From positions 3,029,875 to 3,093,874 of the forward strand of contig CBDCPK010000005.1 in the NCBI GenBank assembly GCA_965220195.1: a stretch of DNA of 64,000 bases. Direction: 5' to 3'. The position numbers were made by a program, and so were the translations under genes. The notes under the pieces are model-generated. The model worked only from the letters and a program-made list of their open reading frames with translations, had not been told where the DNA came from and did no database searches. The number at the start of each line of letters is the position of its first letter. Position 1 is the first letter of the stretch. Origin of the DNA: an uncultured Candidatus Binatia bacterium. Its GTDB lineage: Bacteria > Desulfobacterota > Binatia > Bin18. This document shows, piece by piece, positions 1-64,000 of this stretch.

Positions 1-44
1 ATTGAACGGCGTAAAGCGGCAGCCTGATAGCGAATGACAGCAGC

Positions 45-2450
45 GTGTCTTCGATCGGGGGGTTATCCATGAGTCGTGAGGGAACAGGAAAAATGCTGGG
101 AGCGCAGGTACGCCGGGTCGAAGATCCGCGCGTTTTACTGGGGAAAACCCAATACGTTGACGACCTCGTATTGCCCGACATGCTGGCAGTCGCCTTTGTC
201 CGCAGTCCGTACGCCCACGCCAAAATTACGAACATCGATGTTCAGGCTGCGCTGACCAAGTCCGGCGTGGCATGTGTCCTGACCGGCAAGGACATTCTGG
301 AAACGATCAAGCCGCTCCGAGTCGAATTTGATACGCAGAAAGTCCCTTTTCACAAATCGTGCAACTGGCACGTCCTCACGCCTGACAAGGTCCGTTTTGT
401 GGGTGATATGGTTGCGGCGGTTGTGGCGACGGATCGCTATACCGCCGAGGACGCCGCCGAGCTTGTCGAAGTCGACTATGAGCCACTTGAGGCCGTGGCC
501 GACATGGAACACGCACTGCTCGCCGATGCCCCACTCGTGCACGAAGAGTGGGGCGACAATGTCATGGAACGGCTCGAAGCCCAGATTGGTGAGGTAGGCA
601 AGGCGTTTCAAGAGGCCGACTGTGTAGTGTCCGAACGGTTTGTGACTGGTCGTCACATGGCCTCACCCATGGAAACGCGGGGTTGTGTCGCCCAGTTTGA
701 TGTCGCAACGGAGTCGCTGACCGTCTGGTCCTCCACCCAAGTACCCCATACCCTGCGGGCCAGTCTGGCGACGCTGCTGGACCTGGCGGAGCACCGCATC
801 CGGGTCATTTCTCCTGATGTGGGTGGAGGCTTTGGCCTCAAAGCACATCCTTTTCCTGAAGAAGTGGTGGTGACCTATCTGGCCGGAGCCCTGCGCAAAC
901 CGGTCAAATGGATTGAAGACCGACGTGAGCATTTGTCGGCCTCTCTCCAGGCCAAGCATCAGATTGTCAATGCGGAATTGGCTCTCAAGAGCGACGGTAG
1001 CGTGCTGGGCCTCAAGGCACGTTTCCTGAGCGATGCGGGTGGCTATTCGTCCTATCCATGGAGTTCGGCTTTTGAGCCAAAACATGCGGCCGGGACCATA
1101 ACGGGTCCCTATAAGATTCCGGCCTTTAGCTTTGAAACCTGTACAGTCGCAACCAACAAAGCCTCCATTGGGGTGTACCGGGGCGTGGGTATCCCGGTTG
1201 CGGCTCTGGCCATGGAGCGTCTTCTGGATATGGGTGCCCAAAAGCTCGGTCTTGACCCGGCAGAGATCCGGCTGCGGAATATGATCCCGCAGGACGAGCA
1301 TCCGTATACGACCCTGATGGGTGCGGAGATCGAGAGCGGCAGCCACCAGGCCTCATTACAACAGGCGCTGGATATCCTCGGCTACGGCGATTTTCGGACT
1401 GAACAGCAGAAAGCCCGCGAGAACGGCCGTTATCTTGGGGCGGGGATCGGCTCGTATGTGGAAGGTACGGCCCACAACTCGGCCGTGTTTGATTCCTTTG
1501 GTGTCAAGATCGGTGGCTATGAGGCGGCGACGCTGCGCATTGATGAGTCGGGCAAGGTGACAGTCTTCGTTGGGACGCATTCGCACGGCCAGGGCCACCA
1601 CACCGTCTATGCCCAACTGATCGCGGACACGCTGGGCGTGGCGCTCGAAGACGTCGCGGTTGTCCAGGGTGATACACAGGCCACCCCGCGTGGCTGGGGG
1701 ACCTGGGCCAGTCGGAGTGCGGTAACGGGTGGGGGGGCCGTGACTTCGGCGGCGCGAAAGCTACGTGATAAGTTGCTGCGCATTGCGGCGCGCCTGACCG
1801 AGGTGCCCGCAGACGACCTCGAACTTGCCCAGGGTGTCGTCCAACGCAAAACCGGCGGGGTACGCCTGCTTTCCATTCCTGAGTTGGCGCATCGAATTAT
1901 CGCCCAGCCGACGAGCCTGCCTCCCGACGAAGAGCCGGGGCTGGACGTGACCGTGGCCTACGAACCGCCGCCGATAACGCACTCCAACGCGACCCATGTG
2001 GCCGCGGTTGAAGTCGATATTGAAACCGGCCAGGTTCGACTCTTGCGCTATATCGTGGTTGAAGACTGCGGCACGATTATCAATCCCATTATTGTGAATG
2101 GTCAGATTCAGGGCGGGGTAGCCCAGGGGATCGGTTCCGCGCTGTACGAGAACGCTGTATACGATGACACTGGCCAATTCCTGACCGGCACATTCATGGA
2201 CTATCTGATTCCCACAGCCGCAGATGTGCCCCAGGTAGAAATCGGACATATTGAAACGCCGTCGCCGTATACGCTCAACGGCATCAAGGGCATGGGCGAG
2301 GGTGGGGCGATTGCCCCGCCCTCGGCGATTGCCAATGCCGTAGCCGACGCGCTGTCACCCTTTGGCGTGCGGATCAACGAGGTTCCGCTGACCCCGGAGC
2401 GCGTACTCAGCATGCTGGACCGGGCTCAAGCGAATTCCAGTGCCGAATGA
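45..2450 (+). CDS. Molybdopterin-dependent hydroxylase large subunit (aerobic CO dehydrogenase CoxL / xanthine dehydrogenase family)
   Basis: 801-aa ORF. The N-terminal GAQVRRVEDPRVLLGKTQYVDD motif and overall layout are typical of CoxL/XdhA-type large subunits. Codon usage is high GC. Confidence 0.8.
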   Translation: MSSIGGLSMSREGTGKMLGAQVRRVEDPRVLLGKTQYVDDLVLPDMLAVAFVRSPYAHAKITNIDVQAALTKSGVACVLTGKDILETIKPLRVEFDTQKVPFHKSCNWHVLTPDKVRFVGDMVAAVVATDRYTAEDAAELVEVDYEPLEAVADMEHALLADAPLVHEEWGDNVMERLEAQIGEVGKAFQEADCVVSERFVTGRHMASPMETRGCVAQFDVATESLTVWSSTQVPHTLRASLATLLDLAEHRIRVISPDVGGGFGLKAHPFPEEVVVTYLAGALRKPVKWIEDRREHLSASLQAKHQIVNAELALKSDGSVLGLKARFLSDAGGYSSYPWSSAFEPKHAAGTITGPYKIPAFSFETCTVATNKASIGVYRGVGIPVAALAMERLLDMGAQKLGLDPAEIRLRNMIPQDEHPYTTLMGAEIESGSHQASLQQALDILGYGDFRTEQQKARENGRYLGAGIGSYVEGTAHNSAVFDSFGVKIGGYEAATLRIDESGKVTVFVGTHSHGQGHHTVYAQLIADTLGVALEDVAVVQGDTQATPRGWGTWASRSAVTGGGAVTSAARKLRDKLLRIAARLTEVPADDLELAQGVVQRKTGGVRLLSIPELAHRIIAQPTSLPPDEEPGLDVTVAYEPPPITHSNATHVAAVEVDIETGQVRLLRYIVVEDCGTIINPIIVNGQIQGGVAQGIGSALYENAVYDDTGQFLTGTFMDYLIPTAADVPQVEIGHIETPSPYTLNGIKGMGEGGAIAPPSAIANAVADALSPFGVRINEVPLTPERVLSMLDRAQANSSAE

Positions 2451-3415
2451 GGCTACTGATGGATACCAACCTGCGGCGCCCTATCACGGACAGAGAGATG
2501 CGGACCTACGAAGAGGATGGCGTTGTCTGGTTGCCGGGTATTCTCGATCCGGAGTGGGCTGATTACCTCGCCCGCGGAATCAATGAATTGGTCAAAAACC
2601 CTCAGGGACAGGCGGTGGATTTTACGAATCTTGGTCTGGCCGCGAATACGCCTGAAGCTGTTTCCGGTTTCCAGGCTCGTGACAAGTGGTCGGAAGGTCA
2701 GAAGGAATGGGGCTCGCCTCGGCAATTAGCCGGTACAGTGTTGCTCGAAGACAGTATTCAGCCGGAAACGGACAAGCGGGGCCATTATCTCTCCATCACC
2801 GGCTCATGGCAGGTTAGCGATGTCCTGCGCGATGTGGCCATTCATTCACCTCTGCCGGAAATCGCGGCCACGTTGATGCAATCGCAGAAAGTTTTTCTGT
2901 ACGACGATCAAGTCCTGGTCAAACCGCCCCTCACCCTGGAGAAAACCTCGTGGCACCAGGACTTGGGCTATGACAACATCCAGGGCAGCCAGGTTTGTGG
3001 CGTGCGCGTTCCGGCGTATGCCGAGAGTGCGGACATGGGCCTGGTCCACTATCTGAAGGGTGTTCACAAGTCGGGCCAGATTTACAAGGTTAATTTTTTC
3101 ATCAGCAATGCCCATGCGGACGATGATGGCGGACTCGACGTTCCACGCATCGACGGACACGAAGACGATTTCGATATCGCCACCTTCGCGCCCCAGCCTG
3201 GGGATGTGGTGGTGCATCATCTAGCCAGTTTGCACGGGGCCGGCGGGAACCTCTCCCCAACGCGTACGCGCAGTGGAGTGACGGTGCGCTACGGCGGTGA
3301 CGATGTCACCCACAAATTCCGTCGTCACGCCCCACCGCAAGACCTCAGCTCACTACCCGACGGTACTCCCCTCGGACATGATGCCGCAAAGAACCCTCAG
3401 GTCTGGCCACGATAG
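2447..3415 (+). CDS. Phytanoyl-CoA dioxygenase (PhyH) family Fe(II)/2-oxoglutarate oxygenase
   Basis: WHQD (HxD) motif plus a distal His (VVVHHLASLHG). The 4-bp ATGA overlap with the upstream stop suggests co-translation with the Mo-hydroxylase gene. Confidence 0.55.
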   Translation: MRLLMDTNLRRPITDREMRTYEEDGVVWLPGILDPEWADYLARGINELVKNPQGQAVDFTNLGLAANTPEAVSGFQARDKWSEGQKEWGSPRQLAGTVLLEDSIQPETDKRGHYLSITGSWQVSDVLRDVAIHSPLPEIAATLMQSQKVFLYDDQVLVKPPLTLEKTSWHQDLGYDNIQGSQVCGVRVPAYAESADMGLVHYLKGVHKSGQIYKVNFFISNAHADDDGGLDVPRIDGHEDDFDIATFAPQPGDVVVHHLASLHGAGGNLSPTRTRSGVTVRYGGDDVTHKFRRHAPPQDLSSLPDGTPLGHDAAKNPQVWPR

Positions 3416-3473
3416 AAATTTCCACTGGCCTGCCTTCAAGCTATTCGAGGACTCTCAACTACGGCGGAACACT

Positions 3474-3815
3474 ATGAGTGAAAGCAAAACTAAAGGGCTG
3501 GTGTCTGATTACCAGGAGACGATCGCCAAGATCGGCAGCCACGGACCGCGTCCGTTCGGTCTCGGGTTGACGCACGGTTCGATGTTTACGCTGGTCTACC
3601 GTCCTCCCAATCCGGACGACCAGGAGCCTCACGACCAGGACGAACTGTATATTCCCATGAACGGCAGCGGGACGCTCATCGTTGATGACGAACGCCACTC
3701 GTTCAAGACCGGCGATATGCTGTTTGTCCCGGCCCACGCCGAGCATCGCTTTGAAGACTGCACTGACGGTCTGATGCTGTGGGCGATTTTTTACGGACCA
3801 AAGGGCGGGGAGTAG
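3474..3815 (+). CDS. Cupin domain protein
   Basis: Two-His cupin motifs (GxHxH-like ... PAHAEHRFED). The start was moved to the internal ATG at 3474 because the longer ORF overlaps the upstream gene. Confidence 0.6.
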   Translation: MSESKTKGLVSDYQETIAKIGSHGPRPFGLGLTHGSMFTLVYRPPNPDDQEPHDQDELYIPMNGSGTLIVDDERHSFKTGDMLFVPAHAEHRFEDCTDGLMLWAIFYGPKGGE

Positions 3816-3990
3816 GGGAACCCACCCCGGCCCTTCGGGCCACCCCTCCGAGGAGGGGATAGAAAAATTTCCCTCTTGGGAGGGAAAGAGGAAACGTGTC
3901 AGCATCTGCCTAGCTGTTGAAGGACACGTTTCCTCTTTGTGCCGCGGTAGCGGCGGAGTGGGTTCCTCTTCGTATCACACGTCCAAGGAG
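3816..3990. repeat. Composite palindromic intergenic element (REP-like) made of a 43-bp GGAACCCACCCC unit, a tetraloop hairpin and a 15-bp-stem AACGTGTC hairpin
   Basis: The unit GGAACCCACCCCGGCCCTTCGGGCCACCCCTCCGAGGAGGGGA recurs at 8425-8467 and, inverted, at 34396-34438. A perfect 15-bp inverted repeat AAGAGGAAACGTGTC / GACACGTTTCCTCTT sits at 3886-3937. The right end GGAGTGGGTTCC is the inverse of the left end. Confidence 0.6.
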
Positions 3991-3998
3991 GGAATCTG

Positions 3999-4196
3999 GT
4001 GATACTGTCCTTCAGCATTCTGCTTCTGCTTTCGGCCTGTAATCTGAGCAACTCAGTCGAGTCCGCTCCATCGACCGCGTGCTCTCAAATCGGCGTGCAG
4101 TGTCAGCTTCCGGGCGGGCCGCTCGGCGTGTGCCAATCGGCCCCATGCTCTGCAGGCGAGACTCCGCCCTGCTTTGCCTGTACTCCGCAGCACTAA
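3999..4196 (+). CDS. Small cysteine-rich lipoprotein/secreted peptide (65 aa)
   Basis: GTG start 8 nt after an AAGGAGGG RBS. Signal peptide with lipobox LSAC. The mature 52-aa part has 7 more Cys and several Pro/Gly. Confidence 0.4.
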   Translation: MILSFSILLLLSACNLSNSVESAPSTACSQIGVQCQLPGGPLGVCQSAPCSAGETPPCFACTPQH

Positions 4197-4280
4197 CCCT
4201 TCCTTGCTTGCATTCGCCGGCATTATCCGGTGTGATGTGCGCCGCGATAATGCGAAGGGGTGAGTCAGGAGAGAGAACGT

Positions 4281-5633
4281 ATGGGTCGCTACGATTATGA
4301 TTTCTTTGTTTTAGGGGCCGGCTCCGGTGGCGTGCGGGCGAGCCGGATTGCGGCTTCGTATGGGGCCAAGACCGCGGTTGTTGAGGAACGCTATCTGGGC
4401 GGAACCTGCGTCAACGTGGGCTGCATTCCAAAGAAACTCCTGGTGTACGCTTCGGAGTTCCGGGACCATTTCGAGGATGCCGCCGGCTTTGGGTGGACGG
4501 TCGGAGAGCGGACGGTTGATTGGAAAAAGCTAATTGAGAATAAAGACAAAGAAATCAACAGGCTGAACGGCATTTATCGCAATCTGCTCGAAGGCGCGGG
4601 CGCGGAAATCATTGAAGGCACCGCCCGCCTGATTGACGACCACACCATAGAGGTGGACGGCAAGCAGTACACCTCAGAATATATTCTGGTTGCGACCGGA
4701 AGCTGGCCAACTTTTCCCCAAACTCCGGGCATTGAACATGCCATTACCTCAAATGAAGCTTTTTATCTGGATGCGTTGCCCAAACGCGTAATTATTGTGG
4801 GTGGCGGCTATATTGCGGTCGAGTTTGCGACCATTTTTCACGGTCTAGGGTCAGAGGTGACCGAACTCTATCGGGATGAGCTGTTTCTGCGTGGCTTTGA
4901 TACCGACGTCAGGCAAGTCCTGGCTGATGAAATACGCAAACGAGGAGTAGATTTGCGCTTTAACTCAGACGTGAGTGGTATTGAAAAAACACCGCACGGA
5001 ATCAGAGCCACGCTGAACGACAAGAGCGAGCTTGAGGCCGATATCATCATGTACGCCACCGGCCGCTTACCCAACTCAAAAGGGCTCGGCCTTGAAACAG
5101 CCGGCGTTGAGACGAACGAGATCGGTGCCGTGTGTGTGGATGTCTATTCGCAAACCAACATCCCCCATATCTATGCTGTCGGAGATGTCACCGACAGGCT
5201 CAACCTGACGCCCATGGCTATTGCCGAAGGCCACGCCGTGGCGGAAACCCTGTTCAATAATAACCCTACTCGACCGGACCATATGAATGTGGCAACGGCA
5301 GTCTTCAGCCATCCGAACATCGGTACGGTAGGTCTGACGGAAGAGGAGGCGCGCCAGGAATACGACGCGATAGATATCTATAAATCCTCGTTCCGGGCCT
5401 TGAAGCACACGCTGAGCGGGCGGGATGAGAAGACCTTTATGAAGATTATTGTTGACCCAAAATCAGACCGGGTGGTTGGCTGCCATATGACCGGCCCGGA
5501 GGCAGGGGAGATTATTCAGGGCCTGGCCGTCGCCATCAAATGCCAGGCCACCAAAGCGCAGTTCGATGCCACCATCGGCATCCATCCGACCTCAGCCGAA
5601 GAATTTGTTACCATGCGACAAAAGGCTGCCTGA
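4281..5633 (+). CDS. gor: Glutathione-disulfide reductase family flavoprotein (pyridine nucleotide-disulfide oxidoreductase)
   Basis: GGTCVNVGCIPKK redox-active disulfide motif, an FAD Rossmann GxGxxG at the N-terminus and a C-terminal dimerisation HPT motif. AGGAGAGAG RBS before the ATG at 4281. Confidence 0.75.
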   Translation: MGRYDYDFFVLGAGSGGVRASRIAASYGAKTAVVEERYLGGTCVNVGCIPKKLLVYASEFRDHFEDAAGFGWTVGERTVDWKKLIENKDKEINRLNGIYRNLLEGAGAEIIEGTARLIDDHTIEVDGKQYTSEYILVATGSWPTFPQTPGIEHAITSNEAFYLDALPKRVIIVGGGYIAVEFATIFHGLGSEVTELYRDELFLRGFDTDVRQVLADEIRKRGVDLRFNSDVSGIEKTPHGIRATLNDKSELEADIIMYATGRLPNSKGLGLETAGVETNEIGAVCVDVYSQTNIPHIYAVGDVTDRLNLTPMAIAEGHAVAETLFNNNPTRPDHMNVATAVFSHPNIGTVGLTEEEARQEYDAIDIYKSSFRALKHTLSGRDEKTFMKIIVDPKSDRVVGCHMTGPEAGEIIQGLAVAIKCQATKAQFDATIGIHPTSAEEFVTMRQKAA

Positions 5634-5751
5634 GTTGAGCAATCTTCGCCCCTTCGGCGAGCTCAGGGTCGGTTTGGCTCCATCTCTGCTGAAGAAGCAC
5701 AGCGCAAGAGATTAAGTCTCCGTAAGGAGGACGCATCTAAAAGGAGACTCC

Positions 5752-6684
5752 ATGGAATGGAATGATGGCTTACCTGATGTCAGTTCATGGCAACCCAGAA
5801 GCGATAGGCAAGAGAATCTGAGTACCGGCTTGATGGTTACCTGCCAAGCATCTCAAACCAGAATTATAAATGAGGCCGAGAACGAGAGGAAATTCAATAT
5901 CGACAACTACGATTCCGGCCCAGGTGTCGAGGACATCGTGCGCCAAGAGTTATCCAAGCTCATGCCTCAGAGGTACTGCGTCGATGCTGGGGTGATTAAT
6001 GACCAAACGGGTAAAACCGCTGGAGACTTTGATATAGTAGTCAGAGACCAGACATGGACCAATGTAGTTAAACTCAAGGCGACGTCTCAATCACGCCGCT
6101 CTCATTTTCCTTTCGAGGCAATATATGCAGCAATAGAAGTCAAACAAACATTGGGTTTCCAGCAACTCGATAAAGCCATGGAGAAGCTCGTTACACTTTC
6201 TCGCTTAGACCGCCCTCGGAATCCGTATGGTCACATAACGGAAAACCAGCACTTTCCGTCCTTAGATAGGGAGGGTGCTATATTAAATCCACTTCATACC
6301 ACCGTATTTGGGACAAGAATACAAGACGGAATCGAGTTTCACGACATTGCTCGTAGATTCGACCAAATCAACGCCTGTCTCAATCGAGACCAGATGGTCA
6401 CAATGCTGTGTATTCTTGACCAAGGAACAGCGTGGTACTCTGTTAGGAGTGGTGAACCGTACAACGCGACTTTTATGACAGACCGGCAAGAGCCTCTCAT
6501 CTTGCAGGTGAATTACCAAGAGCCACAAAATGCTTTCTATAGATTCTTTCAGCATCTATCAGGACATCTTGCCCGTTCAGTGCTCGGATTAGGTAGACTA
6601 AGTTCCGAATACGGTTCACCACCTCCACCAAGAGAAACCATAGATAATGAGAATGCCTTTTATAATCAGGAAACTCGGCGGTGA
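5752..6684 (+). CDS. PD-(D/E)xK nuclease-fold protein (NERD-like), hypothetical
   Basis: GDFDIVV ... AAIEVKQT resembles the D...ExK catalytic core. G+C is visibly lower than in flanking genes. Strong AAAGGAG RBS. Confidence 0.5.
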   Translation: MEWNDGLPDVSSWQPRSDRQENLSTGLMVTCQASQTRIINEAENERKFNIDNYDSGPGVEDIVRQELSKLMPQRYCVDAGVINDQTGKTAGDFDIVVRDQTWTNVVKLKATSQSRRSHFPFEAIYAAIEVKQTLGFQQLDKAMEKLVTLSRLDRPRNPYGHITENQHFPSLDREGAILNPLHTTVFGTRIQDGIEFHDIARRFDQINACLNRDQMVTMLCILDQGTAWYSVRSGEPYNATFMTDRQEPLILQVNYQEPQNAFYRFFQHLSGHLARSVLGLGRLSSEYGSPPPPRETIDNENAFYNQETRR

Positions 6685-6903
6685 GGCCCCACAACACTGA
6701 GGAAGATGAAGAACACGACCATGTATTGGGGTGGTTCGAAGCTCAAGGAGCAAGATACCAGACGCGGATAAATACCGTGCTGCGGGTGTTCAAGGACGCG
6801 TCAAGCTCGGGGCCAGATAATGCGATTTTCTTCGACCAAAAGTGGTAGAGTTAATAGACGCGAATCCAATCGGTCTCCAGTTGCCTGCTGATGAGGGTAG
6901 CTG

Positions 6904-7242
6904 ATGAAATTACCAAACGTGCGTCGGGCGCAGATCGAACGGGAAAAGATCATGGATTACCTGCTATCACCCGCCAATCCACGTAGCAGAGCCAAGGCAG
7001 ATTTTTTTCTGAGTTTCGGTTTCAGCAGAGATCACTGGGAAGAGTTCGCGAAGGCACTGAAAGCTCATGCCGCATCTTATGAGGTCGCCCGAGTTGTAGA
7101 GACCGCATACGGTCCACGCTATCATGTGGACGGCGCGCTGGAGACACCGGACGGGCGCAATCCGGTCGTAAGGACCGTCTGGCAAACCGACCAGGGAAGT
7201 GCATATCCCAGACTCATTACAGCGTACCCGCACAGGAGGTGA
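6904..7242 (+). CDS. DUF6883-like protein (putative toxin-antitoxin-like pair member)
   Basis: 112-aa ORF with RBS. The partner gene starts 4 nt after its stop. This sequence type is recalled as DUF6883. Confidence 0.45.
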   Translation: MKLPNVRRAQIEREKIMDYLLSPANPRSRAKADFFLSFGFSRDHWEEFAKALKAHAASYEVARVVETAYGPRYHVDGALETPDGRNPVVRTVWQTDQGSAYPRLITAYPHRR

Positions 7243-7245
7243 GAA

Positions 7246-7488
7246 GTGTTCAAGGAACATGAGCAGATCGTGCTTACCGCTGAGGTGTTTGGTGATGAGG
7301 GAGAAGCACTAAAACCGGGCGACGTGGGCACACTCATCCACATCCACCCCAATGAAGAAGCCGCCGTGGTGGAGTTCCTCTCGCTGGATGGCGGAACAGT
7401 GGCTCTCGCTACGGTGTTGCCGTCACAGATGCGTCCGGTGACGGGTGCTGACCTCACTCATGCCCGAACGGTTACGATGGCGGCCTAA
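7246..7488 (+). CDS. DUF4926-like small protein
   Basis: GTG start after a CAGGAGG RBS. 80 aa. Usual genetic partner of DUF6883. Confidence 0.45.
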   Translation: MFKEHEQIVLTAEVFGDEGEALKPGDVGTLIHIHPNEEAAVVEFLSLDGGTVALATVLPSQMRPVTGADLTHARTVTMAA

Positions 7489-7587
7489 GAACGAGTCGTG
7501 CGCGATCTCAAAGATTCCTCACGAGGTAATAACATGACTCGCACGCTTGAAGAGGCTTTCGAGAGGGCTTCCGATGGAAAGTATGGC

Positions 7588-7974
7588 TTACCAGAGACGG
7601 CGAACGCCGTACCGGTCGAAGAGTGATTCGTTCGAAATGAAAACGAGATTGTGCGTCAGTGCCTGGGCGATGAGCATCCGGTCGAAGGGGTCGCGATGGG
7701 GACCAGGTAAAGCTCCGGCGCGACTGGCGTCATCCACTGTGATGGCAAGCTCGCCGAAACCCTGGTTTGCTATAGCTTCGGCAACGTCGGCGGCGATCAG
7801 GTCAGCGCCCGGGAGTTTGCCGAGCCGATGCTTGGTGGTGATTTCCCAGGCCGACGCTGCGCTTATCAACACTTCATTTGCCTCATCCGCAATCGCGCGG
7901 TGTACTGTCTCAGATAGACGCCTGCTGTCTGTCATCCACCAAAGAAAGGTATGAGTGTCCAACAGTGCTCGCAC
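7588..7974 (-). CDS. vapC: Type II toxin VapC (PIN domain ribonuclease)
   Basis: LLDTHTFLWW N-terminal PIN signature with conserved acidic residues. Directly downstream of the antitoxin gene. Confidence 0.8.
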   Translation of the reverse strand: MRALLDTHTFLWWMTDSRRLSETVHRAIADEANEVLISAASAWEITTKHRLGKLPGADLIAADVAEAIANQGFGELAITVDDASRAGALPGPHRDPFDRMLIAQALTHNLVFISNESLFDRYGVRRLW

Positions 7975-7976
7975 TG

Positions 7977-8210
7977 CTATTCACCTTCCCATGCTTTCAA
8001 CTCTTCCTCCGGCAGTGGGTCGAAGAAACTGTCTGGAATGACAATCTTTCCCTTGAAAATATCGGGCTGTCGCTTACCGCGCTTTTGGACGCTCACCAGT
8101 CGCGCCACCGGTTTGCCGTTGCGGGCGATGATGACCTCTTGACCGTTCTCGACTTGCACGAGCAGACGAGACAACTGGGTCTTCGCTTGATGGACATTCA
8201 CCACTGGCAT
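7977..8210 (-). CDS. vapB: Phd/YefM-type antitoxin (VapB)
   Basis: 77 aa with KTQLSRLL...IIARNGKPVARLV Phd/YefM fold signature. Its stop is 3 nt before the vapC start. Confidence 0.75.
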   Translation of the reverse strand: MPVVNVHQAKTQLSRLLVQVENGQEVIIARNGKPVARLVSVQKRGKRQPDIFKGKIVIPDSFFDPLPEEELKAWEGE

Positions 8211-8424
8211 CGCTGCTCCCTTGATCTGTGATTAGCTAAGCATATGACTAATACGGATATTATGTCAAGCAGCCAACCTCGATCATAATCTTCGGGAGCG
8301 CTGACCAGAGTACACAGTTGCATCTGCGCGTTCCCAACTATGGAAAACTCTTCAAGGCGGTGATGGCGGCGCACATTCCCGATTGGAAAAAACACGCTGT
8401 CCGCCGGCGCCGCGCTGCAGCCTG

Positions 8425-8467
8425 AGGTGGGAGGAACCCACCCCGCCGCTACGCGGCACCCCTCCTG
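8425..8467. repeat. Second copy of the 43-bp GGAACCCACCCC REP-like unit
   Basis: GGAACCCACCCCGCCGCTACGCGGCACCCCTCCTGGGAGGGGA. Same ends and the same CCCCTCC/GGAGGGG palindrome as the copy at 3819-3861. Confidence 0.55.
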
Positions 8468-8502
8468 GGAGGGGATTTTCGGGGAAGAGAGGTTAGAGTA
8501 TT

Positions 8503-9195
8503 TTATGGCCAGATAATACGGATTTCCTCGACCAGCAGACCAACTGAATTTTTGAGGTCGATGAAGTTCGGCACATCACCTTGAATCTGCTCAATCTGCA
8601 TCTCGTCCGACTGCCAGCCCTTTTCAAAGGCGGCCATATCAGCCCAAGACAGCTCCGCGACACCGTCAAAAGCGGGTGTCTCGGCTTCGTAGATTTCGGG
8701 AGCGACGTGGCATTGGACATAGCGTCTGAGCCCCGGCGTTCTGGGGACAATGGGGGCGTGGACATTACGCCAATGATCCTGAAACTCGGCAACGCTGAGC
8801 CCCGGTTTTCGTTTGAGTAGAAAAAGGGCTTTGACTCCGGGCGCGTCTTTGGCCAACTCGGGCCCTGGGACGACAACATTTTCCCTGGTCATCAAAAACG
8901 ACGGACCCTCGTCGGCAATGAAATTCGGCTCATCCGGGTAGGCTCCATTCATATAATCGGGGTTGGTGCCCAGCCCCCGGCCGGTTTCCAGGTCGTCAAA
9001 CCAGATCTCGGCCAGACCTTCGTATGGGCTGGTCGGGACTCCGGGGATGTCATCTGGCATGCGATGGCTCTGCACATAACGTCTCAGCGCTTTGATGCGG
9101 ACGGCCAGGGGAGCATGAATATCACGCCAGTGGCGATGAAAATGCTCGTGACTGATATCCGGCTTCTTTGGTATCAGCGCAAATCCTTTGATCAT
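8503..9195 (-). CDS. EthD-domain protein (tandem EthD domains)
   Basis: Two repeats of a HFHRHWRDIHAP / FQDHWRNVHAP-type EthD motif. AGGAG RBS. Confidence 0.6.
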   Translation of the reverse strand: MIKGFALIPKKPDISHEHFHRHWRDIHAPLAVRIKALRRYVQSHRMPDDIPGVPTSPYEGLAEIWFDDLETGRGLGTNPDYMNGAYPDEPNFIADEGPSFLMTRENVVVPGPELAKDAPGVKALFLLKRKPGLSVAEFQDHWRNVHAPIVPRTPGLRRYVQCHVAPEIYEAETPAFDGVAELSWADMAAFEKGWQSDEMQIEQIQGDVPNFIDLKNSVGLLVEEIRIIWP

Positions 9196-9216
9196 TGGAA
9201 TACTCCTGTCGGGTGT

Positions 9217-9600
9217 TTAATCCCCGGCTTTATACAGCGTCGGTTTCGGCGCCGCTCCCGAGGGTAGATCGTGCACCGGGACAAAGCGTGAGGCCTCGAT
9301 AGCCTGAAAGCCGCTGGGATTGCCTTTGTATTTCTCCACGGCAAACGCCACTTCCGTCATGCTGAGGGTCAGGTTGAAAAGGTTTTGCTCTTTGGTCGGC
9401 AGAGCGTCCAGAGAGAATTGGTCCAGGTAATCCAATGCTTTTTCAAGGCGGGGCCGAACCGCGACGTAAAATGTGCGTAGCTCTTCGGTCGTACTGGTGC
9501 GCCGTTTTTTGGTGCGTTCTCGTTCGGTCGCCAGGCACCAGCCGGCCTGGGCCAATGGTTCCAGGTCGGCGAATTCCTGAGGCAGGAGAGAGTCGGCCAT
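9217..9600 (-). CDS. Hypothetical protein
   Basis: The start was trimmed to the internal ATG (MADSLL) so that it does not overlap the upstream Rieske gene. No recognisable motif. Confidence 0.4.
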   Translation of the reverse strand: MADSLLPQEFADLEPLAQAGWCLATERERTKKRRTSTTEELRTFYVAVRPRLEKALDYLDQFSLDALPTKEQNLFNLTLSMTEVAFAVEKYKGNPSGFQAIEASRFVPVHDLPSGAAPKPTLYKAGD

Positions 9601-9608
9601 CGTCGGTC

Positions 9609-10913
9609 CTAATCGAACAGCGAGTCGCGGACGCCATCGCGTCTGGCGCGAATCTCCTGCTCGACCGCCCAATATGAGTGCCGGACGAAGAGTTCTTCGT
9701 CTTGCAGGTAAATCTGCTCAATCGCCCCGGTCTCCAGGGCATCCTGGGTATGTTCATGTGTGGCGCCGTCTTCGAGCAGGGCATCCCGCAGGAGAATTTT
9801 ATTGTATTCCTGCCCGAAGCGCTCGCTGGGGGTTGCGGCGCTTGGCATGTGAATCTTGAGTTCCCACAGCGCTTCGTTTTCCGAGACCGGCCAGAACTGA
9901 TGAGTATGCCACACGCCGGGCAGAATGAGGATGTTGAGATTCGGAAAAATGTGGACAATATCAAAGCCCCAGTCGTCTGCGTTGGTGACATTGATGCCCT
10001 GACCGGTGGGCAGAACGAAATCATTGTCTCTGGAGGTGATGGCGGCCGATTTGCCGAGTGCCAGTCCCTCAACATCCTTGGGCTGAAAATACTTATTGCC
10101 CGGCCAGTTGCCGACGCGGTGGCGGTCGTACAGGTCCAGCTCATAGGCATGACCGTAGGGGTTGTCCGGGCGGGTAAAGACGTCCGGCCAGGAATAACTG
10201 TGCAGATAGCGCACATGATAGATTTCGGACTGCGCGTCCAGCATCAACTTCCAGTTGGCGCGCTGATAGGACTGATAATGAAACTGGAGAGGAACGCGCT
10301 GAAACGGAAAGTCCTGCATGCGTTGGCCGGCTTCTCCCAGATACTCCTCTAAGGTCTCGGTCGGGTGGGGGTCGAGATTGACAAAGATAAAGCCCTCCCA
10401 CACCGCAGTATGCACCGGAATAAGATTGGCTTGGCCCTCAAGATTCTCGTAAAAGCGCTCACCGTCGGGTACGTCTCTGAGGGTGCCTTCGGCATCATAG
10501 ACCCAGCCATGAAACTTGCAGCTCAAATAGCACGAGCTTGACCCTTTATAGTCCCAGACCAATTTATTGCCCCGATGACGGCAAACGTTGTAGAAACCCC
10601 GAACAATATTGTCTTTGCCCCGAATGAGAACGATGGAAGCCTTGGCAATGGCGATCTCATGGACGAAATAGTCGCCGGGGTTGGGAATGGCATCAACCGT
10701 TCCGACGTGCAGCCAACATTTTTTGTAAATATATTCGCGCTCAGCCTCAAACCACTGCTTGGAGACCAGGGGTTCGATAGAGACCGGCCCGGTCCCGAGT
10801 TCTGGATATTTCTCGTGCCAGCGATGCACACTGGCGTCAAAGTCTTTCTGTAACGAAACTTGCACCCTCTCGGTTGGTTGGGCGGGCAGAGAAGCATCCA
10901 GACGCGTACTCAT
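9609..10913 (-). CDS. Rieske [2Fe-2S] aromatic-ring-hydroxylating oxygenase alpha subunit
   Basis: CxH-N16-CxxH Rieske motif (CRHRG...CKFHGW) and a catalytic domain with His/Asp iron ligands. GAGGAGAG RBS. Confidence 0.8.
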   Translation of the reverse strand: MSTRLDASLPAQPTERVQVSLQKDFDASVHRWHEKYPELGTGPVSIEPLVSKQWFEAEREYIYKKCWLHVGTVDAIPNPGDYFVHEIAIAKASIVLIRGKDNIVRGFYNVCRHRGNKLVWDYKGSSSCYLSCKFHGWVYDAEGTLRDVPDGERFYENLEGQANLIPVHTAVWEGFIFVNLDPHPTETLEEYLGEAGQRMQDFPFQRVPLQFHYQSYQRANWKLMLDAQSEIYHVRYLHSYSWPDVFTRPDNPYGHAYELDLYDRHRVGNWPGNKYFQPKDVEGLALGKSAAITSRDNDFVLPTGQGINVTNADDWGFDIVHIFPNLNILILPGVWHTHQFWPVSENEALWELKIHMPSAATPSERFGQEYNKILLRDALLEDGATHEHTQDALETGAIEQIYLQDEELFVRHSYWAVEQEIRARRDGVRDSLFD

Positions 10914-11011
10914 TCAACTCTCCTCATTGGCTCAGAACGCTAAGAGGGCAATCTTTCACGTGGCTTGGGCGAATGCAAGTAGAAACGCCGAATGAACACA
11001 CAGGTGCGTGT

Positions 11012-12175
11012 TCACTCAAACAAGCGCTCAAACCAGGGCAGAACATATGTCTCGTTAATCGAATAGGTATAGGCGTGGCCCCACTCAGGCAGCTCGGTAA
11101 ATGTCACTTCTTTCAGACCGTTTTCGACAAGCGTGGCGTGTGCCAGGCGAGCGACCGCCACCGGAAAAATAAAATCCTGGCTGCCATGGATAATCAGAAA
11201 GGGCAGGGTGGTGGCCTTCTGCATATCCAGCCAGGGAGGGAGGACCCCGGCGACAGGAGCAATTGCCCCAAAGAGATGGGGGCGCCTGGCGCCCAAGGCA
11301 TACGAGAACGTACCGCCGTCCGACAAACCGGTGACAAGAATCCGATCGGGATCAATGGCGTAGCGTTGGCGTACGGCCATGAGCGTGGAGGTCACGGACA
11401 CGACGTCCCGCTCCGGCTTCTCAATCGCCCAGGTCGGCCCGAGCGATTTGGGCGCGAGTACGATATAGCCCTCGCTCTTGGCTGGCCGCAGCCAGGTCAG
11501 CAAGTATTCGTCATTGGCTCCACCCCCGCCGTGCAGGGCGATAATCAGCGGCCAGTGTTGTTTCGGGTCATACTGCTCCGGAACATAGAGGGAGTAGGCT
11601 CCGTGGTTGCTTGACGACGGATGGTGGGAAATACCGACCTGCTGCTGCTGGGCAGGGACGCGCTCTTCGAGCTTGGGGAGGTGGGCAACCGCCTCCGGCA
11701 GAACCCAGTAGGGGTGCAGTGTCGGTGTGTCCAGACGAACCTCGTACAGAAGATAGCGCGCCCTGGTGAAGGCTGCGCGGCTCTGCATAAACGCCCCGAT
11801 AAAACCGGACTGATCGCTCCGTATAAAAATACCATAGGCCGTATCCAACAAGCCGACGGCCTCAAGCCAGGTCTGGTGGAATTCCTGTCGCTCTGGCAGT
11901 GGCTTAAGTCCGCTCAATTCAGACCGGAGGCGAACAAACAGTTCGCCAACCGTTTGGCTGAGGCCAGTCTGGAGTTGCGTGAATTTGGCCGGGTGGAGCT
12001 GTTCCTGGATATGCTCAAAGGCCTGCAGGAAGCGGAGTACATCTCTCTCCTGACGCGCAATGACGGACTGGTAGTCATCTTGTACCGGCTCTGCTGCTAT
12101 TGGCAGCGGCATGAATATGACACAGAGGCAGACGAGCAGGCAGGAGAGGAGGGGCGTCAGCCGAGGGTGAAGCAT
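11012..12175 (-). CDS. Secreted alpha/beta hydrolase (esterase/PHB depolymerase-like)
   Basis: N-terminal signal/TM peptide. GLSDGG nucleophile elbow with the Ser-Asp-His arrangement (HGSQD...GHAY). Confidence 0.7.
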   Translation of the reverse strand: MLHPRLTPLLSCLLVCLCVIFMPLPIAAEPVQDDYQSVIARQERDVLRFLQAFEHIQEQLHPAKFTQLQTGLSQTVGELFVRLRSELSGLKPLPERQEFHQTWLEAVGLLDTAYGIFIRSDQSGFIGAFMQSRAAFTRARYLLYEVRLDTPTLHPYWVLPEAVAHLPKLEERVPAQQQQVGISHHPSSSNHGAYSLYVPEQYDPKQHWPLIIALHGGGGANDEYLLTWLRPAKSEGYIVLAPKSLGPTWAIEKPERDVVSVTSTLMAVRQRYAIDPDRILVTGLSDGGTFSYALGARRPHLFGAIAPVAGVLPPWLDMQKATTLPFLIIHGSQDFIFPVAVARLAHATLVENGLKEVTFTELPEWGHAYTYSINETYVLPWFERLFE

Positions 12176-12213
12176 CTTCAGTTTCGGGGGCCTGCAGTAT
12201 GATGCCGCTACCC

Positions 12214-12657
12214 CTAATGCTTGGCCTTTTTCTTCTTTTTCTGCTTCCGTTTAGCCGGGGTGAGGAGAGAAACGTAGCTGATCCCGTCTCTGTTATCGGT
12301 CGTGACCGGCAGGGCGGCGGCTTTCCAGCCGGTATGACCGGCCTCCATGAGGTGTACGTTTTCATAGCCCGCAGCAGCGAGTCGCTCGACCGCCTGCTTT
12401 GCCCGCGAGCCTTTCTCACAACCGACAATCAACGGAGTCTCTTTAGGGCACACCTCTTCCATGACCAGATCAAAGCTTTCGTTCTGGAAGACTGACTTCG
12501 TGGTTGGATGAAAGAAGACAATCGGGACGTTGATGATTTTGCCTTTTGGATGACCGGTGGCGAATTCGGCCACCGTGCGGACATCAACATACGTCGTAGC
12601 GTCGTCGTTCTTCAGGCGCTCAAACGCTTCTTGGGGGGTGAGAGTCGTGCTACTCAT
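12214..12657 (-). CDS. Rhodanese-domain sulfurtransferase
   Basis: Active-site loop CEKGSRA and the rhodanese fold. Lys-rich C-terminal tail. Confidence 0.75.
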   Translation of the reverse strand: MSSTTLTPQEAFERLKNDDATTYVDVRTVAEFATGHPKGKIINVPIVFFHPTTKSVFQNESFDLVMEEVCPKETPLIVGCEKGSRAKQAVERLAAAGYENVHLMEAGHTGWKAAALPVTTDNRDGISYVSLLTPAKRKQKKKKKAKH

Positions 12658-12935
12658 GAACGGGACTCCTGTGGAGTCGGAAATTCCGGTGGGTCGAATT
12701 CCCGCACAAAGGGCGGGATTATGCGGCAGCGTTCTCGGCCGGCCGCCGGCAGTGCGCCTGTCAGTGTGTACTCGATCTCGCCGTCCGTTTCTCCACCGCT
12801 CTCACTGGTGCTGACCTCCTCAAGATGGTGATGCGCAAATCTCCCAGTGGGGGAGAGGGCGAAGACACATTCCAACACCTTTCGGGCCGGCAGGCGGCCC
12901 AGCGTGGGGTGAATCAGGGTCTCACGCTTTTTCAT
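12654..12935 (-). CDS. Hypothetical small protein co-transcribed with the rhodanese gene
   Basis: GGAAGGA RBS. ATGA overlap with the rhodanese start. Confidence 0.4.
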   Translation of the reverse strand: MKKRETLIHPTLGRLPARKVLECVFALSPTGRFAHHHLEEVSTSESGGETDGEIEYTLTGALPAAGRERCRIIPPFVREFDPPEFPTPQESRS

Positions 12936-13060
12936 GCTGCTTCCTTCCAGGATGGACTCTCCAGCGCGTGCTGGTCGTATTTATTTACGGGGTTTTGGCT
13001 TGACAGGCAAACCGCATCCGGCATAGCATACGGCCTTAATTAAGGAGGGCGCGTATCCCT

Positions 13061-13711
13061 ATGCAGGAAACCAGACAAAAAGAACTCGTCAACGGGGAGG
13101 TATGGTACTCGCCCGGAGACGATGTCCCCAACGTCCCAACCAAGCTCTTTGCGCTCCAAAACCTGTGTACTGACTGCAAAATGTGCGAGGTGGCGTGCTC
13201 GCTGATCCACTCACCGGAAGGCGAGCTGAACCCGGTCTGGACACGCATTAAAATCGACCATGCGCCCCAGGTCTCGCGCGTCTCAAAAGACGGCTTCGGG
13301 TTTATGCCGGCCATCTGTCATCACTGTGCCAATCCGCCCCCGTGTGCTGAAGTCTGTCCGACGGATGCGTTCTATTATGATCCCAAGACCCAGGCGGCGG
13401 TGATTGACCAGGACAAGTGCATTCAGTGCATGGAATGCGTTCCCGGTTGTCCGTTTGACACAGTCTTTGTTGCGCCGACCGGTGAGCTGCTCAAATGTGA
13501 CTTGTGTGGTGGGGACCCGGCCTGTGTAAAAGCCTGTTCCACGCGACCCGAGATGCTCAACGCGGGCAAACAATACTCCCGCATGCCGGTTCTCTTTTAT
13601 GAAGAGAAGGCGGCCTTTGGTCAAATTTTACGCCAAAAGCCCGAAGCGAAAGATGAAGTCGGGATCATGCAGGCCATGTTGTCAAAAGGAAAAGTGAGCA
13701 GTGCGGCGTAA
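13061..13711 (+). CDS. 4Fe-4S dicluster ferredoxin-type electron transfer subunit
   Basis: Four Cys clusters (CTDCKMCEVAC, CHHCANPPPCAEVCP, CIQCMECVPGCP, CDLCGGDPACVKAC). AAGGAGG RBS. Confidence 0.75.
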   Translation: MQETRQKELVNGEVWYSPGDDVPNVPTKLFALQNLCTDCKMCEVACSLIHSPEGELNPVWTRIKIDHAPQVSRVSKDGFGFMPAICHHCANPPPCAEVCPTDAFYYDPKTQAAVIDQDKCIQCMECVPGCPFDTVFVAPTGELLKCDLCGGDPACVKACSTRPEMLNAGKQYSRMPVLFYEEKAAFGQILRQKPEAKDEVGIMQAMLSKGKVSSAA

Positions 13712-13775
13712 GCCGAATGGCGTTATCGCAATTGGAGTGGAGCACAGCGGACGGAAGACAAAAGGAGTCAGCATC

Positions 13776-15806
13776 ATGGAAAGTGGCTTATTACGAGTCG
13801 ATCTCACAACAGGGGAAATTAAACGCGAAATACTCCCGCATTCCATGTTTGAACGCTGGGTCGGCGGCTCGGGGATTAACGATTGGCTTTTGTGGGAGCA
13901 TTTTCTGAAGCATGACATCATGTGCGATGCGCGGAGCCCGGAAAATGTCCTTATCTTTGGTGTGGGTCCACTGGCCGGTGTCGGGTCGGGTATTGGGGTG
14001 AAAGGCCGGCTGACGTTCAAAAGCCCATGTTATGGGTCTTTCGGTGATTCGACAGGTGGGGGTAAATTTCCTTACGTCGTGCGCTTCAGCGGCTATGACT
14101 ATATCGTGGTGACCGGGAAAGCGCCCAAGCCGGTGTATATCCATATTTGTAACGGAGAAGTCACCATCTGCGACGCGACCCACTTATGGGGGAAAGACAG
14201 TGCGGAAACGCATCAGATGCTCAGAAAAGAGCTAGGCGACTATCCCTCTGAAGCCTACACCCTGTCTATTGGTCAGGCGGGTGAAAACCAGGTTGGCATT
14301 GCTGGTGTGATTGCTGATGGCTGGCGGATTCACGCGCGCTGTGGTGGTGGCGGAGTCATGGGTTCAAAGAATCTCAAGGCCATTGTGACCCAAGGTACTC
14401 AGGGCATTAAGATTGATGACCCATCTAGTCTGCTCGAATGGTCGGATGGATTTCGCCAAAAGCTCGACGCCAACGAAGCCGCCTATGGCTTTAAGCGCCG
14501 TGGCACCCTGGGTGCTGTCGAGATGTACCAAAAGATTGGCGGCAATTTTTGGCGTAATAACCAAGGGGCGATGTTTCGTGGTGAGGAAGTGCGCTCCGAC
14601 AACTGGGTCAAGAAATATCATAAGTACTCGGAAGTCTGCTCCTCGGACTGTTATATTGCCTGCGATGGCCGTTATAAGATCGAAGGGCACGAATCCGACG
14701 CAGCTCAAAAGTATGTCGGCGAGTCTTTTCGCCACCCGGAATATCTGACGACGGGGAGTAGCGCAGGCGCCCTGGATGTCCGGGATTGGGCCGAGGTCGC
14801 CCACTGGGGCAAGATCACCAACGACTACGGCATCGACAATCAAGATTTGTCCTGCTCGATTAGTTTCCTCATGGAGCTCAAACAGCGTGAGATTATTTCC
14901 GATCGTGACGTGGAAGAGCTCTTTGGCAGACCCCAAAGTCTGGAATGGGGCAAGATGGAAGACATCGAAGCCTTGGTTGAAGATGTCGTCTACCAGAGAA
15001 ATCCTTTTGGCTGGCTGTTCCGGGATGGGGCCTATCATGGCGCCCTGCGCTACTCGGAACAACAAGGCCAGAATTTTATGAAGTATGCCATGTATGGCAA
15101 GGGTGGGGCGAGTTTCACCGAAGAGATGCGACCTTTTCCCACCTGGATGAACAACATGGCCGTGGCTTCGCGCGGGGCCGACCACCTCAAAGGCATTGGC
15201 CTGATCGAGAAATTCCAACGCAGAGACTTGTCGAAGGTCTATTTCAACGGCAGGACCGAAGCCGGAGATCCGACGATTCCGGATCTCAAGGGAGCGAGTA
15301 CCGCCCTCATTGAGAATCAGGTTGCCCTCATTAATTCGTACGGTGTGTGCATGTTCCACTGGATGCTTGATCCCCTCGGATATGCACCTGAGAGTTATTA
15401 CGGTGAGGTGTATACGGCAGTGACCGGTATTGATCGGACCAAAGAGGAGCGAATGCTTGATGGGGAGCGCATTTGCAATCTCGAAAAGGCCTTCAACTCC
15501 CGCCTCGGCATGCGGCGTGAGCACGATACGATCTGCGAGCGCTGGATGCATGAACCGTGTCCCGAAGGACCCAACAAAGGCCGTGTGGCCGGCGACATGT
15601 TTGAGCAGGTGCTTGAGGAATATTATGAGTGGCGTGGTTGGGACAAGGAAACCGGACTCCAAACGCGTCAAAAGATGGAGGAATTGGGATTGGAAGATGT
15701 GGCCGATGTGCTGGCTGCGGACAACGCCATGGCTGGTGAACGTCGCGCCGACCGCGCGGTCCACGTGGATGTCAAGATCGCGGATGACCCCGGTATTCCG
15801 GACTGA
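13776..15806 (+). CDS. aor: Tungsten-containing aldehyde:ferredoxin oxidoreductase (AOR family)
   Basis: AOR N-terminal LLRVDLTTGEI signature. The large AOR catalytic domain follows the ferredoxin gene. The start was set at the ATG preceded by an AGGAG RBS. Confidence 0.85.
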   Translation: MESGLLRVDLTTGEIKREILPHSMFERWVGGSGINDWLLWEHFLKHDIMCDARSPENVLIFGVGPLAGVGSGIGVKGRLTFKSPCYGSFGDSTGGGKFPYVVRFSGYDYIVVTGKAPKPVYIHICNGEVTICDATHLWGKDSAETHQMLRKELGDYPSEAYTLSIGQAGENQVGIAGVIADGWRIHARCGGGGVMGSKNLKAIVTQGTQGIKIDDPSSLLEWSDGFRQKLDANEAAYGFKRRGTLGAVEMYQKIGGNFWRNNQGAMFRGEEVRSDNWVKKYHKYSEVCSSDCYIACDGRYKIEGHESDAAQKYVGESFRHPEYLTTGSSAGALDVRDWAEVAHWGKITNDYGIDNQDLSCSISFLMELKQREIISDRDVEELFGRPQSLEWGKMEDIEALVEDVVYQRNPFGWLFRDGAYHGALRYSEQQGQNFMKYAMYGKGGASFTEEMRPFPTWMNNMAVASRGADHLKGIGLIEKFQRRDLSKVYFNGRTEAGDPTIPDLKGASTALIENQVALINSYGVCMFHWMLDPLGYAPESYYGEVYTAVTGIDRTKEERMLDGERICNLEKAFNSRLGMRREHDTICERWMHEPCPEGPNKGRVAGDMFEQVLEEYYEWRGWDKETGLQTRQKMEELGLEDVADVLAADNAMAGERRADRAVHVDVKIADDPGIPD

Positions 15807-15850
15807 TTGAAAAGAGGACACGTTGACTCTTTTGTGGAAAGGAACAGGAC

Positions 15851-16132
15851 GTGATTACGGTTCAGGCAGAGTATACCGCTCGTTTTAAGGAAATTACACA
15901 GACTACGAGTGAGACCATCCAACTCGAACAGGCCAATATGGCCGAGTTGGCGCAGATGCTGACCGATAAATATGGGCCGCAAATGCAGGCGTTGCTTATT
16001 GATCCCAATACGCAGGACCTGAATACGAACGGGACGCTGTTCATTGACTCCAGTGGACGGCGACTCTTTATCGACGATACCTTGGCGGACGGGGAAACCG
16101 TCTCCTTTATGGTCGGTATTGCCGGAGGCTAG
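15851..16132 (+). CDS. MoaD/ThiS-family sulfur carrier protein
   Basis: 93 aa ending in Gly-Gly. GTG start after a GAAAGGAACAGG RBS. Adjacent to the AOR operon. Confidence 0.65.
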   Translation: MITVQAEYTARFKEITQTTSETIQLEQANMAELAQMLTDKYGPQMQALLIDPNTQDLNTNGTLFIDSSGRRLFIDDTLADGETVSFMVGIAGG

Positions 16133-16218
16133 ACGCCGTCTGACCCCCTCTCCCTCCAGGGGAGAGGGAATACTTCCCCAATCCCCAAACCCTTATCCCC
16201 CATTCCGCAATCAAGCCC

Positions 16219-17631
16219 ATGCCCGAATCCATCCCTGAAATAGATTGTGATGTCGTGGTTATCGGGGGCGGTATTGCCGGTCTTTCGGCAGCTATTAGCG
16301 CACTGAACGAAGGCGCCGAGGTCATCCTGCTCGAAAAGGCTCCCAGGCTGCAACGTGGTGGGAACTCCGCCATTGCCGATGCCCAGATCCGCTATCCTCA
16401 CGAAGCTGATGAGTACTGTCCGACTCGACAGACCAAAGAAGATTTCCTTGACGCTTTTATGCGGGTCTCGCGTGGACGGGCGAACAAAGAGTTGGTGCAG
16501 GTCGTGGTGGATAACGCGGCCGACGTCGTCGATTGGCTGACCGGGATGGGGATCGCATGGGAAAAGGGCTATCCCAACGTCGCCGGCTATCGACGCCAGC
16601 CCGTGGGCGGCGGCTGGCAGTTGATCGATACTCTTTACAAACATCTGGAACGGGGCGGGGTGCATGTTGCGTATGAGACTGCGGCTGAAACACTCCTCAC
16701 CAACCGGAGTGGCCGCGTGGTTGGTGTGCGTGCGCTCGAACCCGAGGGCTATACCGATATTAAAGCCCGTGGCGGGGTCGTTATTGCCTGTGGCGGTTTC
16801 GAGGCCAACCCGGAAATGCGGGTGCGGTATTTGGGCCGGCATATGGACGGGCTCATCCTGCGCGGCAGCCGCTACAATACTGGGGATGGGCTGCGTATGG
16901 CCCTGGCCATCGGGGCGATGCCGGCCGGCCAATGGGGAGATTTCCACTCTGCCGTGCTTGATGCGCGTTCCTCGCCTTTTGAGTGTGGGGTGACGGCGAT
17001 CTACATCTTTCAACTTGGCCTCTTCGTTGATGAAGACGGGGAACGCTTTCTCGATGAAGGGGAAGACTTTCGCGATCAGACCTATGTGAAATTCAGTAAG
17101 GCCATTATGGCGCATAAAAGCGGGGTGGCCTTTAACGTCTTCGACAACAAACCGCGCGCTGAAGACCCGGAAGCCTGGAAACGGGCGATTCGGACGGACG
17201 AGGAGGCATTTGAAGCGCCGAGTATTCAGGAGTTAGCCGAACGCATCAAGGTTCCGGGCGACCGCCTGGAGCGCACTATTGAGGAATACAACGCCGCCTG
17301 CCCTACCGGGACGTTTGATCCGCTCACACTCGACGGCCTGGCTACGCAGGGCCTGGTCGTCAATAAGACCAACTGGGCACGTCCGCTCGACACGCCGCCC
17401 TATCTGGCCTATCCGGTGACTGGGGGCATTACTTTCACCTTCGGCGGCCTCAAATCCAACCCGAAAGCCGAAGTCATCCACTCTACGGGCCGCGCTATCC
17501 CCGGCCTGTACGTCGCCGGCGAGCCTATGGGCGAGTTGTATTACTACAACTATATGGGCGCAACCTCGGTTTTACGCGGTGCCGTGTTTGGCCGTATTGC
17601 GGGCCGGGAAGCCGCTCGACAGGCTTACTGA
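16219..17631 (+). CDS. FAD-binding dehydrogenase (fumarate reductase/succinate dehydrogenase flavoprotein-like, TcuA-like)
   Basis: N-terminal DVVVIGGGIAGLSAA FAD Rossmann motif. GGxxxxxG and C-terminal FAD-binding signatures. Confidence 0.7.
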   Translation: MPESIPEIDCDVVVIGGGIAGLSAAISALNEGAEVILLEKAPRLQRGGNSAIADAQIRYPHEADEYCPTRQTKEDFLDAFMRVSRGRANKELVQVVVDNAADVVDWLTGMGIAWEKGYPNVAGYRRQPVGGGWQLIDTLYKHLERGGVHVAYETAAETLLTNRSGRVVGVRALEPEGYTDIKARGGVVIACGGFEANPEMRVRYLGRHMDGLILRGSRYNTGDGLRMALAIGAMPAGQWGDFHSAVLDARSSPFECGVTAIYIFQLGLFVDEDGERFLDEGEDFRDQTYVKFSKAIMAHKSGVAFNVFDNKPRAEDPEAWKRAIRTDEEAFEAPSIQELAERIKVPGDRLERTIEEYNAACPTGTFDPLTLDGLATQGLVVNKTNWARPLDTPPYLAYPVTGGITFTFGGLKSNPKAEVIHSTGRAIPGLYVAGEPMGELYYYNYMGATSVLRGAVFGRIAGREAARQAY

Positions 17632-18076
17632 TAATCTCCGCTCGGATTAAACTTGGCGTCTTTGGCTAATACGCCCTTACCCGGAACATAATTCACCTCG
17701 ACCCGGATGCCGTCCGGGTCCTCAAATAAGACCGAGTAGTAGCCCGGTGCCCACGGGCCTTCCTGGGGTGGGGTGACGATGGTCGCGTTGAGTTCTTTCA
17801 ACAGGTCATAGACCTGATCGACATCCTGCGTGGAACGGGCGCGAAAACAGAAATGGTGCAGCCCGGTGCGTGTTTGGACGAAACGTTCGTCTTGGTGCTC
17901 GGGGGCACAAGGCTGTATGCCAACACCCGTCCGGGCGCCAACATGGTAGCACATATCTTCGCCATCAAAGACGAGTTGGAGGCCAAGAAACGGCAGTAGC
18001 TTTTATAGAACGCCTGGCATTCCTTGAACCGACTGACCGTCAGAATAATATGTGCAATCCCGTTTACTTCAATCAT
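17625..18076 (-). pseudogene. VOC/glyoxalase-family gene interrupted by an apparent -1 frameshift in an A4 run
   Basis: The N-terminal half (MIEVNGIAHIILTVS..., ORF 17798-18076) and the C-terminal half (GLHHFCFRA..., ORF 17625-17954) are in different frames. They join cleanly if one base is added near 17998-18001. Confidence 0.5.
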
Positions 18077-18287
18077 GACGAGACCCTATTTTTCTCTTCA
18101 CGTAGGACAAGTATCCAAGGCTTCGGACACGGATATCCACCTCGGATGTGAAGACCGGTTGTCTGTCACGACCGAGAGAAAAGCGCTACGGGGTTTTGAC
18201 CCGAGCCGCTCTTTCGGCACCGACTTCCCCTCGTTTTTTCCAGACTCTCTGGACGAGTGAGGTAAGCGGGTGCCGAATGCGTAACAA

Positions 18288-18500
18288 CTATGCAGGTTGG
18301 GGTGGGATGTCTCCTGTGGAACGAATATCTTCAAATTGACGAAGGGCGCGCTGGAACTCTTGCGTAGTGACCCGAAAGCGTTGGAACAATCGACGTGCAT
18401 CGACGAGGTCATGTGGCTGGCGTAATAGATGTTGAACTAACCGTTCGGTCGGGCCTTCCTGCGTGCCCGAGGCTGATAAGGGTTTGTCAGGGTCTGACAT
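18288..18500 (-). CDS. Hypothetical small protein (70 aa)
   Basis: Strong GGAGGAG RBS before the internal ATG (MSDPDKP...). No known motif. Confidence 0.35.
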   Translation of the reverse strand: MSDPDKPLSASGTQEGPTERLVQHLLRQPHDLVDARRLFQRFRVTTQEFQRALRQFEDIRSTGDIPPQPA

Positions 18501-18610
18501 ATTCTCCTCCTTCTCTGTACATTTTTTCCTATATGCGCTGATTTTATAAGAATCGGCAAGACCCCCTGAAATGCTCAGCATCCATATGCAATATCTCAGG
18601 GGAAACCCAA

Positions 18611-19753
18611 TTATTTTTCAGAGTGCTTAGTGTTGAACACTTCATCCGTATGCTCCCCCAGCTGTGGAGCGCGAGACCGAAAATCGGGCCGCTGGCCGTC
18701 GATCGAAAAGGGTAAACCCATGGCCTCAAGAGCAGTGCCGGGCACCTGGCGAATCATATCCATCGCCTGGGTTTGGGGTTGAGCAATGACTTCAGGAATC
18801 GTCAGAATCGGGGCGCACGGAACGCCTATCGCTTCCAGACGCTCCATCCAGGTTTCTTTGGTCTCTTGAGCCATATGCGCGGCGATTTCTTGTATCAGAT
18901 AATCCCGATGTTCCATGCGGCTCGCATTCGTTTGATAGCGAGAATCGGTTACCCACTCGTCGCGGCCAAGGGCTTTGGCGAGTTTGAAGAACAGCCGACT
19001 ATTGGCGACGCCCAGGACGAGGGGGCCGTTCTGCGTTTCAAAGGCGCCGAAGGCAACCTGACGAGGACTGCCGGTTGCGTGGCGAGCAGGCGCTTTGCCG
19101 GTCTTCTTATATTGGATCAGCGCCGTGCTGACATAGAAGACAGCCGTCTCAAAGAGTGACGTCGTAATCACGCAGCCGCGACCGGTCCGGTCTCGTTTGC
19201 GCAGGGCGGCCAGCGCAGCAATGGTTGTCCACATGCCGGTGCCATAATCGACGACCGAGGTCCCCATACGTACCGGCGGACCATTTTCCTGGCCAGTCAT
19301 ACTCATCAGCCCGCCAAAGGCTTGCAGCAGCACTTCGTAGCCGGGCTTATCCTTGAGCGGTCCGGTATGCCCAAAGGCCGTTACCCCACAATAGACGAGT
19401 GTAGGGTTGCGAGACAGGAGGAGGTCTGCTTCCAGTCCAACTTGAGCGGCGACCCCAGGACGGAGATTATGGAGAAACACGTCGGCCTGTTCGATGAGTT
19501 GATACAGTCGTTCCATGTCTGCCGCGTCTTTGAAGTCGATCACGACTGAGCGTTTGTTGCGGTTCATATTATGAAAGGGCAGGGAGGTGTCATCGACAAA
19601 CGGCGGCCCCCACGCCCTGGCGTCGTCGCCGGTTTCAGGCCGCTCGACTTTAATCACGTCCGCACCGAGGTCGGCCATAATGGCTCCGGCTAAAGGGCCG
19701 GCCAGGTTCATGCCAACCTCAACAATTTTTACTCCCGAGAGCGGCATCGGCAT
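18611..19753 (-). CDS. CoA-transferase family III (CaiB/BaiF-type)
   Basis: N-terminal LSGVKIVEVGxxxAGPxAG signature and family III fold length. Confidence 0.8.
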   Translation of the reverse strand: MPMPLSGVKIVEVGMNLAGPLAGAIMADLGADVIKVERPETGDDARAWGPPFVDDTSLPFHNMNRNKRSVVIDFKDAADMERLYQLIEQADVFLHNLRPGVAAQVGLEADLLLSRNPTLVYCGVTAFGHTGPLKDKPGYEVLLQAFGGLMSMTGQENGPPVRMGTSVVDYGTGMWTTIAALAALRKRDRTGRGCVITTSLFETAVFYVSTALIQYKKTGKAPARHATGSPRQVAFGAFETQNGPLVLGVANSRLFFKLAKALGRDEWVTDSRYQTNASRMEHRDYLIQEIAAHMAQETKETWMERLEAIGVPCAPILTIPEVIAQPQTQAMDMIRQVPGTALEAMGLPFSIDGQRPDFRSRAPQLGEHTDEVFNTKHSEK

Positions 19754-19804
19754 CTCCGTTTCACTGCCTGCGCTGTTTTTGTATGGGCCTGGGATAGGTG
19801 CTTT

Positions 19805-20599
19805 CTACCGTCCCCGAAAATGGGGTGGCCGCTTGGCCAGGAACGCCGCCACGCCCTCACGAAAATCCTCACTCATATAGGCGCGGACAACCAGATCTTC
19901 TCCTAAAATATCCTCGCCGACCGCGCGTCTATGGTGTTGTAAGCGCCGAAGAGCTTCTTTGGTGACCTGGAGGGTCAGGGGAGCGTTCTGAGATATTTCC
20001 TCGGCTATCTGACGAACCTGATGGTCAAGCTGGCCCGCCTCGAAAATCTCATTGACCAGACCGAGTTGCAGGGCCTCCTGGGCTCCGACCAGTCTGGCCC
20101 GAAACATCAGCTCCTTCGTTCTCGCCGGGCCTATGGCATCAATAATACGGGCATGGATGGCCACGCTCAGGCAGTTTCCCAAGGTGCGGGCAATGGGAAA
20201 CCCCATCCGGCTCTCCGGGGTACAATAGCGCAAGTCACTCACCAGAGCCAAAGCCGCACCGGCCCCGACGGCAACGCCTTGAATAGCAGCAATAACCGGC
20301 TTTTTGACACTTTCGAGGCGGCTGATAATCCCTTCGAGTTTGCGCTCGTATTCAATCGCGTCAGAGTCTTCCTTGAACGAGGTAAACTGGCTGATGTCCG
20401 TACCGGAGACAAAGGCTTTGTCGCCAGCTCCCTGCAGGATAAGCACTTTGATGGTGTCGTCCCGGTCAACGATATCGCAGGCTTCCTCCAGCGCGGCGTA
20501 CATATTCCAGGTGAGGGCATTCCGCGCCTCGGGCCGGTTAAAGGTCACCGTCGCTATGGAGCCATCCGAGCCGGTGTGATCGAAAAGGAGTTCGCTCAT
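19805..20599 (-). CDS. Enoyl-CoA hydratase/isomerase (crotonase family)
   Basis: Crotonase fold with the GAGDKAF oxyanion-hole motif. The start was trimmed to the ATG (MSELLFDH) that has an RBS. Confidence 0.8.
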   Translation of the reverse strand: MSELLFDHTGSDGSIATVTFNRPEARNALTWNMYAALEEACDIVDRDDTIKVLILQGAGDKAFVSGTDISQFTSFKEDSDAIEYERKLEGIISRLESVKKPVIAAIQGVAVGAGAALALVSDLRYCTPESRMGFPIARTLGNCLSVAIHARIIDAIGPARTKELMFRARLVGAQEALQLGLVNEIFEAGQLDHQVRQIAEEISQNAPLTLQVTKEALRRLQHHRRAVGEDILGEDLVVRAYMSEDFREGVAAFLAKRPPHFRGR

Positions 20600-20651
20600 A
20601 GGGGCGCATCTTTCCTGTGCTACCGCTCGTGGGAGAGGGACGCGCGGTGCA

Positions 20652-22271
20652 TCATGCCGATGATTGAATGGACAACTGTTCGCCTTCACTCTTGGCCATT
20701 ACGGTTGTGATCGCCAAGTCTCCGGTGACATTCACCGCGGTCCGAAACATATCGAGAATACGATCAACACCGAGGATTAATGCCAGCCCCACAGTCGGGA
20801 TCCCGGTCGAAGTCAGGACGAGGGCCAAGGTAATCATCCCGGCTCCAGGAACACCCGCCGCACCAATCGAGGCCATGGTGGCGGCCAGCACAATGCTGAG
20901 TTGACTGCCGAACGACAGGTCGGTTTGGAATACCTGGGCAATAAAAATTGCCGCAACGCCTTGATAGAGCGCCGTCCCGTCCATATTCACGGTAGAGCCG
21001 AGGGGGAGGACAAAACTCGCCACGGGATTACTCACGCCGATATTCTTCTCGGCGCACTCTATGGAAACGGGCAGGGTGGCTGACGAAGAAGAGGTAGAAA
21101 AGGCGATGAGTTGAGCCGGGCGGGCGGCACGCATAAACGCCGTCCACGGCAAGCGACCGATCAGGTGGACCAGGCCACCATACACAAGACCGCCATGAAT
21201 GGCTAAGCCAAGAACGACCGTACAGCCATACACGAGCAGGGCTGTCAGTACGCTGATACCACTCGTCCCGATCACTTCTGCGACAAGGGCGGCAACGCCA
21301 TACGGAGCCAAGGCCATCACCCAGCCTATGATGACGATCATCGCGTTCTGAAGCTTCTCAAAGAGCGAGACCACACTGGCGCTCTCCTCAGGACCCAGAG
21401 CGGTAATTGCAACACCCAGGACAATAGCGAAGAAAATAATCTGGAGCATATTGCCGCTGGTGAGCGAGTCGATGGGATTCGTCGGGATAATATCAAGCAG
21501 GGTATCGACCATGGAGGGAGAAACGGCGGCGGCGGACATCCGGTCGCCCGCCGCAGCTCCGAACTGGGCGAGTAGTACGGTGCGGTCGGCTGGGTCAATA
21601 AACTGGCCGGGTTGGACGACGTATGCACAGACGAGGCCGATGGAGACCGCGACGGCGGTTGTTCCCAGGTAGAGGCCCAGCGTTCGACTCCCCAGGCGGC
21701 CAAGTTTGCGAATATCGCCCAGGCTAGCCACACCTACAAGAAGTGAAGCGAAAACCAGGGGGACGACGACCATCTTGATCAGACGCATGAATAGCTGCCC
21801 TATGGGGCGTACGACGTCGATCACCTGCTCACCCAGCCGGCTGATAGGCCGTGGGGAAAAAGCAAAGCCGCCTCCCTCCAATGGAGTCCTGGAAATTTGC
21901 AGCCAGCCTTCTACAGAGCCGCCCGGAGAGAGCGCTCCGAGTTGTTGGCGGATGTGGCCGGACTGGTCTGCCAGCGCCAGCCGTTGACTGAAAGGAAACC
22001 GGACTTTCGCCCAAATGGGAACTTCTCTATCTGCTCCAAGAAGATCGGGATGCTGCTCGAATTTGGTTTCGAGCAACCTCATCTGGATCGGGACACCAGC
22101 CGGCATCTGAACGCGAGATGACGCATCAGCCGGATTTTGCTGGAAGACGATCTGCGAGGCGTCGCGAATGGCATAGACATCGTGCGTCAGCAAGAGCGAA
22201 TTGGGACCGAGCAGAAGGCCCACCACCGCGCCAACCGCCATCCCGATGAGAATCTTTGTATAGAGCTGCAT
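20652..22271 (-). CDS. Dicarboxylate/amino acid:cation symporter (DAACS) family transporter with an inserted soluble domain
   Basis: Multiple TM helices and a C-terminal region with the DAACS signature. About 110 aa are inserted after TM1. Confidence 0.7.
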   Translation of the reverse strand: MQLYTKILIGMAVGAVVGLLLGPNSLLLTHDVYAIRDASQIVFQQNPADASSRVQMPAGVPIQMRLLETKFEQHPDLLGADREVPIWAKVRFPFSQRLALADQSGHIRQQLGALSPGGSVEGWLQISRTPLEGGGFAFSPRPISRLGEQVIDVVRPIGQLFMRLIKMVVVPLVFASLLVGVASLGDIRKLGRLGSRTLGLYLGTTAVAVSIGLVCAYVVQPGQFIDPADRTVLLAQFGAAAGDRMSAAAVSPSMVDTLLDIIPTNPIDSLTSGNMLQIIFFAIVLGVAITALGPEESASVVSLFEKLQNAMIVIIGWVMALAPYGVAALVAEVIGTSGISVLTALLVYGCTVVLGLAIHGGLVYGGLVHLIGRLPWTAFMRAARPAQLIAFSTSSSSATLPVSIECAEKNIGVSNPVASFVLPLGSTVNMDGTALYQGVAAIFIAQVFQTDLSFGSQLSIVLAATMASIGAAGVPGAGMITLALVLTSTGIPTVGLALILGVDRILDMFRTAVNVTGDLAITTVMAKSEGEQLSIQSSA

Positions 22272-22279
22272 GCAGCCCC

Positions 22280-23188
22280 CTACGACTCGTTCGCGTCGTC
22301 CCAGGTGCCACGCACGGTTGTCTCCGTTTGTTGTTCGAGGGCTTTGATCGTTGCCAACACATCTTCCTGAGCAAACCCACCCGACTGATAGGCTTTGAGC
22401 AGTCCCTGTGCGGCTGAAGCCATGGTCAGGGGCACGTCCAATTCCGCGCCAAGATCGGTGGCGAGACCCATATCTTTGCAGGCGAGATCAATCGTAAACG
22501 TTGGCGCGAGCCGGTCGCGTAAAATGGCTCTGGTCCCGGACTCCCAGATAAAACTATTGCCGCTGCTGGCTTTGACGATTTTCCACAGCGCATTTGGATC
22601 GACACCGGCTTTAGCTCCGAGAATGAGGGCTTCGGCGCCACCCATCATATGAATAAAGGCCAGCATATTGTTCACCAGCTTGGCGACATTACCCGCACCA
22701 ATAGCCCCGACATGAAACACATTGCTGCCCATGCATTGCAGTACGGACTCACACGAATCGTACACCGCCTTATCCCCGCCAACCATGATGGCCAGCGTGC
22801 CTTTGCGTGCACCGCGCACCCCGCCGCTGACTGGTGCGTCAAGAAAATGCACCCCCTGGGCATTCACCTGTTCCGCCAGTCTTTGAACGACGGTTGGTGA
22901 ATTTGTGCTCATATCGATAATGGTTTTTCCTCTGGCAATACCGGCCAAGGCCCCGTTGTCAGCCAGGACGACTTCTTCGACATGGGCGGGCATGGGTAAG
23001 GAAAGACAGACCACTTCCACACCGGTGGCCGCGGCCTTGGGACTCTCGACCCAGGTCGCGCCATCTTCGATCAGATTGCCGGCTGCCTCTTGTTTGATGT
23101 CATACACCTGAAGGGAATGGCCGGCCTTCAGAAGATTGAGTGCCATAGGGTTACCCATATTGCCTACACCAACAAATCCCAGCTTCAT
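22280..23188 (-). CDS. NAD(P)-dependent 3-hydroxyisobutyrate/6-phosphogluconate dehydrogenase-like oxidoreductase
   Basis: GFVGVGNMGNPMA Rossmann motif and the HIBADH family layout. AGGAGG RBS before the ATG at 23188. Confidence 0.75.
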   Translation of the reverse strand: MKLGFVGVGNMGNPMALNLLKAGHSLQVYDIKQEAAGNLIEDGATWVESPKAAATGVEVVCLSLPMPAHVEEVVLADNGALAGIARGKTIIDMSTNSPTVVQRLAEQVNAQGVHFLDAPVSGGVRGARKGTLAIMVGGDKAVYDSCESVLQCMGSNVFHVGAIGAGNVAKLVNNMLAFIHMMGGAEALILGAKAGVDPNALWKIVKASSGNSFIWESGTRAILRDRLAPTFTIDLACKDMGLATDLGAELDVPLTMASAAQGLLKAYQSGGFAQEDVLATIKALEQQTETTVRGTWDDANES

Positions 23189-23259
23189 GCGATCCTCCTT
23201 TAGTTGTGCGAAACGAAGAGCAAACATGTCCTCCAATAGAGATGGGATGCTGGACATGT

Positions 23260-23811
23260 TTACGCTTTGGATGCTGTGAGGTCTATATGAATACGTAAGT
23301 CATCTGCAATACGGTCGAGCTGGTCTCTCAGGGTCGTCTCAGCAACGTCGCTCGGAACAGCCAGAGAGATCCGCATATGATAGATGACTGTGCCGTGGCC
23401 CGGCTCTGGCTGCGTGGAGGTCTGCATGTGCACAATATTCGCCCCCCGCTCGGCTAAGCAGCGGGCCACACGAGCGACAATGCCAGCTTTATCCACACCG
23501 GTTGCCACAAGTTCATAACCGCGCGTCTCCTCATTGGCACCATAGGGGAGGGGCTCTTCTTCAAGTGGCCGAAAAAAGACGGTCAGACGTTTTTCCCATT
23601 CGAGCCGTTTGCAAGCCGCTGAGAGCCGTTGCTGACAGTCCGGGCTCCGACCCGAGAGGAGGAGGAGCACGGCAAACTCACCCCCCAGAATAGTCATGCT
23701 GGAGTCTTCGAGGTTGCAATCGCACTCGAAAATCAGTTCAGCCAAATCGGCGACTATGCCGGGCCGGTCCCGACCGATGGCGGATAACGCGAACCATTGT
23801 TTCACGAGCAA
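23260..23811 (-). CDS. Tandem ACT-domain protein (GcvR-like)
   Basis: Two ACT-like repeats (IGRDRPGIVADLAE... and ATGVDKAGIVARVAR...). Confidence 0.5.
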   Translation of the reverse strand: MLVKQWFALSAIGRDRPGIVADLAELIFECDCNLEDSSMTILGGEFAVLLLLSGRSPDCQQRLSAACKRLEWEKRLTVFFRPLEEEPLPYGANEETRGYELVATGVDKAGIVARVARCLAERGANIVHMQTSTQPEPGHGTVIYHMRISLAVPSDVAETTLRDQLDRIADDLRIHIDLTASKA

Positions 23812-23838
23812 TTCCTTGGCGTCTGTGGACGGTAATGA

Positions 23839-24612
23839 TTATGCGCGTTGTGCCTTTACGGCTTCAACCAGCTGACTGAGGATGGAAGCTGACGTTCCGC
23901 GCAGGCTCAGCGTGCATAGGGGAGTTAATTCGCTTTCGTATAAATTTACCTCGATCAGCGTACCGCCTTTCTGGCTGACGGCAATGGGAAAGCCGGCGGC
24001 CGGATACACGGTCGCCGAGGTGCCGGCGACGATCATACAGTCGCACAACTGCGTTTCGCTATAACATCGCTCAATCGCATCTTGTGGAATGGGTTCACCA
24101 AACGAGACGGTGTCGCTTTTGAGAATACCGGAACAGTTGGGACATTCCGGCGGCAGCTGGTGCAGGGGCACCTCGGCGCCTGGAAAGCGAGAGTTGCAGG
24201 CAATGCAGCGCACCAGAGTATAATTGCCATGGATTTCGATGAGGTGCCGGCTGCCGGCTCGCCGGTGCAGGTTGTCAACGTTCTGCGTAATCATGCTGCG
24301 CAATATGCCCATGTTTTCCAACTCAACCAACGCAGTGTGCCCGGCATTCGGCTCCGCCGTGCCCAGGGTCTGCCATATCTCCTTGCTTGGTCCCGAGGGT
24401 GATAAGCGCTCTTCCCAGGCTTTCTTTGGGTCTTGGAGAAACAGCTCGTAGCCATTCATGGGCGGCTCTCCATACTTTGTCCACAAACCGCCCGGCCCAC
24501 GAAAGGGTGGAATCCCGCTCTCAACAGAGATACCGGCCCCGGTCATGGCCATGACATATTTAGCCGAAAGAAGGTGCCGCGCGGCTTCCTGAATTATTTC
24601 GGGCTCTGCCAT
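23839..24612 (-). CDS. cobB: NAD-dependent protein deacylase (Sir2/CobB family)
   Basis: GAGISVESGIPPFRG NAD-binding motif, a Zn-ribbon (CxxC...CxxC) and the catalytic His. Confidence 0.8.
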   Translation of the reverse strand: MAEPEIIQEAARHLLSAKYVMAMTGAGISVESGIPPFRGPGGLWTKYGEPPMNGYELFLQDPKKAWEERLSPSGPSKEIWQTLGTAEPNAGHTALVELENMGILRSMITQNVDNLHRRAGSRHLIEIHGNYTLVRCIACNSRFPGAEVPLHQLPPECPNCSGILKSDTVSFGEPIPQDAIERCYSETQLCDCMIVAGTSATVYPAAGFPIAVSQKGGTLIEVNLYESELTPLCTLSLRGTSASILSQLVEAVKAQRA

Positions 24613-24655
24613 ATCTCACCTCTGTCTTGTTCAGCGCTACGGGCCTCGTCTCCGC

Positions 24656-25414
24656 TCACTTGCCCTGCCAATTCGGTGCCCGTTTTTCAGCAAAGGCGAG
24701 GGCGCCTTCGCGGGCATCCTCGGTCGCTTGCAACTCATTATAGAGCGCGCGTTCTAATTTCAGCCCTTCCTCAAGGGGCACATCCAGACCGCGTAAGGAG
24801 GCTTGCTTGATATGCTGCACGGCCAGCGGCGCGCTCTTGCAAATCTCCTCGGCGATCTCTTCACACTTGCTCATAAGCTGGTTCATGGGGACGAGGTGGT
24901 CAACCAGACCGAGACGGTAGGCTTCTTCCGCGGAAATACGCGCGCCGGTATACAGCAGCTCTAAGGCCCGTCCCAGAGGAATGATTCGGGGTAAGCGTTG
25001 CGTCCCCCCGCCGCCCGGCAGCCAGCCCAGGCGGACTTCACCAAACCCGAATTGGGCATGTTCCGCAGCCACGCGGATATCGCACGCCAGGGCCTGCTCC
25101 AGGCCGCCACCATTGGCGTGGCCGTTGATTGCGGCGATGATGGGTTTATACAGGTCGAACAGGGTCGGGAAGAGATTGGTATTTTCGTTTTTTGGACGAT
25201 TGACATAATTGGACTTTATGTCACTCCCGGCACTAAACGCCCGCTCCCCGGTTCCGGTCATAATAGCGACCCGCAAGTTCGGATCGTCCCGAAATTCGGT
25301 CCAGATATCGGCCAGCATATTATAGGTTTCAAAGTCACAGGCGTTGAGGCGTTCCGGGCGGTTAATGGTCACATAGGCAATATGACCTTTTTTCTCAAAA
25401 AGCACTTTTGACAT
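24656..25414 (-). CDS. Enoyl-CoA hydratase/isomerase family protein
   Basis: Crotonase fold. The start was moved to MSKVLFEKKG, which has a GGAAGGAGGG RBS. The longer ORF would read through the G-rich intergenic repeat. Confidence 0.8.
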   Translation of the reverse strand: MSKVLFEKKGHIAYVTINRPERLNACDFETYNMLADIWTEFRDDPNLRVAIMTGTGERAFSAGSDIKSNYVNRPKNENTNLFPTLFDLYKPIIAAINGHANGGGLEQALACDIRVAAEHAQFGFGEVRLGWLPGGGGTQRLPRIIPLGRALELLYTGARISAEEAYRLGLVDHLVPMNQLMSKCEEIAEEICKSAPLAVQHIKQASLRGLDVPLEEGLKLERALYNELQATEDAREGALAFAEKRAPNWQGK

Positions 25415-25439
25415 AACTCCCTCCTTCCCATCGTCAGCT

Positions 25440-25552
25440 ATCAGGTGAGAGGTCAGAGAGGCAAGGGGAAGAGGGGGTAGGGTGAGGGGATTGGGGATTA
25501 GGGGTTGGGTGCCTGTCCCCTCTCCCCTGGCGGGTGAGGGGGATTGAGAGAT
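25440..25552. repeat. G-rich low-complexity intergenic repeat (GGGGA/GGGTG motifs)
   Basis: Runs of GGGGAAGAGGGGG, GGGGATTGGGGATTAGGGG and CCCCTCTCCCCTGG. Similar C-rich motifs occur at 16141-16205 on the opposite strand. Confidence 0.4.
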
Positions 25553-25557
25553 ACAGT

Positions 25558-26109
25558 CTATGTTAATGAGATAGCGTTCCATTGAACGCCTATTGGCGAG
25601 ATGACATCGTGAACCTTAGCAGTCTTGGATAGTCTTTTGAGCCTGGTTTTCGCCTGGCAGTATACAATTTCGCAGCTTTGGCGAGACTCGTCGTACTCCC
25701 AAATTTCCACATCTTTTGGGATCAGGTGTTGGTACGTTCGTATATAGTAATGCGTAAGGGTCTCCTTTGTTCTTGGTCTCTCATGGCGGAGAACAAAGAG
25801 TATCTTTCGATATTTCCTTGGGCCGCAATAGAAGTAGTACATCGCTTCGTTCCAAACCGTCATCTTTGCGCTAGGAACATTCCCGCTGGAAGTCCATTTA
25901 TGAGACTTGCACTCGACGAGCACAGGCGGTTCTTCAGAACCAAGGTCAAAAGAATGAGGCTTCTTTTGTCTGTAAACGCCAACATCTATAGAAAAATTCT
26001 TTACAACGTGAATACCTCTTTCCGCTAATACGGCCATGGCCAATTGTTCAAAATCTCTGCCAACACGGGAGTTGCTGGTTGAACCGATTCTTTGAAAATT
26101 CTCAGCCAT
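25558..26109 (-). CDS. Orphan PD-(D/E)xK-like nuclease-fold protein, hypothetical
   Basis: FDLGSEEPPVLVECKSHKW resembles the D...E-x-K core. The gene is clearly AT-richer than its neighbours. GGAAGGAG RBS. Confidence 0.45.
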   Translation of the reverse strand: MAENFQRIGSTSNSRVGRDFEQLAMAVLAERGIHVVKNFSIDVGVYRQKKPHSFDLGSEEPPVLVECKSHKWTSSGNVPSAKMTVWNEAMYYFYCGPRKYRKILFVLRHERPRTKETLTHYYIRTYQHLIPKDVEIWEYDESRQSCEIVYCQAKTRLKRLSKTAKVHDVISPIGVQWNAISLT

Positions 26110-26113
26110 AATA

Positions 26114-27004
26114 TTATTCGGACTCCTTCCTGGGCGCTTCGAATCGTTGCACTTCTTGCTGCTCCTGCCTGACCTGCTTTTCGGACTTGACCTGAACGAC
26201 GGACGCCTCCGCTACCCGCCTGGCGACTATAATAAATCCCGTATGTGCGACCATACGGTGTTCCGGGCGTATGGAGCGGTCCTTGACATGCCAGAATCGC
26301 AGCATGTTTTCCATGACCTCTACGCAGGCAAACCCGGGATCCGCGTGGAGCGCATCTACCAGCTCCTTGACTTGCAGCACCGTGGGGAGATAGCCGACGA
26401 GCACCCCGCCAGGCCGGACGACTTCTCGTGCGTGGGGCAGGACCTGCCACGGCTCCGGGAGGTCGACCAGGACGCGATCAACCTCCCGAATCGGCAAACC
26501 CTGATAGGCATCAGTTTGGGCTACTATCCAGTTTGGCGTAGCGCCAATAAAACGTCTGACGTTGTTGCGTGCCATCTTGCAATGGTCGGTCCGAATATCA
26601 ACGGTGAGTAAACGTCCCTCCGGCCCTATGGCCCGAAGCAAAGCGATACTCAGAGCGCCCGGACCTGATCCAACCTCAAGCACCCGGGCACCAGGGAAGA
26701 CATCTCCCCAGAGCAGGATAGGGCCAATATCTTTAGGATAGATTACCTGGGCCTGGCGAGGCAGATTGGGAATCAAGCGCGCATAGGTTGGTCGCAATAT
26801 GCGGAATCTTTCGCCTTGACCAACTTGGACCACACTTCCTTCTACAAGCCCAATAAACTGCTCAGCAGGAATATTCCCGCCACGCAGCGCAATAATACTA
26901 CCGGGATGCAGGATACGAATATATTCGCGCTCTTTCTGGTCAACGAAGAGAACGCTGTCGCCCGGCTGCAGGATCGCCCGATCTGATACGGACGGCGGCG
27001 TCAT
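26114..27004 (-). CDS. trmI: tRNA (adenine58-N1)-methyltransferase TrmI (Gcd14 family)
   Basis: SAM-binding VLEVGSGPGALS motif and the Gcd14-type N-terminal domain. GGGGGGAGG RBS. Confidence 0.7.
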   Translation of the reverse strand: MTPPSVSDRAILQPGDSVLFVDQKEREYIRILHPGSIIALRGGNIPAEQFIGLVEGSVVQVGQGERFRILRPTYARLIPNLPRQAQVIYPKDIGPILLWGDVFPGARVLEVGSGPGALSIALLRAIGPEGRLLTVDIRTDHCKMARNNVRRFIGATPNWIVAQTDAYQGLPIREVDRVLVDLPEPWQVLPHAREVVRPGGVLVGYLPTVLQVKELVDALHADPGFACVEVMENMLRFWHVKDRSIRPEHRMVAHTGFIIVARRVAEASVVQVKSEKQVRQEQQEVQRFEAPRKESE

Positions 27005-27132
27005 CCTCCCCCCTGCAGCGTTCGCGTGCCCCTTCCGATAAAAAATATAAGTATTTGATTTTGAAGGATAAATTTAACATTCATATGGCGACGGTACCAC
27101 GCGTGTCACAGACTGACAAGAACCCTTCACCC

Positions 27133-27162
27133 TTGACAGTCAGGCAAGCTATCGCCTATTCT
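27133..27162 (+). promoter_or_regulatory. Sigma70-like promoter (TTGACA-18-TATTCT)
   Basis: Consensus -35 and a near-consensus -10 with 18-nt spacing, about 30 nt upstream of the small zinc-ribbon gene pair. Confidence 0.4.
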
Positions 27163-27188
27163 GGCGAAATAATAGCGGAGGAAAGAAC

Positions 27189-27371
27189 ATGGCAGAGAGA
27201 GCGAAAACCGCCCAAAAAGACAAAAAATCCGACTCACAACAAATATGTCCAATGTGTGGAGCGACCAGTCGGGTCGTGCAGTTTGCCGGATTCGGGAAAA
27301 AAGGGTTCTATTGGGTGTGTGAAAAGAACATAGAACACGCAGTCACAACAAGCTCAGTCCGGAGTCTGTAA
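27189..27371 (+). CDS. Small zinc-ribbon protein (60 aa)
   Basis: CPMCG...C...C motif. GGAGG RBS. Confidence 0.4.
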   Translation: MAERAKTAQKDKKSDSQQICPMCGATSRVVQFAGFGKKGFYWVCEKNIEHAVTTSSVRSL

Positions 27372-27704
27372 ATGCCGCGGGCGAAGCAAGCTGAGAAGAA
27401 GCGTGCACTAGGGCTCTTTGACGAAGAAGAGCACGGGGAGGATCTCGACGAAGAGGAACTTCCAAAAGACGAAGCTGGACGACGCAAGATAAAAAAGCGC
27501 TATGAAGAACTCCTCGGGATTCGGGTCTCCAAGCTGCGTGGACGCGTGTTGAATCGGGAGCGGATCAATAAGACTATTGAGGGGATCTATTTTATCTGCG
27601 CGCGCTGCTCTCAGATATGCCATAGCCTGGATGAAGGCATTGTCGAAGATCCTGATAATACTGAAAATCTGTGTGAAGCGTGCGCGACGAGTAGGGCGGA
27701 CTGA
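27372..27704 (+). CDS. Zinc-ribbon protein with acidic/basic N-terminal region (110 aa)
   Basis: CARCSQIC ... CEAC four-Cys ribbon. Its start abuts the upstream stop (TAAATG). Confidence 0.4.
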   Translation: MPRAKQAEKKRALGLFDEEEHGEDLDEEELPKDEAGRRKIKKRYEELLGIRVSKLRGRVLNRERINKTIEGIYFICARCSQICHSLDEGIVEDPDNTENLCEACATSRAD

Positions 27705-27882
27705 ACAATCGTAGAGAGTCTTGCCGTTCTTCCTGCCATTGGCAGGCTGTCTATCCCTTGCACATTCCCGTGCAATATACTAGCAAGAATGCAGCGGCGA
27801 CAGGTAGCGTATCGGGCGCCGCCAGCGTCGTGTTTCCCGTGTACACGTTCACGAGGACCCCCTCTGAATTCCAGGAAGTCGC

Positions 27883-28695
27883 ATGCGACAGCACCAGACC
27901 CATACTTCCTTCCCGTTCCGGCTCCACTCGTCTCGGCGTGGCCTGCTCGTTGGGCTGTCCATGTTTGCTCTCCTCATGCTCCTGCCCGGCCGTGCTCCTG
28001 CGGTGTCTACCGTCCCCGTCCAGGTCCATCATGTCGGATTTGATCGGCACGCACAGGCTCCTGTGGTGATTCTTGCCGACGCTGAGAGTTCGCGCTTCCT
28101 CCCGATCTGGGTCGGTCCATTTGAAGCCCGGGCCATTGCGCTGGCGCTGGCCGGGACACCCGCTCCCCGTCCTCTGACGCACGACCTGATGAAAAACGTC
28201 CTGGAACACATGGGTGTTGAGTTTCAAAAGATCGTGGTGAGCGCGCTTAAAGATAATACGTATTTCGCGCAGATTCATTTACTCTTCACCGACCGGTCGG
28301 TCGAGATTGACAGTCGCCCGAGTGATGCTATTGCGCTTGCTCTCAGGTTCGACCGGCCTATTTTCGTTGCGGAGGACGTCTTTGCGGAAAGCAGTCAGCG
28401 GTTACCCGCACCACTCCAGACCATCAGCGCGACGGTCATGGGTATTGAGGTGCAGAATCTGACCGCTGAACTGGCAGAACATTTTCAGCTGCCGACCGCA
28501 GAGGGAGTGCTCGTGACAAATGCTGCTCAGGATCGGGGGACACTGCAACGCGGCGATGTCATTCTGGCCCTGGAGGGCGAACTCATCCGGAATATCTCAG
28601 ACTTTCAGCAGAAAACTTTGCAGGAGAATCAGTCCGTCCGTCTTCTCGTCCGACGTTCCGGACGGAATATCGATGTCATCCTTATGCTGCGATGA
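27883..28695 (+). CDS. Bifunctional nuclease (BFN/DUF151) domain protein with N-terminal membrane anchor and C-terminal PDZ-like domain
   Basis: DUF151 core (VILADAESSRFLPIWVG...SRPSDAIALALR). Hydrophobic N-terminus. Confidence 0.6.
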   Translation: MRQHQTHTSFPFRLHSSRRGLLVGLSMFALLMLLPGRAPAVSTVPVQVHHVGFDRHAQAPVVILADAESSRFLPIWVGPFEARAIALALAGTPAPRPLTHDLMKNVLEHMGVEFQKIVVSALKDNTYFAQIHLLFTDRSVEIDSRPSDAIALALRFDRPIFVAEDVFAESSQRLPAPLQTISATVMGIEVQNLTAELAEHFQLPTAEGVLVTNAAQDRGTLQRGDVILALEGELIRNISDFQQKTLQENQSVRLLVRRSGRNIDVILMLR

Positions 28696-28732
28696 ATAAC
28701 GGTCAAAGAGTGAATCAAAAAGGAGTATGGTC

Positions 28733-29140
28733 ATGAACGCTTTAGAGGATAAAGAGGCTATTCGTGATTTAATGACGCGGTACTGCCTCTCGATTGATGC
28801 CGGACGTTATGAGGAGTGGGTTCAATGTTTTACCGAGGATGGCACGTTTAACAGTCCGATTCTCGGCGTATGGCAAGGGCCGGAGAAACTGCTGGCCTTT
28901 ACCTCGCGCTATAAAGAATGGACTGGAGACGCGCAGCCCCGTCACTGCGTCATGAATATTCTGATTGACCTTGACGGTGATACGGCTACCGCAGAGAGCT
29001 ATCTGCTCATGACGCACGCGGCGCAAGGAAAAACTGAACTTGTGATTTCCGGGCGTTATGAGGACGAGATTGAGAAAGTTGCCGGACAGTGGCGTTTTAA
29101 GGAACGCAAGGTTTGCCCCGATACCTCGCCGGCAGGCTGA
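28733..29140 (+). CDS. NTF2-like (SnoaL-type) protein
   Basis: AIRDLMTRY...DAGRYEEW pattern typical of SnoaL-like proteins. The second ATG was chosen for RBS spacing. Confidence 0.55.
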   Translation: MNALEDKEAIRDLMTRYCLSIDAGRYEEWVQCFTEDGTFNSPILGVWQGPEKLLAFTSRYKEWTGDAQPRHCVMNILIDLDGDTATAESYLLMTHAAQGKTELVISGRYEDEIEKVAGQWRFKERKVCPDTSPAG

Positions 29141-29223
29141 AGAGGGTCGGTGCCCAAGCCTCTGTAACGCCTTTTCCATACCCCCTTTCAAAGTCGAAGA
29201 AAGCCGGATAAGACCGGCCACGT

Positions 29224-29311
29224 GGAGGGATGGCCGAGCGGTTGAAGGCGCCGGTCTTGAAAATCGGTAGAGTCCAAAAGGCTCTCGTGGGTTCGAATCC
29301 CACTCCCTCCG
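29224..29311 (+). tRNA. tRNA-Ser (anticodon UGA)
   Basis: Acceptor stem GGAGGGA/TCCCTCC. D-arm GCCGAGCGGTTGAAGGC. Anticodon loop CTTGAAA. Long variable arm. T-arm GTGGGTTCGAATCCCAC. Discriminator G. Confidence 0.85.
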
Positions 29312-29413
29312 CGTCCCCTTGATTCCCTTTGTTCCCGCCCGTTTGCCCCAGCGCCCAACGATTGGTCAGGGAAGGGAATGTGATAATGTTAATATCAAGA
29401 GAGAGGAGTAGGG

Positions 29414-29590
29414 ATGTCGCGTCGTAAGATAGCCATGCCTGAGGAATTGGAGGAATCAACTCGGAGACTCAAGAGGATGACGACCCCACGGAGCAAGATC
29501 GGTAAGATGAAACAGACGGCTGATAAGCTATTGGAACGGAACAAACAACTGATTGATCGATTGAAGAAAGACAAGGATAAGGAAGAATGA
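29414..29590 (+). CDS. Hypothetical small basic coiled-coil protein (58 aa)
   Basis: GAGAGGAG RBS. Its stop overlaps the next start (ATGATGG). Low G+C. Confidence 0.3.
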   Translation: MSRRKIAMPEELEESTRRLKRMTTPRSKIGKMKQTADKLLERNKQLIDRLKKDKDKEE

Positions 29591-29880
29591 TGGGCTTCGT
29601 GTTTGAAAAAGAAGGAAAGGCATACTGTATGGTGCTTAAAAGAAATGGGGATAACGGGTTCAAAGAGGGATACTTTACAGACAGAGAAAAAGACTCCAAA
29701 GAGAACGAATACTTGATAAATGGCAAAAGCTGTAAACGTGCTCATAACCCAGGGTCTCCCGAGTCTGGCCCTTGGAAGCCGCTTGGTCCCGATTGGAGCG
29801 GGGTTGTCAGCGCCTACGAAAAGGATGGGTGGGTAAAATCTCCGCTGACAAGTTTTGAGGGTCCCATACGACGGCTGTAG
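29587..29880 (+). CDS. Hypothetical protein (97 aa)
   Basis: Translationally coupled to the upstream small ORF. Low G+C. Confidence 0.3.
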   Translation: MMGFVFEKEGKAYCMVLKRNGDNGFKEGYFTDREKDSKENEYLINGKSCKRAHNPGSPESGPWKPLGPDWSGVVSAYEKDGWVKSPLTSFEGPIRRL

Positions 29881-29892
29881 GGAAAGGGGCAA

Positions 29893-30123
29893 GTGATGAG
29901 CAAGCTACGTCAGTTCTTCCGGCCGGCAGAGAGGTATGAGGACGGCCGGTTTAAGACCTATGATGATATGAGTGAGGAAGGGAAAGCAGCTACGAAGTTG
30001 CGGCTGAAGTTTATAGGCATCATGCTCTTGATTACCGTGCTCGGTCTTCTCCTTGCATGGGAGGGGTACAAGCACAACAGAGAAATGGAAGCACAGGGGA
30101 AAGAAGGCTTCTATTTGTGGTGA
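29893..30123 (+). CDS. Hypothetical small membrane protein (76 aa)
   Basis: One predicted TM helix (IGIMLLITVLGLLLAW). GGGGCAAG RBS-like. Confidence 0.3.
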   Translation: MMSKLRQFFRPAERYEDGRFKTYDDMSEEGKAATKLRLKFIGIMLLITVLGLLLAWEGYKHNREMEAQGKEGFYLW

Positions 30124-30235
30124 CAACGAGGCTCTGAGGTAGAGATGAAATTCCCTAGAGGGTGTTAGGCACTTCTGACAACCTATTGATTTTATGTAGG
30201 TTTTTTACAGAGCCACACAATGCCGCCCTCTATTT

Positions 30236-30372
30236 TGCTGTTCCCGAGGGGCCCGAAAACGCGGCAGTTTCGGCAGCATGCCGGGAACAGTAACTGTCCA
30301 GCGATTCCAAAGGGTTAGCCCTTGAAAAAAAAGCTGTTCCGCTGTTCCCGACCTCTAATGGGGAACAGAAAG
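30236..30372. promoter_or_regulatory. Array of CTGTTCC/GGGAACAG inverted and direct repeats upstream of hsdR (candidate operator region)
   Basis: CTGTTCCCG-N35-CGGGAACAG with a nested CCGAAA/TTTCGG hairpin. Second palindrome CTGTTCCC-N11-GGGAACAG. Tandem CTGTTCCGCTGTTCCC and GAACAGAAAGAACAG. Confidence 0.4.
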
Positions 30373-30462
30373 AACAGAAAATATGACCATACGCTGACAA
30401 TGGACGAGGCGGTACTATGCTGGCGCAAGAGGGTGAGATGTGATGAATGAAAGAATCCCGCC

Positions 30463-32871
30463 ATGCAGAAGACCCGTCTCAGCGAAAGCGATGTCCGCGC
30501 CAAGTATATTACGCCAGCCCTGCATCAGGCCGGCTGGGACGAGGCGCAGATTCGGCGCGAGGTCAGCTTCACCAAGGGCCGCATTATCGTGCGCGGCAAG
30601 CTGGTCAGCCGGGGTGAGGGCAAGCAGGCCGATTACGTCCTGCACTACAAGCCCAACCTCCCCATTGCGCTGATTGAAGCCAAGGACAACATGCACGCGG
30701 TTGGTGATGGCATGCAGCAGGCCCTGGGCTATGCCGAGACGCTGCATATCCCCTTTGTTTTTTCCTCCAACGGCGAGGGTTTTGTGTTCCACGACCGGAC
30801 CGGCCTGAGCCCTGAGCGGGAAACCACCCTCAGCCTGGACGCCTTTCCCGCGCCGGCCGAGCTGTGGGAGCGCTATCGTGCCTGGAAGGACCTGACACCA
30901 GAGGCCGAGTCCGTTGTTTCGCAGGACTATTTCAGCGACGGCGGCGGGAAGACCCCGCGCTACTATCAGGTCAACGCCATCAACGCCGCCATTGAGGCTA
31001 TTGCCAAGGGCCGCGAGCGCCTCCTGCTGGTCATGGCTACCGGAACGGGCAAGACCTATACCGCCTTTCAGATCATCTGGCGGTTGTGGAAGGCGGGCGG
31101 TAAAAAGCGCATTCTGTTTCTGGCCGACCGCAATGTGCTGATTGACCAGACGATGGTCAACGACTTCCGGCCTTTCGGTCCGGCCATGGCCAAGCTGTCG
31201 CCCAGGGCCGGGACCATCGAGCGCGCGGACGGTGCCTCCGAGGACCTGAGCGCCGCGATTGACCGCAGGCGGCGGATTGACACCTCGTATGAAATCTATC
31301 TCGGCCTGTACCAGGCCCTGACCGGGCCGGAGGACCGTCAGAAAGTCTTTCAACAGTTTTCGCCCGGCTTCTTCGACCTGATTGTGATTGACGAGTGCCA
31401 CCGCGGCAGCGCGGCCGAGGATTCGGCCTGGCGGGAAATCCTGGACTATTTCTCGTCCGCCACCCACATTGGTCTGACGGCCACGCCCAAGGAAACGGCC
31501 TATGTGTCCAACATCGAATACTTTGGCGAGCCGGTCTATACCTACTCGCTCAAACAGGGCATCCACGACGGATTTCTGGCCCCCTACAAAGTCATCAAGG
31601 TGCATATCGACCGCGACGTAGAGGGCTACCGACCCGAATCCGGCCAGTTGGACCGGGACGGGCACGAGGTCGAGGACCGCCTCTACAACACCAAGGATTT
31701 TGACCGCAATCTGGTATTGGACGAACGGACCAAGCTGGTGGCCCGCAAGATCACCCAATTCCTGAAGGAAAGCGGCGACCGCTTCCAGAAGACGATTGTC
31801 TTCTGCGTTGACCGGGAGCACGCGGCCCGGATGCGCCAGGCCCTCATCAACGAGAACGCCGCCCTGGTAGGCGAGAATCACCGCTATGTCATGCGGATCA
31901 CCGGCGGCGACACCGAGGGGCAGGCTCAACTGGACAACTTCATTGACCCGGAATCCCGATACCCCGTATTGGTCACCACTTCGCGTTTGCTCTCGACCGG
32001 GGTGGATATCCAGACCTGCCGGCTCATCGTGCTTGACCGGGAGGTGGGCTCCATGACCGAGTTCAAGCAGATTGTCGGTCGCGGCACCCGTGTGCACGAA
32101 GACACACGCAAGTTCTACTTTACGCTGATGGATTTTCGGGGCGCGACCGGTCATTTTGCCGACCCGGACTTTGACGGCGAGCCGGTGCAGATATACGAAC
32201 CCGGCGAGGACGATCCCATCACGCCGCCCGACGACGAAACAACGCCCCCGCAACCGGGCGAGGATGAGACGATTGTAGATGGTCTGCCACCCGATAGGCA
32301 GAAACCCCGCAAGATATATGTGGATAGTGTGAGCGCCGGCATCGTTGCCGAGCGGGTTGAGTATCTGGACCAATACGGCAAGCTGGTCACCGAGTCCTTA
32401 CGTGACTTTACCCGAAAGGCGCTGAAAAAGCGCTTTGCCAGCCTGGACGATTTTCTCCGGCGCTGGAAAGCGGCCGAACGCAAGCAGGCCATTCTTGAGG
32501 AATTGGCTGCCGAGGGGCTGGCGCTCGACACGATTGCCCAGGAACTCGGCAAGGACCTCGACCCTTTTGACCTGATTTGCCATGTAGCTTTTGACGCCAA
32601 GCCGCTGACCCGGCGCGAACGGGCTGAAAACGTCAAGAAGCGCGACGTGTTCGCCAAGTACGGAGACCGGGCCCGCACCGTGCTCGACGCATTACTCGCC
32701 AAGTATGCCGACGAGGGCGTGCTGAATCTGGACGATACCAACGTGCTGCGCATCCCACCCTTGAGCAACCTGGGCACCCCGCTGCAGCTTCTTAAGGCCT
32801 TTGGCGGCAAGGGAAGGTTCGTCCAGGCCGTTCACGATCTGCAAGCCGAGCTGTATAGGGAGAGCGCGTAA
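30463..32871 (+). CDS. hsdR: Type I restriction enzyme R subunit (HsdR)
   Basis: The N-terminal SESDTRAKYITPALHQAGW motif is classic for HsdR. Walker A GTGKT and DECH box (VIDECHRGS). Helicase C domain. Confidence 0.9.
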   Translation: MQKTRLSESDVRAKYITPALHQAGWDEAQIRREVSFTKGRIIVRGKLVSRGEGKQADYVLHYKPNLPIALIEAKDNMHAVGDGMQQALGYAETLHIPFVFSSNGEGFVFHDRTGLSPERETTLSLDAFPAPAELWERYRAWKDLTPEAESVVSQDYFSDGGGKTPRYYQVNAINAAIEAIAKGRERLLLVMATGTGKTYTAFQIIWRLWKAGGKKRILFLADRNVLIDQTMVNDFRPFGPAMAKLSPRAGTIERADGASEDLSAAIDRRRRIDTSYEIYLGLYQALTGPEDRQKVFQQFSPGFFDLIVIDECHRGSAAEDSAWREILDYFSSATHIGLTATPKETAYVSNIEYFGEPVYTYSLKQGIHDGFLAPYKVIKVHIDRDVEGYRPESGQLDRDGHEVEDRLYNTKDFDRNLVLDERTKLVARKITQFLKESGDRFQKTIVFCVDREHAARMRQALINENAALVGENHRYVMRITGGDTEGQAQLDNFIDPESRYPVLVTTSRLLSTGVDIQTCRLIVLDREVGSMTEFKQIVGRGTRVHEDTRKFYFTLMDFRGATGHFADPDFDGEPVQIYEPGEDDPITPPDDETTPPQPGEDETIVDGLPPDRQKPRKIYVDSVSAGIVAERVEYLDQYGKLVTESLRDFTRKALKKRFASLDDFLRRWKAAERKQAILEELAAEGLALDTIAQELGKDLDPFDLICHVAFDAKPLTRRERAENVKKRDVFAKYGDRARTVLDALLAKYADEGVLNLDDTNVLRIPPLSNLGTPLQLLKAFGGKGRFVQAVHDLQAELYRESA

Positions 32872-32874
32872 TTC

Positions 32875-34335
32875 ATGTCCGTTCGCACTCTGGTCAAATC
32901 CATTCAGGACATCATGCGCCAGGACACGGGCGTGGACGGTGACGCCCAGCGTATCAGTCAGTTGTGCTGGATGTTCTTTCTCAAGATCATTGACGACCAG
33001 GACCAGGAAATGGAGATGGAGAGGGAGGGGGAGGGCTACACGTCCCCTATACCCGAGCAGTTTCAATGGCGGACCTGGGCGGCCGACCCCGAGGGCATGA
33101 CCGGTGAGGAACTGTTGAACTTTATCAACGCCGACTTGTTCCCGTCGCTGAAGAACCTGGAAATTGACCAGGCAGGAGCCCGTAGCCGCGTTGTGCGCGA
33201 TGTTTTTGAGGATGCCTACAACTACATGAAGTCCGGCCAGTTGGTGCGTCAGGTGGTCAACAAGATCAACGATATTGACTTTAATGACCTGACCGAGCGT
33301 CAGCATTTCGGCGACATCTACGAGCAGATTCTCAACGACCTGCAATCCGCGGGCAATGCCGGCGAGTATTATACGCCCCGCGCCGTAACCGCCTTTATGG
33401 TTGATCGTATCGACCCCAAGCCGGACGAGACCGTATTCGACCCGGCCTGCGGGACCGGTGGCTTTTTGACCTGTGCACTGCGTCACATGCGTGAGCGTTA
33501 TGCCAAACGGCCCGAAGACGAACCGACCATACAGGCTGCCCTGCGTGCCGTTGAAAAGAAGCAGCTCCCCCACATGCTGTGCGTGACCAATATGCTGCTG
33601 CACGGCGTTGAAGACCCGAGCTTTGTGCGCCACGACAACACCCTGGCGCGGCCCTACATTAGCTGGGAGCAAAAGCACCGGGTGGACATTGTCCTGACCA
33701 ACCCGCCTTTTGGCGGCAGGGAGGAAGACGGTATTGAGGCCAACTTTCCGAAAGAGTTTCGGACCAAGGAGACCGCAGACCTGTTCCTGGCTCTTATTAT
33801 CCGCCTGCTGAAGCCGGGTGGGCGCGCCGCCGTGGTGCTGCCCGACGGCTCGCTGTTTGGCGAGGGCGTCAAAACGCGGCTCAAGGAGCACTTGATGGAG
33901 GAGTGCAACCTGCATACCATCGTGCGCCTGCCCAATTCCGTGTTCCGGCCGTATGCCTCTATCGGCACCAATCTGCTGTTCTTTGAGAAGGGCGCACCAA
34001 CCACTGACATCTGGTTCTACGAGCACCGCGTGCCCGCAGGTCAGAAAGCCTATTCCATGACCAGGCCGATCCGGCTGGACCATTTACAGCCCTGCATCGA
34101 CTGGTGGGGTGGGGCGGAGCGCACGGACCGCACGGAAACGGAGCGCGCCTGGAAGGTGACCGCCGAAGCCGTCAAGGCGCGCGGCTACAACCTGGACATC
34201 AAAAACCCGCATACCCAGGCAGACGACCTCGGCGACCCGCAAGAACTGCTGGCCAAGCTCAGCGCAACCGAGGCCGAGGTCACGGACTTGCGGGACCAGT
34301 TAAAGGCGATATTGGCCGAGGCGTTGCTGCGGTAA
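32875..34335 (+). CDS. hsdM: Type I restriction-modification N6-adenine DNA methyltransferase M subunit (HsdM)
   Basis: NPPFGG catalytic motif, SAM-binding FDPACGTGGFL, and the HsdM N-terminal domain. Starts 4 nt after the hsdR stop. Confidence 0.9.
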   Translation: MSVRTLVKSIQDIMRQDTGVDGDAQRISQLCWMFFLKIIDDQDQEMEMEREGEGYTSPIPEQFQWRTWAADPEGMTGEELLNFINADLFPSLKNLEIDQAGARSRVVRDVFEDAYNYMKSGQLVRQVVNKINDIDFNDLTERQHFGDIYEQILNDLQSAGNAGEYYTPRAVTAFMVDRIDPKPDETVFDPACGTGGFLTCALRHMRERYAKRPEDEPTIQAALRAVEKKQLPHMLCVTNMLLHGVEDPSFVRHDNTLARPYISWEQKHRVDIVLTNPPFGGREEDGIEANFPKEFRTKETADLFLALIIRLLKPGGRAAVVLPDGSLFGEGVKTRLKEHLMEECNLHTIVRLPNSVFRPYASIGTNLLFFEKGAPTTDIWFYEHRVPAGQKAYSMTRPIRLDHLQPCIDWWGGAERTDRTETERAWKVTAEAVKARGYNLDIKNPHTQADDLGDPQELLAKLSATEAEVTDLRDQLKAILAEALLR

Positions 34336-34395
34336 GGGCCGCTTGCAATCCACCGTTTCAGCCCCTCTCTCGCTCTCCTCTGTGGCCTTCATATC

Positions 34396-34456
34396 CCCTC
34401 CTTGGAGGGGTGGCCCGAAGGGCCGGGGTGGGTTCCTTTTCGCATCACACGTCCCG
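34396..34456. repeat. Third (inverted) copy of the 43-bp GGAACCCACCCC unit fused to the GTGGGTTCCTTTTCGCATCACACGTCC element
   Basis: CCCCTCCTTGGAGGGGTGGCCCGAAGGGCCGGGGTGGGTTCC is the reverse complement of 3819-3861. It is followed by a near copy of 3955-3985. Confidence 0.55.
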
Positions 34457-34593
34457 AGAGGAGAGAAGAGCACAGGCCTGTCCTTTACCACCGTATTGGA
34501 ACGCCTCCGGCTCATCCAACCTGCGGAACGAGTTTGATGCATACGGCTATTCCCCCTAAATTTGACTGATCCTAGTCATAAGGGGAATCACTC

Positions 34594-34890
34594 TTGAATA
34601 AATCCCGTCAAGCCAGGCAGACCGGCCCGGCACGGACTTCCGGCTGGAAGCTGGGAGAGGCCAAGGCAAAGTTCAGTGAACTCGTTCGCCTTGCCGCGTC
34701 CGGGCAGCCGCAACGGGTCACGGTTCACGGGAAGGACGCCGTGGTCATCGTCGCGGCAGACACATTCGAAGCCCTCCAGGCGCGGGAGCAATCGGGCAGC
34801 TTACACGAACTCCTGTCCCAATCTCCGCTGAGCCGTATCACGTTCGGTGGAGATAGTGTTCGGAGTCCGGTCCGTGAGTGTGCGTTGTGA
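34594..34890 (+). CDS. Phd/YefM-family antitoxin-like protein
   Basis: WKLGEAKAKFSELVR...VTVHGKDAVVIV matches the Phd/YefM N-terminal fold. TTG start after an AAGGGGAA RBS. Confidence 0.55.
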   Translation: MNKSRQARQTGPARTSGWKLGEAKAKFSELVRLAASGQPQRVTVHGKDAVVIVAADTFEALQAREQSGSLHELLSQSPLSRITFGGDSVRSPVRECAL

Positions 34891-34936
34891 ATAGCGCTTG
34901 CCTCTCTCGTCTTTCTATTTCACAATGGTCTCCATG

Positions 34937-35149
34937 AACACGGTCACTGTTCGCCTGGATGCAGAGCTTGCCCTTGAGTTGACAAAACTCGCGAAACGTA
35001 CGGGACGCCCCAAAAGCGAGTTGATTCGCCGTGCGTTACGCCGCCAACTGGCATTGGCTCGTTTTGAAGAACTGCGTCAGGGTGTCGCGCCGTTCGCAGA
35101 GGCCAGAGGGTGGCTTACGGATGAAGACGTTTTCCAGAACGTCTCATGA
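34937..35149 (+). CDS. Ribbon-helix-helix (CopG-like) antitoxin
   Basis: MNTVTVRLDAELALELTKLAKRTGRPKSELIRRAL is a typical RHH. Its stop overlaps the vapC start. Confidence 0.6.
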   Translation, partial: NTVTVRLDAELALELTKLAKRTGRPKSELIRRALRRQLALARFEELRQGVAPFAEARGWLTDEDVFQNVS

Positions 35150-35541
35150 GGGTATTCTTGGACACCAACGTGCTGGTTGCCGCCTACGCGACGCGCGGAC
35201 TTTGTGAGGATGTCTTTCGAGTCATATTAGCAGAACACGAACTCGTCGTGAGCGAGACCGTGCTCGCCGAATTTGAGCGCGTCCTGGTGCAGAAGCTCCG
35301 CTTGCCTCTTCCGCAAGTAAAAACACTGTCATCTTTCTTACGAAGACAGGCCGACATCGTTGACCCTGTCGCTCCCTCCGTGTGGCCGAAACGTGACCCG
35401 GACGACCGATGGGTCGTTGCGGCAGCGATAGAGGGAGGCGTTGATTTTCTTGTCACTGGTGATCGTGACCTGCTTGAAGTCGCTGCTGAAGTGCCCGTTT
35501 CCATCGTCTCGCCGCGAACGTTCTGGGAGCAACTTCGTTAG
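35146..35541 (+). CDS. vapC: VapC-family PIN-domain toxin
   Basis: MRVFLDTNVLVAA N-terminus, with conserved Asp/Glu positions later in the sequence. Confidence 0.8.
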   Translation: MRVFLDTNVLVAAYATRGLCEDVFRVILAEHELVVSETVLAEFERVLVQKLRLPLPQVKTLSSFLRRQADIVDPVAPSVWPKRDPDDRWVVAAAIEGGVDFLVTGDRDLLEVAAEVPVSIVSPRTFWEQLR

Positions 35542-35678
35542 TCCGCAGGGTGGCTGAGGAAAATGTCAGGTGAAGCTTCGCTCACTTGGCCTACGAGGCT
35601 GTTGGCCGGTTACACTCCTAAAGCATTGCCAAAAAGTAGCCTATACGCTACTGGAGGGTATGCCTGGGAGATGAGCAT

Positions 35679-35999
35679 ATGGCAAGGCGCACCATTCCGT
35701 ACGAAGACCTCCTCTATCAGGACCTCCAAGACCCCGAAGAGGCTGTGGCGTATCTGAACGCTGCCCTGGACGACGAATATGCACAGGGGGCAGAGGTCTT
35801 TCTCTTAGCCCTCCGTGATGTTGCCAAGGCTCGTGGTATGAAACAACTCGCTCAGGACACGCAACTCAGCCGGGAGAGCTTGTACCGAACATTGTCCCGT
35901 AAGGGGAACCCTCGCTTTTCCACGCTTGAGGCCGTGTTGAAGAGTCTTGGGCTGAAACTGAGTGTGACGGTGAAGCCCCCGGAAACAAAGGCTGCCTGA
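35679..35999 (+). CDS. HigA-family addiction-module antidote protein (orphan)
   Basis: DPEEAVAYLNAALDD...LLALRDVAKARGM...SRESLYRTLS matches the TIGR02684-like antidote family. No killer partner is detected upstream. Confidence 0.6.
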   Translation: MARRTIPYEDLLYQDLQDPEEAVAYLNAALDDEYAQGAEVFLLALRDVAKARGMKQLAQDTQLSRESLYRTLSRKGNPRFSTLEAVLKSLGLKLSVTVKPPETKAA

Positions 36000-36005
36000 C
36001 CTCCG

Positions 36006-36065
36006 CGTTACCTCTTCAATGAATGCCGAACACCTGCTCACCCACTTCGACCGCATAGCCGACGC
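36006..36065 (+). repeat. Direct repeat 1: duplicated 5' end of hsdS (about 50 bp plus GCCGACGC)
   Basis: CGTTACCTCTTCAATGAATGCCGAACACCTGCTCACCCACTTCGACCGC matches 36804-36852 with two mismatches. Confidence 0.7.
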
Positions 36066-36109
36066 GGCGCAGGTGACGCTTCGCTCGCCTAGGCTACGAG
36101 GCTGCCGAT

Positions 36110-36604
36110 ATGACTAAACCACGCGTGTATGTTGAGACCACGATTCCCAGCTTTTACCACGAAGAGCGCTCTGCTCCCGACATCGTAGCGCGCCGGGAAT
36201 GGACGCGGCGATGGTGGGACAGTGCGCCCGAGCACTACGAGCTTGTCACCAGCCCGGCCGTTCTGGACGAGCTGGCCCGCGGGATCCCGGAACGCAGTGA
36301 GAGACGCCTGTCGCTGGTGCGCAATCTCCCGCTCCTGCCCGTCGAATTGGCTATCACCGAGATCGTCCAAGGGTATATCAGGCACAAGCTGATGCCGGCG
36401 GATCCTGGTGGTGACGCCTTGCACTTGGCGCTCGCCTCCTACCACAAATGCGACTTTCTGGTAACGTGGAATTGTCGACATCTGGCAAACGCGAACAAGT
36501 TTGGCCATATCCGCCGTGTGAATACGATGCTCGGCCTTTTTATTCCGGCGCTCGTGACCCCGTTGGAACTCTTTGGAGGGAGCGATGAAACAGAATCAGA
36601 GTGA
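36110..36604 (+). CDS. PIN-like domain protein (putative VapC-like toxin)
   Basis: C-terminal DALHLALASYHKCDFLVTWNCRHL resembles the PIN C-terminal motif. The N-terminus (VYVETT) has Glu in the first acidic position. Confidence 0.5.
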   Translation: MTKPRVYVETTIPSFYHEERSAPDIVARREWTRRWWDSAPEHYELVTSPAVLDELARGIPERSERRLSLVRNLPLLPVELAITEIVQGYIRHKLMPADPGGDALHLALASYHKCDFLVTWNCRHLANANKFGHIRRVNTMLGLFIPALVTPLELFGGSDETESE

Positions 36605-36782
36605 CCCGGTGATTGATGAGATTCGAGAAGTGCGGCACCGCATCTCGGCGTGCTTTGGCCATGACCCCACACGGTTGGTAGCCTTCTACATGGAAATGCA
36701 GAAGCAGTACCAGGACCGGCTGATTGAGACCGCAAAGAGTTCTCAGGATAAGGATAACCAGCAATCTGACACGGCGCTTTAA
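36585..36782 (+). CDS. Small partner protein of the PIN-like gene (putative antitoxin), 65 aa
   Basis: Overlaps the PIN-like gene's 3' end by 20 nt. Charged helical protein. Confidence 0.4.
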   Translation: MKQNQSDPVIDEIREVRHRISACFGHDPTRLVAFYMEMQKQYQDRLIETAKSSQDKDNQQSDTAL

Positions 36783-36803
36783 CGCGCGAACAGCTCGCCG
36801 CAT

Positions 36804-36863
36804 CGTTACCCCTTCAATGAACGCCGAACACCTGCTCACCCACTTCGACCGCCTCGCCGACGC
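36804..36863 (+). repeat. Direct repeat 2: authentic 5' end of hsdS
   Basis: Partner of 36006-36065. Contains the hsdS start codon at 36817. Confidence 0.7.
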
Positions 36864-38532
36864 ACCGGACGCTATTCCGCGCTTGCGCCGGTTTATTCTT
36901 GATCTGGCGGTACGCGGCAAGCTGGTGGAGCAGGACCCGGAGGATGAGCCGGCGGGGGAGCTGTTGAAGCGGATTACGCCTGAGAAGCAACGACTTGTGG
37001 CTGAGGGGAAATTCAAATCGCTAGATACTACCGAATTCGATAATGGAGCAGAGAATGTTTCATTCTCAATCCCTGCTAATTGGGTGTGGTGTCGCCTGGA
37101 TGATATAGCAGCAATTGCCAGAGGCGGGTCGCCACGACCCATCAAAGCTTATCTCACGGATGACAGGGACGGCATCAACTGGATAAAGATCGGCGATTCA
37201 GAGAGAGGCAGTATCTACATAAACGAGACGAAAGAAAAAATTCGGCCTGACGGCCTAAAGAAATCAAGAATGGTCTTCCCCAATGATCTGATTCTATCGA
37301 ACTCTATGAGTTTTGGTTATCCATATATCTTGAATATTCAAGGATGCATACACGACGGATGGTTAGTCATACGAACTCCAGATGGTTTGTTGGATAAACT
37401 GTTTCTCTACAATTTGCTCCTTTCAAGCCATTCTAGGAACACGTTTTCAAATGCTGCGGCAGGGGCAGTAGTACAAAATCTAAATGCGGATAAGGTGCGG
37501 AGGCTTTCCATCCCCCTCCCACCCCTTGCCGAACAACACCGCATCGTCGCCAAAGTTGATGAACTGATGGCCCTGTGTGACCGGCTGGAAACAGCGCGGG
37601 AGGAGCGGGAAGCGACACGCAACCGACTGGCAACGGCAAGCCTCGCCCGCCTCAACGCACCCGACCCCGACCCGGCGGTCTTTCAGAACCACACGGCCTT
37701 TGCCCTCAACAACCTCACTCCGCTTACTACCCGTCCAGACCAGATCAAGGCGCTACGTCAGACCATCCTTAACTTGGCGGCACGGGGGAAGCTGGTGGAG
37801 CAGGACCCGGAGGATGAACCGGCGGGGGAACTGTTGAGAAAAGTAGCTGAGACCCGGAAGGCTCTAGTCGCTGAACGTAAAATGAAGCGTTCAAAGGACC
37901 TGCCGCCAGTAGAGGATCAAGAGATTAAGTTTGGTATACCAGCAGGATGGGCCGTTACTCGTATGGGCGTCGCGTATGACGTTCGTGACGGAACTCATGA
38001 CTCACCGAGGTACGTTGATGAGGGGTATCCACTTATCACTAGCAAAAACCTATCTTCCGGGTACTTATCCTTTGACGAGACGAAATTGATTAGCGAAGAG
38101 GACTACATTAAAATCTCGCAGCGATCTGCAGTCGTAAAAGGCGATATACTTTTGGCGATGATTGGGAGCATCGGAAATCCAGTGATCGTCGATACTGATC
38201 AACCATTCGCAATCAAAAATGTCGCCCTGCTAAAATATTTTGATCCAGACTATTCTAATCCCAGATTTTTACGGTTTTTCCTTCTAAATGCTGCTAACGA
38301 GATGAAGGCTCTTGCTGCCGGTGGTTTGCAACCATTCGTCTCACTTAGTTTCCTGCGAAACTATCCTCTTGCTCTTCCGCCGCTTGCCGAACAACACCGC
38401 ATTGTTGCCAAGGTTGATGAACTGATGGCGGTGTGTGACCGGTTGGAGGCGAGCCTTGCTGGGGGTGAGGAGACGCGGGGGCGGTTGGTGGAAGCGGTGT
38501 TACATGAGGCGTTGGCGCCAGAGTTGCACTGA
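36817..38532 (+). CDS. hsdS: Type I restriction-modification specificity subunit (HsdS)
   Basis: Two target-recognition domains. The duplicated conserved regions LAxRGKLVEQDPEDEPAGELL and LPPLAEQHRIVAKVDELMAxCDRLE each occur twice. Confidence 0.85.
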   Translation: MNAEHLLTHFDRLADAPDAIPRLRRFILDLAVRGKLVEQDPEDEPAGELLKRITPEKQRLVAEGKFKSLDTTEFDNGAENVSFSIPANWVWCRLDDIAAIARGGSPRPIKAYLTDDRDGINWIKIGDSERGSIYINETKEKIRPDGLKKSRMVFPNDLILSNSMSFGYPYILNIQGCIHDGWLVIRTPDGLLDKLFLYNLLLSSHSRNTFSNAAAGAVVQNLNADKVRRLSIPLPPLAEQHRIVAKVDELMALCDRLETAREEREATRNRLATASLARLNAPDPDPAVFQNHTAFALNNLTPLTTRPDQIKALRQTILNLAARGKLVEQDPEDEPAGELLRKVAETRKALVAERKMKRSKDLPPVEDQEIKFGIPAGWAVTRMGVAYDVRDGTHDSPRYVDEGYPLITSKNLSSGYLSFDETKLISEEDYIKISQRSAVVKGDILLAMIGSIGNPVIVDTDQPFAIKNVALLKYFDPDYSNPRFLRFFLLNAANEMKALAAGGLQPFVSLSFLRNYPLALPPLAEQHRIVAKVDELMAVCDRLEASLAGGEETRGRLVEAVLHEALAPELH

Positions 38533-38601
38533 CGATATTCTTAACTTAGTTACATGCGAATTATCCGTCTACGAACGATAGCGGATTGTAGAAGGTGATG
38601 G

Positions 38602-39894
38602 ATGGAACTAGAGAAGATAAAAAGCGTGGATGAGTACCTACGCTCTTTACAATCTTTGCGCAATGCACATGCCTACAGGTATAGGGGACAATCTAACAGT
38701 GCATGGCCGGTATGCTCCTCATGGGCTCGCGCATTTAAAGGCCAAACACATTGGGACTGCCTTTCCTACCATTCAGACCTGATACGCGATTTTCCTTCCT
38801 TTGATTCTCTACCTGGATACGTAAGAGACCTTTCCAGAGAGAATCCGAGTCTTCTTACAGATTGGGATAAAGTAGCAATTATACAGCATTATGGAGGTGA
38901 GACTGGAAAAAAGACTATACTGACCGACTTTACTATAAGGCCGCTTATTGCCCTATGGTTCGCTTGTCAAGAAAAGGAGCACCGGAAAGAAGACGGAAAA
39001 GTCTTTGCTGTTTCAATTGATATTTTAGACGAGGTAGGGCTCCCGCATATCGATGATTATATTCGGGGCAACCATTCAGATTTGTACACTCTCGATAGAT
39101 CGTACCTATTTCCTACAAGTTTTCAGTACAATCCCAGAGGCAATACCAGAAGTCCTCACAAAAGCTATGTTTCTCGGATCGATAAGCAAGCATCATCCTT
39201 TGTCCTAGGGATTGAGAGGGTTGAGGAGGCTAAATGCAAATCAGTCATAATTGAGGCCAGCAGCAAGAAGCGAATACTCAATGAGTTGCGCTACTTTTTC
39301 TCCATATCAGAGAAAGCGCTCATGGATGATTGGTATGCTCTTGGCGAGGCTGTAGCGAACGGCAAGGAGGTGTCTACCGACGGTTTTACCGATGCTGAGT
39401 ACTATAACTTAGCGAAGGATATTAGTTTGTTACATAGACAACCGAGGGCTGGGCGTCCTTATTTTGAGGAAGCCCTCCAATACTGGCATTCTCAGAGAGA
39501 TCGTAGAGAGGCAATGGTTAAAGCCAGTTACTCTGATGACGCCGACCGAGAAAGAGTGCGTTGTTACATGAATCAAGCAGGAGCGCACTATTACATGAAT
39601 ACGGCTTGGACGATCTACTGTCTTGAGGATGCAGATGAGGGGGAGACACGGCGTGCTTGTGGTTATGCCCACAAGGGTTTTGATATGGCTAGCTATGATC
39701 CACAGCGTCCCGGATTCGCTGTAGTCTATGCCCTTTGTCTACTGAGATTGAATAAGGAAAAAGCCGCATACGATTTATGCAGGAGAGAACTCGATTTCTA
39801 CGAGCACTCTGCCCCCGCCTTCTGTACGGGCAAGAATTCTCCTTCTATTGATAAATTGAGAAGGATAGTGAACATTTATGAGGCTCACCATTAG
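38602..39894 (+). CDS. FRG-domain protein
   Basis: The N-terminal YRYRGQSNSAWPV motif is the FRG signature. Low G+C. GAAGGTGA RBS. Confidence 0.65.
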   Translation: MELEKIKSVDEYLRSLQSLRNAHAYRYRGQSNSAWPVCSSWARAFKGQTHWDCLSYHSDLIRDFPSFDSLPGYVRDLSRENPSLLTDWDKVAIIQHYGGETGKKTILTDFTIRPLIALWFACQEKEHRKEDGKVFAVSIDILDEVGLPHIDDYIRGNHSDLYTLDRSYLFPTSFQYNPRGNTRSPHKSYVSRIDKQASSFVLGIERVEEAKCKSVIIEASSKKRILNELRYFFSISEKALMDDWYALGEAVANGKEVSTDGFTDAEYYNLAKDISLLHRQPRAGRPYFEEALQYWHSQRDRREAMVKASYSDDADRERVRCYMNQAGAHYYMNTAWTIYCLEDADEGETRRACGYAHKGFDMASYDPQRPGFAVVYALCLLRLNKEKAAYDLCRRELDFYEHSAPAFCTGKNSPSIDKLRRIVNIYEAHH

Positions 39895-40080
39895 CAATCT
39901 CTCATTGATTAACTAGACGCTCACACCTCTGGCAACCCAACCCCACGAACTCCACAAAATTTCCCTAGAAGCAGCCTGACTTCATCTGGACGATTTTCAC
40001 TTGTCCGATTGCGAGCGGATGGGATGCAAGCCAGGGACTCCTTCACCCTCACCCTCTATAGGGGAGAGAGAATAGGACAG

Positions 40081-40125
40081 GGACAGGGCTGGGAATGTCG
40101 GATTACGCCGCCGGTTCATCCGACC
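40081..40125 (+). repeat. 45-bp direct repeat, copy a (GGGAATGTCGGATTACGCC...)
   Basis: About 85 percent identical to 41703-41745 in the same orientation. Confidence 0.55.
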
Positions 40126-40183
40126 TACGGGACGCTCTTGAAGCCGTTGACAACATGTCCCATATCCGGGACACTATTCTTCC

Positions 40184-40516
40184 GTGAGGCCCGCCTTCTT
40201 TCATCCCAAAGCGAGAGACATCTTGCGGACTTTTCCAGAAACAGTACGAAAAGAGTTGGGCAAGGCTATTATAGATTTGCAGAAAGGGGCTTCTGTAGGC
40301 CCGCCCCTCTCTCGGCCTATGCCGTCCGTGGCTCTAGGGACAAATGAACTCAGAATCCGTGATCGTACGGGAATTTATCGAACCTTTTACTATACAAAGG
40401 CAGCGCGTGGGGTCTTGATCTTTCACGCGTTTATTAAAAAGACGCAGAAAACGCCGTTACGAGAGATTGAGACCGGAAGGAAACGGCTTAAGGAGATGCT
40501 CCATGAACTCAGCTAA
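40184..40516 (+). CDS. higB: HigB-like toxin (RelE/ParE superfamily, Gp49-like)
   Basis: LRIRDRTGIYRTFYYTKAARGVLIFHAFIKKTQK matches the Gp49/HigB family. GTG start. Confidence 0.65.
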   Translation: MRPAFFHPKARDILRTFPETVRKELGKAIIDLQKGASVGPPLSRPMPSVALGTNELRIRDRTGIYRTFYYTKAARGVLIFHAFIKKTQKTPLREIETGRKRLKEMLHELS

Positions 40517-40802
40517 ACCTGTCGTTGCAGAAGACGCGACTGCGCTGGCGGAAATTTTAGGACTGACTCCCATTGATGGAGCGGAAATCCAGTTGCGGAG
40601 CGACTTGAATGACAAAATTATTGAGGTTGTGGAGAAAAGCGGACTCACCCACGCTCAGGTTGCCAAACTGGCTCGGACTTCCCGGTCCCGTATGACGGCA
40701 ATTCTCAACCGTAATACCCAAGATGTCTCTACTGACCTGATGCTCCGCATCATGGCCGGCTTAGGCTATCGGGCCAAACTGACCTTCTCACGGGTGGCGT
40801 AG
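40503..40802 (+). CDS. higA: HigA-like XRE-family HTH antitoxin
   Basis: HTH motif LTHAQVAKLARTSRSRMTAIL. ATGA overlap with the higB stop. Confidence 0.7.
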   Translation: MNSAKPVVAEDATALAEILGLTPIDGAEIQLRSDLNDKIIEVVEKSGLTHAQVAKLARTSRSRMTAILNRNTQDVSTDLMLRIMAGLGYRAKLTFSRVA

Positions 40803-40986
40803 CCGACTTCTTCAGCCCCGTAGCCTCCGTCTCATCCGACCTCTGGAACTCAGCGGGTTCGTTGCCTGATATGGACTAGGCGGAAGATGGCACATCTAAG
40901 AAGTTGACAAGCTAATTTGAGACGCATATGGTTTTGCTGTGACTGACAGAGTTGCCTGAGCGACTCGCTGAAGTCAGTCGCCTTCA

Positions 40987-41020
40987 ACGCTAACTTTTGG
41001 TGGTTAGCGTTTTTCTTTTT
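40987..41020 (+). terminator. Rho-independent terminator (8-bp stem ACGCTAAC/GTTAGCGT plus T-run)
   Basis: Perfect 8-bp stem with an 8-nt loop, followed by TTTTTCTTTTT. The same bases encode the Lys-rich C-terminal tail of the convergent minus-strand PIN gene. Confidence 0.5.
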
Positions 41021-41292
41021 ACGGATTTTCCCGGTCGGTTTTTTCTTGTCTTTTTGTCATCCAGGTCGGTCAGGAGCCTGTCGATTTCGTCGTCTGTCCG
41101 TCCGTGGAGCCGGACGAGACGCGGACGGCGCAACACGGACGAATACTCGTTGAGCAGGTCGTCCGACATGAGGTAAAGGAGGTCGCCATCAAGCATGGCG
41201 TCCAGTATCCGTGCTGGGGGACTGCTCGAATCCGCGCCGATCAGCCCCGAAACGATGACATTGGTGTCGATAATACAAGCCTTCGGCGTCAT
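40990..41292 (-). CDS. PIN-domain toxin (VapC-like)
   Basis: ACIIDTNVIVSGL PIN N-terminal signature. Basic C-terminal tail. Confidence 0.7.
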   Translation of the reverse strand: MTPKACIIDTNVIVSGLIGADSSSPPARILDAMLDGDLLYLMSDDLLNEYSSVLRRPRLVRLHGRTDDEIDRLLTDLDDKKTRKNRPGKSVKRKTLTTKS

Positions 41293-41334
41293 CGGCTCTC
41301 TTCCGCACCTCTCGAACTTGGCCGCTGACGCCGC

Positions 41335-41580
41335 TCAGCGCGACTGCTCGTCACGAAAACGTCTTGTTTCCTCGACTGCCAGGGCCATCGCGTCGGGAGC
41401 GTTCAATCCAAACTGCGCTCGCGCCTTGGCGACAATCTCCTTGGCGGTATCGTAGGGTCGGATCCCTCTCAGTTCCAGGCTTTCCTCGATGATTGAAGCC
41501 ATGGAACGATTCTGCCGGGCCGCCGCTTCCTTCAGTGCCCGGTGTGTCCGGTCGGCTAAACTGATGGTCAGGCGGGGCAT
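41335..41580 (-). CDS. Ribbon-helix-helix antitoxin partnering the PIN toxin
   Basis: MPRLTISLADRTHRALKEAAARQNRSMASIIEESL is an RHH fold. Located upstream of the toxin on the same strand. Confidence 0.6.
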   Translation of the reverse strand: MPRLTISLADRTHRALKEAAARQNRSMASIIEESLELRGIRPYDTAKEIVAKARAQFGLNAPDAMALAVEETRRFRDEQSR

Positions 41581-41702
41581 GAGGATACACTCCTGTTCAT
41601 AAGCGCCGATTCAATGCTGCAAGCACCATAACACCATACCGACAATCTACATGTCCCACTCTTCAAAGGGAACTCTCCCCCTCGCGAGTCTCGGGGATGT
41701 CG

Positions 41703-41745
41703 GATTACGCCCCCGGCTCATCCAACCTATAGGGCTATGGGCGAC
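41703..41745 (+). repeat. 45-bp direct repeat, copy b (GGGGATGTCGGATTACGCC...)
   Basis: Partner of 40081-40125. Confidence 0.55.
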
Positions 41746-41861
41746 CCGACTCCCCTCTCGGGACGTGTAATACATATTAGGCTGTGACCGATGGAGTAGG
41801 TCCCTCTGAAAGCGGAGTCAACAGGGGCTGGGGGAGAGCGACGGGGTTCATTGCATCGTAT

Positions 41862-44510
41862 TCAACGTCGTTTCTCGGTAAACTCTTGTCGGATTTCTGT
41901 CACGGTATCCCTGATCTCCGCAGGTAGGGGTTCAAGTTCTTCGCCCAATTCTTCCCGTACAGCGTGCCAGAGCGGCTCCATTGGCTCGGCCAGTCCGGCT
42001 TCCTCCATTATCTGCTTGACGCGCGGGCCGTGGCCGGCGGCGACGGCCCGGATCAACGACTCTGTTAAACTAGGCCATTCCTGTTCCTGGAAGTCGCCGC
42101 CGATGCGTAGCGCGTGTTCGATCTGGTCCAGCGCTTCTGTCCATTGGCCACGATGAGCCAAGACATCGGAGAGCGTTTGAAAAGTGCTCGGATTCTTCGG
42201 CCCCAGTTCTATCGCGCGGCGGGCGCATTCCTCGGCCTCCAGCAGACGCGCGGCGTCATTCTGGTCAAGAATCGCTGTTGCCAGAATACGCCATGCTTCA
42301 TCATACGTCGGTGCGATATCCGTCGCCCTTCTACAACCAGCTTCCGCTTCATCGTGCCTTCCAAGTACGTTCGATAACCGACCGCCAGCTATCAGCCATT
42401 TTGCGACTGGACGACGTAGTTCCATCGGGTCGTTTGAGCGTACATAATCCGAGGAACGTTGAAAAATGGCGGCTACGTCTTCGTACCGTTTCAGGCCACC
42501 AATGCTAATGGCTTTTCTGCCTAGCGCTCTAATGGCTACATCACGCAGTTCCTTTGGGTCCTCCGTGCGGACATACTCGGTGGTCCGCTCCCAAGCAGCG
42601 GTGGCTTTTTCGTTGCGTCCCAGCTTGGCAAGAAGGTCACCCTTGGCGTTGAACGCCTCGGCGGCCAATTGGCGTAAGTCCACAGAGTCATCTGGATGGA
42701 CGTATTCCGTGACACGCTGCCAAGCAGCGATAGCCTCTTCATGACGACCCAATTTGGTGAGAGCCATGCTGTTGGTCCCGTGAGCCCAGGCGGCCATGTT
42801 GCGCAATTCTACCGAGTCATCCGGACGGATATATTCCGATGCCTGCTCCCATGTGGCGATGGCGTCTTCGTGCCGCTCCAGTTGGAAAAAAGCAAGGCCC
42901 TTGCTTGCCAATGCCGCGACGACTACGCCGCGTAATTCTGGCGAACCAGACGGACTCGTCTGCTCCAAGACACGATCGGAGGCGGCTATGGCGTCTTTGA
43001 AACGGCCCTCTTCAATCAGCGTGACGCTGCGTTCCACCCACTCGACAAGACGCTCTAGGCTTGCTTTATCTTGGCCTGCAAACGCCTCCTGAATTTTCTC
43101 AACGACCGGCGCGTTCGGACTGATAAAGTTCTTAGCAAGATCGAGCGCCTCGCGTTGCCAGTCCTCCCGCCCTTTGAAGTCCGTATCTCCAGCTACGTAG
43201 CCAGCCAGGATGGTGAGCCAATCGGACGCTTCTCCGCCGTGTGAGCCGTTCACTCGTAACGCCGACAGTACCGCCGGATACATCATCCGCATTCCGGATG
43301 GACCGAAAAGATCGTGAAGGAAGGCGACGAGTCGCTCTAAGCGGTGCCGGCCTGCACGCGAGAAGCGTAGCAGATAGTAGATGTTGTAAAATCGATCGCT
43401 GACTTCATATCGTATCCGCTTTGCTCCTCGTAGCCGGATCTCTTTTGCATAGCCCTTTTCCATAAGTTGCTTGAGTTGGGCGCTAGCGTGCGAGGAGTTT
43501 AGATTCGCGGCGTCGGCAACCTCCCTCGCCAGCATCGGCTTCCATCCCTCCGCGAGACAGTGAAATACTTTGCGGGACTGACCCGGTAATTCCTCGATCC
43601 GGGCTTTGAAATAAGGCGTCTGTTCGTCGATGAGCCGTTCCAGATCCTCAAAGGCAGAGCCGAGCGGCGATTCGATCAGGAGCCGACAGGCAAGAACCAG
43701 CAACCGCGGGTTCCCGCCCGTCAGCCGACGCAGGGTCTCCAGCCGGCCACGTTCATGACGCAGGGTTTCCGCAATTCCTGGCTTGCCGTCGCAAGCCGCG
43801 AGTGTTTCAAGTATGCGGAGAGTCTCTTCCTGCCCCAGACCTTCGAGCAGGAAGAGCCGGAAGAACTCGTAAAACGGCTCGCCGTGTCCTCGGATGGCTT
43901 CGAAGACGGCGTTAGCAGAACCGACCAACAGGATATTCGGACATTCAATCAGACTGGCCCGCAACGCGTGAACTTCGCGCTCGTCGCGCAACTGCTCGAA
44001 GACGGCGTCGAGGTTCTCGACGAACAGGATCAACCGTTTGCCGCTTGCCCGGCAAAAGTCCATAAGCGCTGCGAGCGCGTACGCGGCGAGCCGTTCCGTG
44101 TCTCTTTCGTCCTGGGCTAGAGCGTTGGCTCTGTCCTCCCACTGCGAGTCCTCGGTGGCGCGGGTCAGATGGCGCAGAGCGACAAGCCAGAAGTCCGCCA
44201 AGTTACCGACATCGTAGCTTTCCTCGTAGAACGGGACGGGTTGCCAGTTCGCGGCAAGGTCGGGCGACTCTCCAACTGCGTGCAGAAACCGTAGCCCAAG
44301 GGTAGTTTTTCCCATTCCGCGCGGGCCGATGAGCAGCATATGCTGACACGGTCGTCCGCGCTGCTGCTCGCGAATCAGGCGGAGCATCTCTGCGAGAGTT
44401 TTTTTACGAGCGACGAACGACGCCTTCAACTCGTCAGGAGTAAGCTGGGCCGGGTTGTACAGACGCTGGCGGATCATGACGCGACACTCCCGTGGTATTT
44501 CCGCCACCAT
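41862..44510 (-). CDS. STAND-like P-loop NTPase with winged-helix and C-terminal TPR array (882 aa)
   Basis: Walker A GPRGMGKTT. Walker B hhhhD(VEN)LD. Winged-helix region. At least 8 TPR-like repeats with a recurring A..W/Y..A pattern. An alternative start at 44477 gives a 4-bp overlap with the upstream gene. Confidence 0.7.
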   Translation of the reverse strand: MVAEIPRECRVMIRQRLYNPAQLTPDELKASFVARKKTLAEMLRLIREQQRGRPCQHMLLIGPRGMGKTTLGLRFLHAVGESPDLAANWQPVPFYEESYDVGNLADFWLVALRHLTRATEDSQWEDRANALAQDERDTERLAAYALAALMDFCRASGKRLILFVENLDAVFEQLRDEREVHALRASLIECPNILLVGSANAVFEAIRGHGEPFYEFFRLFLLEGLGQEETLRILETLAACDGKPGIAETLRHERGRLETLRRLTGGNPRLLVLACRLLIESPLGSAFEDLERLIDEQTPYFKARIEELPGQSRKVFHCLAEGWKPMLAREVADAANLNSSHASAQLKQLMEKGYAKEIRLRGAKRIRYEVSDRFYNIYYLLRFSRAGRHRLERLVAFLHDLFGPSGMRMMYPAVLSALRVNGSHGGEASDWLTILAGYVAGDTDFKGREDWQREALDLAKNFISPNAPVVEKIQEAFAGQDKASLERLVEWVERSVTLIEEGRFKDAIAASDRVLEQTSPSGSPELRGVVVAALASKGLAFFQLERHEDAIATWEQASEYIRPDDSVELRNMAAWAHGTNSMALTKLGRHEEAIAAWQRVTEYVHPDDSVDLRQLAAEAFNAKGDLLAKLGRNEKATAAWERTTEYVRTEDPKELRDVAIRALGRKAISIGGLKRYEDVAAIFQRSSDYVRSNDPMELRRPVAKWLIAGGRLSNVLGRHDEAEAGCRRATDIAPTYDEAWRILATAILDQNDAARLLEAEECARRAIELGPKNPSTFQTLSDVLAHRGQWTEALDQIEHALRIGGDFQEQEWPSLTESLIRAVAAGHGPRVKQIMEEAGLAEPMEPLWHAVREELGEELEPLPAEIRDTVTEIRQEFTEKRR

Positions 44511-45670
44511 TCCCGCAAGAGATTCGAGCGGAATTTCAGGTGACTGTCTTCCTGTTTTACGTAACCGTCGGCCTCCAGGTCGCGGAGCACGGACTGGAAC
44601 GTTTGCTCGTTGCGCTGTCGCAACTCTTCGAGTTCCGCGAGAGCCACACCGTCCTCTCGCCGGCAGACGCGGCTCAGGATATCACGTGCCGCTTCGTGTT
44701 CGTTCTCGTCAAATGCAATTTCGAGGCGCGCTGCATAATGGTCCAGATGGGCGGTGCCACTGGCTCCCGCCAGACGTTCCGCGAAACACCGCTCAATCAC
44801 TTCCAACGAAACGTGAGAAGCTTCGCCTCTGCAAGCATCGCGAAGCGCCGAGAAGAAAAGCTGAACATGGTACGGAACGGGCTCCCGCAGCAGGTCCAGG
44901 ATATGCGTGATAGCTTTTTCGTCGAGAGGAAAACTAGAATCACCGCCCAGCCCTTTCAGAAATTCGACAGCGGTCGGCCTGTTCCACGAGTCCAGGCGGA
45001 ACGGAGAGAGATCGTTAATCAGCCCTGAAAGGCCCGCGCGGCGCAGGACTCCTTCAAGTCCGATCGATCCGCCGACAAGTGTACGGACCCTGGTGCGCAA
45101 TTCTGGCGCTTGGCGCCAAGACCGAAGCCTGGACAGTAGTAATTCAGCATCATGTTTCCGCTCCTCATTCCGCAGCATCCGCGAAAGGAGGAGCGGTAGT
45201 TCATCAATGATGATCAGAAGATTCCCGCCGGTGTCCGGCAGGCTCGTCAGGCGCGCCGTGAGTTGGTCCGCAGCGTGGTCCCACTCACGGCCAATCGCCC
45301 GTCTGAGTTCGACACGCACTATGCCAGTATCAACACTGGCGGACAGGCGTCCAAAGACACCCTTGATGGCGTTCGAGAATGGAATCGCCTCGAAACGGCT
45401 TCGATATTGAGGATTGGCTGCCAGAGCAGCGATAATCGCCGCCATGCAGTCCGCCGGGTCGTCCCCACTTTCAACATCCACATAGATGACATCCCAGTTC
45501 TCGCGCGGCGCGCGGCGGAGCTCCAGCATTAAGCTGGTCTTGCCCACCCGCCTGGGGGCGAGCATTAGAATGTGCTCTCCTTGTTCCAGCTTTTCCCAGA
45601 GGCGGGCTATCTCGTAATCTCGTCCATAGAGGTCGTCGCCGACGACTGCCTGGCCAGTGACGTTGCGCAT
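44474..45670 (-). CDS. AAA+/ATPase_2-type P-loop ATPase with C-terminal winged-helix-like region (398 aa)
   Basis: Walker A APRRVGKTS. Walker B LLIIIDE. Same family architecture as the N-terminal half of the downstream gene. AGGAGA RBS and an AT-rich promoter with a TTGCCAAAAA duplication. Confidence 0.7.
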   Translation of the reverse strand: MRNVTGQAVVGDDLYGRDYEIARLWEKLEQGEHILMLAPRRVGKTSLMLELRRAPRENWDVIYVDVESGDDPADCMAAIIAALAANPQYRSRFEAIPFSNAIKGVFGRLSASVDTGIVRVELRRAIGREWDHAADQLTARLTSLPDTGGNLLIIIDELPLLLSRMLRNEERKHDAELLLSRLRSWRQAPELRTRVRTLVGGSIGLEGVLRRAGLSGLINDLSPFRLDSWNRPTAVEFLKGLGGDSSFPLDEKAITHILDLLREPVPYHVQLFFSALRDACRGEASHVSLEVIERCFAERLAGASGTAHLDHYAARLEIAFDENEHEAARDILSRVCRREDGVALAELEELRQRNEQTFQSVLRDLEADGYVKQEDSHLKFRSNLLREWWRKYHGSVAS

Positions 45671-45953
45671 ATATGAATCTCCTGTGGAGATTTTAGTGTG
45701 GCACCACGATAAATGACAAAGATATTTTTGGCAATAGATTTTTTGGCAAAAATTCTGATGTTATCTTTTGGTAAGGAGAAAATACTGCTAGGACAAAGAC
45801 TTAAAATCGCTCGTGAAGCGTAAGCCACCAAACGGCAGGAATGCGTTTGATCGTTCCGTTCAAGGGGAGGCGAGGCTACGAGGAGAGCCGATCAGATTTC
45901 TTTGGGGGGCAAAAACGTATCCACGAAACCACGAGGGGAAGTCACAGAGACGT

Positions 45954-46055
45954 CGCTCAGCGCGATTGCTCTTCACGAAAACGTCTTGTTTCCTCGACTG
46001 CCAGAGCCATCGCGTCGGGAGCGTTCAATCCAGACTGCGCTCGCGCCTTGACGAC
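45954..46055 (-). pseudogene. Truncated duplicate (3' about 100 bp) of the RHH antitoxin gene at 41335-41580
   Basis: About 90 percent identical to 41332-41433. No start codon and no intact ORF. Confidence 0.6.
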
Positions 46056-46152
46056 AAGACTAAGGCAAACTGTCCTCCCGCCTCCAGTTTAACAGAAGTA
46101 GTCTTATCGGACGTAATCTGCCTCAACGTAGTGCGAGACCTACTGTCCGGCA

Positions 46153-46878
46153 CTACAGTACGCCGAGGGGCGGCATGAGGTGAAGCTCGTCGGTATGAAT
46201 ACCGGCGGGCTGGGCAAGGACGCTCAGCATGGCATCTGCCACATCGTCCGGAGACAGCATTTTTGTCCGGTCCAGGTCTCCGCCGCTTTTGTCCCACAGG
46301 GGAGTATCGACAGCGCCGGGAATAACCGCGGTGACTTTTATCCCCTCTGAACGGACTTCAGCCGCCAGGACTTTCGTCAGACCGAGGGCGCCGAATTTGG
46401 AGGCGGTATAGGCGGTTGAGCCGGGTAAGATCATGTGGCTGGCAATGGACAATACGTTGAGGATATGGCCGCTTTTTCGGGGCAGCATGTGTTTGAGGGC
46501 ACTTTTACAGCAGAGATATGTCCCACGCAGATTGACGTTCATGAGCATGTCCCAGTCCTCGGTACGGGACTCCATGATGGGACCAAAGGCTGCGCCACCG
46601 GCGCTCGTCACCAGAATATCAAGCTGTCCGAACTCTTGGACGGCTTGATCCATCAGACTTGCGATTGCTCGCTCGTCGGTGACATCGGTGGGAACCGCGA
46701 CGGCTCGGGCGCCGGCCTGCGCACATTCTTGGGCAACTCCATCCAGCGTGGCCTGGGTCCGGGCAGCGAGCACGACCCGCACGCCGGCCCGAGCGAGGGC
46801 GAGGGCGGTGGCACGGCCTAGGCCGGAACTCGCGCCGGTAACAACGGCAACCTGTCCGTGAAGCTTGGGGGATGACAT
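46153..46878 (-). CDS. SDR-family short-chain dehydrogenase/reductase
   Basis: TGASSGLG cofactor motif and YxxxK catalytic motif. Confidence 0.8.
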   Translation of the reverse strand: MSSPKLHGQVAVVTGASSGLGRATALALARAGVRVVLAARTQATLDGVAQECAQAGARAVAVPTDVTDERAIASLMDQAVQEFGQLDILVTSAGGAAFGPIMESRTEDWDMLMNVNLRGTYLCCKSALKHMLPRKSGHILNVLSIASHMILPGSTAYTASKFGALGLTKVLAAEVRSEGIKVTAVIPGAVDTPLWDKSGGDLDRTKMLSPDDVADAMLSVLAQPAGIHTDELHLMPPLGVL

Positions 46879-46901
46879 GCTGGATTCCTTACGCGGGGCT
46901 C

Positions 46902-47738
46902 TTACGCGTTCTCTCCGTGATATTCAAAGAAATTCTTCGGGGTTTCCCATAAACCAATACGCACCAGGTGTGCGTCCAGACGCGGTTTCAGCAAGTCCCA
47001 AATAACGTGGACAATGTTTTCTCCCGTGGGGTTCAGATTGCGAAATTCCTCTGTGTCTCGATTGAGATGTTTATGGTCAAAACGCTCGATCACTTCTTCT
47101 TGCACAACCTGCATAAGCTCGACCAGGTCAAAAACCATACCGGTCTGCGGATCGATAGAGCCGGTGACGGTCACTTCCAGTTCGTAATTATGGCCATGGC
47201 CATGCAGATTATTACACTTGCCGAAAATCTCTCTGTTCTGCTCGTCGGATAAGTGCGGACTATGGAGACGGTGGGCTGCGCTAAAGCTGAACGATTTTGT
47301 GAGTGCGGCCATAGTCTTTCCCTCTCCGCCCGACACATCGGACCAGAGTGTTGGTTCTTCATACAGGCGAACGCGCAAGAGCTGTGCTGCCATCTGCTCC
47401 GCACGTAACCGGTCTTCAAGATAATCTCGCATATAGGCTGCGAGGTTCTCCGTCGTAGGAATGCGACGGCTAAAGGCCGGATGGTCGAGATTGATGAATT
47501 TATGGTCAAACTGGCTGGTGACCTCTTTGAGCAAGCGGTCAAGTTCCTTGATATTAATCACCATCCCGGTTTGCGGGTCGCTCTCTCCGTGAACGGTCAC
47601 ACGCAAGACGTAATTATGCCCGTGGCCGTACGGACTGACGCATTTACCAAAGGTCCGCCAATTTTTTTCCTCTGAAAAATCGGGATTCCAATAGCGGTGA
47701 GACGCCTCAAATTCAACAAAGCGGGTGAGATGATACAT
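46902..47738 (-). CDS. Tandem 6-pyruvoyl-tetrahydropterin synthase (PTPS/QueD-like) domains
   Basis: Two repeats, each with SAAHRL/EASHRY and GHGHNY(E/V)L motifs. Confidence 0.75.
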   Translation of the reverse strand: MYHLTRFVEFEASHRYWNPDFSEEKNWRTFGKCVSPYGHGHNYVLRVTVHGESDPQTGMVINIKELDRLLKEVTSQFDHKFINLDHPAFSRRIPTTENLAAYMRDYLEDRLRAEQMAAQLLRVRLYEEPTLWSDVSGGEGKTMAALTKSFSFSAAHRLHSPHLSDEQNREIFGKCNNLHGHGHNYELEVTVTGSIDPQTGMVFDLVELMQVVQEEVIERFDHKHLNRDTEEFRNLNPTGENIVHVIWDLLKPRLDAHLVRIGLWETPKNFFEYHGENA

Positions 47739-47868
47739 TGCATCACCAGTAGGGTTACCCCCTGAGGATGCAGTAATGGGTGCAGGGGGTCAAGTAGGAC
47801 AACCGCGGCGTTTGACGCGGCAAAATCCGGCGGAGCGGGTAGTGCGCTCAGAGCGCTCCGGCATGAGG

Positions 47869-49158
47869 CTAGGCTCGACAAGTCAGGAGAGCGATCTCGC
47901 GTGGAGTGAAAAGACGGATGCGCTGGCCCGTGACACCCAAGCCTCGATTTACATACAGAAAACAATTCTTGAGGCTATACTGGCCACGCGGAAAGCGGGT
48001 AATAAAGCGGGCCAAATTGAACTGCTGCGGCTGAAAGGGCAGGGCAAATTGACCGCCATGGGTATGGCCCGACAGGGTGAGATCAATACCAAGACTGGAT
48101 GCCGCCGGAAAAATGTCGGGACGGTGCGACAATAAAATAGTGGGCTCACGGCTCGGAATGCCTGCTCTGAGGTGGGTGAGGGTAGTATCCGCGTCGAGCC
48201 CGCGGGCCCAATCCTTCCCGCGGTCGTCCAGACCGATGAGGTGGAGCGTTGTGTCGGCAATGGCAAGATGGCTGACCTGGTCCTGCAGAAGCGTAATATG
48301 GGTGTAGTCTGCCAGGCCAGCCGCAACCGCCTGCGCTCCCGCATATCGATCATGGTTGCCAAGACAGGCAAAGACGCCGTGCCGGGCGTGGAGCGCGTTC
48401 AGATACGGGAAGAAGTCCGGGATATACGCAGGGTTGGAATCGAGTATATCGCCGGTCAGGAGAATGAGGTCTGGCCGGAGTTCATTGACCCGCTGTACAT
48501 AGGTTTTGAGTTCCTGTGCGGTGAGATTCGTCCCGATATGGAGATCACTGATATGGGCGATTGTGAGGTGAGGGCTTGTGGCCGGCCAATGGGCAAGGGG
48601 GAGTTCGATCTCGGATACGTGGAGTTGGCGCTGCCCTCCAAGGTAGCCATAGATGAAAAGACCGGTAATGAGCATGAGACTCACACCCGCAAAGAGTTGA
48701 AAGCCCAGTGTCAGCACGGGCTGAACCGACAGGTGGAGTTCTGTAAAGGGGAGGAAGAAGCCGCATATGGCGACGAGGAAAGAGAGGAGTGCCCATGCCA
48801 CGCCACATAATACGAGAAAAACGAAGCAAAAGGCGGCGATAAAAGCCGAGGCAAAATAAATCCGGAGAGGCAAACCGAGGACTGTGGGCAGGGTGGGCAG
48901 GCGCCGAGAGAAGCGAAGGAGAAAGAGATTCAGACAAAAAAGGATCGGTGTGAGAGTCAGGGCGGTGGCTGCGGAAGGTGCAGAGTGAAGCGGAAAAAAG
49001 ACGCTCAAAAACCAAACCGGTACAATCCATTGAGACAAGCTGATCGTGATTAAAAGGAGTATGAAGAAGTTCGCAAAGAAAACGCTCGAAATCCAATGGA
49101 AAGCTCTCGACGCGAGTTGGTATGGTGGGGTTTTCGTCTGAGCAGTTGGCACAGTCAT
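47869..49158 (-). CDS. Membrane-anchored metallophosphoesterase
   Basis: About 200 aa of TM helices, then DLHIG...GDILD...GNHD...GHTHGGQ calcineurin-like motifs. Confidence 0.7.
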   Translation of the reverse strand: MTVPTAQTKTPPYQLASRAFHWISSVFFANFFILLLITISLSQWIVPVWFLSVFFPLHSAPSAATALTLTPILFCLNLFLLRFSRRLPTLPTVLGLPLRIYFASAFIAAFCFVFLVLCGVAWALLSFLVAICGFFLPFTELHLSVQPVLTLGFQLFAGVSLMLITGLFIYGYLGGQRQLHVSEIELPLAHWPATSPHLTIAHISDLHIGTNLTAQELKTYVQRVNELRPDLILLTGDILDSNPAYIPDFFPYLNALHARHGVFACLGNHDRYAGAQAVAAGLADYTHITLLQDQVSHLAIADTTLHLIGLDDRGKDWARGLDADTTLTHLRAGIPSREPTILLSHRPDIFPAASSLGIDLTLSGHTHGGQFALPFQPQQFNLARFITRFPRGQYSLKNCFLYVNRGLGVTGQRIRLFTPREIALLTCRA

Positions 49159-49256
49159 ACTCCGTCGGATTTGGGAGACTGAAATGCAATACCCGAAGCT
49201 AGAGGGGAGTGGAGCTAAAGTAAAGACGGGCTGGCCCGGCGGAGTTGGTCGTCTGA

Positions 49257-50009
49257 TTAGGCAATAGGGTCGGCCAAGGCCTGCAAGATGCGCATCAGAC
49301 GTTGGATCTCCTCAGGTTTGATATCTTCAGGCAACTCAACGACTGCCCGACGCCCCGTGCCGAGTGGGATCTCCTGTCTACACAGGGAAACGTCGGCCAT
49401 CGCCTGAAAAGGGGGAGGGGGTGGCTGAGAGGGGAGGGGAGGGGAAAGAGTCAATGCCTCTTCCTGGGGCGTACGAGTGGATTGAGGCGGGAGAGGTGAG
49501 GGAGCTGTTTGAGGACGAAGAAGACCCAGGCCGGCGAAACGTGATGAATCCAAGAATGCACGAGAAACGACTTCCGCGTTCTTTTTGGTAAATCTATGTT
49601 TTATTATAAGCTGGTTTGTCAGATTGATATCCGAAGGCAGGCCAGTCTGCTCATACTGGGACAGCAGTCGTTGAAAGACCGTCGGTCGGCCGAGAGCTTC
49701 ACGTAAGGCCCGACAACGTTCTGTCTCGCCCGTGGCATGCTCTATTCTGATGAAAAGATCGCTGACCCGGAGATCTTTACCAATGGCTTCGAGGAGGCCG
49801 TACTGGCGTAAGCTGCTGAGTTTTCTGTTAAAAGGTCCAGATTGAGGGGCAAGCGCAATGTGTTCCGCAATGGATTCCCGACTTGTTGCGACCTGATTTT
49901 CAATACGAAATACCTTCCGCGTATCCTCAAGGCACTCTTGGAGGCTATATGAAGGAGCATTCGGACTTTTCGCCCGAGTGGTTTTCGCCCCAAGTGGCAG
50001 ACTCTCCAT
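49257..50009 (-). CDS. Hypothetical protein with Pro-rich linker
   Basis: 250-aa ORF with no diagnostic motif. Confidence 0.35.
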   Translation of the reverse strand: MESLPLGAKTTRAKSPNAPSYSLQECLEDTRKVFRIENQVATSRESIAEHIALAPQSGPFNRKLSSLRQYGLLEAIGKDLRVSDLFIRIEHATGETERCRALREALGRPTVFQRLLSQYEQTGLPSDINLTNQLIIKHRFTKKNAEVVSRAFLDSSRFAGLGLLRPQTAPSPLPPQSTRTPQEEALTLSPPLPSQPPPPPFQAMADVSLCRQEIPLGTGRRAVVELPEDIKPEEIQRLMRILQALADPIA

Positions 50010-50039
50010 CCTTTACCTCCTACGAAATAGTTATCCACA

Positions 50040-50400
50040 GGAAACGGAAGATGTGGATACAGTAATATATTATCCGCTAAGTAATATTCAACTATAAATA
50101 GTAAGTAAATATTACTAAATAGGGTGCGACAATTCAATGTCCAATCCCCGAATAATGAGGGTAAACGGTCAAAGAGATTCCGTGCCTGAGCGATATACCT
50201 GGTATTGCCGGATTCGACTGGGCGGGCAGGCTAGCATTGAACAAAAGAGCACATAATAAATCAGTAATTATTTCTTCTAATAAGATATTCAAGCTCATCA
50301 TATTTGAATATAATAGCTAAAAATTATTAAAGTAAATAAATTACTCTTCTTCAATGATATAAATTTTATAAATATCTAATTATTACTAATTAAATCAGGC
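50040..50400. promoter_or_regulatory. AT-rich divergent promoter region with repeated AGTAAT/ATTACT motifs
   Basis: About 360 bp of very low G+C. Motifs include AGTAAATATTACT, AGTAAATAAATTACT, CAGTAATATATTA, AAGTAATATTCAA, CAGTAATTATTTC and ATTATTACTAATT. Confidence 0.4.
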
Positions 50401-50487
50401 GACGAGTTGAAAACGTCAAAGCTATGCAGCGGACAATTGTTTCTTGACCCTCTGGACGAGAGTTTCTATGCTTCAGGCGGGGGTAAT

Positions 50488-51207
50488 ATGTCGAACCAAA
50501 GTCTCAGCAAGGGCGTGAAAAAGAAGCGGCCGCCCAAGCCGGCGGAACGTTCTGGTGGAAAGATTTCCATTATTCTCGTGGATGATCACCCGATTTTTCT
50601 GTCCGGCCTTCAGCAGTTGTTTCGAAAACAGCCTGACTTTGAACTCCTTGGCGTAGCCGAGAGTGTCGCAGATCTTGAGAATCTCCTCGAAAAGGCAAAG
50701 CCTCAGGTCATTCTTATGGATTTCGAGCTGCCCGAGGGAGATGGGATTAGTGCGACCGCTTTTGTTCGCAAGCAGTCACCGGAAACGAAGGTTGTGATGC
50801 TCACCGGCTATGACAATCCGCCGCTTATCTTTCGTGCCCTGAAGGTTGGGGCAGTCGGATACCTGCTCAAGAATACCCGCTCTAAGGAGATTCTTGAAAC
50901 ACTCCGAAAAGTCGCGGACGGAGAAGTGTTTTTGAATCCTGACCTGGCCCGTAAGTTCTTGCACGAGTTTCAGCGCGATCAAGAGGTCGAAGAGCTGAGA
51001 CGCTTGGTCCAAACACTCACGAATCGAGAGGAAGAAGTGTTACGCCTGGTAGCAACCGGCGCCTCGAATAAAGAAATCAGTCAGCAACTCTTTATCAGTG
51101 AACTCACGGTCAAGATGCATCTTGCGAGTATTTTCCGAAAGTTGCAGGTGAATGACCGGACGAAAGCGGCGGTGCTGGCGCTGAAAGCCGGTTTGGGGGA
51201 CGAATGA
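50488..51207 (+). CDS. NarL/FixJ-family response regulator (REC plus LuxR-type HTH)
   Basis: REC domain with ILVDDHP and a conserved Asp. C-terminal LTNREEEVLRLVATGASNKEIS LuxR HTH. Confidence 0.8.
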   Translation: MSNQSLSKGVKKKRPPKPAERSGGKISIILVDDHPIFLSGLQQLFRKQPDFELLGVAESVADLENLLEKAKPQVILMDFELPEGDGISATAFVRKQSPETKVVMLTGYDNPPLIFRALKVGAVGYLLKNTRSKEILETLRKVADGEVFLNPDLARKFLHEFQRDQEVEELRRLVQTLTNREEEVLRLVATGASNKEISQQLFISELTVKMHLASIFRKLQVNDRTKAAVLALKAGLGDE

Positions 51208-52658
51208 CGCAGCTGGCCCCGGTGATGCTGTACACGCTCTGTCTGGTGTTGTGTATACCAAGAGGGGCAGGGGCCGAAACGGCGGAGACGCGTGTGCAGG
51301 AGCTCCTGGCCGAGTGTCAATCTGCATATCACCGCCTCGTCGATTATCGCGGTATATTACGGCACGAGATATGGGAAAAAGGGGGCGTCCACAGGCAGCA
51401 TGAAATTGCGGTCACCTTTCGCAAGCCCTCTTCTCTGCTCATGCAGTGGCAATCGGGCTTATACCGCGGAACAACCCTGCTCACCAGGCCAACCCGGGCT
51501 CTGGGAACAATTTTCATCAGACTCGGTGGCTGGTTCGATTACGTCCGGGTCAATATTCCGTCCACGGAAATCAGCGACCCTTTTGCCCCAGCCCTCAAAG
51601 ATGTGAACGCGTGGCTATATGCGCTGAGAGCTCTCTCCCAAAGGCCCAGCGCCGACCGTAGCCTCCAACTCGTCGCTCTTCAGCCGGGAGACCCACAATT
51701 GGCCGAAGGGCGGGTGATTCTGTCAGTGCCGGCTTTCCTCATTCCATTTCGTGACAACACGGTGACTACGTATGAGTTCGTGATCGAGCGGGGAACCGGC
51801 CTGCCGCTCGAACTCATACTGCGAGGGGCATCCGGAGAAGTCCGCCAACGCTTGTCGTATACTGATCTCCAGATCAATACCGGGATTTTACAACAAGTCT
51901 TTGAGCGCGAATCTCCTGCATCCGGGGACCCGAGCCTGTTTCGACCTGGGACCGACCTGGATGTCCGCGGATTTGCCCAAAATTGGCTGCGCCGTGCAGG
52001 TGAAATACAAGACTATACCGGGGTATGGGTGACTGAAGCGCGTCGTGGAGGTCAATTGAGCCGACGGACGGCGAGCTTCAAGTTTCGGAAACCGTTCGAT
52101 GTGTATATCGCGTGGGAACAGGAGAGTGGCCGACTCAAGGAAGCCCTCTTTCGGACGGGGTGGAATAGAGAACGGGTCCGGGTCCGAACCTCGTTGTTCG
52201 GTATCCCGATCATTGGTGACCTCGTACCGGACGGCTCATGGATGCGAAGAGAATTGCACTCTTCTCTCACAGAGTTTGGGTTTGGTCAGGTTGTCGAACG
52301 GCTACAGAGGCAACTCTTACAAGGATGGCTCCAGAGCGAGTTGGAAGTGCAATTCCGTGGTATTCAGGAACACGATGGCCGGCCCTGCTACGTCTTGGAG
52401 TTTGTCTTCCCGAATAGTCAATGGCGCACCCATCCGTATTATCGTATCGTGCTGCACTGGGACATTGTCTATCGTGTGCCGGTCAAACAAGAAGCCTACG
52501 ATTGGAACAATCAGTTGGATACACGCTACGGGTTTCAGGATCTCCGTTTCAACGTCTCTCTGAATGAATATGACTTTAACTCCGCAAACCTGGAATACGG
52601 TTTTCTCTTATTCCGGCGGGTCCCGTGGCTTGATTGGTTTCTGACGGGACGGGAGTGA
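51204..52658 (+). CDS. Secreted hypothetical protein with internally duplicated domain
   Basis: Signal peptide. Two related about 150-aa halves. ATGA overlap with the regulator gene. Confidence 0.45.
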   Translation: MTQLAPVMLYTLCLVLCIPRGAGAETAETRVQELLAECQSAYHRLVDYRGILRHEIWEKGGVHRQHEIAVTFRKPSSLLMQWQSGLYRGTTLLTRPTRALGTIFIRLGGWFDYVRVNIPSTEISDPFAPALKDVNAWLYALRALSQRPSADRSLQLVALQPGDPQLAEGRVILSVPAFLIPFRDNTVTTYEFVIERGTGLPLELILRGASGEVRQRLSYTDLQINTGILQQVFERESPASGDPSLFRPGTDLDVRGFAQNWLRRAGEIQDYTGVWVTEARRGGQLSRRTASFKFRKPFDVYIAWEQESGRLKEALFRTGWNRERVRVRTSLFGIPIIGDLVPDGSWMRRELHSSLTEFGFGQVVERLQRQLLQGWLQSELEVQFRGIQEHDGRPCYVLEFVFPNSQWRTHPYYRIVLHWDIVYRVPVKQEAYDWNNQLDTRYGFQDLRFNVSLNEYDFNSANLEYGFLLFRRVPWLDWFLTGRE

Positions 52659-54163
52659 TGGGCGACGAGAGGGGACTCAGCACTCTTCAAGCTGGAACCG
52701 CTGGAGGTCTGCTGGGTCTCCTGTTGGCGGTGAGTGGTTTCGCCGCGTTTAACCTTGGCTATCTTGATCTCTATCAGGCGTTCGTGCCCCTGCTGTGTGT
52801 AGGAGTATTGTTGCGGGTTGAGGTGGGACAGGACTGGTTCCTGTCACTCTTACTCTTTGCGGTGACGAGTTCCTTGCTGTACACGGTTGGGCTGTTTGCC
52901 TTACCCTTACTCCTCGGATCAATACTCCTCAGTCTCCCTTTCGCCTTTGTGGTGAGATGGTGGGGCATGGATGCCGTGCCACAAACCGTACGCGAGGACG
53001 CCTACCCAGTCCGACGGATTCTTGAATTGTGCGCGCTGCTGCAAATAGCGCTCTTTTGCCGTTATATTATCTATCGTTCAAGCGGTGGCCGCATTCCTAT
53101 TCACATTGGAGAATTTGAAGAACTGGCACGATTCATACTGAGTGAAGCCGGCGGCTGGGCTGTTTTTGCCTTGGGCTATGGATTACAGCACCGGGCGCGG
53201 TATGGGACATTGTATACGTCTGGGCTCGATTTTGCGGGCAATTTCCCGACGTTAATGATTACGGGGTTGCTGCTGGTTACGCCGTATAGTGCGATCATGA
53301 TCCTTGGGGTCAATACTTTTGGGGGGGCGGGGCTCTACTTGAGCGCCATTCCAGTTGGGGCCGCCCATGTACTTATGCGAACACTCACGCTCCGCAAAAA
53401 AGAAATTGAGCGTCAAAATACGCAGTTGCAGTTGATGAATGTAGACATGGCCAGAAGCGAACGCATGGCGGCAATCGGACATATGTCGTCTACTATCTCG
53501 CATCAACTCCTCCAAAAAATCGGCCTCCTGGGTCTCCAGTGCGACCTGTTGCGCGACACGCTAGACGAGACGCAGCCGCCCAGCCACGAGAGGTTGGACG
53601 AGGCATCCCAACGGGTCGAACAACTCGACGCGGCCATTACGGACTTGAACACCACCCTGTCTGATCTGCTGGTCTTTTCCCGTGACTTTGCCGTCCATCG
53701 TGAGCCTGGGTTATTGAGCAAACTCCTGCAAGAGGCGGGGCGAGAAATTCACGAGGCCGCTCGAACACGCGGGGTGACCCTCCGCTATGAGCTGGAAATG
53801 CCGGGTGAAGGACCGCTCGTGCCCTTTGATCGTATCAAGCTCAAGCAGGCCATTTTGAATCTGTTGACGAACGCGCTGGAAGCCTCATCTGACGATGGGC
53901 AGATTACAATTGGTGCGCGACAGGTACACGATCAGATGCGGGTCACAATCCGAGATACGGGTACTGGTATTCCGGAAGGCGTGGGCGAACAGCTCTTTGC
54001 CCCCTTTGTCTCCACCAAGAAAACCGGCTCCGGCCTGGGCCTCGCCTTTACGCAAAAGATCATCGAACTTCATAATGGGACGATCACGGCACACAATAAT
54101 CGAGAGGGAGGGGCGACCTTTACCTTTGCCATTCCACTCACTGTGCCGGAACACAAAGGATAG
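52634..54163 (+). CDS. Membrane sensor histidine kinase
   Basis: Multiple TM segments. H-box HMSSTISHQL. N, G1 and G2 boxes (DTGTGIPEG...GSGLGLAF). An alternative start at 52658 overlaps the upstream stop. Confidence 0.8.
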   Translation: MVSDGTGVMGDERGLSTLQAGTAGGLLGLLLAVSGFAAFNLGYLDLYQAFVPLLCVGVLLRVEVGQDWFLSLLLFAVTSSLLYTVGLFALPLLLGSILLSLPFAFVVRWWGMDAVPQTVREDAYPVRRILELCALLQIALFCRYIIYRSSGGRIPIHIGEFEELARFILSEAGGWAVFALGYGLQHRARYGTLYTSGLDFAGNFPTLMITGLLLVTPYSAIMILGVNTFGGAGLYLSAIPVGAAHVLMRTLTLRKKEIERQNTQLQLMNVDMARSERMAAIGHMSSTISHQLLQKIGLLGLQCDLLRDTLDETQPPSHERLDEASQRVEQLDAAITDLNTTLSDLLVFSRDFAVHREPGLLSKLLQEAGREIHEAARTRGVTLRYELEMPGEGPLVPFDRIKLKQAILNLLTNALEASSDDGQITIGARQVHDQMRVTIRDTGTGIPEGVGEQLFAPFVSTKKTGSGLGLAFTQKIIELHNGTITAHNNREGGATFTFAIPLTVPEHKG

Positions 54164-54171
54164 CGAAGCGC

Positions 54172-54927
54172 ATGCAGTTACGGAATGCACTCGCACTGGT
54201 GACGGGCGCGGGCCGCCGCCTGGGACGAGAAATTGCTGTGGCTTTGTCTCAAGGAGGGGCCGATGTGGTCCTGCACACCTATACGTCATCAGGAGAGGAG
54301 ACACAGCAGGCGGTGCAACAATATGGTCGCCGCGCCTGGGTTATACGTGGCGATTTGGCAGACCGCCGCGACATCCAACGAGTAGCCCGTGAAGCCCTGG
54401 AAAAAACAGGAAAAATCGACATTCTCATCAATAATGCCGCTGTTTTCTTTCCTACTCCCATCGCCACCCTGACTGCGCAGGAGTGGCGCGCCTTCCGTCA
54501 GACGAATATATCGGCGCCCTTTTTCCTCTCCTTGCTCATCGGAAGACAAATGTATCAACACAGGCGCGGAAAAATCGTTTTTCTTGGCGATTGGAGCGGC
54601 CAGCGACCAAGTCGAAATTTTCTTCCCTACTGCGTGTCTAAGGCAGGGGTATCTGCACTGACGCAAGCGCTCGCAAAGGCATTTGCTCCACATGTTCAGG
54701 TCAACGAGGTCGCTCCTGGACCGGTCTTACTCCCGGCGGACTATGGCCCAGGCCGGCAAGAAGAGCTGCGTACCCGTACACCGCTGCAACGCTTCGGGAG
54801 CCCGCACGACATTGCGCGCACGGTCCGCTTTCTTCTGGAATCGGGGGATTTTGTGACCGGTGCCAGTTACGTGGTTGACGGCGGTTGGCTGGCTCAGGGG
54901 CCTGATGGCACCGAGACCTCACTATAA
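54172..54927 (+). CDS. SDR-family oxidoreductase (pteridine reductase-like)
   Basis: TGAGRRLG and YxxxK motifs. Confidence 0.7.
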   Translation: MQLRNALALVTGAGRRLGREIAVALSQGGADVVLHTYTSSGEETQQAVQQYGRRAWVIRGDLADRRDIQRVAREALEKTGKIDILINNAAVFFPTPIATLTAQEWRAFRQTNISAPFFLSLLIGRQMYQHRRGKIVFLGDWSGQRPSRNFLPYCVSKAGVSALTQALAKAFAPHVQVNEVAPGPVLLPADYGPGRQEELRTRTPLQRFGSPHDIARTVRFLLESGDFVTGASYVVDGGWLAQGPDGTETSL

Positions 54928-55670
54928 TCGGTCTGACACGGCGCGCCAGGGGCAAAATGATAGATAAATCGGCGCTGTCGTGAAGAATACGCAAGTAATG
55001 TTGAAGAGCAGGTGCCATAGCCGTCGAGGTGGATACACAGGCCGTTGCGCGGGTCTTCGGTTCGTGGGTCGAGCGGTGTGGCGTGGTCTGCAAGTCGCTC
55101 ATGGAGGAGGCGAAAAAGCTCCGTTAGGGAAAAAGATGCCTGGGGTGCTGTGGTCATCTTTTCTGCCACGGTCTGAAAATACTGAAAAGAGTGCGCAATC
55201 TTGGGACATTCGGGATCGTTGAGGTTCATATTGGTCAACAGGTGGACCCCTGGTTCGAGTTGCTGGATACGAATGGTCCGCTCAATCGGGTAGACGACGT
55301 ACGCCGCCTGGCTGTCAACCAGGAGGAGGTTGAAGGGGTTATAGCGATCGGCAGGTTGGTGCTGAACGGACGTAGTGGCCTGGTGGGCGGACGGCGCCTG
55401 AAGGGCGTCCAGGCTCAACAATCCACGCGACCGCCGGCGCGGGTCAGCCGGTTGGGGCGTATGCCGGTTTAACATGCCAGCGACAAGACCATGCGCGTTG
55501 ACACCCAGCCAGGTTCCTCCGGCAACAAGATCCTTCCCGCCGAAAATCCAGGGTGTGTGCTGGAGCACGACGGGTGCGGTAGAGGGGCGATTCAAGTATT
55601 CATCCCGGTTTGCCGCTACCACGACAGGATAATCCGGAAAAATTTGAAAGTATAAGGCGAGCGTACACAT
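54894..55670 (-). CDS. NRDE-family protein (DUF833/TANGO2-like)
   Basis: MCTLALYFQ...VVAANRDEY contains the NRDE motif. The start was trimmed to MCT. Confidence 0.6.
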   Translation of the reverse strand: MCTLALYFQIFPDYPVVVAANRDEYLNRPSTAPVVLQHTPWIFGGKDLVAGGTWLGVNAHGLVAGMLNRHTPQPADPRRRSRGLLSLDALQAPSAHQATTSVQHQPADRYNPFNLLLVDSQAAYVVYPIERTIRIQQLEPGVHLLTNMNLNDPECPKIAHSFQYFQTVAEKMTTAPQASFSLTELFRLLHERLADHATPLDPRTEDPRNGLCIHLDGYGTCSSTLLAYSSRQRRFIYHFAPGAPCQTDYSEVSVPSGP

Positions 55671-55789
55671 GCCGCGCGGCAGTATAAGATGGGGAGCGAG
55701 GCGTCGCAAGAGGGAAGGGGCTTCGCGTTGTGTTTCAGCTACCCCTATGATAGGGTCTGCCGGCATCATGTATGCACTGAGGAGGAAGA

Positions 55790-56761
55790 ATGTTCGAATC
55801 TGTTGATGACGTTGTTTCAAGGCTCTCAGACCAGAAATATATTTGTAATCGACAAATCGCGACCGTTGTCTATTTGGCCAGCCAACTGCGCAAACCGATC
55901 CTCGTCGAAGGGCCCGCTGGTGTCGGGAAGACGGAACTGGCAAAGGTAGTGGCCGGGGCGATGGACTGTGAATTGTTACGCCTGCAGTGCTACGAAGGCC
56001 TGGATGAGGCGAAAGCCCTCTACGAGTGGGAATATGCCAAACAACTGCTCTATACGCAGATCCTCAAGGACAAAATCAGTGAAGTGTTGAAAGGCACGAG
56101 TACGTTGAAGGAAGCGGTCGAGCGCATCGGCAAGCAGGATAGTGTCTTCTTCTCGGAACGCTTTATTCTGCCCCGACCCTTGTTGCAGGCCATATCGGCC
56201 GACCATCCCCTGGTCTTACTCATCGACGAGATCGATAAATCGGACAGTGAGTTCGAAGCCTTTTTGCTTGAGGTCTTGAGCGACTTTCAGGTGAGTGTGC
56301 CAGAGCTGGGAACGATTCAAGCCCAACAGCTCCCGGTTGTGGTCTTGACCAGTAATAATGCGCGCGAGATGTCAGACGCGCTCAAACGGCGCTGCCTCCA
56401 CCTCTTCATAGATTTTCCGAACCAGGAGCAAGAGCTCGAAATTGTGAAGCTCAAGGTGCCGGGGATCGCCACGCAGTTAGCCAGTCAGGTGGTTGAGGTC
56501 GTCCAGTCGATCCGCAAACTGGACCTGAAAAAAGTTCCCAGCATTAGCGAGACCCTGGACTGGGCGAAAGCGCTCACCCTGCTCAATGTGCACCGGCTTG
56601 AAGAATCTCAGGTGAATGAGACCCTGAACACGATCCTGAAATACGAAGGGGACGTGCGCAAGGCAGAGGCGGAGTTAAAGGAATATATCAGCCGTCAGAA
56701 GGCAAAGGTCGAGACACAGGCGACGAGCCAGGAACAAGACGACAAAGATCTCCTGCACTAG
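55790..56761 (+). CDS. MoxR-family AAA+ ATPase (CoxD-like)
   Basis: Walker A GPAGVGKT. Walker B LLIDEIDK. MoxR-type architecture. Followed by a CoxE-like VWA gene. Confidence 0.75.
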   Translation: MFESVDDVVSRLSDQKYICNRQIATVVYLASQLRKPILVEGPAGVGKTELAKVVAGAMDCELLRLQCYEGLDEAKALYEWEYAKQLLYTQILKDKISEVLKGTSTLKEAVERIGKQDSVFFSERFILPRPLLQAISADHPLVLLIDEIDKSDSEFEAFLLEVLSDFQVSVPELGTIQAQQLPVVVLTSNNAREMSDALKRRCLHLFIDFPNQEQELEIVKLKVPGIATQLASQVVEVVQSIRKLDLKKVPSISETLDWAKALTLLNVHRLEESQVNETLNTILKYEGDVRKAEAELKEYISRQKAKVETQATSQEQDDKDLLH

Positions 56762-56781
56762 ATAGGCCCACGTGAGGCTGT

Positions 56782-58194
56782 ATGGACGACAAGATTATTG
56801 AATTCGCCCACTTGCTGCGGGAGAACGGCCTGAAAGTCTCAGCCGCAGAAAATATGGATACCTTTGCCGCTCTTGGGTTGGTTGGAATCCGGGATAAACA
56901 ATTACTGAAAGATACGTTGCGAGCGACCTTTGTCAAACGTCAGGTAGACATCTCGGTGTATGACGAGCTCTTCGATATGTTCTTCACTGGCCTGGGTGAA
57001 GTGATCAAGGCTGCGGCCGCGTCCACCATGCAGGCGATGGAGATGACCGAGGAAGAATTTCAAGAATTCCTCGAACAGCTAGAAGACGCCTTGCAGAACA
57101 TGGACCAAGAAATGTCAGACTTGGCGCGCGCTTTGCTGACCAATAATACGGGGCAACTTGAAAAAATGCTTCAAGAGGCGGCCCAGCAGGCGAATCTCCA
57201 GGATATTCAGCGCTCTTTTCAGGAAGGACAGTTCGCGAATGCGCTCGCCCAGATGATGGGTTTCGGCAATATCCAGCAGGAACTGCAAAACCTCAAGGAT
57301 GCCTTACAGCAGGCCGGTTTAAGTCCAGAACAAATAGAACAATTGTCTCAATATATTGACCAGCGCCTCCAAGACCTCGCGCATATGATCCGCAGCTACG
57401 TCCGGGCCGAGTTAGAGAAAAAAGACTCGGAGTTGCGCGACCAGCAAAAAATGAGGAGCCTGGCGGACAAGAGTTTCTACTATTTGTCTGAGGACGAAAT
57501 TCGGAAAATGAAGGAGGCGGTCACCAAGCTGGCCCAGCGGCTGAAACATATTATTGCGATTCGGCGCAAACGGGGCAAACGAGGGCGGTTGGATTTGCAG
57601 CGAACGCTCCGAAAGAATCTGCAATACGGCGGTGTGCCCTTTCACATTATTCTTGATGTGAAAAAGAAAGAAAAACCGCAGGTTGTTATTCTGTGTGACG
57701 TGTCCGACTCGGTGCGGAACGTCTCGCGCTTTATGTTGCAATTTGTCTACTCCGTGCAGGACCTCTATTCCAAGGTGCGCAGCTTTATTTTTGTGGCGGA
57801 CATTGGCGACGTAACAAAACTGTTCGAGGATAATGAAGTCCACCAGGCCATAGATCTAGCCTTACGGGGCAATTTTATTAATATCTACGCGCACTCGGAT
57901 TTTGGCCGGGCGTTCAAGACGTTTCATCGGGATTATCTCTCTATCATCAATAAGCGGACCACGGTGTTGGTGCTGGGCGACGCGCGCAATAATTATAATC
58001 TGCCGCACGACTGGGTTATTCGGGACTTGCAACAAAAAGCCAAACAGGTGATTTGGCTGAACCCTGAAAGCCGGCTGACGTGGGGATTTGGAGATAGCGA
58101 GATGGACCGCTATGCGCCGTATTGTGATCTGGTTGAAGAGTGTCGTAATCTCAACCAGCTCTACCGCGTTATTGATCATTTGGTGACCGCCTAG
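56782..58194 (+). CDS. VWA-domain protein (CoxE-like)
   Basis: C-terminal VWA with a MIDAS-like DVSDS motif. Long coiled-coil N-terminal region. Confidence 0.7.
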   Translation: MDDKIIEFAHLLRENGLKVSAAENMDTFAALGLVGIRDKQLLKDTLRATFVKRQVDISVYDELFDMFFTGLGEVIKAAAASTMQAMEMTEEEFQEFLEQLEDALQNMDQEMSDLARALLTNNTGQLEKMLQEAAQQANLQDIQRSFQEGQFANALAQMMGFGNIQQELQNLKDALQQAGLSPEQIEQLSQYIDQRLQDLAHMIRSYVRAELEKKDSELRDQQKMRSLADKSFYYLSEDEIRKMKEAVTKLAQRLKHIIAIRRKRGKRGRLDLQRTLRKNLQYGGVPFHIILDVKKKEKPQVVILCDVSDSVRNVSRFMLQFVYSVQDLYSKVRSFIFVADIGDVTKLFEDNEVHQAIDLALRGNFINIYAHSDFGRAFKTFHRDYLSIINKRTTVLVLGDARNNYNLPHDWVIRDLQQKAKQVIWLNPESRLTWGFGDSEMDRYAPYCDLVEECRNLNQLYRVIDHLVTA

Positions 58195-58246
58195 AAGAGT
58201 GAACGTGTCCTCCCCTAGACAGAATATGCTGGACACATTTACTCTT
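58195..58246 (+). repeat. Conserved AACGTGTCC stem-loop element (copy 2 of 3)
   Basis: AAGAGTGAACGTGTCC-N20-GGACACATTTACTCTT. Homologous to 3886-3937 and 63863-63915. Confidence 0.5.
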
Positions 58247-58309
58247 TGCGGTAGGCATACCCCCTTGAAGGTGGTATCCTTTGTGTGATCCCGCGCAAAT
58301 GGAGGAGGA

Positions 58310-58828
58310 ATGGACCGCGAGGGTTTTATTGAAATGAAAGTCGGTGGGTTGACGCTTGACCCGGTGACCAAGACCCCAATCGTCATCCTGAAAGACGCTG
58401 AGAACAAGCTGAACCTGCCGATCTGGATTGGCTTGATGGAAGCGACTTCAATGGCGACCGAGTTGGAAGGGATCAAAATGGCGCGGCCCATGACCCATGA
58501 CCTTCTCCATAACATGATCAAGGAAGTCGGTGGCAAGGTCGAGGCTATTGAGGTGACGAATCTCCAGGACAATACGTATTACGCCGCCATTTGCCTCAAG
58601 GTTGGAGAACGGGATATTGTGATTGATTCCCGGCCTAGTGATGCTATCTCGCTTGCGCTTCGGACGAAAAGTCCCATTTTTGTGGCGGCCGAGGTGCTGG
58701 AATCGTCAAGCGTGCTCCAACAGAAGGAAGACGGTGAGGAAGAAGCGGATTTGTCGAGCGTCTCCCGGGACAAGTGGGCAGAGATCCTGGAGAAGATGTC
58801 TCCGGACGACTTTAAGTACAAAATGTAA
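58310..58828 (+). CDS. Bifunctional nuclease (BFN/DUF151) family protein
   Basis: VILKDAENKLNLPIWIG...SRPSDAISLALR DUF151 core. GGAGGAGGAA RBS. Confidence 0.7.
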   Translation: MDREGFIEMKVGGLTLDPVTKTPIVILKDAENKLNLPIWIGLMEATSMATELEGIKMARPMTHDLLHNMIKEVGGKVEAIEVTNLQDNTYYAAICLKVGERDIVIDSRPSDAISLALRTKSPIFVAAEVLESSSVLQQKEDGEEEADLSSVSRDKWAEILEKMSPDDFKYKM

Positions 58829-58857
58829 TCTTTTTCGTAGACTACTCCATACGGTCC

Positions 58858-59514
58858 ATGGCACGTACTCGTAAGCAAGAACTCTCCCCATCTTCATATC
58901 CTTCAGCACGACTGGTCGAATGGCTCCGGAAGCAGTCGGACGTCATCACGCACTACAAACAGCAGATTGTTCTTGGGGGGGTCGTTGTCGTCGTATGCGC
59001 CATATCCGGCATTTCCTGGGCAGCCTGGGCACAGTATCGCCAGAGTCAGGGGCTGGAACATTTTCGAGTCGGGCTCCTCGCGATAGAATCGAAAGAGTAC
59101 GATAGGGCTGTTGCCGCATTAACCCAGGCCGAAGCGGCGCTTCGCGGTGAGAGTAGGGGGGTCGCTACGTTGCACTTAGGGGAAGCGTTTGAGAAGAGCA
59201 ATCAGCTGTTGGAGGCGAAGGATGCCTACGAGCGAGTCGCCACCTTCCATGATGCTGGACCGTATGTGAAACAGATTGCGCTCTTACGTTTAGGCCACGG
59301 TGCGGAAGAAGCAGAAGAGTTCGATGCTGCGGCACAGTGGTACGGTGAGGCTTCCAGACTGGATGGACCAAGTAAGAGTGAGGCACTGCTGGCCCTGGGA
59401 GAAGCCTTAGAGAGACAGGATGGGGCAAGTGTTCCCCAAGCATATTTTGATTTGCTAGAGCAATTCCCCGACTCTCCACTTGCTGACATGGTTCGCACCA
59501 AGACGGGCAAGTGA
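58858..59514 (+). CDS. Membrane-anchored TPR-like protein (YfgM-like)
   Basis: One TM helix, then Ala/Glu-rich TPR-like helices. Confidence 0.45.
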   Translation: MARTRKQELSPSSYPSARLVEWLRKQSDVITHYKQQIVLGGVVVVVCAISGISWAAWAQYRQSQGLEHFRVGLLAIESKEYDRAVAALTQAEAALRGESRGVATLHLGEAFEKSNQLLEAKDAYERVATFHDAGPYVKQIALLRLGHGAEEAEEFDAAAQWYGEASRLDGPSKSEALLALGEALERQDGASVPQAYFDLLEQFPDSPLADMVRTKTGK

Positions 59515-60258
59515 GTTTTTATAATATGTTTTATGTCTGATAATATATATTCTGTCAAATTATATCTATTTATATCTATGGTGAATACGATCCTGATTAG
59601 GCCGTTGGCGAGGAGGACGGAAAGAACAGCGGCCATCCGATGCGCATTTGCGTATTTTTAAGGCTTTCTGCCTGATTTTCCAGAAGTCATAGCGTGTTCT
59701 CGCGCGACCGTCAGGCTCGGCTCGTATTTAGGCCTCCGCCCCCACTGAGCAGGCCTCCCAACACGGATCGGGCTACCGCTTGGTCTCGCTGACGCCCAGA
59801 TCGAGGCGAGTATTCTGACGGGCCTGATTGTATCGCCGGCGCTCGGAATGAGGATCTTTAGAAAAGTACAGGTATGTTCAGCGACGGAATGGCTGGGTCT
59901 AGGGCAAATCACGATGCTGTTAGCCGTCCGTCATTCCTGCGAAAGCAGGAATCCAGGTCCCCAGTCTCCCGCCCGCTGGATGCCGGATCACGTCCGGCAT
60001 GACGTAAGCGCACTGGCACCGCTACAACTTATTGCGAAACGCGCTAGGGGATAGTCTTCAGTATAGCCCTCTTTCAAGTAAATTTATATGACTATAGTCA
60101 AGAATACTATTACCGAGAAAAAGATAGCAAAATTTGCCTTGTATTTTCTGAATATAGGGGGATTAATTTAGGTCCCCGATTTCGGTATATACGATTTAGA
60201 CTATAGTCAATATTTTCTTGTTGTCATGCCTATATAGACAAATCCCTCAGACTGAACA

Positions 60259-60292
60259 TAAAAAAAGGAGCCCGACTTGGGCTCCTTTTTTG
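60259..60292. terminator. Bidirectional rho-independent terminator
   Basis: AAAAAAGGAGCCCGACTTGGGCTCCTTTTTT: a 7-bp GC-rich stem and 5-nt loop, flanked by an A-run and a T-run. Directly downstream of the minus-strand cupredoxin gene. Confidence 0.7.
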
Positions 60293-60310
60293 CTCCGAAA
60301 TTCAACTCGC

Positions 60311-61033
60311 TCAGGACTGCGAGAGCTCTACCGCAAGACTGGCATCACTACCAGCTTCCACTGTCACTTTTTGCGTGGTTTCCCCTAAAGTTTCATGCCA
60401 GATCTTCACCTCGTATTCACCAGCTGGCACATCGCCCAAGCTAAACTTGCCCTCCCCGTCGGTCACTGCGTAATAAGGGTGGTCAATGACCACGATCCAG
60501 CCGGTCATCCAGTTATGCGCATCGCAGGTCACTTTCACGTACTCGGGCTGATCAAATTTCTTCTTCAATTTCTTCTTAAATTTCGGCTGCGCCTGATTGA
60601 AGGCCGGGTTCGCTTCGCTATAGGTATGAATGTTGTGCAGGATACCATCGTTATTGAGAATCTCGAGTTCCGACCCAGCCGGCGTGAGCACGATATGCGG
60701 CGTGTAGACACATTCTTTTTGATCCAGGGGCATGACCTCGCCAAAATCTTTTCCACTGGAGATATTCGAGATTGAGATAACCGCGTTTTTGATACCTTTG
60801 TTCTCGCCAACGACGAGACTCTCATCATACTTTTGCGTCTGCGCACAGACTTTCGTATCCTTAGTGACTTCAATCGGTTTTGCTTCAGGCGCATCACCGG
60901 CAAACGTAATGCTTCCACTAATGCTCCCACCGTTATTGACCGCGCCAGCGTCGTACCCAAGGGCCACAGTAGCCAGAGACAGACTGGCTCCTACGACCAG
61001 GGAAATAACCGTTTTGATATTCATACTACGCAT
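60311..61033 (-). CDS. Secreted cupredoxin-domain (type-1 copper) protein
   Basis: Signal peptide. His ligand ILHNIHTY and a C-terminal CDAHNWM (Cys-x2-His-x2-Met) blue-copper loop. A C-terminal beta-sandwich-like extension follows. Confidence 0.55.
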   Translation of the reverse strand: MRSMNIKTVISLVVGASLSLATVALGYDAGAVNNGGSISGSITFAGDAPEAKPIEVTKDTKVCAQTQKYDESLVVGENKGIKNAVISISNISSGKDFGEVMPLDQKECVYTPHIVLTPAGSELEILNNDGILHNIHTYSEANPAFNQAQPKFKKKLKKKFDQPEYVKVTCDAHNWMTGWIVVIDHPYYAVTDGEGKFSLGDVPAGEYEVKIWHETLGETTQKVTVEAGSDASLAVELSQS

Positions 61034-61043
61034 GCTTCCTCCT

Positions 61044-63842
61044 CTACATGTTTGTTTCGGTCGCTTCAGTACTTTCGGCCTCTCTTGCTTCGTCAGCAGA
61101 TTGGGTCGACTCCTCTACCAGCGTTGCTGTATCATCAGCTGCTTCCTGAACTGTCGCCGCCACCGCCGCCGTTCCACTCGCTCCATTCCCATTCATACTG
61201 GCAAACGGATCGTCGATGCCAAGCAGCATGATATAATCCCGCATGGCCACAATTTGCTTGTCTTCATCGCCCGCAAGGACATCATCCGGACCACCGGGGT
61301 AAAAGGCCGGCATATTCGTCCCCGGCATGAGAGCCTGGGGATCTTGAATCCACTCGACAATCCACTCTGGATTCAGGCGTTCTTTTGCCAGAGCCAAGTC
61401 CGGTGCCCAGCCGGCCGGCGGTCCCTCCGGCTTGCGGTCGCCCTGCTGATGGCAGGAGAAACACGCAAAATAGTCCTCTGACATGAGCACCTCGCCCGCA
61501 TGAACCATTTCTGGCGAGGTCCGGGAGCGGTCAAAATAGGTGTACGGAATATCCAGCTTACTCAAAGCGTTAAAATAATCCACGATACCGCTGGCCTCGT
61601 CATTGGCAAAATGAAAGGTCGGCATCCGCAGTTCAAGCCAGGGACGGATGGGAATCGGCTGTTGGAGAAAGCCGTAGAACCACTCAGGCTGCACCTTTTT
61701 CCCTTGGCCGGTCAGGATGGGCGGGGCAAAGGATGGATTATCCAAATAAAGCGAGCGCACATCTCCGCCGCCACCTTCGATGACATGACAACCGGTACAA
61801 TTGTAGTACTGGACCAGCCGCTGCCCTTTGACAATGGCGTCGGTCCAGTCACTGTGGGCGGTGAATTGCTCAGGCACATGATGTCCGGTCTGACTCTTCA
61901 AAAAGACGCGGACAGAGAGAATATCCTCGTCCGAGAGATCGAACGACGGCATGAGCTGCTCAATCCGCTCCGTGGCGTAGCCCCGCGGGGCATTGACCTT
62001 CTCATACGTCCAATCTTCCCAGGTATGCGGGACATCGGTCCGGTTCCCAAAGAAGAGTTCTTCCAGGCTCTTCTCCCCAAATGAGGTCAACTCCACCCCA
62101 ATCCGGGCCTCTTTTTCCATGCCGGGGATGTCGTGGCAACCGTGGCAGCCATATCTTCGGACCAGGCCCTCCCCTTCGAGCACCAAGTCCGGGTCCTCCA
62201 ACTCGGCTCGAATGTCCGGCCGTTCAATGTCCGTCTTGAGGGTCAAAAGATAGGACACGATGGCCTGCGCCTCCTCGTCACTCAGACGCAGGTCCGGCAT
62301 GGCCGTATCTGGTGAGTAATCACGCGGATTTTTGATCCAGTGGTATAACCAGCGCGCATTCGTCTTCTCTGCAACACGGGCCAGATTCGGCGCATGATTT
62401 TTGTTCTGCCCGACCATGGTGGCGGTCTGTTCGGAGCTGAATCCGTGGCAGGCTCGGCAGCCAAGAGCGTTGACCAATTGCTCACCTTTTTGGACGAGTT
62501 CGGCATTTGTCGAATCAATCCCTTCAGGCTCAGGATGAGATTCCAACCATGCCTGCCCTTCCTCCATGCTGGCCTTCATCAGATAGGCCGTCACCGCCCG
62601 ACCTTGGTCCTCGGTAAAGAAGAAGTGCGGCATCCGGGTATGCGGTCGAAATTCATGGGGGTTGGTGACCCATTCAACCATCCAGGCCGGGTCGGACTTG
62701 ACGGCGACCCGCCGCAGGTAGGGACCTATTTTCTTGGTCTCGCCATACCCTTCAACCAAATGACAGCCGGTACAGCCGAGCTGCATGAAGAGTTTTTCAC
62801 CGCGAGCGATATGCTGACCAACTGTGGTATTCTGCGTGGCCACCGTCTGCATATCGGTGTGACAGCTCAGGCAGTTAGCTTCCATTTTGGGACCGAGCAG
62901 CAGCGGATGCTCCCAGAACTGCACATAGCCGTGGGCAATATCCACGCTGCTGGTCGCGACCCCCTGGCCATTATGACACGAGGTGCAGCCGAACGATTCC
63001 GGTGGATGGTTTGCCATTATGACGTCATACTGCGGATGCGTTTTGTGCGGATTGGGCTGATCTTCAAAGCCTCGCTTGTCAATACCGACATGACAGGACT
63101 GGCAGCGGTCAACGCGCGCCAAAGGCGTATCAAAATTGCTCCGGTCAAATTCCGGTACGACCACCTGCGTAATAGCGGGAACTGTGGGGAGGACAAGCCC
63201 TGGGAGCGGCCGTATCACGTAATTACCGAGACGCTGTTCCAGGAAATCTTTTTGCTGGTTCATTTTGCGGAGCGTGTCTCGGGCTTCAATAACACGCGCG
63301 TTGATCTCATTGATTTCGTTTTCAATCCGGTCCCGCTCCGACTGCTCGGCCAGAAAGACTTTCTCACGCGCGTCCGCCTCAGCCAGAAGCGCATCAAGGT
63401 AGGCTTTCTCGTCTTTTGTCGAGTGTTCTAACTGAATCGCATGGTCGTATTCGTACCAGGCGGCCTCGATCTCGCTACGGACGATGCGTAAGGCGTTCTC
63501 CGCGTCACTCGTCCGAATTTCGGCGGCCGCCAGTTCGGTCTGCAACGTGGCGAGACGCTGCCCCCCTTCCCCGCCCACGATATCGGTCTGGGCCGAGTCT
63601 AAGGAGGCCAGGACCTCCTGGTAAGCCGGGTCCGCGGCCAGACGCTCTTCTTCAGCCTGGATTTCCGCCAGGGTTTGATTGTAGGCAAGCATCGAGAATT
63701 CGGCCTGATATTTCTTCCAGGGCCGGCGCGAAATCGCATCGTCCCAGACCGACCAGACCGACCCGACCAGCAGCAGCCCCACTGCGAAGAGAAATACTCC
63801 ACTATACGATTTCTTTTCGTCGTCAACTTCTCTACGTGCCAT
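61044..63842 (-). CDS. Membrane-anchored multiheme c-type cytochrome (at least 8 CxxCH)
   Basis: N-terminal TM helix, a coiled-coil, and eight CxxCH motifs (CQSCH, CTSCH, CLSCH, CTGCH twice, CRACH, CHGCH, CFSCH). Confidence 0.8.
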   Translation of the reverse strand: MARREVDDEKKSYSGVFLFAVGLLLVGSVWSVWDDAISRRPWKKYQAEFSMLAYNQTLAEIQAEEERLAADPAYQEVLASLDSAQTDIVGGEGGQRLATLQTELAAAEIRTSDAENALRIVRSEIEAAWYEYDHAIQLEHSTKDEKAYLDALLAEADAREKVFLAEQSERDRIENEINEINARVIEARDTLRKMNQQKDFLEQRLGNYVIRPLPGLVLPTVPAITQVVVPEFDRSNFDTPLARVDRCQSCHVGIDKRGFEDQPNPHKTHPQYDVIMANHPPESFGCTSCHNGQGVATSSVDIAHGYVQFWEHPLLLGPKMEANCLSCHTDMQTVATQNTTVGQHIARGEKLFMQLGCTGCHLVEGYGETKKIGPYLRRVAVKSDPAWMVEWVTNPHEFRPHTRMPHFFFTEDQGRAVTAYLMKASMEEGQAWLESHPEPEGIDSTNAELVQKGEQLVNALGCRACHGFSSEQTATMVGQNKNHAPNLARVAEKTNARWLYHWIKNPRDYSPDTAMPDLRLSDEEAQAIVSYLLTLKTDIERPDIRAELEDPDLVLEGEGLVRRYGCHGCHDIPGMEKEARIGVELTSFGEKSLEELFFGNRTDVPHTWEDWTYEKVNAPRGYATERIEQLMPSFDLSDEDILSVRVFLKSQTGHHVPEQFTAHSDWTDAIVKGQRLVQYYNCTGCHVIEGGGGDVRSLYLDNPSFAPPILTGQGKKVQPEWFYGFLQQPIPIRPWLELRMPTFHFANDEASGIVDYFNALSKLDIPYTYFDRSRTSPEMVHAGEVLMSEDYFACFSCHQQGDRKPEGPPAGWAPDLALAKERLNPEWIVEWIQDPQALMPGTNMPAFYPGGPDDVLAGDEDKQIVAMRDYIMLLGIDDPFASMNGNGASGTAAVAATVQEAADDTATLVEESTQSADEAREAESTEATETNM

Positions 63843-63862
63843 AATAATCCACTATGAGTCAA

Positions 63863-63915
63863 AAGAGTAAACGTGTCCTCCTACTAGATATGAAATGCTG
63901 GATACGTTTACTCTT
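63863..63915 (+). repeat. Conserved AACGTGTCC stem-loop element (copy 3 of 3)
   Basis: AAGAGTAAACGTGTCC-N21-GGATACGTTTACTCTT. The arm mismatch is a G-U wobble on the plus-strand RNA. Confidence 0.5.
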
Positions 63916-64000
63916 TGCTTGCTCGCGTCTCAAGGAAGCGACCCAGATAAAATACCACCACTCCAATCCCAAGGAGCCATAGTTCCTTACCCATACTCTT

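Follow-up and report, generated by a model that had tools for sequence, protein, structure and literature searches.

A strain-variable islet in a Candidatus Binatia genome: probable remnant of a type I restriction-modification operon that retains a NucC-family endonuclease and toxin-antitoxin genes

Genes and features of the islet

The window, the whole stretch of DNA analysed here, comprises 64,000 nucleotides from an uncultured Candidatus Binatia bacterium (GCA_965220195.1 CBDCPK010000005.1:3029875-3093874). It contains a short segment of variable content between two convergent core genes, a gor-like gene, of the glutathione-reductase-like kind, and ethD. Five open reading frames (ORFs) lie within this segment (5752-6684, 6904-7242 and 7246-7488 on the plus strand, 7588-7974 and 7977-8210 on the minus strand), in conjunction with the further features listed below.

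3817-3860, +: REP-like unit, left copy (repeat search)
5634-8502, no strand: strain-variable islet, flanked by the gor-like gene (4260-5633, +) and ethD (8503-9195, -)
5683-5751, +: degenerate sequence, possibly the 3' end of hsdS, then the nuclease ribosome-binding site (weak)
5752-6684, +: solitary NucC-family (DUF6602) PD-(D/E)xK endonuclease, 310 aa (Pfam, PADLOC, PDB search, Foldseek, hhalign)
6681-6848, +: 55-codon ORF with the C-terminal motif only of a BrnA-type antitoxin (Pfam BrnA_antitoxin, 25.9 bits; cut-off 26.1)
6904-7242, +: DUF6883 protein, 112 aa, predicted BECR-fold RNase toxin (Pfam, 2e-35; structure model)
7246-7488, +: DUF4926 protein, 80 aa, putative antitoxin/immunity protein (Pfam, 4.6e-10)
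7588-7974, -: VapC PIN-domain toxin, 128 aa (Pfam PIN, 55.5 bits, 1e-14)
7977-8210, -: Phd/YefM-family antitoxin, 77 aa (Pfam PhdYeFM_antitox, 45.3 bits, 7e-12; NCBIfam phd_fam, 35.8 bits)
8239-8268, -: sigma-70-like promoter upstream of phd-vapC, TTGACA-18-TATGCT (consensus match only)
8318-8401, +: 3'-terminal 28 codons of a YgjP-like gene, a deletion scar (tblastn)
8433-8476, +: REP-like 44-nt unit within the right-hand end of the islet (the window has three copies)
34392-34436, -: REP-like unit, third copy (repeat search)

The limits of the variable segment (∼2.9 kb, 5634-8502) were defined by an empty site in one relative (L057, 76-79% nucleotide identity), where the stop codons of the gor-like gene and ethD lie ∼56 nt apart, together with alternative contents in others (L056, L043). 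The same site is occupied by katG in L056 (90-92% nucleotide identity), and holds TA genes only, without the nuclease gene, in L043, L055 and L059 (94-97% identity). Five conspecific contigs (L070-L074), 98.7-100% identical to the window, share its arrangement. Alignment against a sister genome places the breakpoints of the variable segment at 5634/6905 and 8280/8398. Judged from these alignments, the site between the gor-like gene and ethD is an insertion hotspot, and the empty site and alternative contents in relatives bear out the accessory islet proposed in the original prediction.

The low GC content noted there for the 310-aa protein was also recovered: local GC is 0.46-0.50 over 5600-6800, a stretch that includes the gene (5752-6684), vs. 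0.55-0.60 in the flanks. The nuclease gene is 86% identical in nucleotide sequence to a copy in an Acidobacteriota MAG, and the flanks of the islet match a MAG labelled Desulfurellaceae; the low GC and these differing matches suggest that the gene is of foreign origin. The gene positions first proposed were accurate, but several of the accompanying labels (NERD, REP-like elements as boundaries, a three-gene system) were not, as described below. Both the ygjP 3' fragment and the brnA-like ORF at 6681-6848 had been missed.

A solitary nuclease of the NucC family

The product of 5752-6684 contains the sequence TAGDFDIVVRD...YAAIEVKQT and had been predicted to be a PD-(D/E)xK nuclease of the NERD type. 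The NERD label is ruled out: no match to NERD (PF08378) was obtained in a Pfam search at E<=0.1, and DUF6602 was the sole Pfam match (64.8 bits vs. a cut-off of 27). Every other approach likewise gives the NucC family, including the NucC effector model of PADLOC (2.5e-20), a PDB sequence search (NucC, 1e-10) and hhalign against NucC (probability 98.8, E 1e-16). Searched with Foldseek, an AF2 monomer model (pLDDT 81.7) gave NucC for all of its best 14 matches (E 6e-13 to 2e-11, TM 0.62-0.74).

In the alignment with Ec NucC, whose residue roles are described elsewhere (bioRxiv 10.1101/694703), R53, D73, Y81, E104 and K106 correspond to R74, D94, W102, E129 and K131, respectively, such that the ID-x30-EAK-type catalytic motif is present as FD94IVV...E129VK131. 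Among 42 close homologs, E129 is invariant, D94 and K131 are nearly so, and R74 and W102 are invariant or nearly invariant. Across 24 distant homologs, with identities as low as 27%, E129 and K131 never change, R74 and W102 are kept in at least 90%, and D94 varies. The predicted PD-(D/E)xK nuclease is supported by the conservation of the D/E/K residues in these alignments. The remainder of the NucC pocket is less well preserved. A gate-loop motif, NPYGHITENQH, is found at 157-167; within it, H161 is the counterpart of His136, a latch residue of NucC, but the correspondence is confined to the close clade and does not hold in wider relatives. NucC Tyr141 has no counterpart, and Thr226/Val227 fall outside the hhalign alignment. 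If there is a ligand, it may be something other than cyclic tri-AMP; alternatively, gating may have disappeared.

The gene is intact, has a dN/dS of 0.12-0.18 and is directly preceded by a ribosome-binding site (AAGGAG); no promoter-like site was found directly upstream. Its clade is small, with 56 representatives from several phyla at E<=1e-30 among 1.84 billion clusters, and a plasmid tblastn search with the nuclease returned only distant partial matches (<35% identity). As had been predicted, no methyltransferase gene lies beside it, and a stand-alone defence nuclease is the most likely reading of the product.

The same features could be those of an ordinary stand-alone restriction-type endonuclease (e.g. 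a modification-dependent one) that responds to no allosteric ligand. The ancestry of the NucC fold lies in type II restriction enzymes, and BbvCI, SgrAI and NgoMIV are among the weaker Foldseek matches; moreover, neither a cyclase nor a methyltransferase partner was found for the nuclease, and the pocket is only partly conserved. The gap in the Foldseek results is nonetheless large (E ∼1e-12 for NucC vs. >0.03 for restriction enzymes), and the pocket arginine and aromatic positions, along with the distinctive gate-loop motif, are kept down to 27% identity. Such conservation would be difficult to account for if the pocket had no function, and we regard a ligand-independent restriction-type enzyme as unlikely.

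Probable traces of a type I operon

The three closest homologs of the nuclease (81-89% amino acid identity; L001, L003, L004) are encoded in operons of the order hsdM-hsdS-nuclease-variable TA genes-hsdR-ygjP, and the hsdS stop overlaps the nuclease start in L001 and L003. At the window locus hsdM, hsdS and hsdR are absent, and only a fragment of ygjP, the gene that follows hsdR in related operons, is left: the translated 8318-8401 is 68-75% identical to YgjP residues 70-97 of L001, L003 and L004 (tblastn, E 2.5e-11 to 2.8e-13). Sister genomes (L043, L044) carry hsdR residues 5-64, i.e. the ∼60 first codons, at the equivalent site (E 1e-16). The left junction offers a weaker trace: when 5683-5751 is aligned to the 3' ends of hsdS in L001, L003 and L004, CTGCT..AAGC..GAGAT columns are shared, and clear homology begins ∼12 nt before the nuclease ATG. 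The VapBC pair of the window is also homologous to a pair inside the L001 operon, its VapC being 72% identical in amino acid sequence to the VapC encoded there.

Because a ygjP fragment is found in the window, an hsdR fragment in sister genomes and intact hsd operons around the homologs, the islet can be read as decayed type I R-M cargo. In our judgment, the islet is (with a probability of roughly 0.65) what erosion has left of a type I R-M operon gained by horizontal transfer, the survivors being three independent modules and the nuclease being NucC-like and ligand-gated. Between the window and L001, dS is 0.47 for the nuclease vs. ∼1.2-1.5 for VapBC; the modules may therefore have separate histories. 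An alternative course, in which the nuclease was inserted piecemeal beside a pre-existing TA/R-M relic, retains some residual probability.

Partners of the nuclease elsewhere

Across the loci of the nuclease family, no neighbor family is conserved. Neither the window nor 40 related loci yielded genes for CD-NTase, HORMA/TRIP13 or Cas10, and none of the top-25 Pfam families among 143 neighbor proteins is a cyclase. A search of the window and fetched loci for CD-NTase and HORMA, of limited sensitivity since it used one CD-NTase query, detected them only in the CBASS control (L054). The whole-window PADLOC summary is dominated by redundant type I R-M models, and provides no basis for excluding a cyclase.

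Given the operons of its closest relatives, the nuclease might instead have acted as a PrrC-style guard of type I R-M, held latent by the Hsd complex and freed when a phage anti-restriction protein inhibits that complex, the partner having been lost here. PrrC shows the same gene position and logic (PMC1484252), the three closest relatives place the nuclease gene between hsdS and hsdR (with the stop/start overlap in two), and type I R-M genes occur within 10 kb in 7/40 other family loci. The remaining 33, however, have no type I R-M genes nearby, and in the window the gene is intact and under purifying selection without flanking hsd genes. Position between hsdS and hsdR is, moreover, weak evidence alone, because the same variable operon region also carries unrelated TA genes. 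We consider a guard of this kind improbable.

Known and predicted toxin-antitoxin pairs and a probable gene remnant

The co-occurring DUF6883/DUF4926 pair named in the original prediction is well founded, as the two genes are adjacent and co-oriented in 14/14 loci, one of which (L053) has three tandem pairs. DUF4926 begins with a GTG start 3 nt past the DUF6883 stop, and an AGGAGG lies within the 3' end of the DUF6883 gene. The DUF6883 product models as a BECR fold, closest to CdiA-CT(Kp342), whose active site (K157, Y160, H170, R252, T255) and cofactors have been described (PMC9086364). In DUF6883, K15, Y19, K31 and T106 do not vary and R103 is nearly invariant; at the sequence level their spacing resembles that of the Kp342 set. 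PDB sequence searches with DUF6883 and DUF4926 yielded no significant match, and NCBIfam, PADLOC and PHROGs gave no match for either. On the strength of the model, DUF6883 is a probable BECR RNase toxin, and DUF4926 is probably its antitoxin, because the protein with which it is paired models as a BECR-fold RNase toxin; a probable BECR RNase toxin-antitoxin pair is a suitable annotation for the two. In six other loci (L047-L052) the pair lies between hsdM and hsdR-ygjP, and hsdR is visibly decaying there.

The Phd-VapC module was also predicted correctly, the pair being intact, with PIN and PhdYeFM matches and with vapC located 2 nt downstream of the antitoxin gene. The 128-codon vapC ORF is intact in all conspecific contigs; a truncated vapC in sister contigs was considered and rejected, as the 94-aa calls are gene-caller artefacts over an intact 128-codon ORF.

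The ORF at 6681-6848 covers only positions 45-66 of the 68 in the BrnA_antitoxin profile, is matched by PHROG antitoxin families only at their C-terminal ends, and has no brnT beside it. From its sequence, it is probably a gene remnant. The window and L003 have ∼45 nt past the nuclease stop in common.

The nuclease, DUF6883 and DUF4926 had further been proposed to form one uncharacterised defence system. The window and five conspecific contigs do carry them side by side in one orientation, but these contigs, at 98.7-100% identity, represent the same locus rather than independent occurrences. In none of 43 other DUF6602 loci (including L054, a canonical CBASS NucC locus) and none of 13 other DUF6883 loci does the nuclease accompany the DUF pair. 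A sister lineage of 94-97% identity retains DUF6883/DUF4926 without the nuclease, and within the window itself a 220-nt gap, together with the brnA remnant, lies between the nuclease and the pair. Co-occurrence being confined to orthologous copies of this locus, i.e. to one lineage, the three are therefore not a system, and the proposal is highly improbable.

The REP-like repeats are real (zero matches of the 39-44-nt unit are expected by chance), and the left element is composite as predicted, with nested inverted repeats over 3814-3969; they are dispersed, however, and do not bracket the islet. That REP-like elements delimit and move it as a mobile cassette is the least probable reading considered, since the two direct 44-nt copies (at 3817 and 8433, 4616 nt apart) are joined by a third 26 kb away, the core gor-like gene stands between the left copy and the variable segment, both copies fall in blocks shared with a nuclease-less sister genome, which has the left copy by pattern match and, in a block of 97% identity, the right position in a diverged form that the pattern no longer matches, and the presence/absence breakpoints (5634/6905, 8280/8398) differ from the repeat positions.

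Proposed mechanism and implications

Under the decayed-operon reading, the ancestral operon would have run hsdM-hsdS-[NucC-like nuclease]-[toxin-antitoxin cargo]-hsdR-ygjP, and from it hsdM, hsdS, hsdR and most of ygjP were presumably deleted. What would remain as cargo is the solitary NucC-family endonuclease, DUF6883/DUF4926 and Phd-VapC, plus the brnA fragment. By analogy with NucC, the nuclease may form trimers in which R74, W102 and the conserved ITEN gate loop make up an allosteric pocket, and may be inactive until its gate is closed by a small nucleotide-type ligand produced elsewhere in the cell. Pairs of trimers would then make hexamers that cut double-stranded DNA via D94/E129/K131, resulting in abortive infection. 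The DUF6883 toxin would cleave tRNA or other RNA once the labile DUF4926 antitoxin is lost, and VapC would act likewise upon loss of its antitoxin. Because such toxins act when the antitoxin is lost, the addictive modules could have outlived the restriction genes.

The matched empty, partial and full states among close relatives show the decay of a type I R-M island, and a pattern to that decay: restriction genes are lost, while addictive TA cargo and the embedded nuclease are kept. The locus neatly illustrates how a defence island decays and does not introduce a new type of system. It also draws attention to a rare NucC-like clade in which NucC pocket residues are retained and no adjacent cyclase was found, and which offers an inexpensive way to ask whether an effector of the NucC type can act when no signal generator is dedicated to it. 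One tentative proposal, doubtful as it stands, is that this ∼310-aa ‘ITEN gate-loop’ clade comprises cyclase-less effectors with a working pocket, triggered by a nucleotide supplied in trans (from unlinked CBASS, type III CRISPR or phage) or, in a PrrC-like manner when R-M-embedded, by failure of the type I complex. If true, the clade would represent a signal-eavesdropping or restriction-guarding DNase that has spread horizontally among MAGs of several phyla, some of them seemingly sponge-associated.

Comparison with known systems

The Phd-VapC pair corresponds to known VapBC modules with a Phd/YefM-type antitoxin in its PIN toxin 2 nt downstream and its promoter-like site, with no notable difference. 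DUF6883 shares (in its model) the BECR fold of the tRNase pair CdiA-CT(Kp342)/CdiI (PDB 6CP9), whose kin include BrnT, RelE and colicin D. It differs in being free-standing rather than the tip of a secreted CdiA, in its low identity (16-18%) and in that no equivalent of His170 was identified; DUF4926, compared with CdiI, has no detectable sequence similarity to any solved structure.

PrrC, an anticodon nuclease embedded in the type Ic R-M operon EcoprrI (PMC1484252), resembles the closest relatives of the window nuclease in that a putatively latent nuclease gene lies between hsdS and hsdR of a type I R-M operon. Unlike the window nuclease, PrrC is an ABC-ATPase-type RNase of unrelated fold; in addition, the R-M genes of the window are gone and most members of the nuclease family are unlinked to R-M.

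Damona, an anti-phage system of the Vibrio cholerae superintegron with homologs reported in Acinetobacter prophages, sets a precedent for defence by one DUF6602 gene (bioRxiv 10.1101/2024.07.02.601686). It resembles the window nuclease in being a DUF6602 protein that stands alone and in matching Cas PD-DExK and CBASS endonuclease profiles too, a likeness established at the level of the shared Pfam domain. DUF6602 proteins of Acinetobacter plasmids are 26-30% identical to the window nuclease over a third to just under half of its length.

The closest counterpart is NucC itself (PDB 6P7O, 6P7P, 6Q1H, 6UXF, 7ZGV), the cyclic tri-AMP-activated effector of type III CBASS and some type III CRISPR systems, which has the same fold and the same Pfam family (DUF6602). 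The two share the D...E-x-K motif, the phosphate-binding arginine (R53, here R74), the base-stacking aromatic (Y81, here W102) and a long loop at the gate-loop position. In contrast to NucC, the window nuclease had no cyclase gene near it in a search of limited sensitivity that covered the window and 40 related loci; it is only 15-19% identical, is ∼70 residues longer owing to N- and C-terminal extensions, and belongs to a clade with a gate-loop signature of its own, (NPYGH)ITEN.

Gene content and limits of the islet

The five ORFs of the original prediction are all present where it had placed them, and comparison with relatives bears out a variable islet, with its extent set at 5634-8502 rather than 5640-8500, between a gor-like gene (4260-5633, +) and ethD (8503-9195, -):

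5752-6684 (+), 310-aa nuclease
6681-6848, 55-codon ORF overlapping the nuclease stop codon
6904-7242 (+), DUF6883
7246-7488 (+), DUF4926
7588-7974 (-), VapC
7977-8210 (-), Phd
8318-8401 (+), ygjP fragment

GC content over the nuclease gene is 0.46-0.50, vs. 0.55-0.60 in the surroundings. The earlier labels for the small genes hold (Pfam DUF6883, 2.2e-35; DUF4926, 4.6e-10; PIN, 1.1e-14; Phd/YefM, 7.4e-12), and the toxin-antitoxin modules are of known kinds. The 55-codon ORF, whose matches to the BrnA antitoxin profile and to two phage antitoxin families are confined to the final ~22 positions of those profiles, is read as a probable gene remnant.

The islet had also been described as bracketed by REP-like elements. 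Such a repeat unit, 39-44 nt long, does exist, with three copies in the window where none is expected by chance (the left one composite, with nested inverted repeats), but the bracketing does not survive: one copy is 26 kb distant, next to another hsdM; the left copy precedes the conserved gor-like gene; and the two flanking copies fall in blocks shared with a sister genome that has no nuclease gene. The units are repeats scattered between genes and do not mark the ends of a cassette.

A NucC-family nuclease

The 310-aa protein contains the predicted core (TAGDFDIVVRD...YAAIEVKQT), but has no NERD match in Pfam, and that label is dropped; it belongs to DUF6602 (64.8 bits, cut-off 27). In PADLOC it matches a Cas-associated PD-DExK model (3e-22) and the CBASS NucC effector model (2.5e-20), and a PDB sequence search returned NucC proteins only, headed by Serratia NucC (1e-10). 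With an AlphaFold model built from 42 homologs (pLDDT 81.7, pTM 0.84), the top 14 Foldseek matches are NucC structures (E 6e-13 to 2e-11), with type II restriction enzymes ranking below them at E>0.03.

Profile-profile alignment with four NucC sequences (probability 98.8) maps Arg53, Asp73, Tyr81, Glu104, Lys106 and His136 of Ec NucC, whose functional roles were taken from bioRxiv 10.1101/694703, onto R74, D94, W102, E129, K131 and H161, respectively; NucC Thr226/Val227 have no alignable counterpart. Across 42 homologs (56-89% identity), R74, W102, E129, H161 and the entire GHITENQ stretch are invariant, and D94 and K131 nearly so, which upholds the D/E/K conservation on which the nuclease assignment had been made to depend. 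Among 24 relatives with identities down to 27%, E129 and K131 are invariant and R74, Y75 and W102 are each kept in at least 90%; the loop retains an (I/V)xEN core there, and H161 is lost. On these residues the catalytic site and part of a putative allosteric pocket are conserved, with a gate loop different from that of NucC. A less likely rival reading makes the protein an ungated restriction-type enzyme.

The nuclease gene keeps an intact reading frame behind a good Shine-Dalgarno sequence, and comparison with relatives gives a dN/dS of 0.12-0.18; no promoter-like site was found directly upstream of the gene.

Distribution and neighborhoods of the nuclease

The family is rare (among 1.84 billion clusters, the representatives of 513 match at E<=1e-3 and those of 56 at E<=1e-30), and its wide spread at ~55-65% identity, in Dehalococcoidia, other Chloroflexota, Acidobacteriota, Acidimicrobiia, Latescibacterota and Gammaproteobacteria MAGs, implies horizontal transfer. 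The three closest homologs (81-89% amino acid identity) all lie in the order hsdM-hsdS-nuclease-(variable small genes)-hsdR-ygjP; in L001 and L003 the stop codon of hsdS and the start codon of the nuclease gene overlap. Between nuclease and hsdR these loci have the following genes:

L001, Fic and PIN/Phd
L003, DUF433/DUF5615
L004, nucleotidyltransferase and AlbA_2

One nuclease clade is carried within type I restriction-modification (R-M) operons, at the site where the EcoprrI operon has prrC (PMC1484252). A less likely rival explanation makes the nuclease a guard of the type I restriction enzyme in the manner of PrrC, orphaned in the window. Type I R-M genes occur within 10 kb at 7 of 40 non-redundant nuclease loci and are absent from the other 33.

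All-against-all clustering identified no conserved neighbor of the family. The four nearest neighbors at 36 loci are heterogeneous (scattered AAA_21, DNA methylases, HNH, NotI, integrases) and include no cyclase, and a CD-NTase/HORMA query from the canonical CBASS locus L054 matched no other locus. With such mixed neighbors, and neither a conserved partner nor a cyclase, the nuclease gene is thus a self-contained unit, tending towards defense-type neighborhoods.

The DUF6883/DUF4926 pair as a separate module

The original prediction had allowed that the nuclease and the DUF pair form one system, an idea to be abandoned if the genes were not found together elsewhere. Wherever the three do occur together, the locus is an orthologous copy of this one: none of 43 other DUF6602 loci (L054 among them) and none of 13 further DUF6883 loci combines the nuclease with the DUF pair, and the sister lineage has the DUF pair without the nuclease. 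The nuclease and the pair are not one system.

The pairing of DUF6883 with DUF4926 is itself confirmed, the two being neighbors at each of the 14 recovered loci. At L047-L052 the pair has hsdM/AlbA_2 on one side and a decaying hsdR-ygjP on the other. L053 (4001-5969) has three DUF6883/DUF4926-like pairs in tandem, adjoining a GmrSD-type (type IV restriction) gene; the antitoxin-like genes of these pairs carry a ~17-residue insertion relative to the window DUF4926.

DUF6883, reportedly named within a BECR classification in a 2026 preprint, has a very confidently predicted structure (pLDDT 96.1), for which the only significant Foldseek matches are CdiA-CT/CdiI(Kp342) toxin chains (TM 0.70-0.75). 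Residues K15, Y19, K31 and T106 are invariant among homologs and R103 near-invariant, R103/T106 having the same R-x-x-T spacing as R252/T255 of CdiA-CT(Kp342). The catalytic residues of the Kp342 toxin, which cleaves tRNA with EF-Tu/Ts/GTP, are K157, Y160, H170, R252 and T255 (PMC9086364). DUF4926 starts 3 nt past the toxin stop, with AGGAGG within the 3' end of the toxin gene, and PDB sequence searches detected no relative among solved structures; from its position and obligate pairing with DUF6883 we infer that it is the antitoxin.

The sister-lineage VapC (L043 4685-5071, L044 3404-3790) reads HRAPFDR for HRDPFDR in the window gene, with Ala replacing the Asp of a conserved PIN motif; toxin inactivation may be under way there.

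A probable decayed type I R-M locus at an insertion hotspot

Window 8318-8401 encodes the final 28 residues of a YgjP-like protein (68-75% identity, E 2.5e-11 to 2.8e-13), whose gene follows hsdR in nuclease-bearing type I R-M operons, and the window VapBC is homologous to the pair within the L001 operon (72% at the nucleotide level). Sister-lineage contigs (L043, from a MAG labelled Desulfurellaceae, L044-46, L055 and L059) share 94-97% identity over the gor-like gene, the DUF6883-DUF4926-VapC-Phd block and ethD; they have an unrelated 226 nt in place of 5635-6904 (nuclease and brnA remnant) and, in place of 8281-8397, sequence that codes for the N-terminal ~60 residues of HsdR (55-65% identity, E down to 1e-16). 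These two distinct deletion scars of hsdR-ygjP imply that the common ancestor had both genes here, and the islet most likely arose by decay of a type I R-M locus. A faint likeness to the hsdS 3' end lies just ahead of the nuclease gene, and ~45 nt past its stop codon are common to the window and L003. Five further contigs from other samples keep the full arrangement, ungapped, at 98.7-100% identity.

A parallel to this history is provided by L047-L052, near-identical loci in which stages of hsdR decay (983-aa-class intact; split 506+184 aa; 201-, 215- and 113-aa fragments) lie beside an unchanged upstream DUF6883/DUF4926 pair.

In more distant relatives, the gor and ethD stop codons are ~56 nt apart (L057, 76-79% identity) or the site holds a 751-aa catalase-peroxidase (katG-like) gene (L056 7899-10154, 90-92% identity). 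The empty state, katG and the sister-lineage contents together define the gor/ethD site as a hotspot, one that, given katG, also takes non-defense genes. The sister genome shows another presence/absence difference within 2 kb of the islet: a 455-aa serpin gene, missing from the window, separates its cupin gene from the gor-like gene (L043 930-2335, corresponding to window ~4195-4199).

Other features of the window

A second type I R-M locus (30463-39894), apparently intact, has a different architecture:

29224-29312, tRNA-Ser gene just upstream
30463-32871, hsdR (EcoEI_R_C type)
32875-34335, hsdM
36110-36604, PIN gene, inserted with small ORFs ahead of hsdS
36724-38532, hsdS
38602-39894, FRG-domain gene matching PADLOC candidate PDC-S15

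Its hsdS and the sequence just upstream contain 73-83-nt repeats (82-88% identity, spacing about 800-870 nt), and the third REP-like copy (34392-34436, -), 98% complementary to that at 3817, lies directly past its hsdM stop. Direct repeats of 109 nt (41327-41435 and 45949-46057; 94% identity, 4622 nt apart) flank two AAA_16/STAND-type ATPase genes that contain TPR repeats (41862-44510, -; 44474-45670, -), an arrangement that could be another cassette-like unit; PADLOC matched neither gene. Whole-window PADLOC matched two proteins to 'mad2' (1e-65) and one to 'mad5' (MADS system); none of these matches was among ten individually tested ORFs between 34594 and 45667.

Proposed function and comparison with known systems

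Gene identities, folds, conserved residues, synteny and scars are directly supported in this analysis, and from them we infer a mechanism. The nuclease would work like NucC, as an oligomer that is gated allosterically and cuts dsDNA largely without sequence specificity, causing abortive infection; its activator is presumably encoded away from the nuclease gene. DUF6883 and VapC would be RNase toxins, restrained by DUF4926 and Phd, respectively, and both modules may have outlasted the restriction genes because they are addictive.

The nuclease shares the DUF6602/NucC family with the NucC of CBASS and CRISPR systems by both sequence and fold, but differs in lacking their operon context and in its only partly conserved pocket. 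It resembles Damona, a reported single-gene DUF6602 defense system (bioRxiv 10.1101/2024.07.02.601686), in its DUF6602 domain and single-gene nature; given that precedent, DUF6602 nucleases that stand alone are already a known kind.

Follow-up and report, generated by a model that had tools for sequence, protein, structure and literature searches.

The window analysed here, a 64,000-nt stretch of DNA from an uncultured Candidatus Binatia bacterium, carries a 16.8-kb patchwork of defence and toxin-antitoxin (TA) genes (29313 to ~46140) directly beside a tRNA-Ser(UGA) gene (Table 1). The gene list of the initial annotation, namely a restriction-modification (RM) system of Type I, TA modules, an FRG gene and a pair of STAND ATPase genes, matches what Pfam and PADLOC returned. 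The SDR and PTPS genes which it had seen resume at about 46.15 kb form the conserved right flank. Across the island, Rfam matched the tRNA alone. Several further open reading frames were rejected as genes, being domain-free and overlapping better-supported genes or relics; these lie at 36089-36508 and 35805-36056 on the minus strand and at 35563-35757, 40009-40347 and 45841-46092 on the plus strand. Exact-sequence look-ups of the STAND-TPR ORF, P0002 and hsdM returned no record.

Table 1. Features of the island and its immediate flanks (positions are those of the window).
Feature	Position	Strand	Evidence or remark
tRNA-Ser(UGA), left island edge	29224..29312	+	ARAGORN; Rfam 59 bits
31-nt footprint of integrative-element left end, C/T-rich, ending TTCCCGCCCGTT	29313..29343	+	25/31 identical to sequence preceding L004 integrase
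Three small ORFs, no assigned function: s1 (29414-29590), s2 (29587-29880), s3 (29893-30123)	29414..30123	+	
Relic of mobile-element DnaB/AAA_25 replicative helicase, last 52 codons and stop	30228..30386	+	tblastn
hsdR, Type I restriction subunit	30463..32871	+	Pfam ResIII, EcoEI_R_C, HSDR_N; PADLOC REase_I 5-801/807
hsdM, Type I methyltransferase	32875..34335	+	Pfam N6_Mtase, HsdM_N; PADLOC MTase_I 1-490/491
Motif X (34444-34465) and REP-like motif M copy 1 (34501-34522), intergenic	34444..34522	+	
Orphan Phd/YefM antitoxin	34594..34890	+	Pfam, NCBIfam
VapBC-type pair: RHH antitoxin (ORF 34898-35149, probable start 34934) and PIN toxin (35146-35541)	34898..35541	+	Pfam RHH_1, PIN_3/PIN
35-nt repeat, two copies	35567-35601; 36070-36104	+	flank HigA-like antitoxin and hsdS relic
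Orphan HigA-like antitoxin, HI1420 family	35679-35999	+	Pfam, NCBIfam dnstrm_HI1420
hsdS 5'-end relic, 60 nt	36006-36066	+	repeats D2 and D9 (with the 35-nt repeat)
Putative TA pair: PIN gene (36110-36604) and overlapping 65-aa ORF (36585-36782), partner unclassified	36110..36782	+	Pfam PIN 5.7e-6
hsdS specificity subunit, two TRDs	36817..38532	+	Pfam Methylase_S x2; PADLOC Specificity_I 1e-126, 37-588/589
FRG-domain protein, candidate single-gene defence system, 45.5% GC	38602..39894	+	Pfam FRG 2.9e-13; PADLOC PDC-S15 7e-20
REP-like motif M copy 2	40091..40127	+	contains right junction of 9.7-kb RM/TA/FRG block (30414-40116)
HigBA-type pair: Gp49/HigB-like toxin (40184-40516) and HTH_37 antitoxin (40467-40802)	40184..40802	+	Pfam
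REP-like motif M copy 3, degenerate	40821..40842	+	
VapBC-type pair: RHH antitoxin (41335-41580) and short PIN_3 toxin (40990-41292)	40990..41580	-	Pfam; common to L011 and L012
Motif M copy 4 (41693-41729) and inverted motif X (41750-41771)	41693..41771	+	just inside left end of STAND insert (41677-46056)
Two-gene STAND ATPase operon	41862..45670	-	Pfam AAA_16
Second RHH antitoxin gene, 109-nt 3'-end relic	45949..46057	-	94% identical to 41327-41435
Spacer, species' side of island	46058..46152	.	all-species conservation from ~12 nt before SDR stop codon (~46141)
Right flank: SDR (46153-46878) and PTPS (46902-47738)	46153..47738	-	syntenic in at least 15 related species

The RM system is complete, as had been claimed, with hsdR, hsdM and hsdS all full length. 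TRD1 of hsdS is ~20% identical to its counterparts in the sister strains L002 and L001, the remaining hsdS being 92-100% identical; to judge from these alignments, TRD1 has been replaced between strains. Relative to L002, the shared RM block differs at 90 of 4954 nt against 7 of 3312 nt in the flank, a 9-fold higher divergence. The exchange of TRD1 with retention of the conserved regions is that of other Type I systems with swappable HsdS TRDs, some of which, unlike this one, possess an invertase or shufflon-type phase variation. As in other Type I operons with embedded TA or PIN genes, such genes separate hsdM from hsdS on the same strand, and the arrangement varies between close relatives, a point made for PIN-RM clusters (PMC5499597). 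Among these operons, the present one holds five TA-type units (two of them orphan antitoxins) and the hsdS 5' relic in a single 2.5-kb gap.

The island as a whole contains six TA modules, but the earlier count of five or more is not borne out in full: only four of them are complete pairs, the others being orphan antitoxins (Phd and HI1420-type HigA), and to these is added the 109-nt antitoxin relic. The PIN toxin partner of Phd is present in L001 (Phd + PIN), and homology to that strain stops at the Phd stop codon; homology to L002 ends 35 nt into the PIN gene of the VapBC-type pair that follows (35146-35541). In L001, HigA is followed directly by hsdS, and a small ORF is 77% identical to the 65-aa ORF at 36585-36782. 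The HigBA-type pair is common to L011 and L012 (96%). A complete Type I RM system with strain-specific specificity would be the island's predicted functional contribution, and the TA modules set among its genes would act through post-segregational killing to stabilise the block.

The FRG gene and the STAND pair are candidate defence genes, the assignment drawing on a candidate profile and on gene neighbourhood, and the STAND pair could instead be a regulator. Its first gene (44474-45670) encodes a 398-aa AAA_16/wHTH protein; the second, an AAA_16-TPR protein (ORF 41862-44510), probably starts at ~44480, which would yield 872 aa and an overlap with the upstream stop. The pair had no match in PADLOC. 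Avs-like STAND defence NTPases carry an effector domain, whereas here AAA_16 begins at residue 32, with no N-terminal effector domain; sensor-like TPR repeats are present. The operon is absent from L011 and L012 and conserved at other loci in L044, L045 and L046. The block is 90% identical in nucleotides to one at a different chromosomal locus in L044, from another Binatia genome; its flanks there differ from those of the window and are syntenic with L046. Homologues of the operon number in the hundreds, and TA fragments are always adjacent. The operon (398-aa AAA_16/wHTH plus ~870-950-aa AAA_16-TPR protein) could conceivably be an undescribed defence or abortive-infection system which, having no recombinase, passes from one chromosomal locus to another with neighbouring TA genes or REP-like motifs as its portable recombination anchors, but we regard this as a long shot.

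The patchwork beside the tRNA is a real island with exact limits. Homology to 12 of 12 sister contigs breaks after the last tRNA base, 29312, and in empty-site species the tRNA is joined to the SDR stop codon through 18-47 nt, which confirms the limits independently. Both outer junctions were found again in other samples (L039, L013) and are therefore no assembly artefacts. The species comparison covered 18 related Binatia loci, flanked by BFN-PDZ, SnoaL and tRNA-Ser genes on one side and by SDR and PTPS genes on the other. Across these 18 species the gap between tRNA and SDR ranges from 18 nt (L028), 47 nt (L021) and 151 nt (L022) to more than 9 kb of unrelated cargo, so the empty site sought by the initial annotation exists; elsewhere the site holds another Type I RM system, a DUF6884 gene with an MTase, DUF499, IS66 or PhoX. 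Two marks of a genomic island are thus found, insertion at a tRNA 3' end (homology to all relatives is lost at 29312) and presence or absence among close relatives, as is that of a defence hotspot: a Type I RM system, an FRG gene (the PDC-S15 candidate) and TA modules between core flanks of variable content.

Average G+C is a poor guide here. The initial annotation had described a drop in G+C after the tRNA and had made its case depend on a distinct signature, but the island (55.6%, 0.5555) equals its background (window 55.1%, 0.551). Low G+C is restricted to the first 0.9 kb (48.5%) and to the FRG gene and the hsdS variable domains (~45%). Third-position values (GC3) run from 0.775 in hsdR/hsdM to 0.44 in FRG, against 0.617 +/- 0.05 in the core; the island is a mix of high-GC and low-GC blocks. 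Mean G+C is accordingly a poor island detector where higher- and lower-G+C blocks cancel, and the strain and species comparison establishes the island despite the absence of an overall signature. That absence would suit the reading that no island exists, the segment being ancestral core DNA deleted in relatives. At this one position, 18 species carry unrelated cargo that differs widely in size, down to an 18-nt empty site; together with mobile-element genes in sister strains and the gene-level mosaic composition, this has already effectively refuted it.

Several aspects of the left end point to a mobile element which has since decayed. The final 33 nt of the tRNA are identical across occupied and empty sites, while the 31-nt footprint which follows it recurs after the tRNA in integrase-type, helicase-type and scar loci and is absent from empty sites. 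Beyond the footprint, s1-s3 had no match in Pfam, PHROG or PADLOC, and their arrangement was found in a second sample, L039, at 99.8% identity. The segment which they occupy (29313-30226, 48.5% GC) stands in place of the 5' 90% of a helicase gene in sister strains. What remains of that gene is 94% identical to residues 499-550 of the 550-aa L002 gene (tblastn); at full length it matches Pfam DnaB and AAA_25 and PHROG 19/906. Helicases of this DnaB/AAA_25 type occur in L001, L002, L003, L006 and L011. Two sister strains carry an integrase at the same tRNA. In L004, a 426-aa integrase (Arm-DNA-bind_3, Phage_int_M, Phage_integrase), AlpA and a primase-helicase start 55 nt past the tRNA; in L012 the integrase is truncated and is accompanied by AlpA and a rolling-circle Rep. 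The gene set of a P4-like satellite or IME (P4-type integrase, AlpA and primase/helicase) is complete only in L004 and absent from the window, where, in agreement with the initial annotation, Pfam detected no integrase, recombinase or transposase and the sister-strain integrases gave only tblastn E>0.3 over the whole window.

No second copy of the tRNA 3' end, degenerate or otherwise, was found at the far boundary, elsewhere in the window or in any related locus with probes of 16-45 nt, mismatches allowed. A 16/20 match in L004 (11507-11526) falls within an ORF, and past it no sequence is shared with other islands; it was put down to chance and not accepted as attR. An att direct repeat was found for none of the elements, including that of L012, whose island is completely covered, so that integrase-mediated insertion at this site is read from gene position and not demonstrated. 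The island has no means of self-movement in this genome, lacking integrase and att repeat and retaining a truncated helicase gene, and to that extent it is immobilised, as the initial annotation held. It might still be mobile in trans, excised or co-mobilised in the manner of a CIME or satellite with an L004- or L012-type integrase element landing at the tRNA. Such accretion-mobilisation has been described for IMEs and CIMEs; the footprint of an element end is kept after the tRNA, and L012 shows a tandem arrangement in which an integrase element sits between the tRNA and an older HigBA/VapBC block. We nevertheless consider mobility in trans improbable: neither the far boundary nor the space between the tandem parts has an att-like repeat, and the points at which the helicase gene is cut off differ between the window and L012, a sign of deletion rather than of exact site-specific joining.

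The sister strains show directly that the island is remodelled by the replacement of modules. Their flanks are 96-99.7% identical to those of the window, yet among them the site takes six or more further configurations. The turnover must therefore be recent and still under way, and the proposal of an old island is not supported as it stood. With block limits set against L011, L012, L002 and L001, at least five blocks vary independently: s1-s3; the helicase relic; the 9.7-kb hsdR-hsdM/TA/hsdS/FRG block; HigBA with VapBC; and the 4.4-kb STAND pair. Several of the events could have run in either direction; the difference between the window and L011, for example, may be an insertion in the former or a deletion in the latter.

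Whether the direct repeats drive this replacement is a separate concern. The repeats reported around internal modules are real and greatly exceed what chance would give (109 nt, 94%; 83 nt, 82%; 35 nt, 86%). Were the island old and immobile, with its modules exchanged chiefly by recombination at such bracketing repeats, it would likewise lack an integrase, as the window does. Only two cases here fit cassette exchange at repeats: the hsdS TRD1 swap, with conserved hsdS repeats at its limits, and one junction within a REP-like motif, namely the right junction of the 9.7-kb block, which falls in motif M copy 2 and at which L011, unoccupied, retains a divergent copy. The longer repeats behave otherwise. 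The 109-nt pair does not mark the two junctions of the STAND insert: one copy is that of the resident antitoxin gene, while the other is a truncated second copy, and the sequence downstream of it (45948-45871) agrees with that behind the intact RHH gene in L044. This relic came with an imported STAND fragment, which took the place of 31 nt of spacer and shows no homology at the left join; the 109-nt repeat is therefore a scar rather than the crossover site. Recombination between its copies was likewise rejected as the origin of the L011 form, since such an event would cost the antitoxin gene its 5' half, and that half is intact in L011. The 83-nt repeat is a leftover hsdS 5' end, and no repeat accompanies the junctions at 30226/30227 and 35180. 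On these comparisons, most internal repeats are gene-end scars or degenerate REP-like motifs. Together with the evidence against great age, this leaves repeat-driven swapping in an old island unlikely as the main account.

Motif M itself (22-37 nt) occurs in four copies where none is expected, all on the plus strand, within the island only and always between modules; neither the window's flanks (47 kb) nor the core flanks of 30 related loci contained a copy. On the minus strand, copy 2 consists of GTAG and a 7-bp stem (GTCGGAT...ATCCGAC), while copies 1, 3 and 4 are degenerate. The REP sequence of E. coli is GTAGGCCGGAT..., which copy 2 resembles. REP and REPIN elements bear such a GTAG tag (PMC3733652); here, unlike there, copies number only four, three of them degenerate and all in the island, no RAYT lies nearby and folding is no better than chance. 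The copies might be dedicated recombination sites, of integron-attC or REP/RAYT type, which define mobile gene cassettes. Their placement would fit, as would the strain breakpoint inside copy 2, a further copy at the edge of the related block in L044 and two inverted copies which form a REPIN-like hairpin (z = -5) on an unrelated metagenome contig, L042. This reading is nonetheless very unlikely. By inspection, motif M and its flanks hold no GTTRRRY/RYYYAAC boxes, which removes the integron attC or CALIN reading for want of core (R''/R') boxes, and neither IntI nor a Y1/RAYT transposase was seen in the window. Single copies fold no better than shuffled sequence (z = -0.2 to +1.3), exact matches in the metagenome collection number only 4, and the other strain breakpoints lack the motif. 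A likeness of motif M to an hsdS conserved region (17/19 nt, inverted) was judged to be chance. The 22-nt inverted pair 34444-34465/41750-41771 was also rejected as transposon ends: the stretch 34444-41771 is not a unit in any strain variant (in L011 only 40117-41676 is present), and both arms lie beside REP-like motifs.

We thus favour, with a probability of roughly 0.8, the reading of 29313 to ~46140 as a composite, no-longer-autonomous genomic island in a hotspot between tRNA-Ser(UGA) and the SDR gene, and the sequence comparisons support a horizontally acquired mosaic. The island is the decayed form of a mobile element and sits at an insertion hotspot that changes fast. Integrase-bearing elements would have brought cargo to the tRNA; the integrase, the att site at the far end and the bulk of the helicase gene would have gone in later deletions and replacements. 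The exchange of content would now proceed by ordinary recombination on imported DNA, both homologous, through the flanks and those internal genes that are conserved (hsdR/M, the conserved parts of hsdS, TA genes), and illegitimate, through joins in intergenic DNA, sometimes at REP-like motifs. Some cargo may never have come on an integrative element. The islands of most species have no integrase within the 10 kb covered.

Such an island has ready counterparts. Defence hotspots in E. coli (PMC10121019) and P. aeruginosa (PMC10250203) share with it fixed core flanks, variable cargo, clustered defence systems and a tRNA at one edge, and many of their occupied sites likewise show no detectable mobile element or means of mobilisation. 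The former study reports 18 hotspots at tRNA loci and, for a single rich hotspot, no detectable MGE in 68% of cases. The present case differs in its uncultured Binatia host, its unclassified STAND pair and a comparison over ~30 loci. A further counterpart is formed by the integrative elements and satellites with a P4-type integrase, which enter tRNA genes with defence cargo. L004 and L012 resemble them in having that integrase, AlpA and a primase or helicase right after the same tRNA; of these the window keeps the left-end footprint and a helicase relic, without integrase, AlpA, intact replication gene or att repeats. Like the CIMEs, decayed integrative elements of the accretion model, it is an integrase-less remnant beside a site where integrase-bearing relatives insert; CIMEs, however, are defined by flanking att sites, and none lies at its right boundary.

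The feature is thus of an ordinary kind, newly documented in Binatia, and leaves the current understanding of islands unchanged. Its value lies in a strain-resolved, tRNA-linked defence hotspot, with exact boundaries and a true empty site, in a phylum whose members are known solely through metagenomes. As here, direct repeats within islands can be scars of earlier joins rather than exchange sites. Integrase-bearing, helicase-only and fully decayed states are all found at one site, and the turnover of cargo continues after the integrase is lost.

A genuine island lies between tRNA-Ser(UGA) and the SDR gene, and its ends can be placed exactly. On the left, homology to 12 same-species contigs ends in alignment at 29312, the last base of the tRNA; on the right, it picks up again at 46057, and near 46141, some 12 nt short of the SDR stop codon, conservation across all species sets in. 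Both outer junctions were found again in independent samples, the left in a short contig (L039) identical to window 29283-30256 at 99.8% and the right in L013. The limits drawn in the initial annotation were off by a few tens of bases at most.

Exact-protein look-ups and one species-representative genome scan gave approximately 30 related loci; these belong without exception to uncultured Candidatus Binatia, and most of them cover only 10 kb beyond the tRNA. The order BFN-PDZ, SnoaL, tRNA-Ser, gap, SDR, PTPS, phosphoesterase is kept in 18 species. The comparison with related genomes proposed for defining the empty site yielded tRNA-to-SDR gaps of 18 nt (L028) and 47 nt (L021); the gap is 151 nt in L022 and reaches more than 9 kb elsewhere. 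Its cargo in other species is unrelated and includes another Type I RM system preceded by the same helicase gene, a DUF6884 gene with a DNA methylase, DUF499 with a protease, an IS66 transposase, and PhoX. Just inside the right boundary, next to the SDR gene, L017, L018, L029 and L015 have a common 86-93-aa ORF, while L019, L020, L023, L025 and L026 have in common the remnant of a second SDR-like gene. Species groups thus carry their own short segments beside the SDR gene, and the layers of the hotspot are therefore nested and lineage-specific.

Features of the island, its flanks and related STAND loci (window positions unless a locus is named)
Feature	Position	Strand	Basis or remark
tRNA-Ser(UGA)	29224-29312	+	ARAGORN, Rfam
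Three small ORFs, s1-s3	29414-30123		no family match
hsdR	30463-32871		PADLOC Type I profile covered end to end
hsdM	32875-34335		PADLOC Type I profile covered end to end
Orphan antitoxin, Phd	34594-34890		domain search
TA pair, RHH+PIN	34898-35541		complete; domain search
Orphan antitoxin, HigA (HI1420-type)	35679-35999		domain search
TA pair, PIN + 65-aa ORF	36110-36782		complete; domain search
hsdS	36817-38532		PADLOC Type I profile covered end to end
HsdS target-recognition domain 1 (TRD1)	36987-37509		residues about 60-240
FRG-domain gene	38602-39894		PADLOC candidate PDC-S15, 7e-20
TA pair, Gp49/HigB+HTH_37	40184-40802		complete; domain search
TA pair, RHH+PIN_3	40990-41580		complete; domain search
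Two overlapping STAND/AAA_16 ATPase genes	41862-45670	-	domain search
Motif M, four copies	34501-34522, 40091-40127, 40821-40842, 41693-41729	+
SDR gene	46153-46878		right flank, beyond island
PTPS gene	46902-47738		right flank, after SDR
STAND pair, L044	6808-10619
STAND pair, L045	4805-8856
STAND pair, L046	4808-8718

Domain searches bore out the gene list initially drawn up downstream of the tRNA and resolved six TA units, four complete pairs and two orphan antitoxins. They detected no integrase, recombinase or transposase domain in the window, as had been claimed for the island, and tblastn queries with the sister-strain integrases, AlpA, Rep and primase had no window match at E<0.1. The co-oriented ORFs s1-s3 (58, 97 and 76 aa) were found in one other contig only, L039, and the 76-aa ORF is membrane-spanning by the look of its sequence. 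The assertion that G+C drops after the tRNA was wrong for the island as a whole (55.55%, versus 55.1% in the window), the blocks of which are mixed: 48.5% G+C in the first 0.9 kb, 45.5% in the FRG gene, about 45% in the two hsdS variable domains, and 60% in hsdR and hsdM, with a GC3 of 0.775 (0.617 +/- 0.05 in 27 flanking core genes). Such block composition supports a mosaic rather than one foreign signature. Elsewhere in the window, a DUF6602 gene at 5752-6684 lies in a low-GC patch (46.4% G+C, GC3 0.46 versus a core GC3 of 0.62) and may be another small acquired gene.

The island had also been described as old. This is not supported, as at least six other configurations occur on contigs with flanks 96.3-99.7% identical to those of the window. 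The shortest, L011, comprises the tRNA, a 550-aa DnaB/AAA_25 helicase gene, HigBA, VapBC and SDR. In L002 the helicase gene is followed by hsdR-hsdM, a differing TA set, hsdS and FRG, and in L001 by HicB, a REase-ARP nuclease gene and hsdM as a fragment only. In L004 the tRNA is followed at a distance of 55 nt by a complete P4-type integrase (Arm-DNA-bind_3, Phage_int_M and Phage_integrase domains) and further on by AlpA and a primase-helicase. In L012, an insertion of a truncated integrase, AlpA and a rolling-circle Rep separates the tRNA from a helicase gene without its 5' half, and L014 contains 2.1 kb of unrelated ORFs.

The sister-strain helicase matches phage replicative-helicase families. 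Its last 52 codons and stop codon persist in the window at 30228-30386 (94% amino-acid identity by tblastn), with the s1-s3 segment in place of the remainder. Directly after the tRNA, a 31-nt C/T-rich stretch (29313-29343) agrees at 25 of 31 positions with that preceding the L004 integrase. The signature TTCC(C/T)RYC(C/T)GTT, at +20 to +31 after the tRNA, occurs in integrase-type, helicase-type and short 'scar' loci and is absent from empty sites. We interpret the helicase relic and the 31-nt stretch as probably left by integrative elements that targeted this tRNA, integration itself being inferred from gene position. The search for a repeat of the tRNA 3' end at the far boundary, where none had been seen initially, found no att duplicate, nor was one found for any element, even for L012 with its island fully covered. 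The signature is also present in L018 (11433 onward), and it opens the 151-nt 'island' of L022 (11422-11572), which resembles a scar left by complete deletion of an element.

Relative to L011, and with the direction of individual events inferred without a phylogeny, the window differs by three blocks: 29313-30226, in place of the 5' 90% of the helicase gene; 30414-40116 (9.7 kb), which holds the RM system, TA block and FRG just after the helicase stop codon; and 41677-46056 (4.4 kb), which holds the STAND pair, lies upstream of the RHH antitoxin and takes the place of 31 nt of spacer. Over comparable lengths, the shared RM block is 98.2% identical to L002 and the flank 99.8% (90 versus 7 mismatches), and the history of the block is therefore separate from that of the flank. 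The TA set between hsdM and hsdS differs in each strain: the Phd antitoxin has a PIN partner and the HigA-type antitoxin an upstream 75-aa gene in L001, neither of which is in the window, while the PIN gene intact in the window is reduced in L002 to its first 35 nt. PIN/TA genes inside Type I RM operons, in arrangements varying between close relatives, have already been described (PMC5499597). Between the window, L002 and L001, HsdS is 92-100% identical outside TRD1 and about 20% identical within it. Near-identical strains therefore very probably recognise different target sequences, and hence are predicted to have different restriction specificities.

The initial annotation attributed the remodelling to exchange between short direct repeats bracketing modules. 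Such repeats exist, and are of several kinds, yet exchange through them is not supported as a general rule. The two members of the 109-nt pair 41327-41435/45949-46057 (94% identical) are copies of the 3' end of the RHH antitoxin gene. On contig L044, from another Binatia genome, a STAND pair 90% identical in nucleotides to 41835-45753 has flanks quite unlike those here, with an intact RHH gene after the pair; past that gene the sequence matches window 45948-45871, the stretch adjoining the 109-nt relic. This arrangement indicates that the relic arrived with the STAND fragment, and that the second copy is a scar, not a crossover site. The 83-nt pair 36006-36088/36804-36886 is a leftover hsdS 5' end ahead of the PIN + 65-aa unit (in L001, hsdS directly follows HigA), and the 35-nt pair 35567-35601/36070-36104 brackets HigA and this relic.

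A REP-like motif of 22-37 nt, motif M (ACGCCNCCGGYTCATCCRACCT), has four copies, all between modules (0 expected by chance), and none in the remainder of the window or the core flanks of related loci. On the opposite strand, copy 2 consists of GTAG and then a 7-bp stem, as do GTAG-tagged REP elements (PMC3733652). Two inverted copies on an unrelated metagenome contig (L042, 2140-2226) form a strong REPIN-like hairpin; those in the window are degenerate, and their folding is no more stable than that of shuffled sequence. Copy 2 contains one strain breakpoint, 40116/40117, with a divergent copy in L011 at the unoccupied join, and no repeat was found at the other strain breakpoints. A 22-nt companion motif has one direct (34444-34465) and one inverted copy (41750-41771).

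The STAND pair forms a conserved operon of two genes overlapping by 4 nt, which encode a 398-399-aa AAA_16/wHTH protein and an AAA_16-TPR protein of approximately 870-950 aa; its homologues number 892 at E<=1e-10, and PADLOC gives no match. Two other Binatia genomes (L044 and L046) carry it at one differing syntenic locus beside TA fragments, and in a 7-Mb genome it adjoins HsdM, an AAA_15 ATPase and an SLFN/AlbA_2 gene. The pair is unclassified and widely conserved, and has moved between loci.

A second small variable spot (25558-26155), 3 kb upstream of the tRNA, is bordered by the enoyl-CoA hydratase and TrmI-like genes. It holds a domain-less 183-aa ORF in the window, L002 and L005, and a Phd + PIN pair in L001, L007 and L011, whose homology to the window begins only at 26155. 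In L003 (7964-8338; window 26220-26274) the TrmI-like region is rearranged, with about 100 extra nt and a 55-nt overlap of matching segments, and an intact TrmI gene is not called.

In the best-supported account, the hotspot would have been seeded first by tRNA-targeting integrative elements and later remodelled by deletions and recombination with incoming DNA, presumably on conserved flanks and conserved island genes (hsdR/M, conserved parts of hsdS, TA genes), with occasional illegitimate joins in intergenic DNA. The picture of a mosaic, immobile island undergoing remodelling is supported, and the island as a whole has no visible means of excision within the 64-kb window. Unlike a classical integrative island, it lacks both an integrase and att repeats. 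As an integron, a CIME or a REPIN array it likewise falls short on defining features. The island fits the published picture of defence hotspots, many of which lie at tRNA genes, with many occupied sites lacking an identifiable mobile element (PMC10121019; PMC10250203). It is a new member of an already known kind of feature, its least ordinary items being the STAND gene pair and the island-restricted REP-like motif. Its predicted function should be Type I restriction with strain-specific specificity, alongside candidate defence genes and TA modules predicted to make loss of the block costly.

Follow-up and report, generated by a model that had tools for sequence, protein, structure and literature searches.

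Why does the specificity gene of a type I restriction-modification (RM) operon lie far downstream of its methyltransferase gene, behind a string of toxin-antitoxin (TA) genes? The question is raised by a locus of an uncultured Candidatus Binatia bacterium, contained in a 64,000-nt stretch of contig CBDCPK010000005.1 (GCA_965220195.1) that was analysed as a whole and is called the window here. A preliminary description had noted that hsdR and hsdM are contiguous and that hsdS stands apart, and indeed 2,481 nt separate the hsdM stop from the hsdS ATG. Judged by its EcoEI_R_C domain, the gene order hsdR-hsdM-hsdS and the sizes of its proteins, the system is type IB; it shares this gene order and the EcoEI_R_C domain in HsdR with the type IB systems EcoAI and EcoEI. 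Our main comparison set was the loci of 80 close HsdM relatives (loci of relatives are labelled L001, L002, L003 and so on), in which HsdR is 66-91% identical across most or the whole of its length. The closest relatives of the lineage are Binatia-labelled MAGs.

Open reading frame calls and family profile matches recovered, each in its place, all the genes that had been reported in the gap, every one on the plus strand shared with the hsd genes (Table 1). The Pfam and NCBIfam matches are to TA families and support the view that the intervening frames are TA components. Of the two or three toxins counted earlier there are two, a PIN and a PIN-like protein, and the three antitoxin-type genes have to be raised to four, namely Phd, RHH, HigA and the 65-aa partner of the PIN-like toxin. 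The gap also carries a 5' stub of hsdS, a 35-nt direct repeat, the relic of a killer gene and a REP-like element, none of them listed before. An Rfam search of 29-42 kb returned a tRNA-Ser only, and no repeat of the tRNA-Ser 3' end that could serve as an island border was found. A PrrC/RloC-type fusion of ABC-ATPase and HEPN was looked for with Pfam and NCBIfam, and no such domain is present in any gap ORF.

Table 1. Features of the type I RM locus and of the hsdM-hsdS gap, in window coordinates.
Feature	Position	Strand	Description
hsdR	30463-32871	+	802 aa, type IB restriction subunit; ResIII 2.5e-44, EcoEI_R_C 3e-33, HSDR_N
hsdM	32875-34335	+	486 aa, methyltransferase subunit; N6_Mtase 3.5e-73, HsdM_N, PDB 3ufb 1.6e-119
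hsdM-Phd spacer	34336-34593	+	REP-like palindromic element and Phd upstream region
REP-like element	34392-34436	+	genome-dispersed; copies at 3817-3861 and 8433-8476
Phd/YefM antitoxin	34594-34890	+	PF02604 5.9e-11, TIGR01552 6.5e-12; orphan
RHH (CopG-type) antitoxin	34934-35149	+	PF01402 (RHH_1) 2.4e-11; alternative ATG 34925
PIN (VapC-like) toxin	35146-35541	+	TIGR00305 9.2e-15, PIN_3 1.9e-14
D5a	35567-35601	+	35-nt direct repeat, copy 1; left flank of HigA cassette
killer-HigA operon upstream region	35611-35674	+	retained; palindrome AGTAGC-N6-GCTACT, 35635-35652
killer relic, 4-codon ORF	35660-35674	+	ATG CCT GGG AGA TGA
HigA-type antidote	35679-35999	+	TIGR02684 9.3e-24, above cut-off; orphan
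hsdS 5' stub	36006-36117	+	36006-36066 duplicates 36804-36864 (56/61 nt)
D5b	36070-36104	+	35-nt direct repeat, copy 2; replaces native PIN-like upstream motif
PIN-like toxin	36110-36604	+	164 aa, toxin-first order; PF01850
65-aa partner	36585-36782	+	overlaps end of PIN-like gene; no family
hsdS	36817-38532 (ATG to stop)	+	571 aa, specificity subunit; Methylase_S, two stretches

In EcoKI, hsdM runs 1 nt into hsdS, and the two genes are coupled in translation (Roberts et al. 2012, PMC3510504). Comparison with relatives shows that the ancestral state of this operon was of the same kind, hsdS overlapping the hsdM stop as ATGA and being translated in coupling with it: hsdS overlaps hsdM in this way, or is contiguous with it, in 47 of the 80 close HsdM relatives, and EcoKI provides the precedent. 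Unlike EcoKI, the window has lost the overlap, and hsdM ends in CGG TAA in place of the ancestral CGA TGA that ran into the hsdS start. The separation of hsdS had been called unusual. However, this view is not supported, since 21-22 of the 80 relatives carry inserts of 376-3,401 nt at the same junction, and embedded TA and Abi genes have already been published. The inserts contain Phd-VapC, RelBE, killer-HigA, VapBC, the PIN-like gene with its partner (further pairs of this kind lie between hsdM and hsdS in L165-L168), DUF1016/YhcG, Abi_2 or HepT. From the TA, Abi and DUF1016 genes inserted in these relatives we conclude that the hsdM-hsdS junction is a recurrent insertion hotspot.

By its reading frame and domain content hsdS is intact, and not a pseudogene, yet it is uncoupled from hsdM. 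Its real start is the ATG at 36817, which is common to all relatives, and not the TTG at 36724 of the mechanical ORF call. HsdS has two target-recognition domains and a conserved region that recurs within the protein, visible as internal sequence repeats, and its N-terminal, central and C-terminal conserved regions are normally spaced when aligned with 78 relatives. As the ancestral ATGA overlap is gone, hsdS must rely on read-through or on internal promoters, much as the preliminary description had proposed; no terminator-like site above chance was found in the hsdM-hsdS gap. No Shine-Dalgarno-like sequence precedes the hsdS ATG, in contrast to the canonical junction, and a sigma-70 scan of the gap found no promoter, though host promoter types may differ from that consensus. 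We infer that hsdS could be expressed by read-through from hsdRM and/or from retained, antitoxin-autoregulated promoters of Phd and HigA, along a chain of closely spaced or overlapping ORFs that would run from the 4-codon mini-ORF through HigA, the stub ORF, the PIN-like gene and its partner to hsdS.

The upstream region of Phd holds a palindrome (TGACT-N6-AGTCA, 34563-34578) and a Shine-Dalgarno sequence (AAGGGG, 34580-34585) and is conserved in L003, L004, L005 and L017; the RNA fold of the hsdM-Phd spacer is not significantly stable (z = -1.6). Phd itself is 85-89% identical to its counterparts in L003, L004 and L005 and 72% identical to that in L017, and in all four of these loci it is followed by a 141-aa VapC. 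A remnant of this toxin (VapC141) as adjacent cognate partner of Phd was sought in the window and none was found. Phd, with a dN/dS of 0.31-0.36, is followed here by the RHH-PIN pair, the first apparently complete module of the gap. The start of PIN overlaps the RHH stop as ATGA, and in 77 of 80 metagenome loci the homologue of PIN has an RHH gene directly upstream, so that both the overlap and a pairing conserved elsewhere mark the pair as VapBC-type. The PIN protein is 84-85% identical over its full length to those of L009 and L016, where the pair sits upstream of hsdR; a metagenome scan with this PIN protein gave relatives of at most 60% identity, none of them beside hsd genes.

A search for a remnant of a TIGR02683-type killer gene upstream of the HigA gene at 35679 had been proposed, and such a remnant is present. 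The upstream region of the killer-HigA operon is 93% identical to L003 13016-13075 and homology resumes at L003 13388, so that about 312 nt of the killer gene, which is intact in L003 (TIGR02683, 8.4e-34), are missing from the window. What is left is an in-frame-deleted ORF of four codons, and HigA is thus the orphan it had been taken for. Neither remnants of RelBE nor any part of the killer beyond these four codons were found in the window. HigA is 95% identical to its L003 homologue and, with a dN/dS of 0.07, is evidently still under purifying selection. The junction of L003 retains Phd-VapC, RelBE and killer-HigA, all intact, and synonymous divergence between the window and L003 is similar for Phd (dS 0.18) and HigA (0.30) on the one hand and hsdR (0.27) and hsdM (0.44) on the other, which points to shared ancestry. 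The missing VapC of Phd and the in-frame loss of the killer bear out an earlier suspicion of decay and module shuffling, and the comparison with L003 shows the direction of the decay: toxins were lost and antitoxins were retained. Among the loci examined some 13 modules have kept only the antitoxin, and no intact toxin stands without one. Such frequent loss of toxins argues that any addiction effect would be short-lived.

The PIN-like gene and its 65-aa partner form a second apparently complete module, with the toxin first. The partner comes after the PIN-like gene and overlaps it in L001, L002 and L163-L168 as well, and compared with a marine contig that has unrelated flanks (dS 0.18) the cassette reaches from some 8 nt upstream of the ATG to some 20 nt downstream of the stop. 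In L001 and L002 the two genes also occur in non-hsd contexts. In L169, L170, L171, L017, L016 and L042 the PIN-like gene has suffered a frameshift, deletion or truncation, yet the partner is intact. Its retention while the toxin was repeatedly destroyed, together with the gene order, suggests that it is probably the antitoxin. Alternatively, it might have been kept since translation of hsdS depends on it, as the ATGA overlap of partner and hsdS in L165-L167 would allow.

In the window the native upstream motif of the PIN-like cassette, GGTGGTATCTT in the other cassettes (L001, L002, L163-L168), is replaced by D5b, which provides a GAGG about 9 nt before the PIN-like ATG. D5 has only two copies in the window, where none would be expected by chance. 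That D5 belongs to the PIN-like cassette was rejected, since the other cassettes have a different motif upstream. It was also rejected as a recurrent element of mobile or REP type, for want of a match in metagenome_contigs, the 80 HsdM loci and the 80 loci from the scan with the first PIN protein, and as a RelE 3' end or spacer because its similarity to L003 is only weak. Between HigA and D5b begins the stub of hsdS, whose ORF (36019-36117, 32 codons) ends 3 nt past the PIN-like ATG and owes 48 nt (36019-36066) to hsdS. The HigA and PIN-like cassettes thus share their flanks, D5 on the left and CGTTACC with the 5' end of hsdS on the right. The copies of D5 are spaced 503 nt apart and those of the repeat D1 798 nt, and the difference of 295 nt is the difference between the two cassette middles, which is in keeping with a single unit that was duplicated in tandem and has a different middle in each copy. 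The order HigA-stub-D5b-PIN-partner-hsdS recurs in the independent assemblies L169 and L170 with the same stub-D5b-PIN junction; the arrangement is therefore real, and a chimeric assembly or other artefact is ruled out. Stubs of hsdS occur in the window, L003, L004, L025, L169 and L170, that is, in at least six loci of one clade only, and may go back to a handful of chance rearrangements and not to a regular mechanism. A 19-nt match between 35550-35568 and 36997-37015 was considered as a further relic of hsdS and is put down to chance, about 15 such matches being expected, by our estimate, in a 5-kb all-against-all comparison.

Taken together, we favour, with a probability of roughly 0.6, the reading that TA cassettes accumulated as an array between hsdM and hsdS of a type IB operon, and that part of this array has since decayed. 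Comparison with relatives shows that recombination, either within the first 15-115 nt of hsdS or a little upstream of them, repeatedly placed TA cassettes before hsdS, each insertion event leaving a short hsdS 5' stub as a scar. Subsequently, the killer was deleted in frame to a 4-codon ORF, with its operator-like region retained, and the VapC of Phd was swapped for the RHH-PIN pair. The present content is two apparently complete modules, RHH-PIN and the PIN-like gene with its 65-aa partner, besides orphan Phd and HigA and an intact hsdS. The junction may tolerate inserts since HsdS serves both methylation and restriction, and a polar drop in HsdS would lower the two together. The intact modules may act in addiction or abortive infection and travel with the 9.7-kb RM block, while the orphan antitoxins may persist as repressors or as anti-addiction factors.

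A bolder form of this reading, which we consider unlikely, makes the first ~50-115 nt of hsdS and a short upstream flank a docking site, at which TA cassettes would be exchanged and stacked by homology-assisted recombination without a dedicated integrase. The result would be a 'growth-ring' array, with the newest cassette next to hsdS and stubs as scars, in which toxins are purged and antitoxin-repressors with their promoters take over the control of hsdS. If this were true, type IB RM blocks would routinely carry TA modules and also be their graveyards, and the 65-aa protein would be the first of a new antitoxin family whose partner, the PIN-like toxin, is very widely transferred. Site-specific capture, in which D5 and the GTTAC-type border sequences would be attachment sites of a putative recombinase on an integron-like platform, is a far more doubtful proposition. 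The same flanks do surround two different cassettes, the borders of the PIN-like cassette are very tight, and the 13-mer CGAGGCTGTTGGC, which lies partly in D5a and partly directly behind it, matches without a difference the exact point in L169 at which the window has the whole 9.7-kb RM block, though this was noticed post hoc. However, the ORFs scanned (24.6-51.2 kb) have no match to a recombinase family, D5 has no match in the metagenome collection, in the 80 HsdM loci or in other PIN-like cassettes, and the borders neither match the integron GTTRRRY core nor share a structured repeat.

Two further explanations concern what the genes would be kept for. Phd and HigA, as orphan DNA-binding autorepressors, might have been co-opted to control transcription of hsdS and the PIN-like module, acting controller-like to set the level and timing of HsdS after the RM block enters a new host. 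The HigA cassette retains its palindrome, and the exact in-frame deletion of the killer preserves the stop-4 nt-ATG spacing before HigA; the low dN/dS of HigA, the retained palindrome and Shine-Dalgarno sequence of Phd, and the closely spaced or overlapping ORFs from there to hsdS are likewise in keeping with co-option. It also has a precedent in TvrAT, homologues of Phd-Doc that regulate a recombinase gene in a pneumococcal type I locus with no sign of addiction (PMC6265443). We nevertheless think it quite improbable, since the low dN/dS may predate the loss of the toxin, both Phd and HigA are frameshifted in L169, and most insert-bearing relatives lack them, so that hsdS has no general need of either. 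The toxins might instead be partners of restriction, second-line abortive-infection effectors or 'RM guardians' that are released, as in PrrC/EcoprrI, when phage anti-restriction or host shut-off disables the type I enzyme or depletes labile antitoxins. The PIN-like gene and its partner do recur at the same junction of the same RM family (window, L017, L165-L167 and L168, with remnants in L016 and L042), other relatives carry the recognised Abi-type genes Abi_2, HepT and DUF1016 there, and a defence role has been shown by experiment for PrrC and TgvAB, both encoded within type I loci (PMC12707154, PMC12409362). Yet the same cassettes live in hsd-free contexts (L001 and L002, and 80 metagenome loci for RHH-PIN), no domain connects the PIN toxins to the Hsd proteins, and destruction in relatives has most often struck the toxins, which is unexpected for a lasting defence benefit. 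We therefore rate such a partnership as decidedly improbable.

The favoured reading, an accumulated and partly decayed array, places the locus among known ones. Matelska et al. (2017, PMC5499597) described type I RM subunits in transcriptional coupling with PIN-type TA modules, Anantharaman et al. (2013, PMC3710099) described Abi/HEPN genes 'embedded in R-M operons', and on Synechocystis pSYSG TA loci alternate with type I genes (PMC4963859). Published cases of genes lying within type I loci thus include PIN TA modules and Abi genes as well as PrrC and a Phd-Doc pair (PMC5499597, PMC3710099, PMC12707154, PMC6265443). As in these cases, PIN toxins with or without antitoxins stand in an operon-like string with hsdM and hsdS, and the arrangement varies between close relatives, pointing to recent rearrangement. 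Unlike them, the window has four modules stacked at one junction, and its relatives allow the sequence of events to be reconstructed, along with the toxin deletions and hsdS stubs, in a detail that the earlier reports of the association do not give. In the pneumococcal tvr locus (SpnIV), tvrAT and the recombinase gene tvrR lie between hsdM and hsdR with hsdS fragments flanking them (Kwun et al. 2018, PMC6265443); the locus undergoes excision and reintegration through repeats, and its TA genes are regulatory. The window resembles tvr in having a Phd-family TA gene in a type I locus beside partial hsdS sequences and direct repeats, but lacks a recombinase and spare target-recognition domains. 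As its only extra piece of hsdS is a 5' stub of 48 nt that contains no recognition domain, the locus is not a phase-variable shufflon of the ivr/tvr type. In E. coli prr, the anticodon nuclease gene prrC is embedded in the EcoprrI hsdMSR genes, and V. cholerae TgvAB lies in a type I cluster (PMC12707154, PMC12409362). There too a second toxic or defensive function is encoded within a type I operon; however, PrrC (ABC-ATPase and HEPN) and TgvAB (GmrSD-like) are not related to the proteins found here, and their links to phage defence are demonstrated, whereas the modules of the window belong to ordinary type II TA families. Chromosomal orphan antitoxins are also said to work as anti-addiction modules, a concept reportedly due to Saavedra De Bast et al. 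in 2008. The antitoxin genes kept without toxins in the window resemble that concept, and an anti-addiction role is no more than a possibility for them.

Four TA cassettes between the methylase and specificity genes, two of them now toxin-less, are a detailed case of a known operon habit; embedded TA and Abi genes being already described in type I operons, no new kind of system is revealed here. The value of the locus lies in an unusually readable record of TA entry, stacking and decay inside a defence operon: one toxin was cleanly deleted in frame, another was swapped, and each insertion is marked by a scar. About a quarter of the relatives in this one type IB family, itself widely transferred, have inserts at the junction, so a split hsd operon is not to be annotated as broken, and the hsdM-hsdS junction is worth mining for new Abi or TA genes. 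The PIN-like toxin, which is very common, and its unannotated 65-aa partner are themselves a candidate TA family. Exact look-ups returned neither the 164-aa protein nor a 100%-identical copy of the 65-aa partner (P0121), and the partner has no Pfam or NCBIfam match; it is modelled as two helices (pLDDT 85). The PIN-like protein scores 27.4 bits against PF01850, just over the cut-off of 23.6, and has no NCBIfam match. Its AF2 model (pLDDT 72) finds its best PDB matches, weak ones, in PIN-like HARP RNase P (TM 0.43, E 1.8e-3), so that profile score and model together give a PIN fold no more than moderate support. More than 7,400 homologues exist, some of them named VapC family toxins by their sources, and the invariant acidic residues of the protein are E9, E54, D98, D102 and D115.

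Judged by the order of its genes, the sizes of its proteins and its EcoEI_R_C domain, the RM system of the window belongs to type IB. Its hsdS is intact; the overlap with hsdM is lost, and a gap of 2,481 nt separates the two genes. The gene inventory that the preliminary description had drawn up for this gap was correct, as matches to Pfam and NCBIfam families confirm. The 65-aa ORF after the PIN-like gene (the partner) has no family match in either database, and no terminator-like sites above chance were found in the gap.

Features of the RM locus and its surroundings (window positions; D5, 35-nt direct repeat)
Feature	Position	Strand	Match or remark
tRNA-Ser(TGA)	29224-29312		1.1 kb upstream of hsdR
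RM block	30414-40094		9.7 kb
hsdR	30463-32871	+	ResIII, EcoEI_R_C
hsdM	32875-34335	+	N6_Mtase 3.5e-73; PDB 3ufb 1.6e-119
Phd/YefM antitoxin	34594-34890	+	PF02604 5.9e-11
RHH	34934-35149	+	PF01402 2.4e-11; stop overlaps PIN start as ATGA
PIN	35146-35541	+	TIGR00305 9.2e-15
D5a	35567-35601		30/35 nt identical to D5b
Antidote (HigA-type)	35679-35999	+	TIGR02684 9.3e-24
hsdS stub ORF	36019-36117		starts at native hsdS start, ends 3 nt past PIN-like ATG
D5b	36070-36104		
PIN-like	36110-36604	+	164 aa; PF01850, 27.4 bits against a cut-off of 23.6
Partner	36585-36782	+	65 aa; overlaps PIN-like gene
hsdS	36817 (ATG)-38532 (stop)	+	571 aa; two Methylase_S stretches; conserved regions internally repeated
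FRG-domain gene	38602-39894		430 aa; PF08867 2.9e-13
Gp49-like toxin, HTH_37 antitoxin	40184-40802		PF05973 (toxin)
Truncated PIN_3 gene	40990-41292	-	100 aa; profile positions 3-78 of 115
109-nt direct repeat (94%)	41327-41435, 45949-46057		
STAND-like ORF	41862-44510	-	AAA_16, TPR
STAND-like ORF	44474-45670	-	AAA_16/nSTAND1, MarR-like HTH

We sought hsdS in 80 loci with HsdM relatives (78-92% identical, from many phyla). In 47 of them the two genes either overlap at the ATG of hsdS and the stop of hsdM (CG ATG A) or directly adjoin, and this ATGA overlap resembles that of EcoKI, for which translational coupling of hsdM and hsdS has been shown (PMC3510504). Five loci have a spacer of 17-74 nt and 21 an insert of 376-2,323 nt (22 when locus L009, with ~3.4 kb, is counted); the remaining six were assigned to no junction class. 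Most of the inserted genes are of TA or Abi type, namely Phd-VapC with a 141-aa VapC (L003, L004, L005, L017), RelB-RelE (L003, L017; frameshifted in L041), a TIGR02683 killer with HigA (L003), VapB(PSK_trans_fac)-VapC (L007, L026, L040), a DUF1016/YhcG nuclease (L038, L044, L053, L065), Abi_2 (L066) and HepT (L072). Through the closest relatives of the PIN-like protein we reached further type IB loci with the PIN-like pair between hsdM and hsdS (L165-L168). Because inserts occur in 21-22 of 80 relatives and in these additional loci, the hsdM-hsdS junction of this RM family is a site of repeated insertion and no oddity. The separation of hsdS had been considered unusual, which these counts contradict, as does published work on PIN TA modules that are coupled to subunits of type I systems (PMC5499597), on Abi/HEPN genes lying within R-M operons (PMC3710099) and on prrC (PMC12707154), tgvAB (PMC12409362) and the pneumococcal tvr locus with a Phd-Doc pair inside (PMC6265443). 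The window locus belongs to an already known class, type I RM operons that harbour TA modules, and is well resolved. One relative, L025, carries at 8229-11700 a tandem duplication, real or an assembly artefact, in which hsdM and an hsdS 5' fragment precede a second hsdM and hsdS.

Decay and module shuffling of the array, as first suspected, were borne out by comparison with L003, a Binatia MAG locus whose HsdM is 92% identical to that of the window and whose order is hsdM, Phd-VapC, RelB-RelE, hsdS stub (a short copy of the hsdS 5' end), killer-HigA, hsdS. Since synonymous divergence between the two loci is similar for hsdR (0.27), hsdM (0.44), Phd (0.18) and HigA (0.30), the Phd and HigA cassettes were inherited jointly with the hsd genes. 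The search proposed earlier, for a killer remnant upstream of 35679, indeed recovered one: window 35611-35670 matches L003 13016-13075 (killer upstream region and first codons) at 93%, and homology then breaks and picks up again only at L003 13388, so that the 110-codon TIGR02683 killer gene is cut to ATG CCT GGG AGA TGA (35660-35674). Despite this deletion, the stop-4 nt-ATG spacing before HigA is kept, a perfect palindrome (AGTAGC-N6-GCTACT, 35635-35652) persists upstream of the relic, and HigA is under purifying selection (dN/dS 0.07). Of the 141-aa VapC of Phd no remnant was found in the window, which carries in its place, after the Phd stop codon, an RHH-PIN pair with 83-84% DNA identity to pairs upstream of hsdR in L009 and L016. 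Because the same kind of RHH gene directly precedes the PIN homologue in 77 of 80 metagenome loci, RHH-PIN is a genuine two-gene module. Its closest homologues (L009 6721-7372 and L016 6778-7382; 84-89% amino acid identity) lie directly upstream of same-family hsdR, not between hsdM and hsdS.

Directly after HigA, the start of hsdS is copied (36006-36066 against 36804-36864, 56/61 nt), and D5 occurs in just two copies in the window. We read the D5 and hsdS-start repeats as the likely ends of one unit, consisting of D5, a cassette, and CGTTACC plus hsdS nt 1-48. The unit stands twice in tandem, copy 1 holding the toxin-less HigA cassette and copy 2 the PIN-like pair, running on into full hsdS. 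The repeat spacings, 503 and 798 nt, differ by 295 nt, the same amount by which the middles differ in length (404 and 699 nt), so two different cassettes occupy the same flanks, as would be expected if two alleles of the locus had undergone unequal or illegitimate recombination. Site-specific recombination might be considered instead, as the 13-mer CGAGGCTGTTGGC (35594-35606), spanning the D5a 3' end and the following bases, is identical to L169 14368-14380, the exact point at which the sequences bordering the 9.7-kb RM block in the window adjoin in L169; the 1.93 Mb of fetched DNA contain no other exact copy. The match may be fortuitous or reflect a hot-spot motif for recombination; since it was noticed after the fact and no recombinase was found among the ORFs scanned between 24.6 and 51.2 kb, a site-specific mechanism is rated as unlikely. 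D5 itself occurs neither in the metagenome collection nor in the 80 HsdM loci, nor in other PIN-like cassettes, whose upstream motif differs. Stubs similar to that of the window mark cassette borders in L003 (12980-13013), L004 (11452-11589), L025, L169 and L170, all of the same clade. Because none were found in other insert-bearing loci, insertion at the hsdS 5' end is treated here as a probable lineage feature, not a general rule.

Homology to the partner led us to L169, L170 and L171. The hsdR-hsdM DNA of L169 and L170 is 89-91% identical to that of the window, and both share with it the order HigA, stub, D5b, PIN-like, partner, hsdS, which rules out an assembly artefact as source of the arrangement. 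Decay has gone further in all three loci than in the window. The PIN-like gene is frameshifted in L169 (as are Phd and HigA, with hsdS rearranged), internally deleted in L170 (window 36150-36538 missing, with hsdM frameshifted and an IS element adjoining) and 5'-deleted in L171; L169 and L170 have also lost most of Phd-RHH-PIN, deleted between two microhomologies of sequence AGGCC. All three loci keep the 65-aa ORF intact; in L016 and L042 it occurs on its own, and in L017 it comes after a PIN-like gene truncated at the N-terminus. In TA loci, loss of the toxin with retention of the antitoxin is the expected path of decay. Since the loci examined hold ~13 antitoxin-only modules against no intact toxin without antitoxin, we infer that the 65-aa protein is the antitoxin of a toxin-first module. 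Its model is a two-helix hairpin (pLDDT 85); that of the 164-aa protein is of moderate confidence (pLDDT 72), and its best PDB matches, PIN-like HARP RNase P enzymes, are weak (TM 0.43). PIN-like homologues number more than 7,400, the best 120 all being 77-95% identical and coming from sources named Acidobacteria, Gemmatimonadota, Thermoanaerobaculia and Longimicrobiaceae and from a marine TARA contig. The cassette of PIN-like gene and partner (36110-36782; L001, L002, L163-L171) is very widespread, with very tight borders.

As to how the locus might work, the lost overlap upholds the earlier suggestion that hsdS is uncoupled from hsdM; hsdS would then depend on read-through or its own promoter. 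The window keeps the upstream regions of both the Phd and the HigA cassette. Transcription of hsdS may proceed by read-through and/or from antitoxin-controlled internal promoters, and hsdS would be the last gene translated in a series of ORFs that overlap or lie close together. In the type IB loci L165 (5245-5248), L166 (6676-6679) and L167 (788-791) the partner stop overlaps the hsdS start (CCATGA), and the partner there seems to rebuild the ATGA coupling normally given by hsdM. Inserts may be tolerated because methylation and restriction alike require HsdS, so that a polar loss would lower both together. The two intact modules, RHH-PIN and the PIN-like gene with its partner, may serve addiction or abortive infection, and the orphans Phd and HigA may have a role in repression or anti-addiction; the fast toxin loss in relatives argues against a durable stabilising role.

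The RM block comprises hsdRMS, the TA array and the FRG-domain gene. The corresponding site of L169 (14204-14518) lacks it: window flanks 30232-30413 and 40095-40239 adjoin there, and a related RM locus lies ~4 kb from this empty site. The block thus behaves like a mobile unit, with no recombinase gene in its vicinity. The FRG-domain gene, directly after hsdS, is absent from L169. The left flank (30232-30371) holds nested inverted repeats, CTGTTCCCG...CGGGAACAG (twice), 94% conserved in L169. A REP-like palindromic element (GGAACCCACCCCGGCCCTTCGGGCCACCCCTCC..GGAGGGGAT) with two tight hairpins occurs at 3817-3861, 8433-8476 and, inverted, 34392-34436, the last in the hsdM-Phd spacer; L005 has a copy at the equivalent place (11782-11821), and L169 has one shortly before hsdR (2420-2497). 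Downstream of tRNA-Ser, 29395-30400 has lower GC and three small ORFs without family matches; no integrase was found, and the tRNA 3' end is not repeated in the window. The Gp49-like pair has an upstream palindrome (TGTCCC-N6-GGGACA, 40156-40173); in L169 (14396-15053) its toxin gene is mostly deleted (window 40240-40489) and the antitoxin kept, a further toxin-only loss. Beyond the truncated PIN_3 gene, the 109-nt repeat flanks the two STAND-like ATPase genes, which may be another inserted defence-type module.
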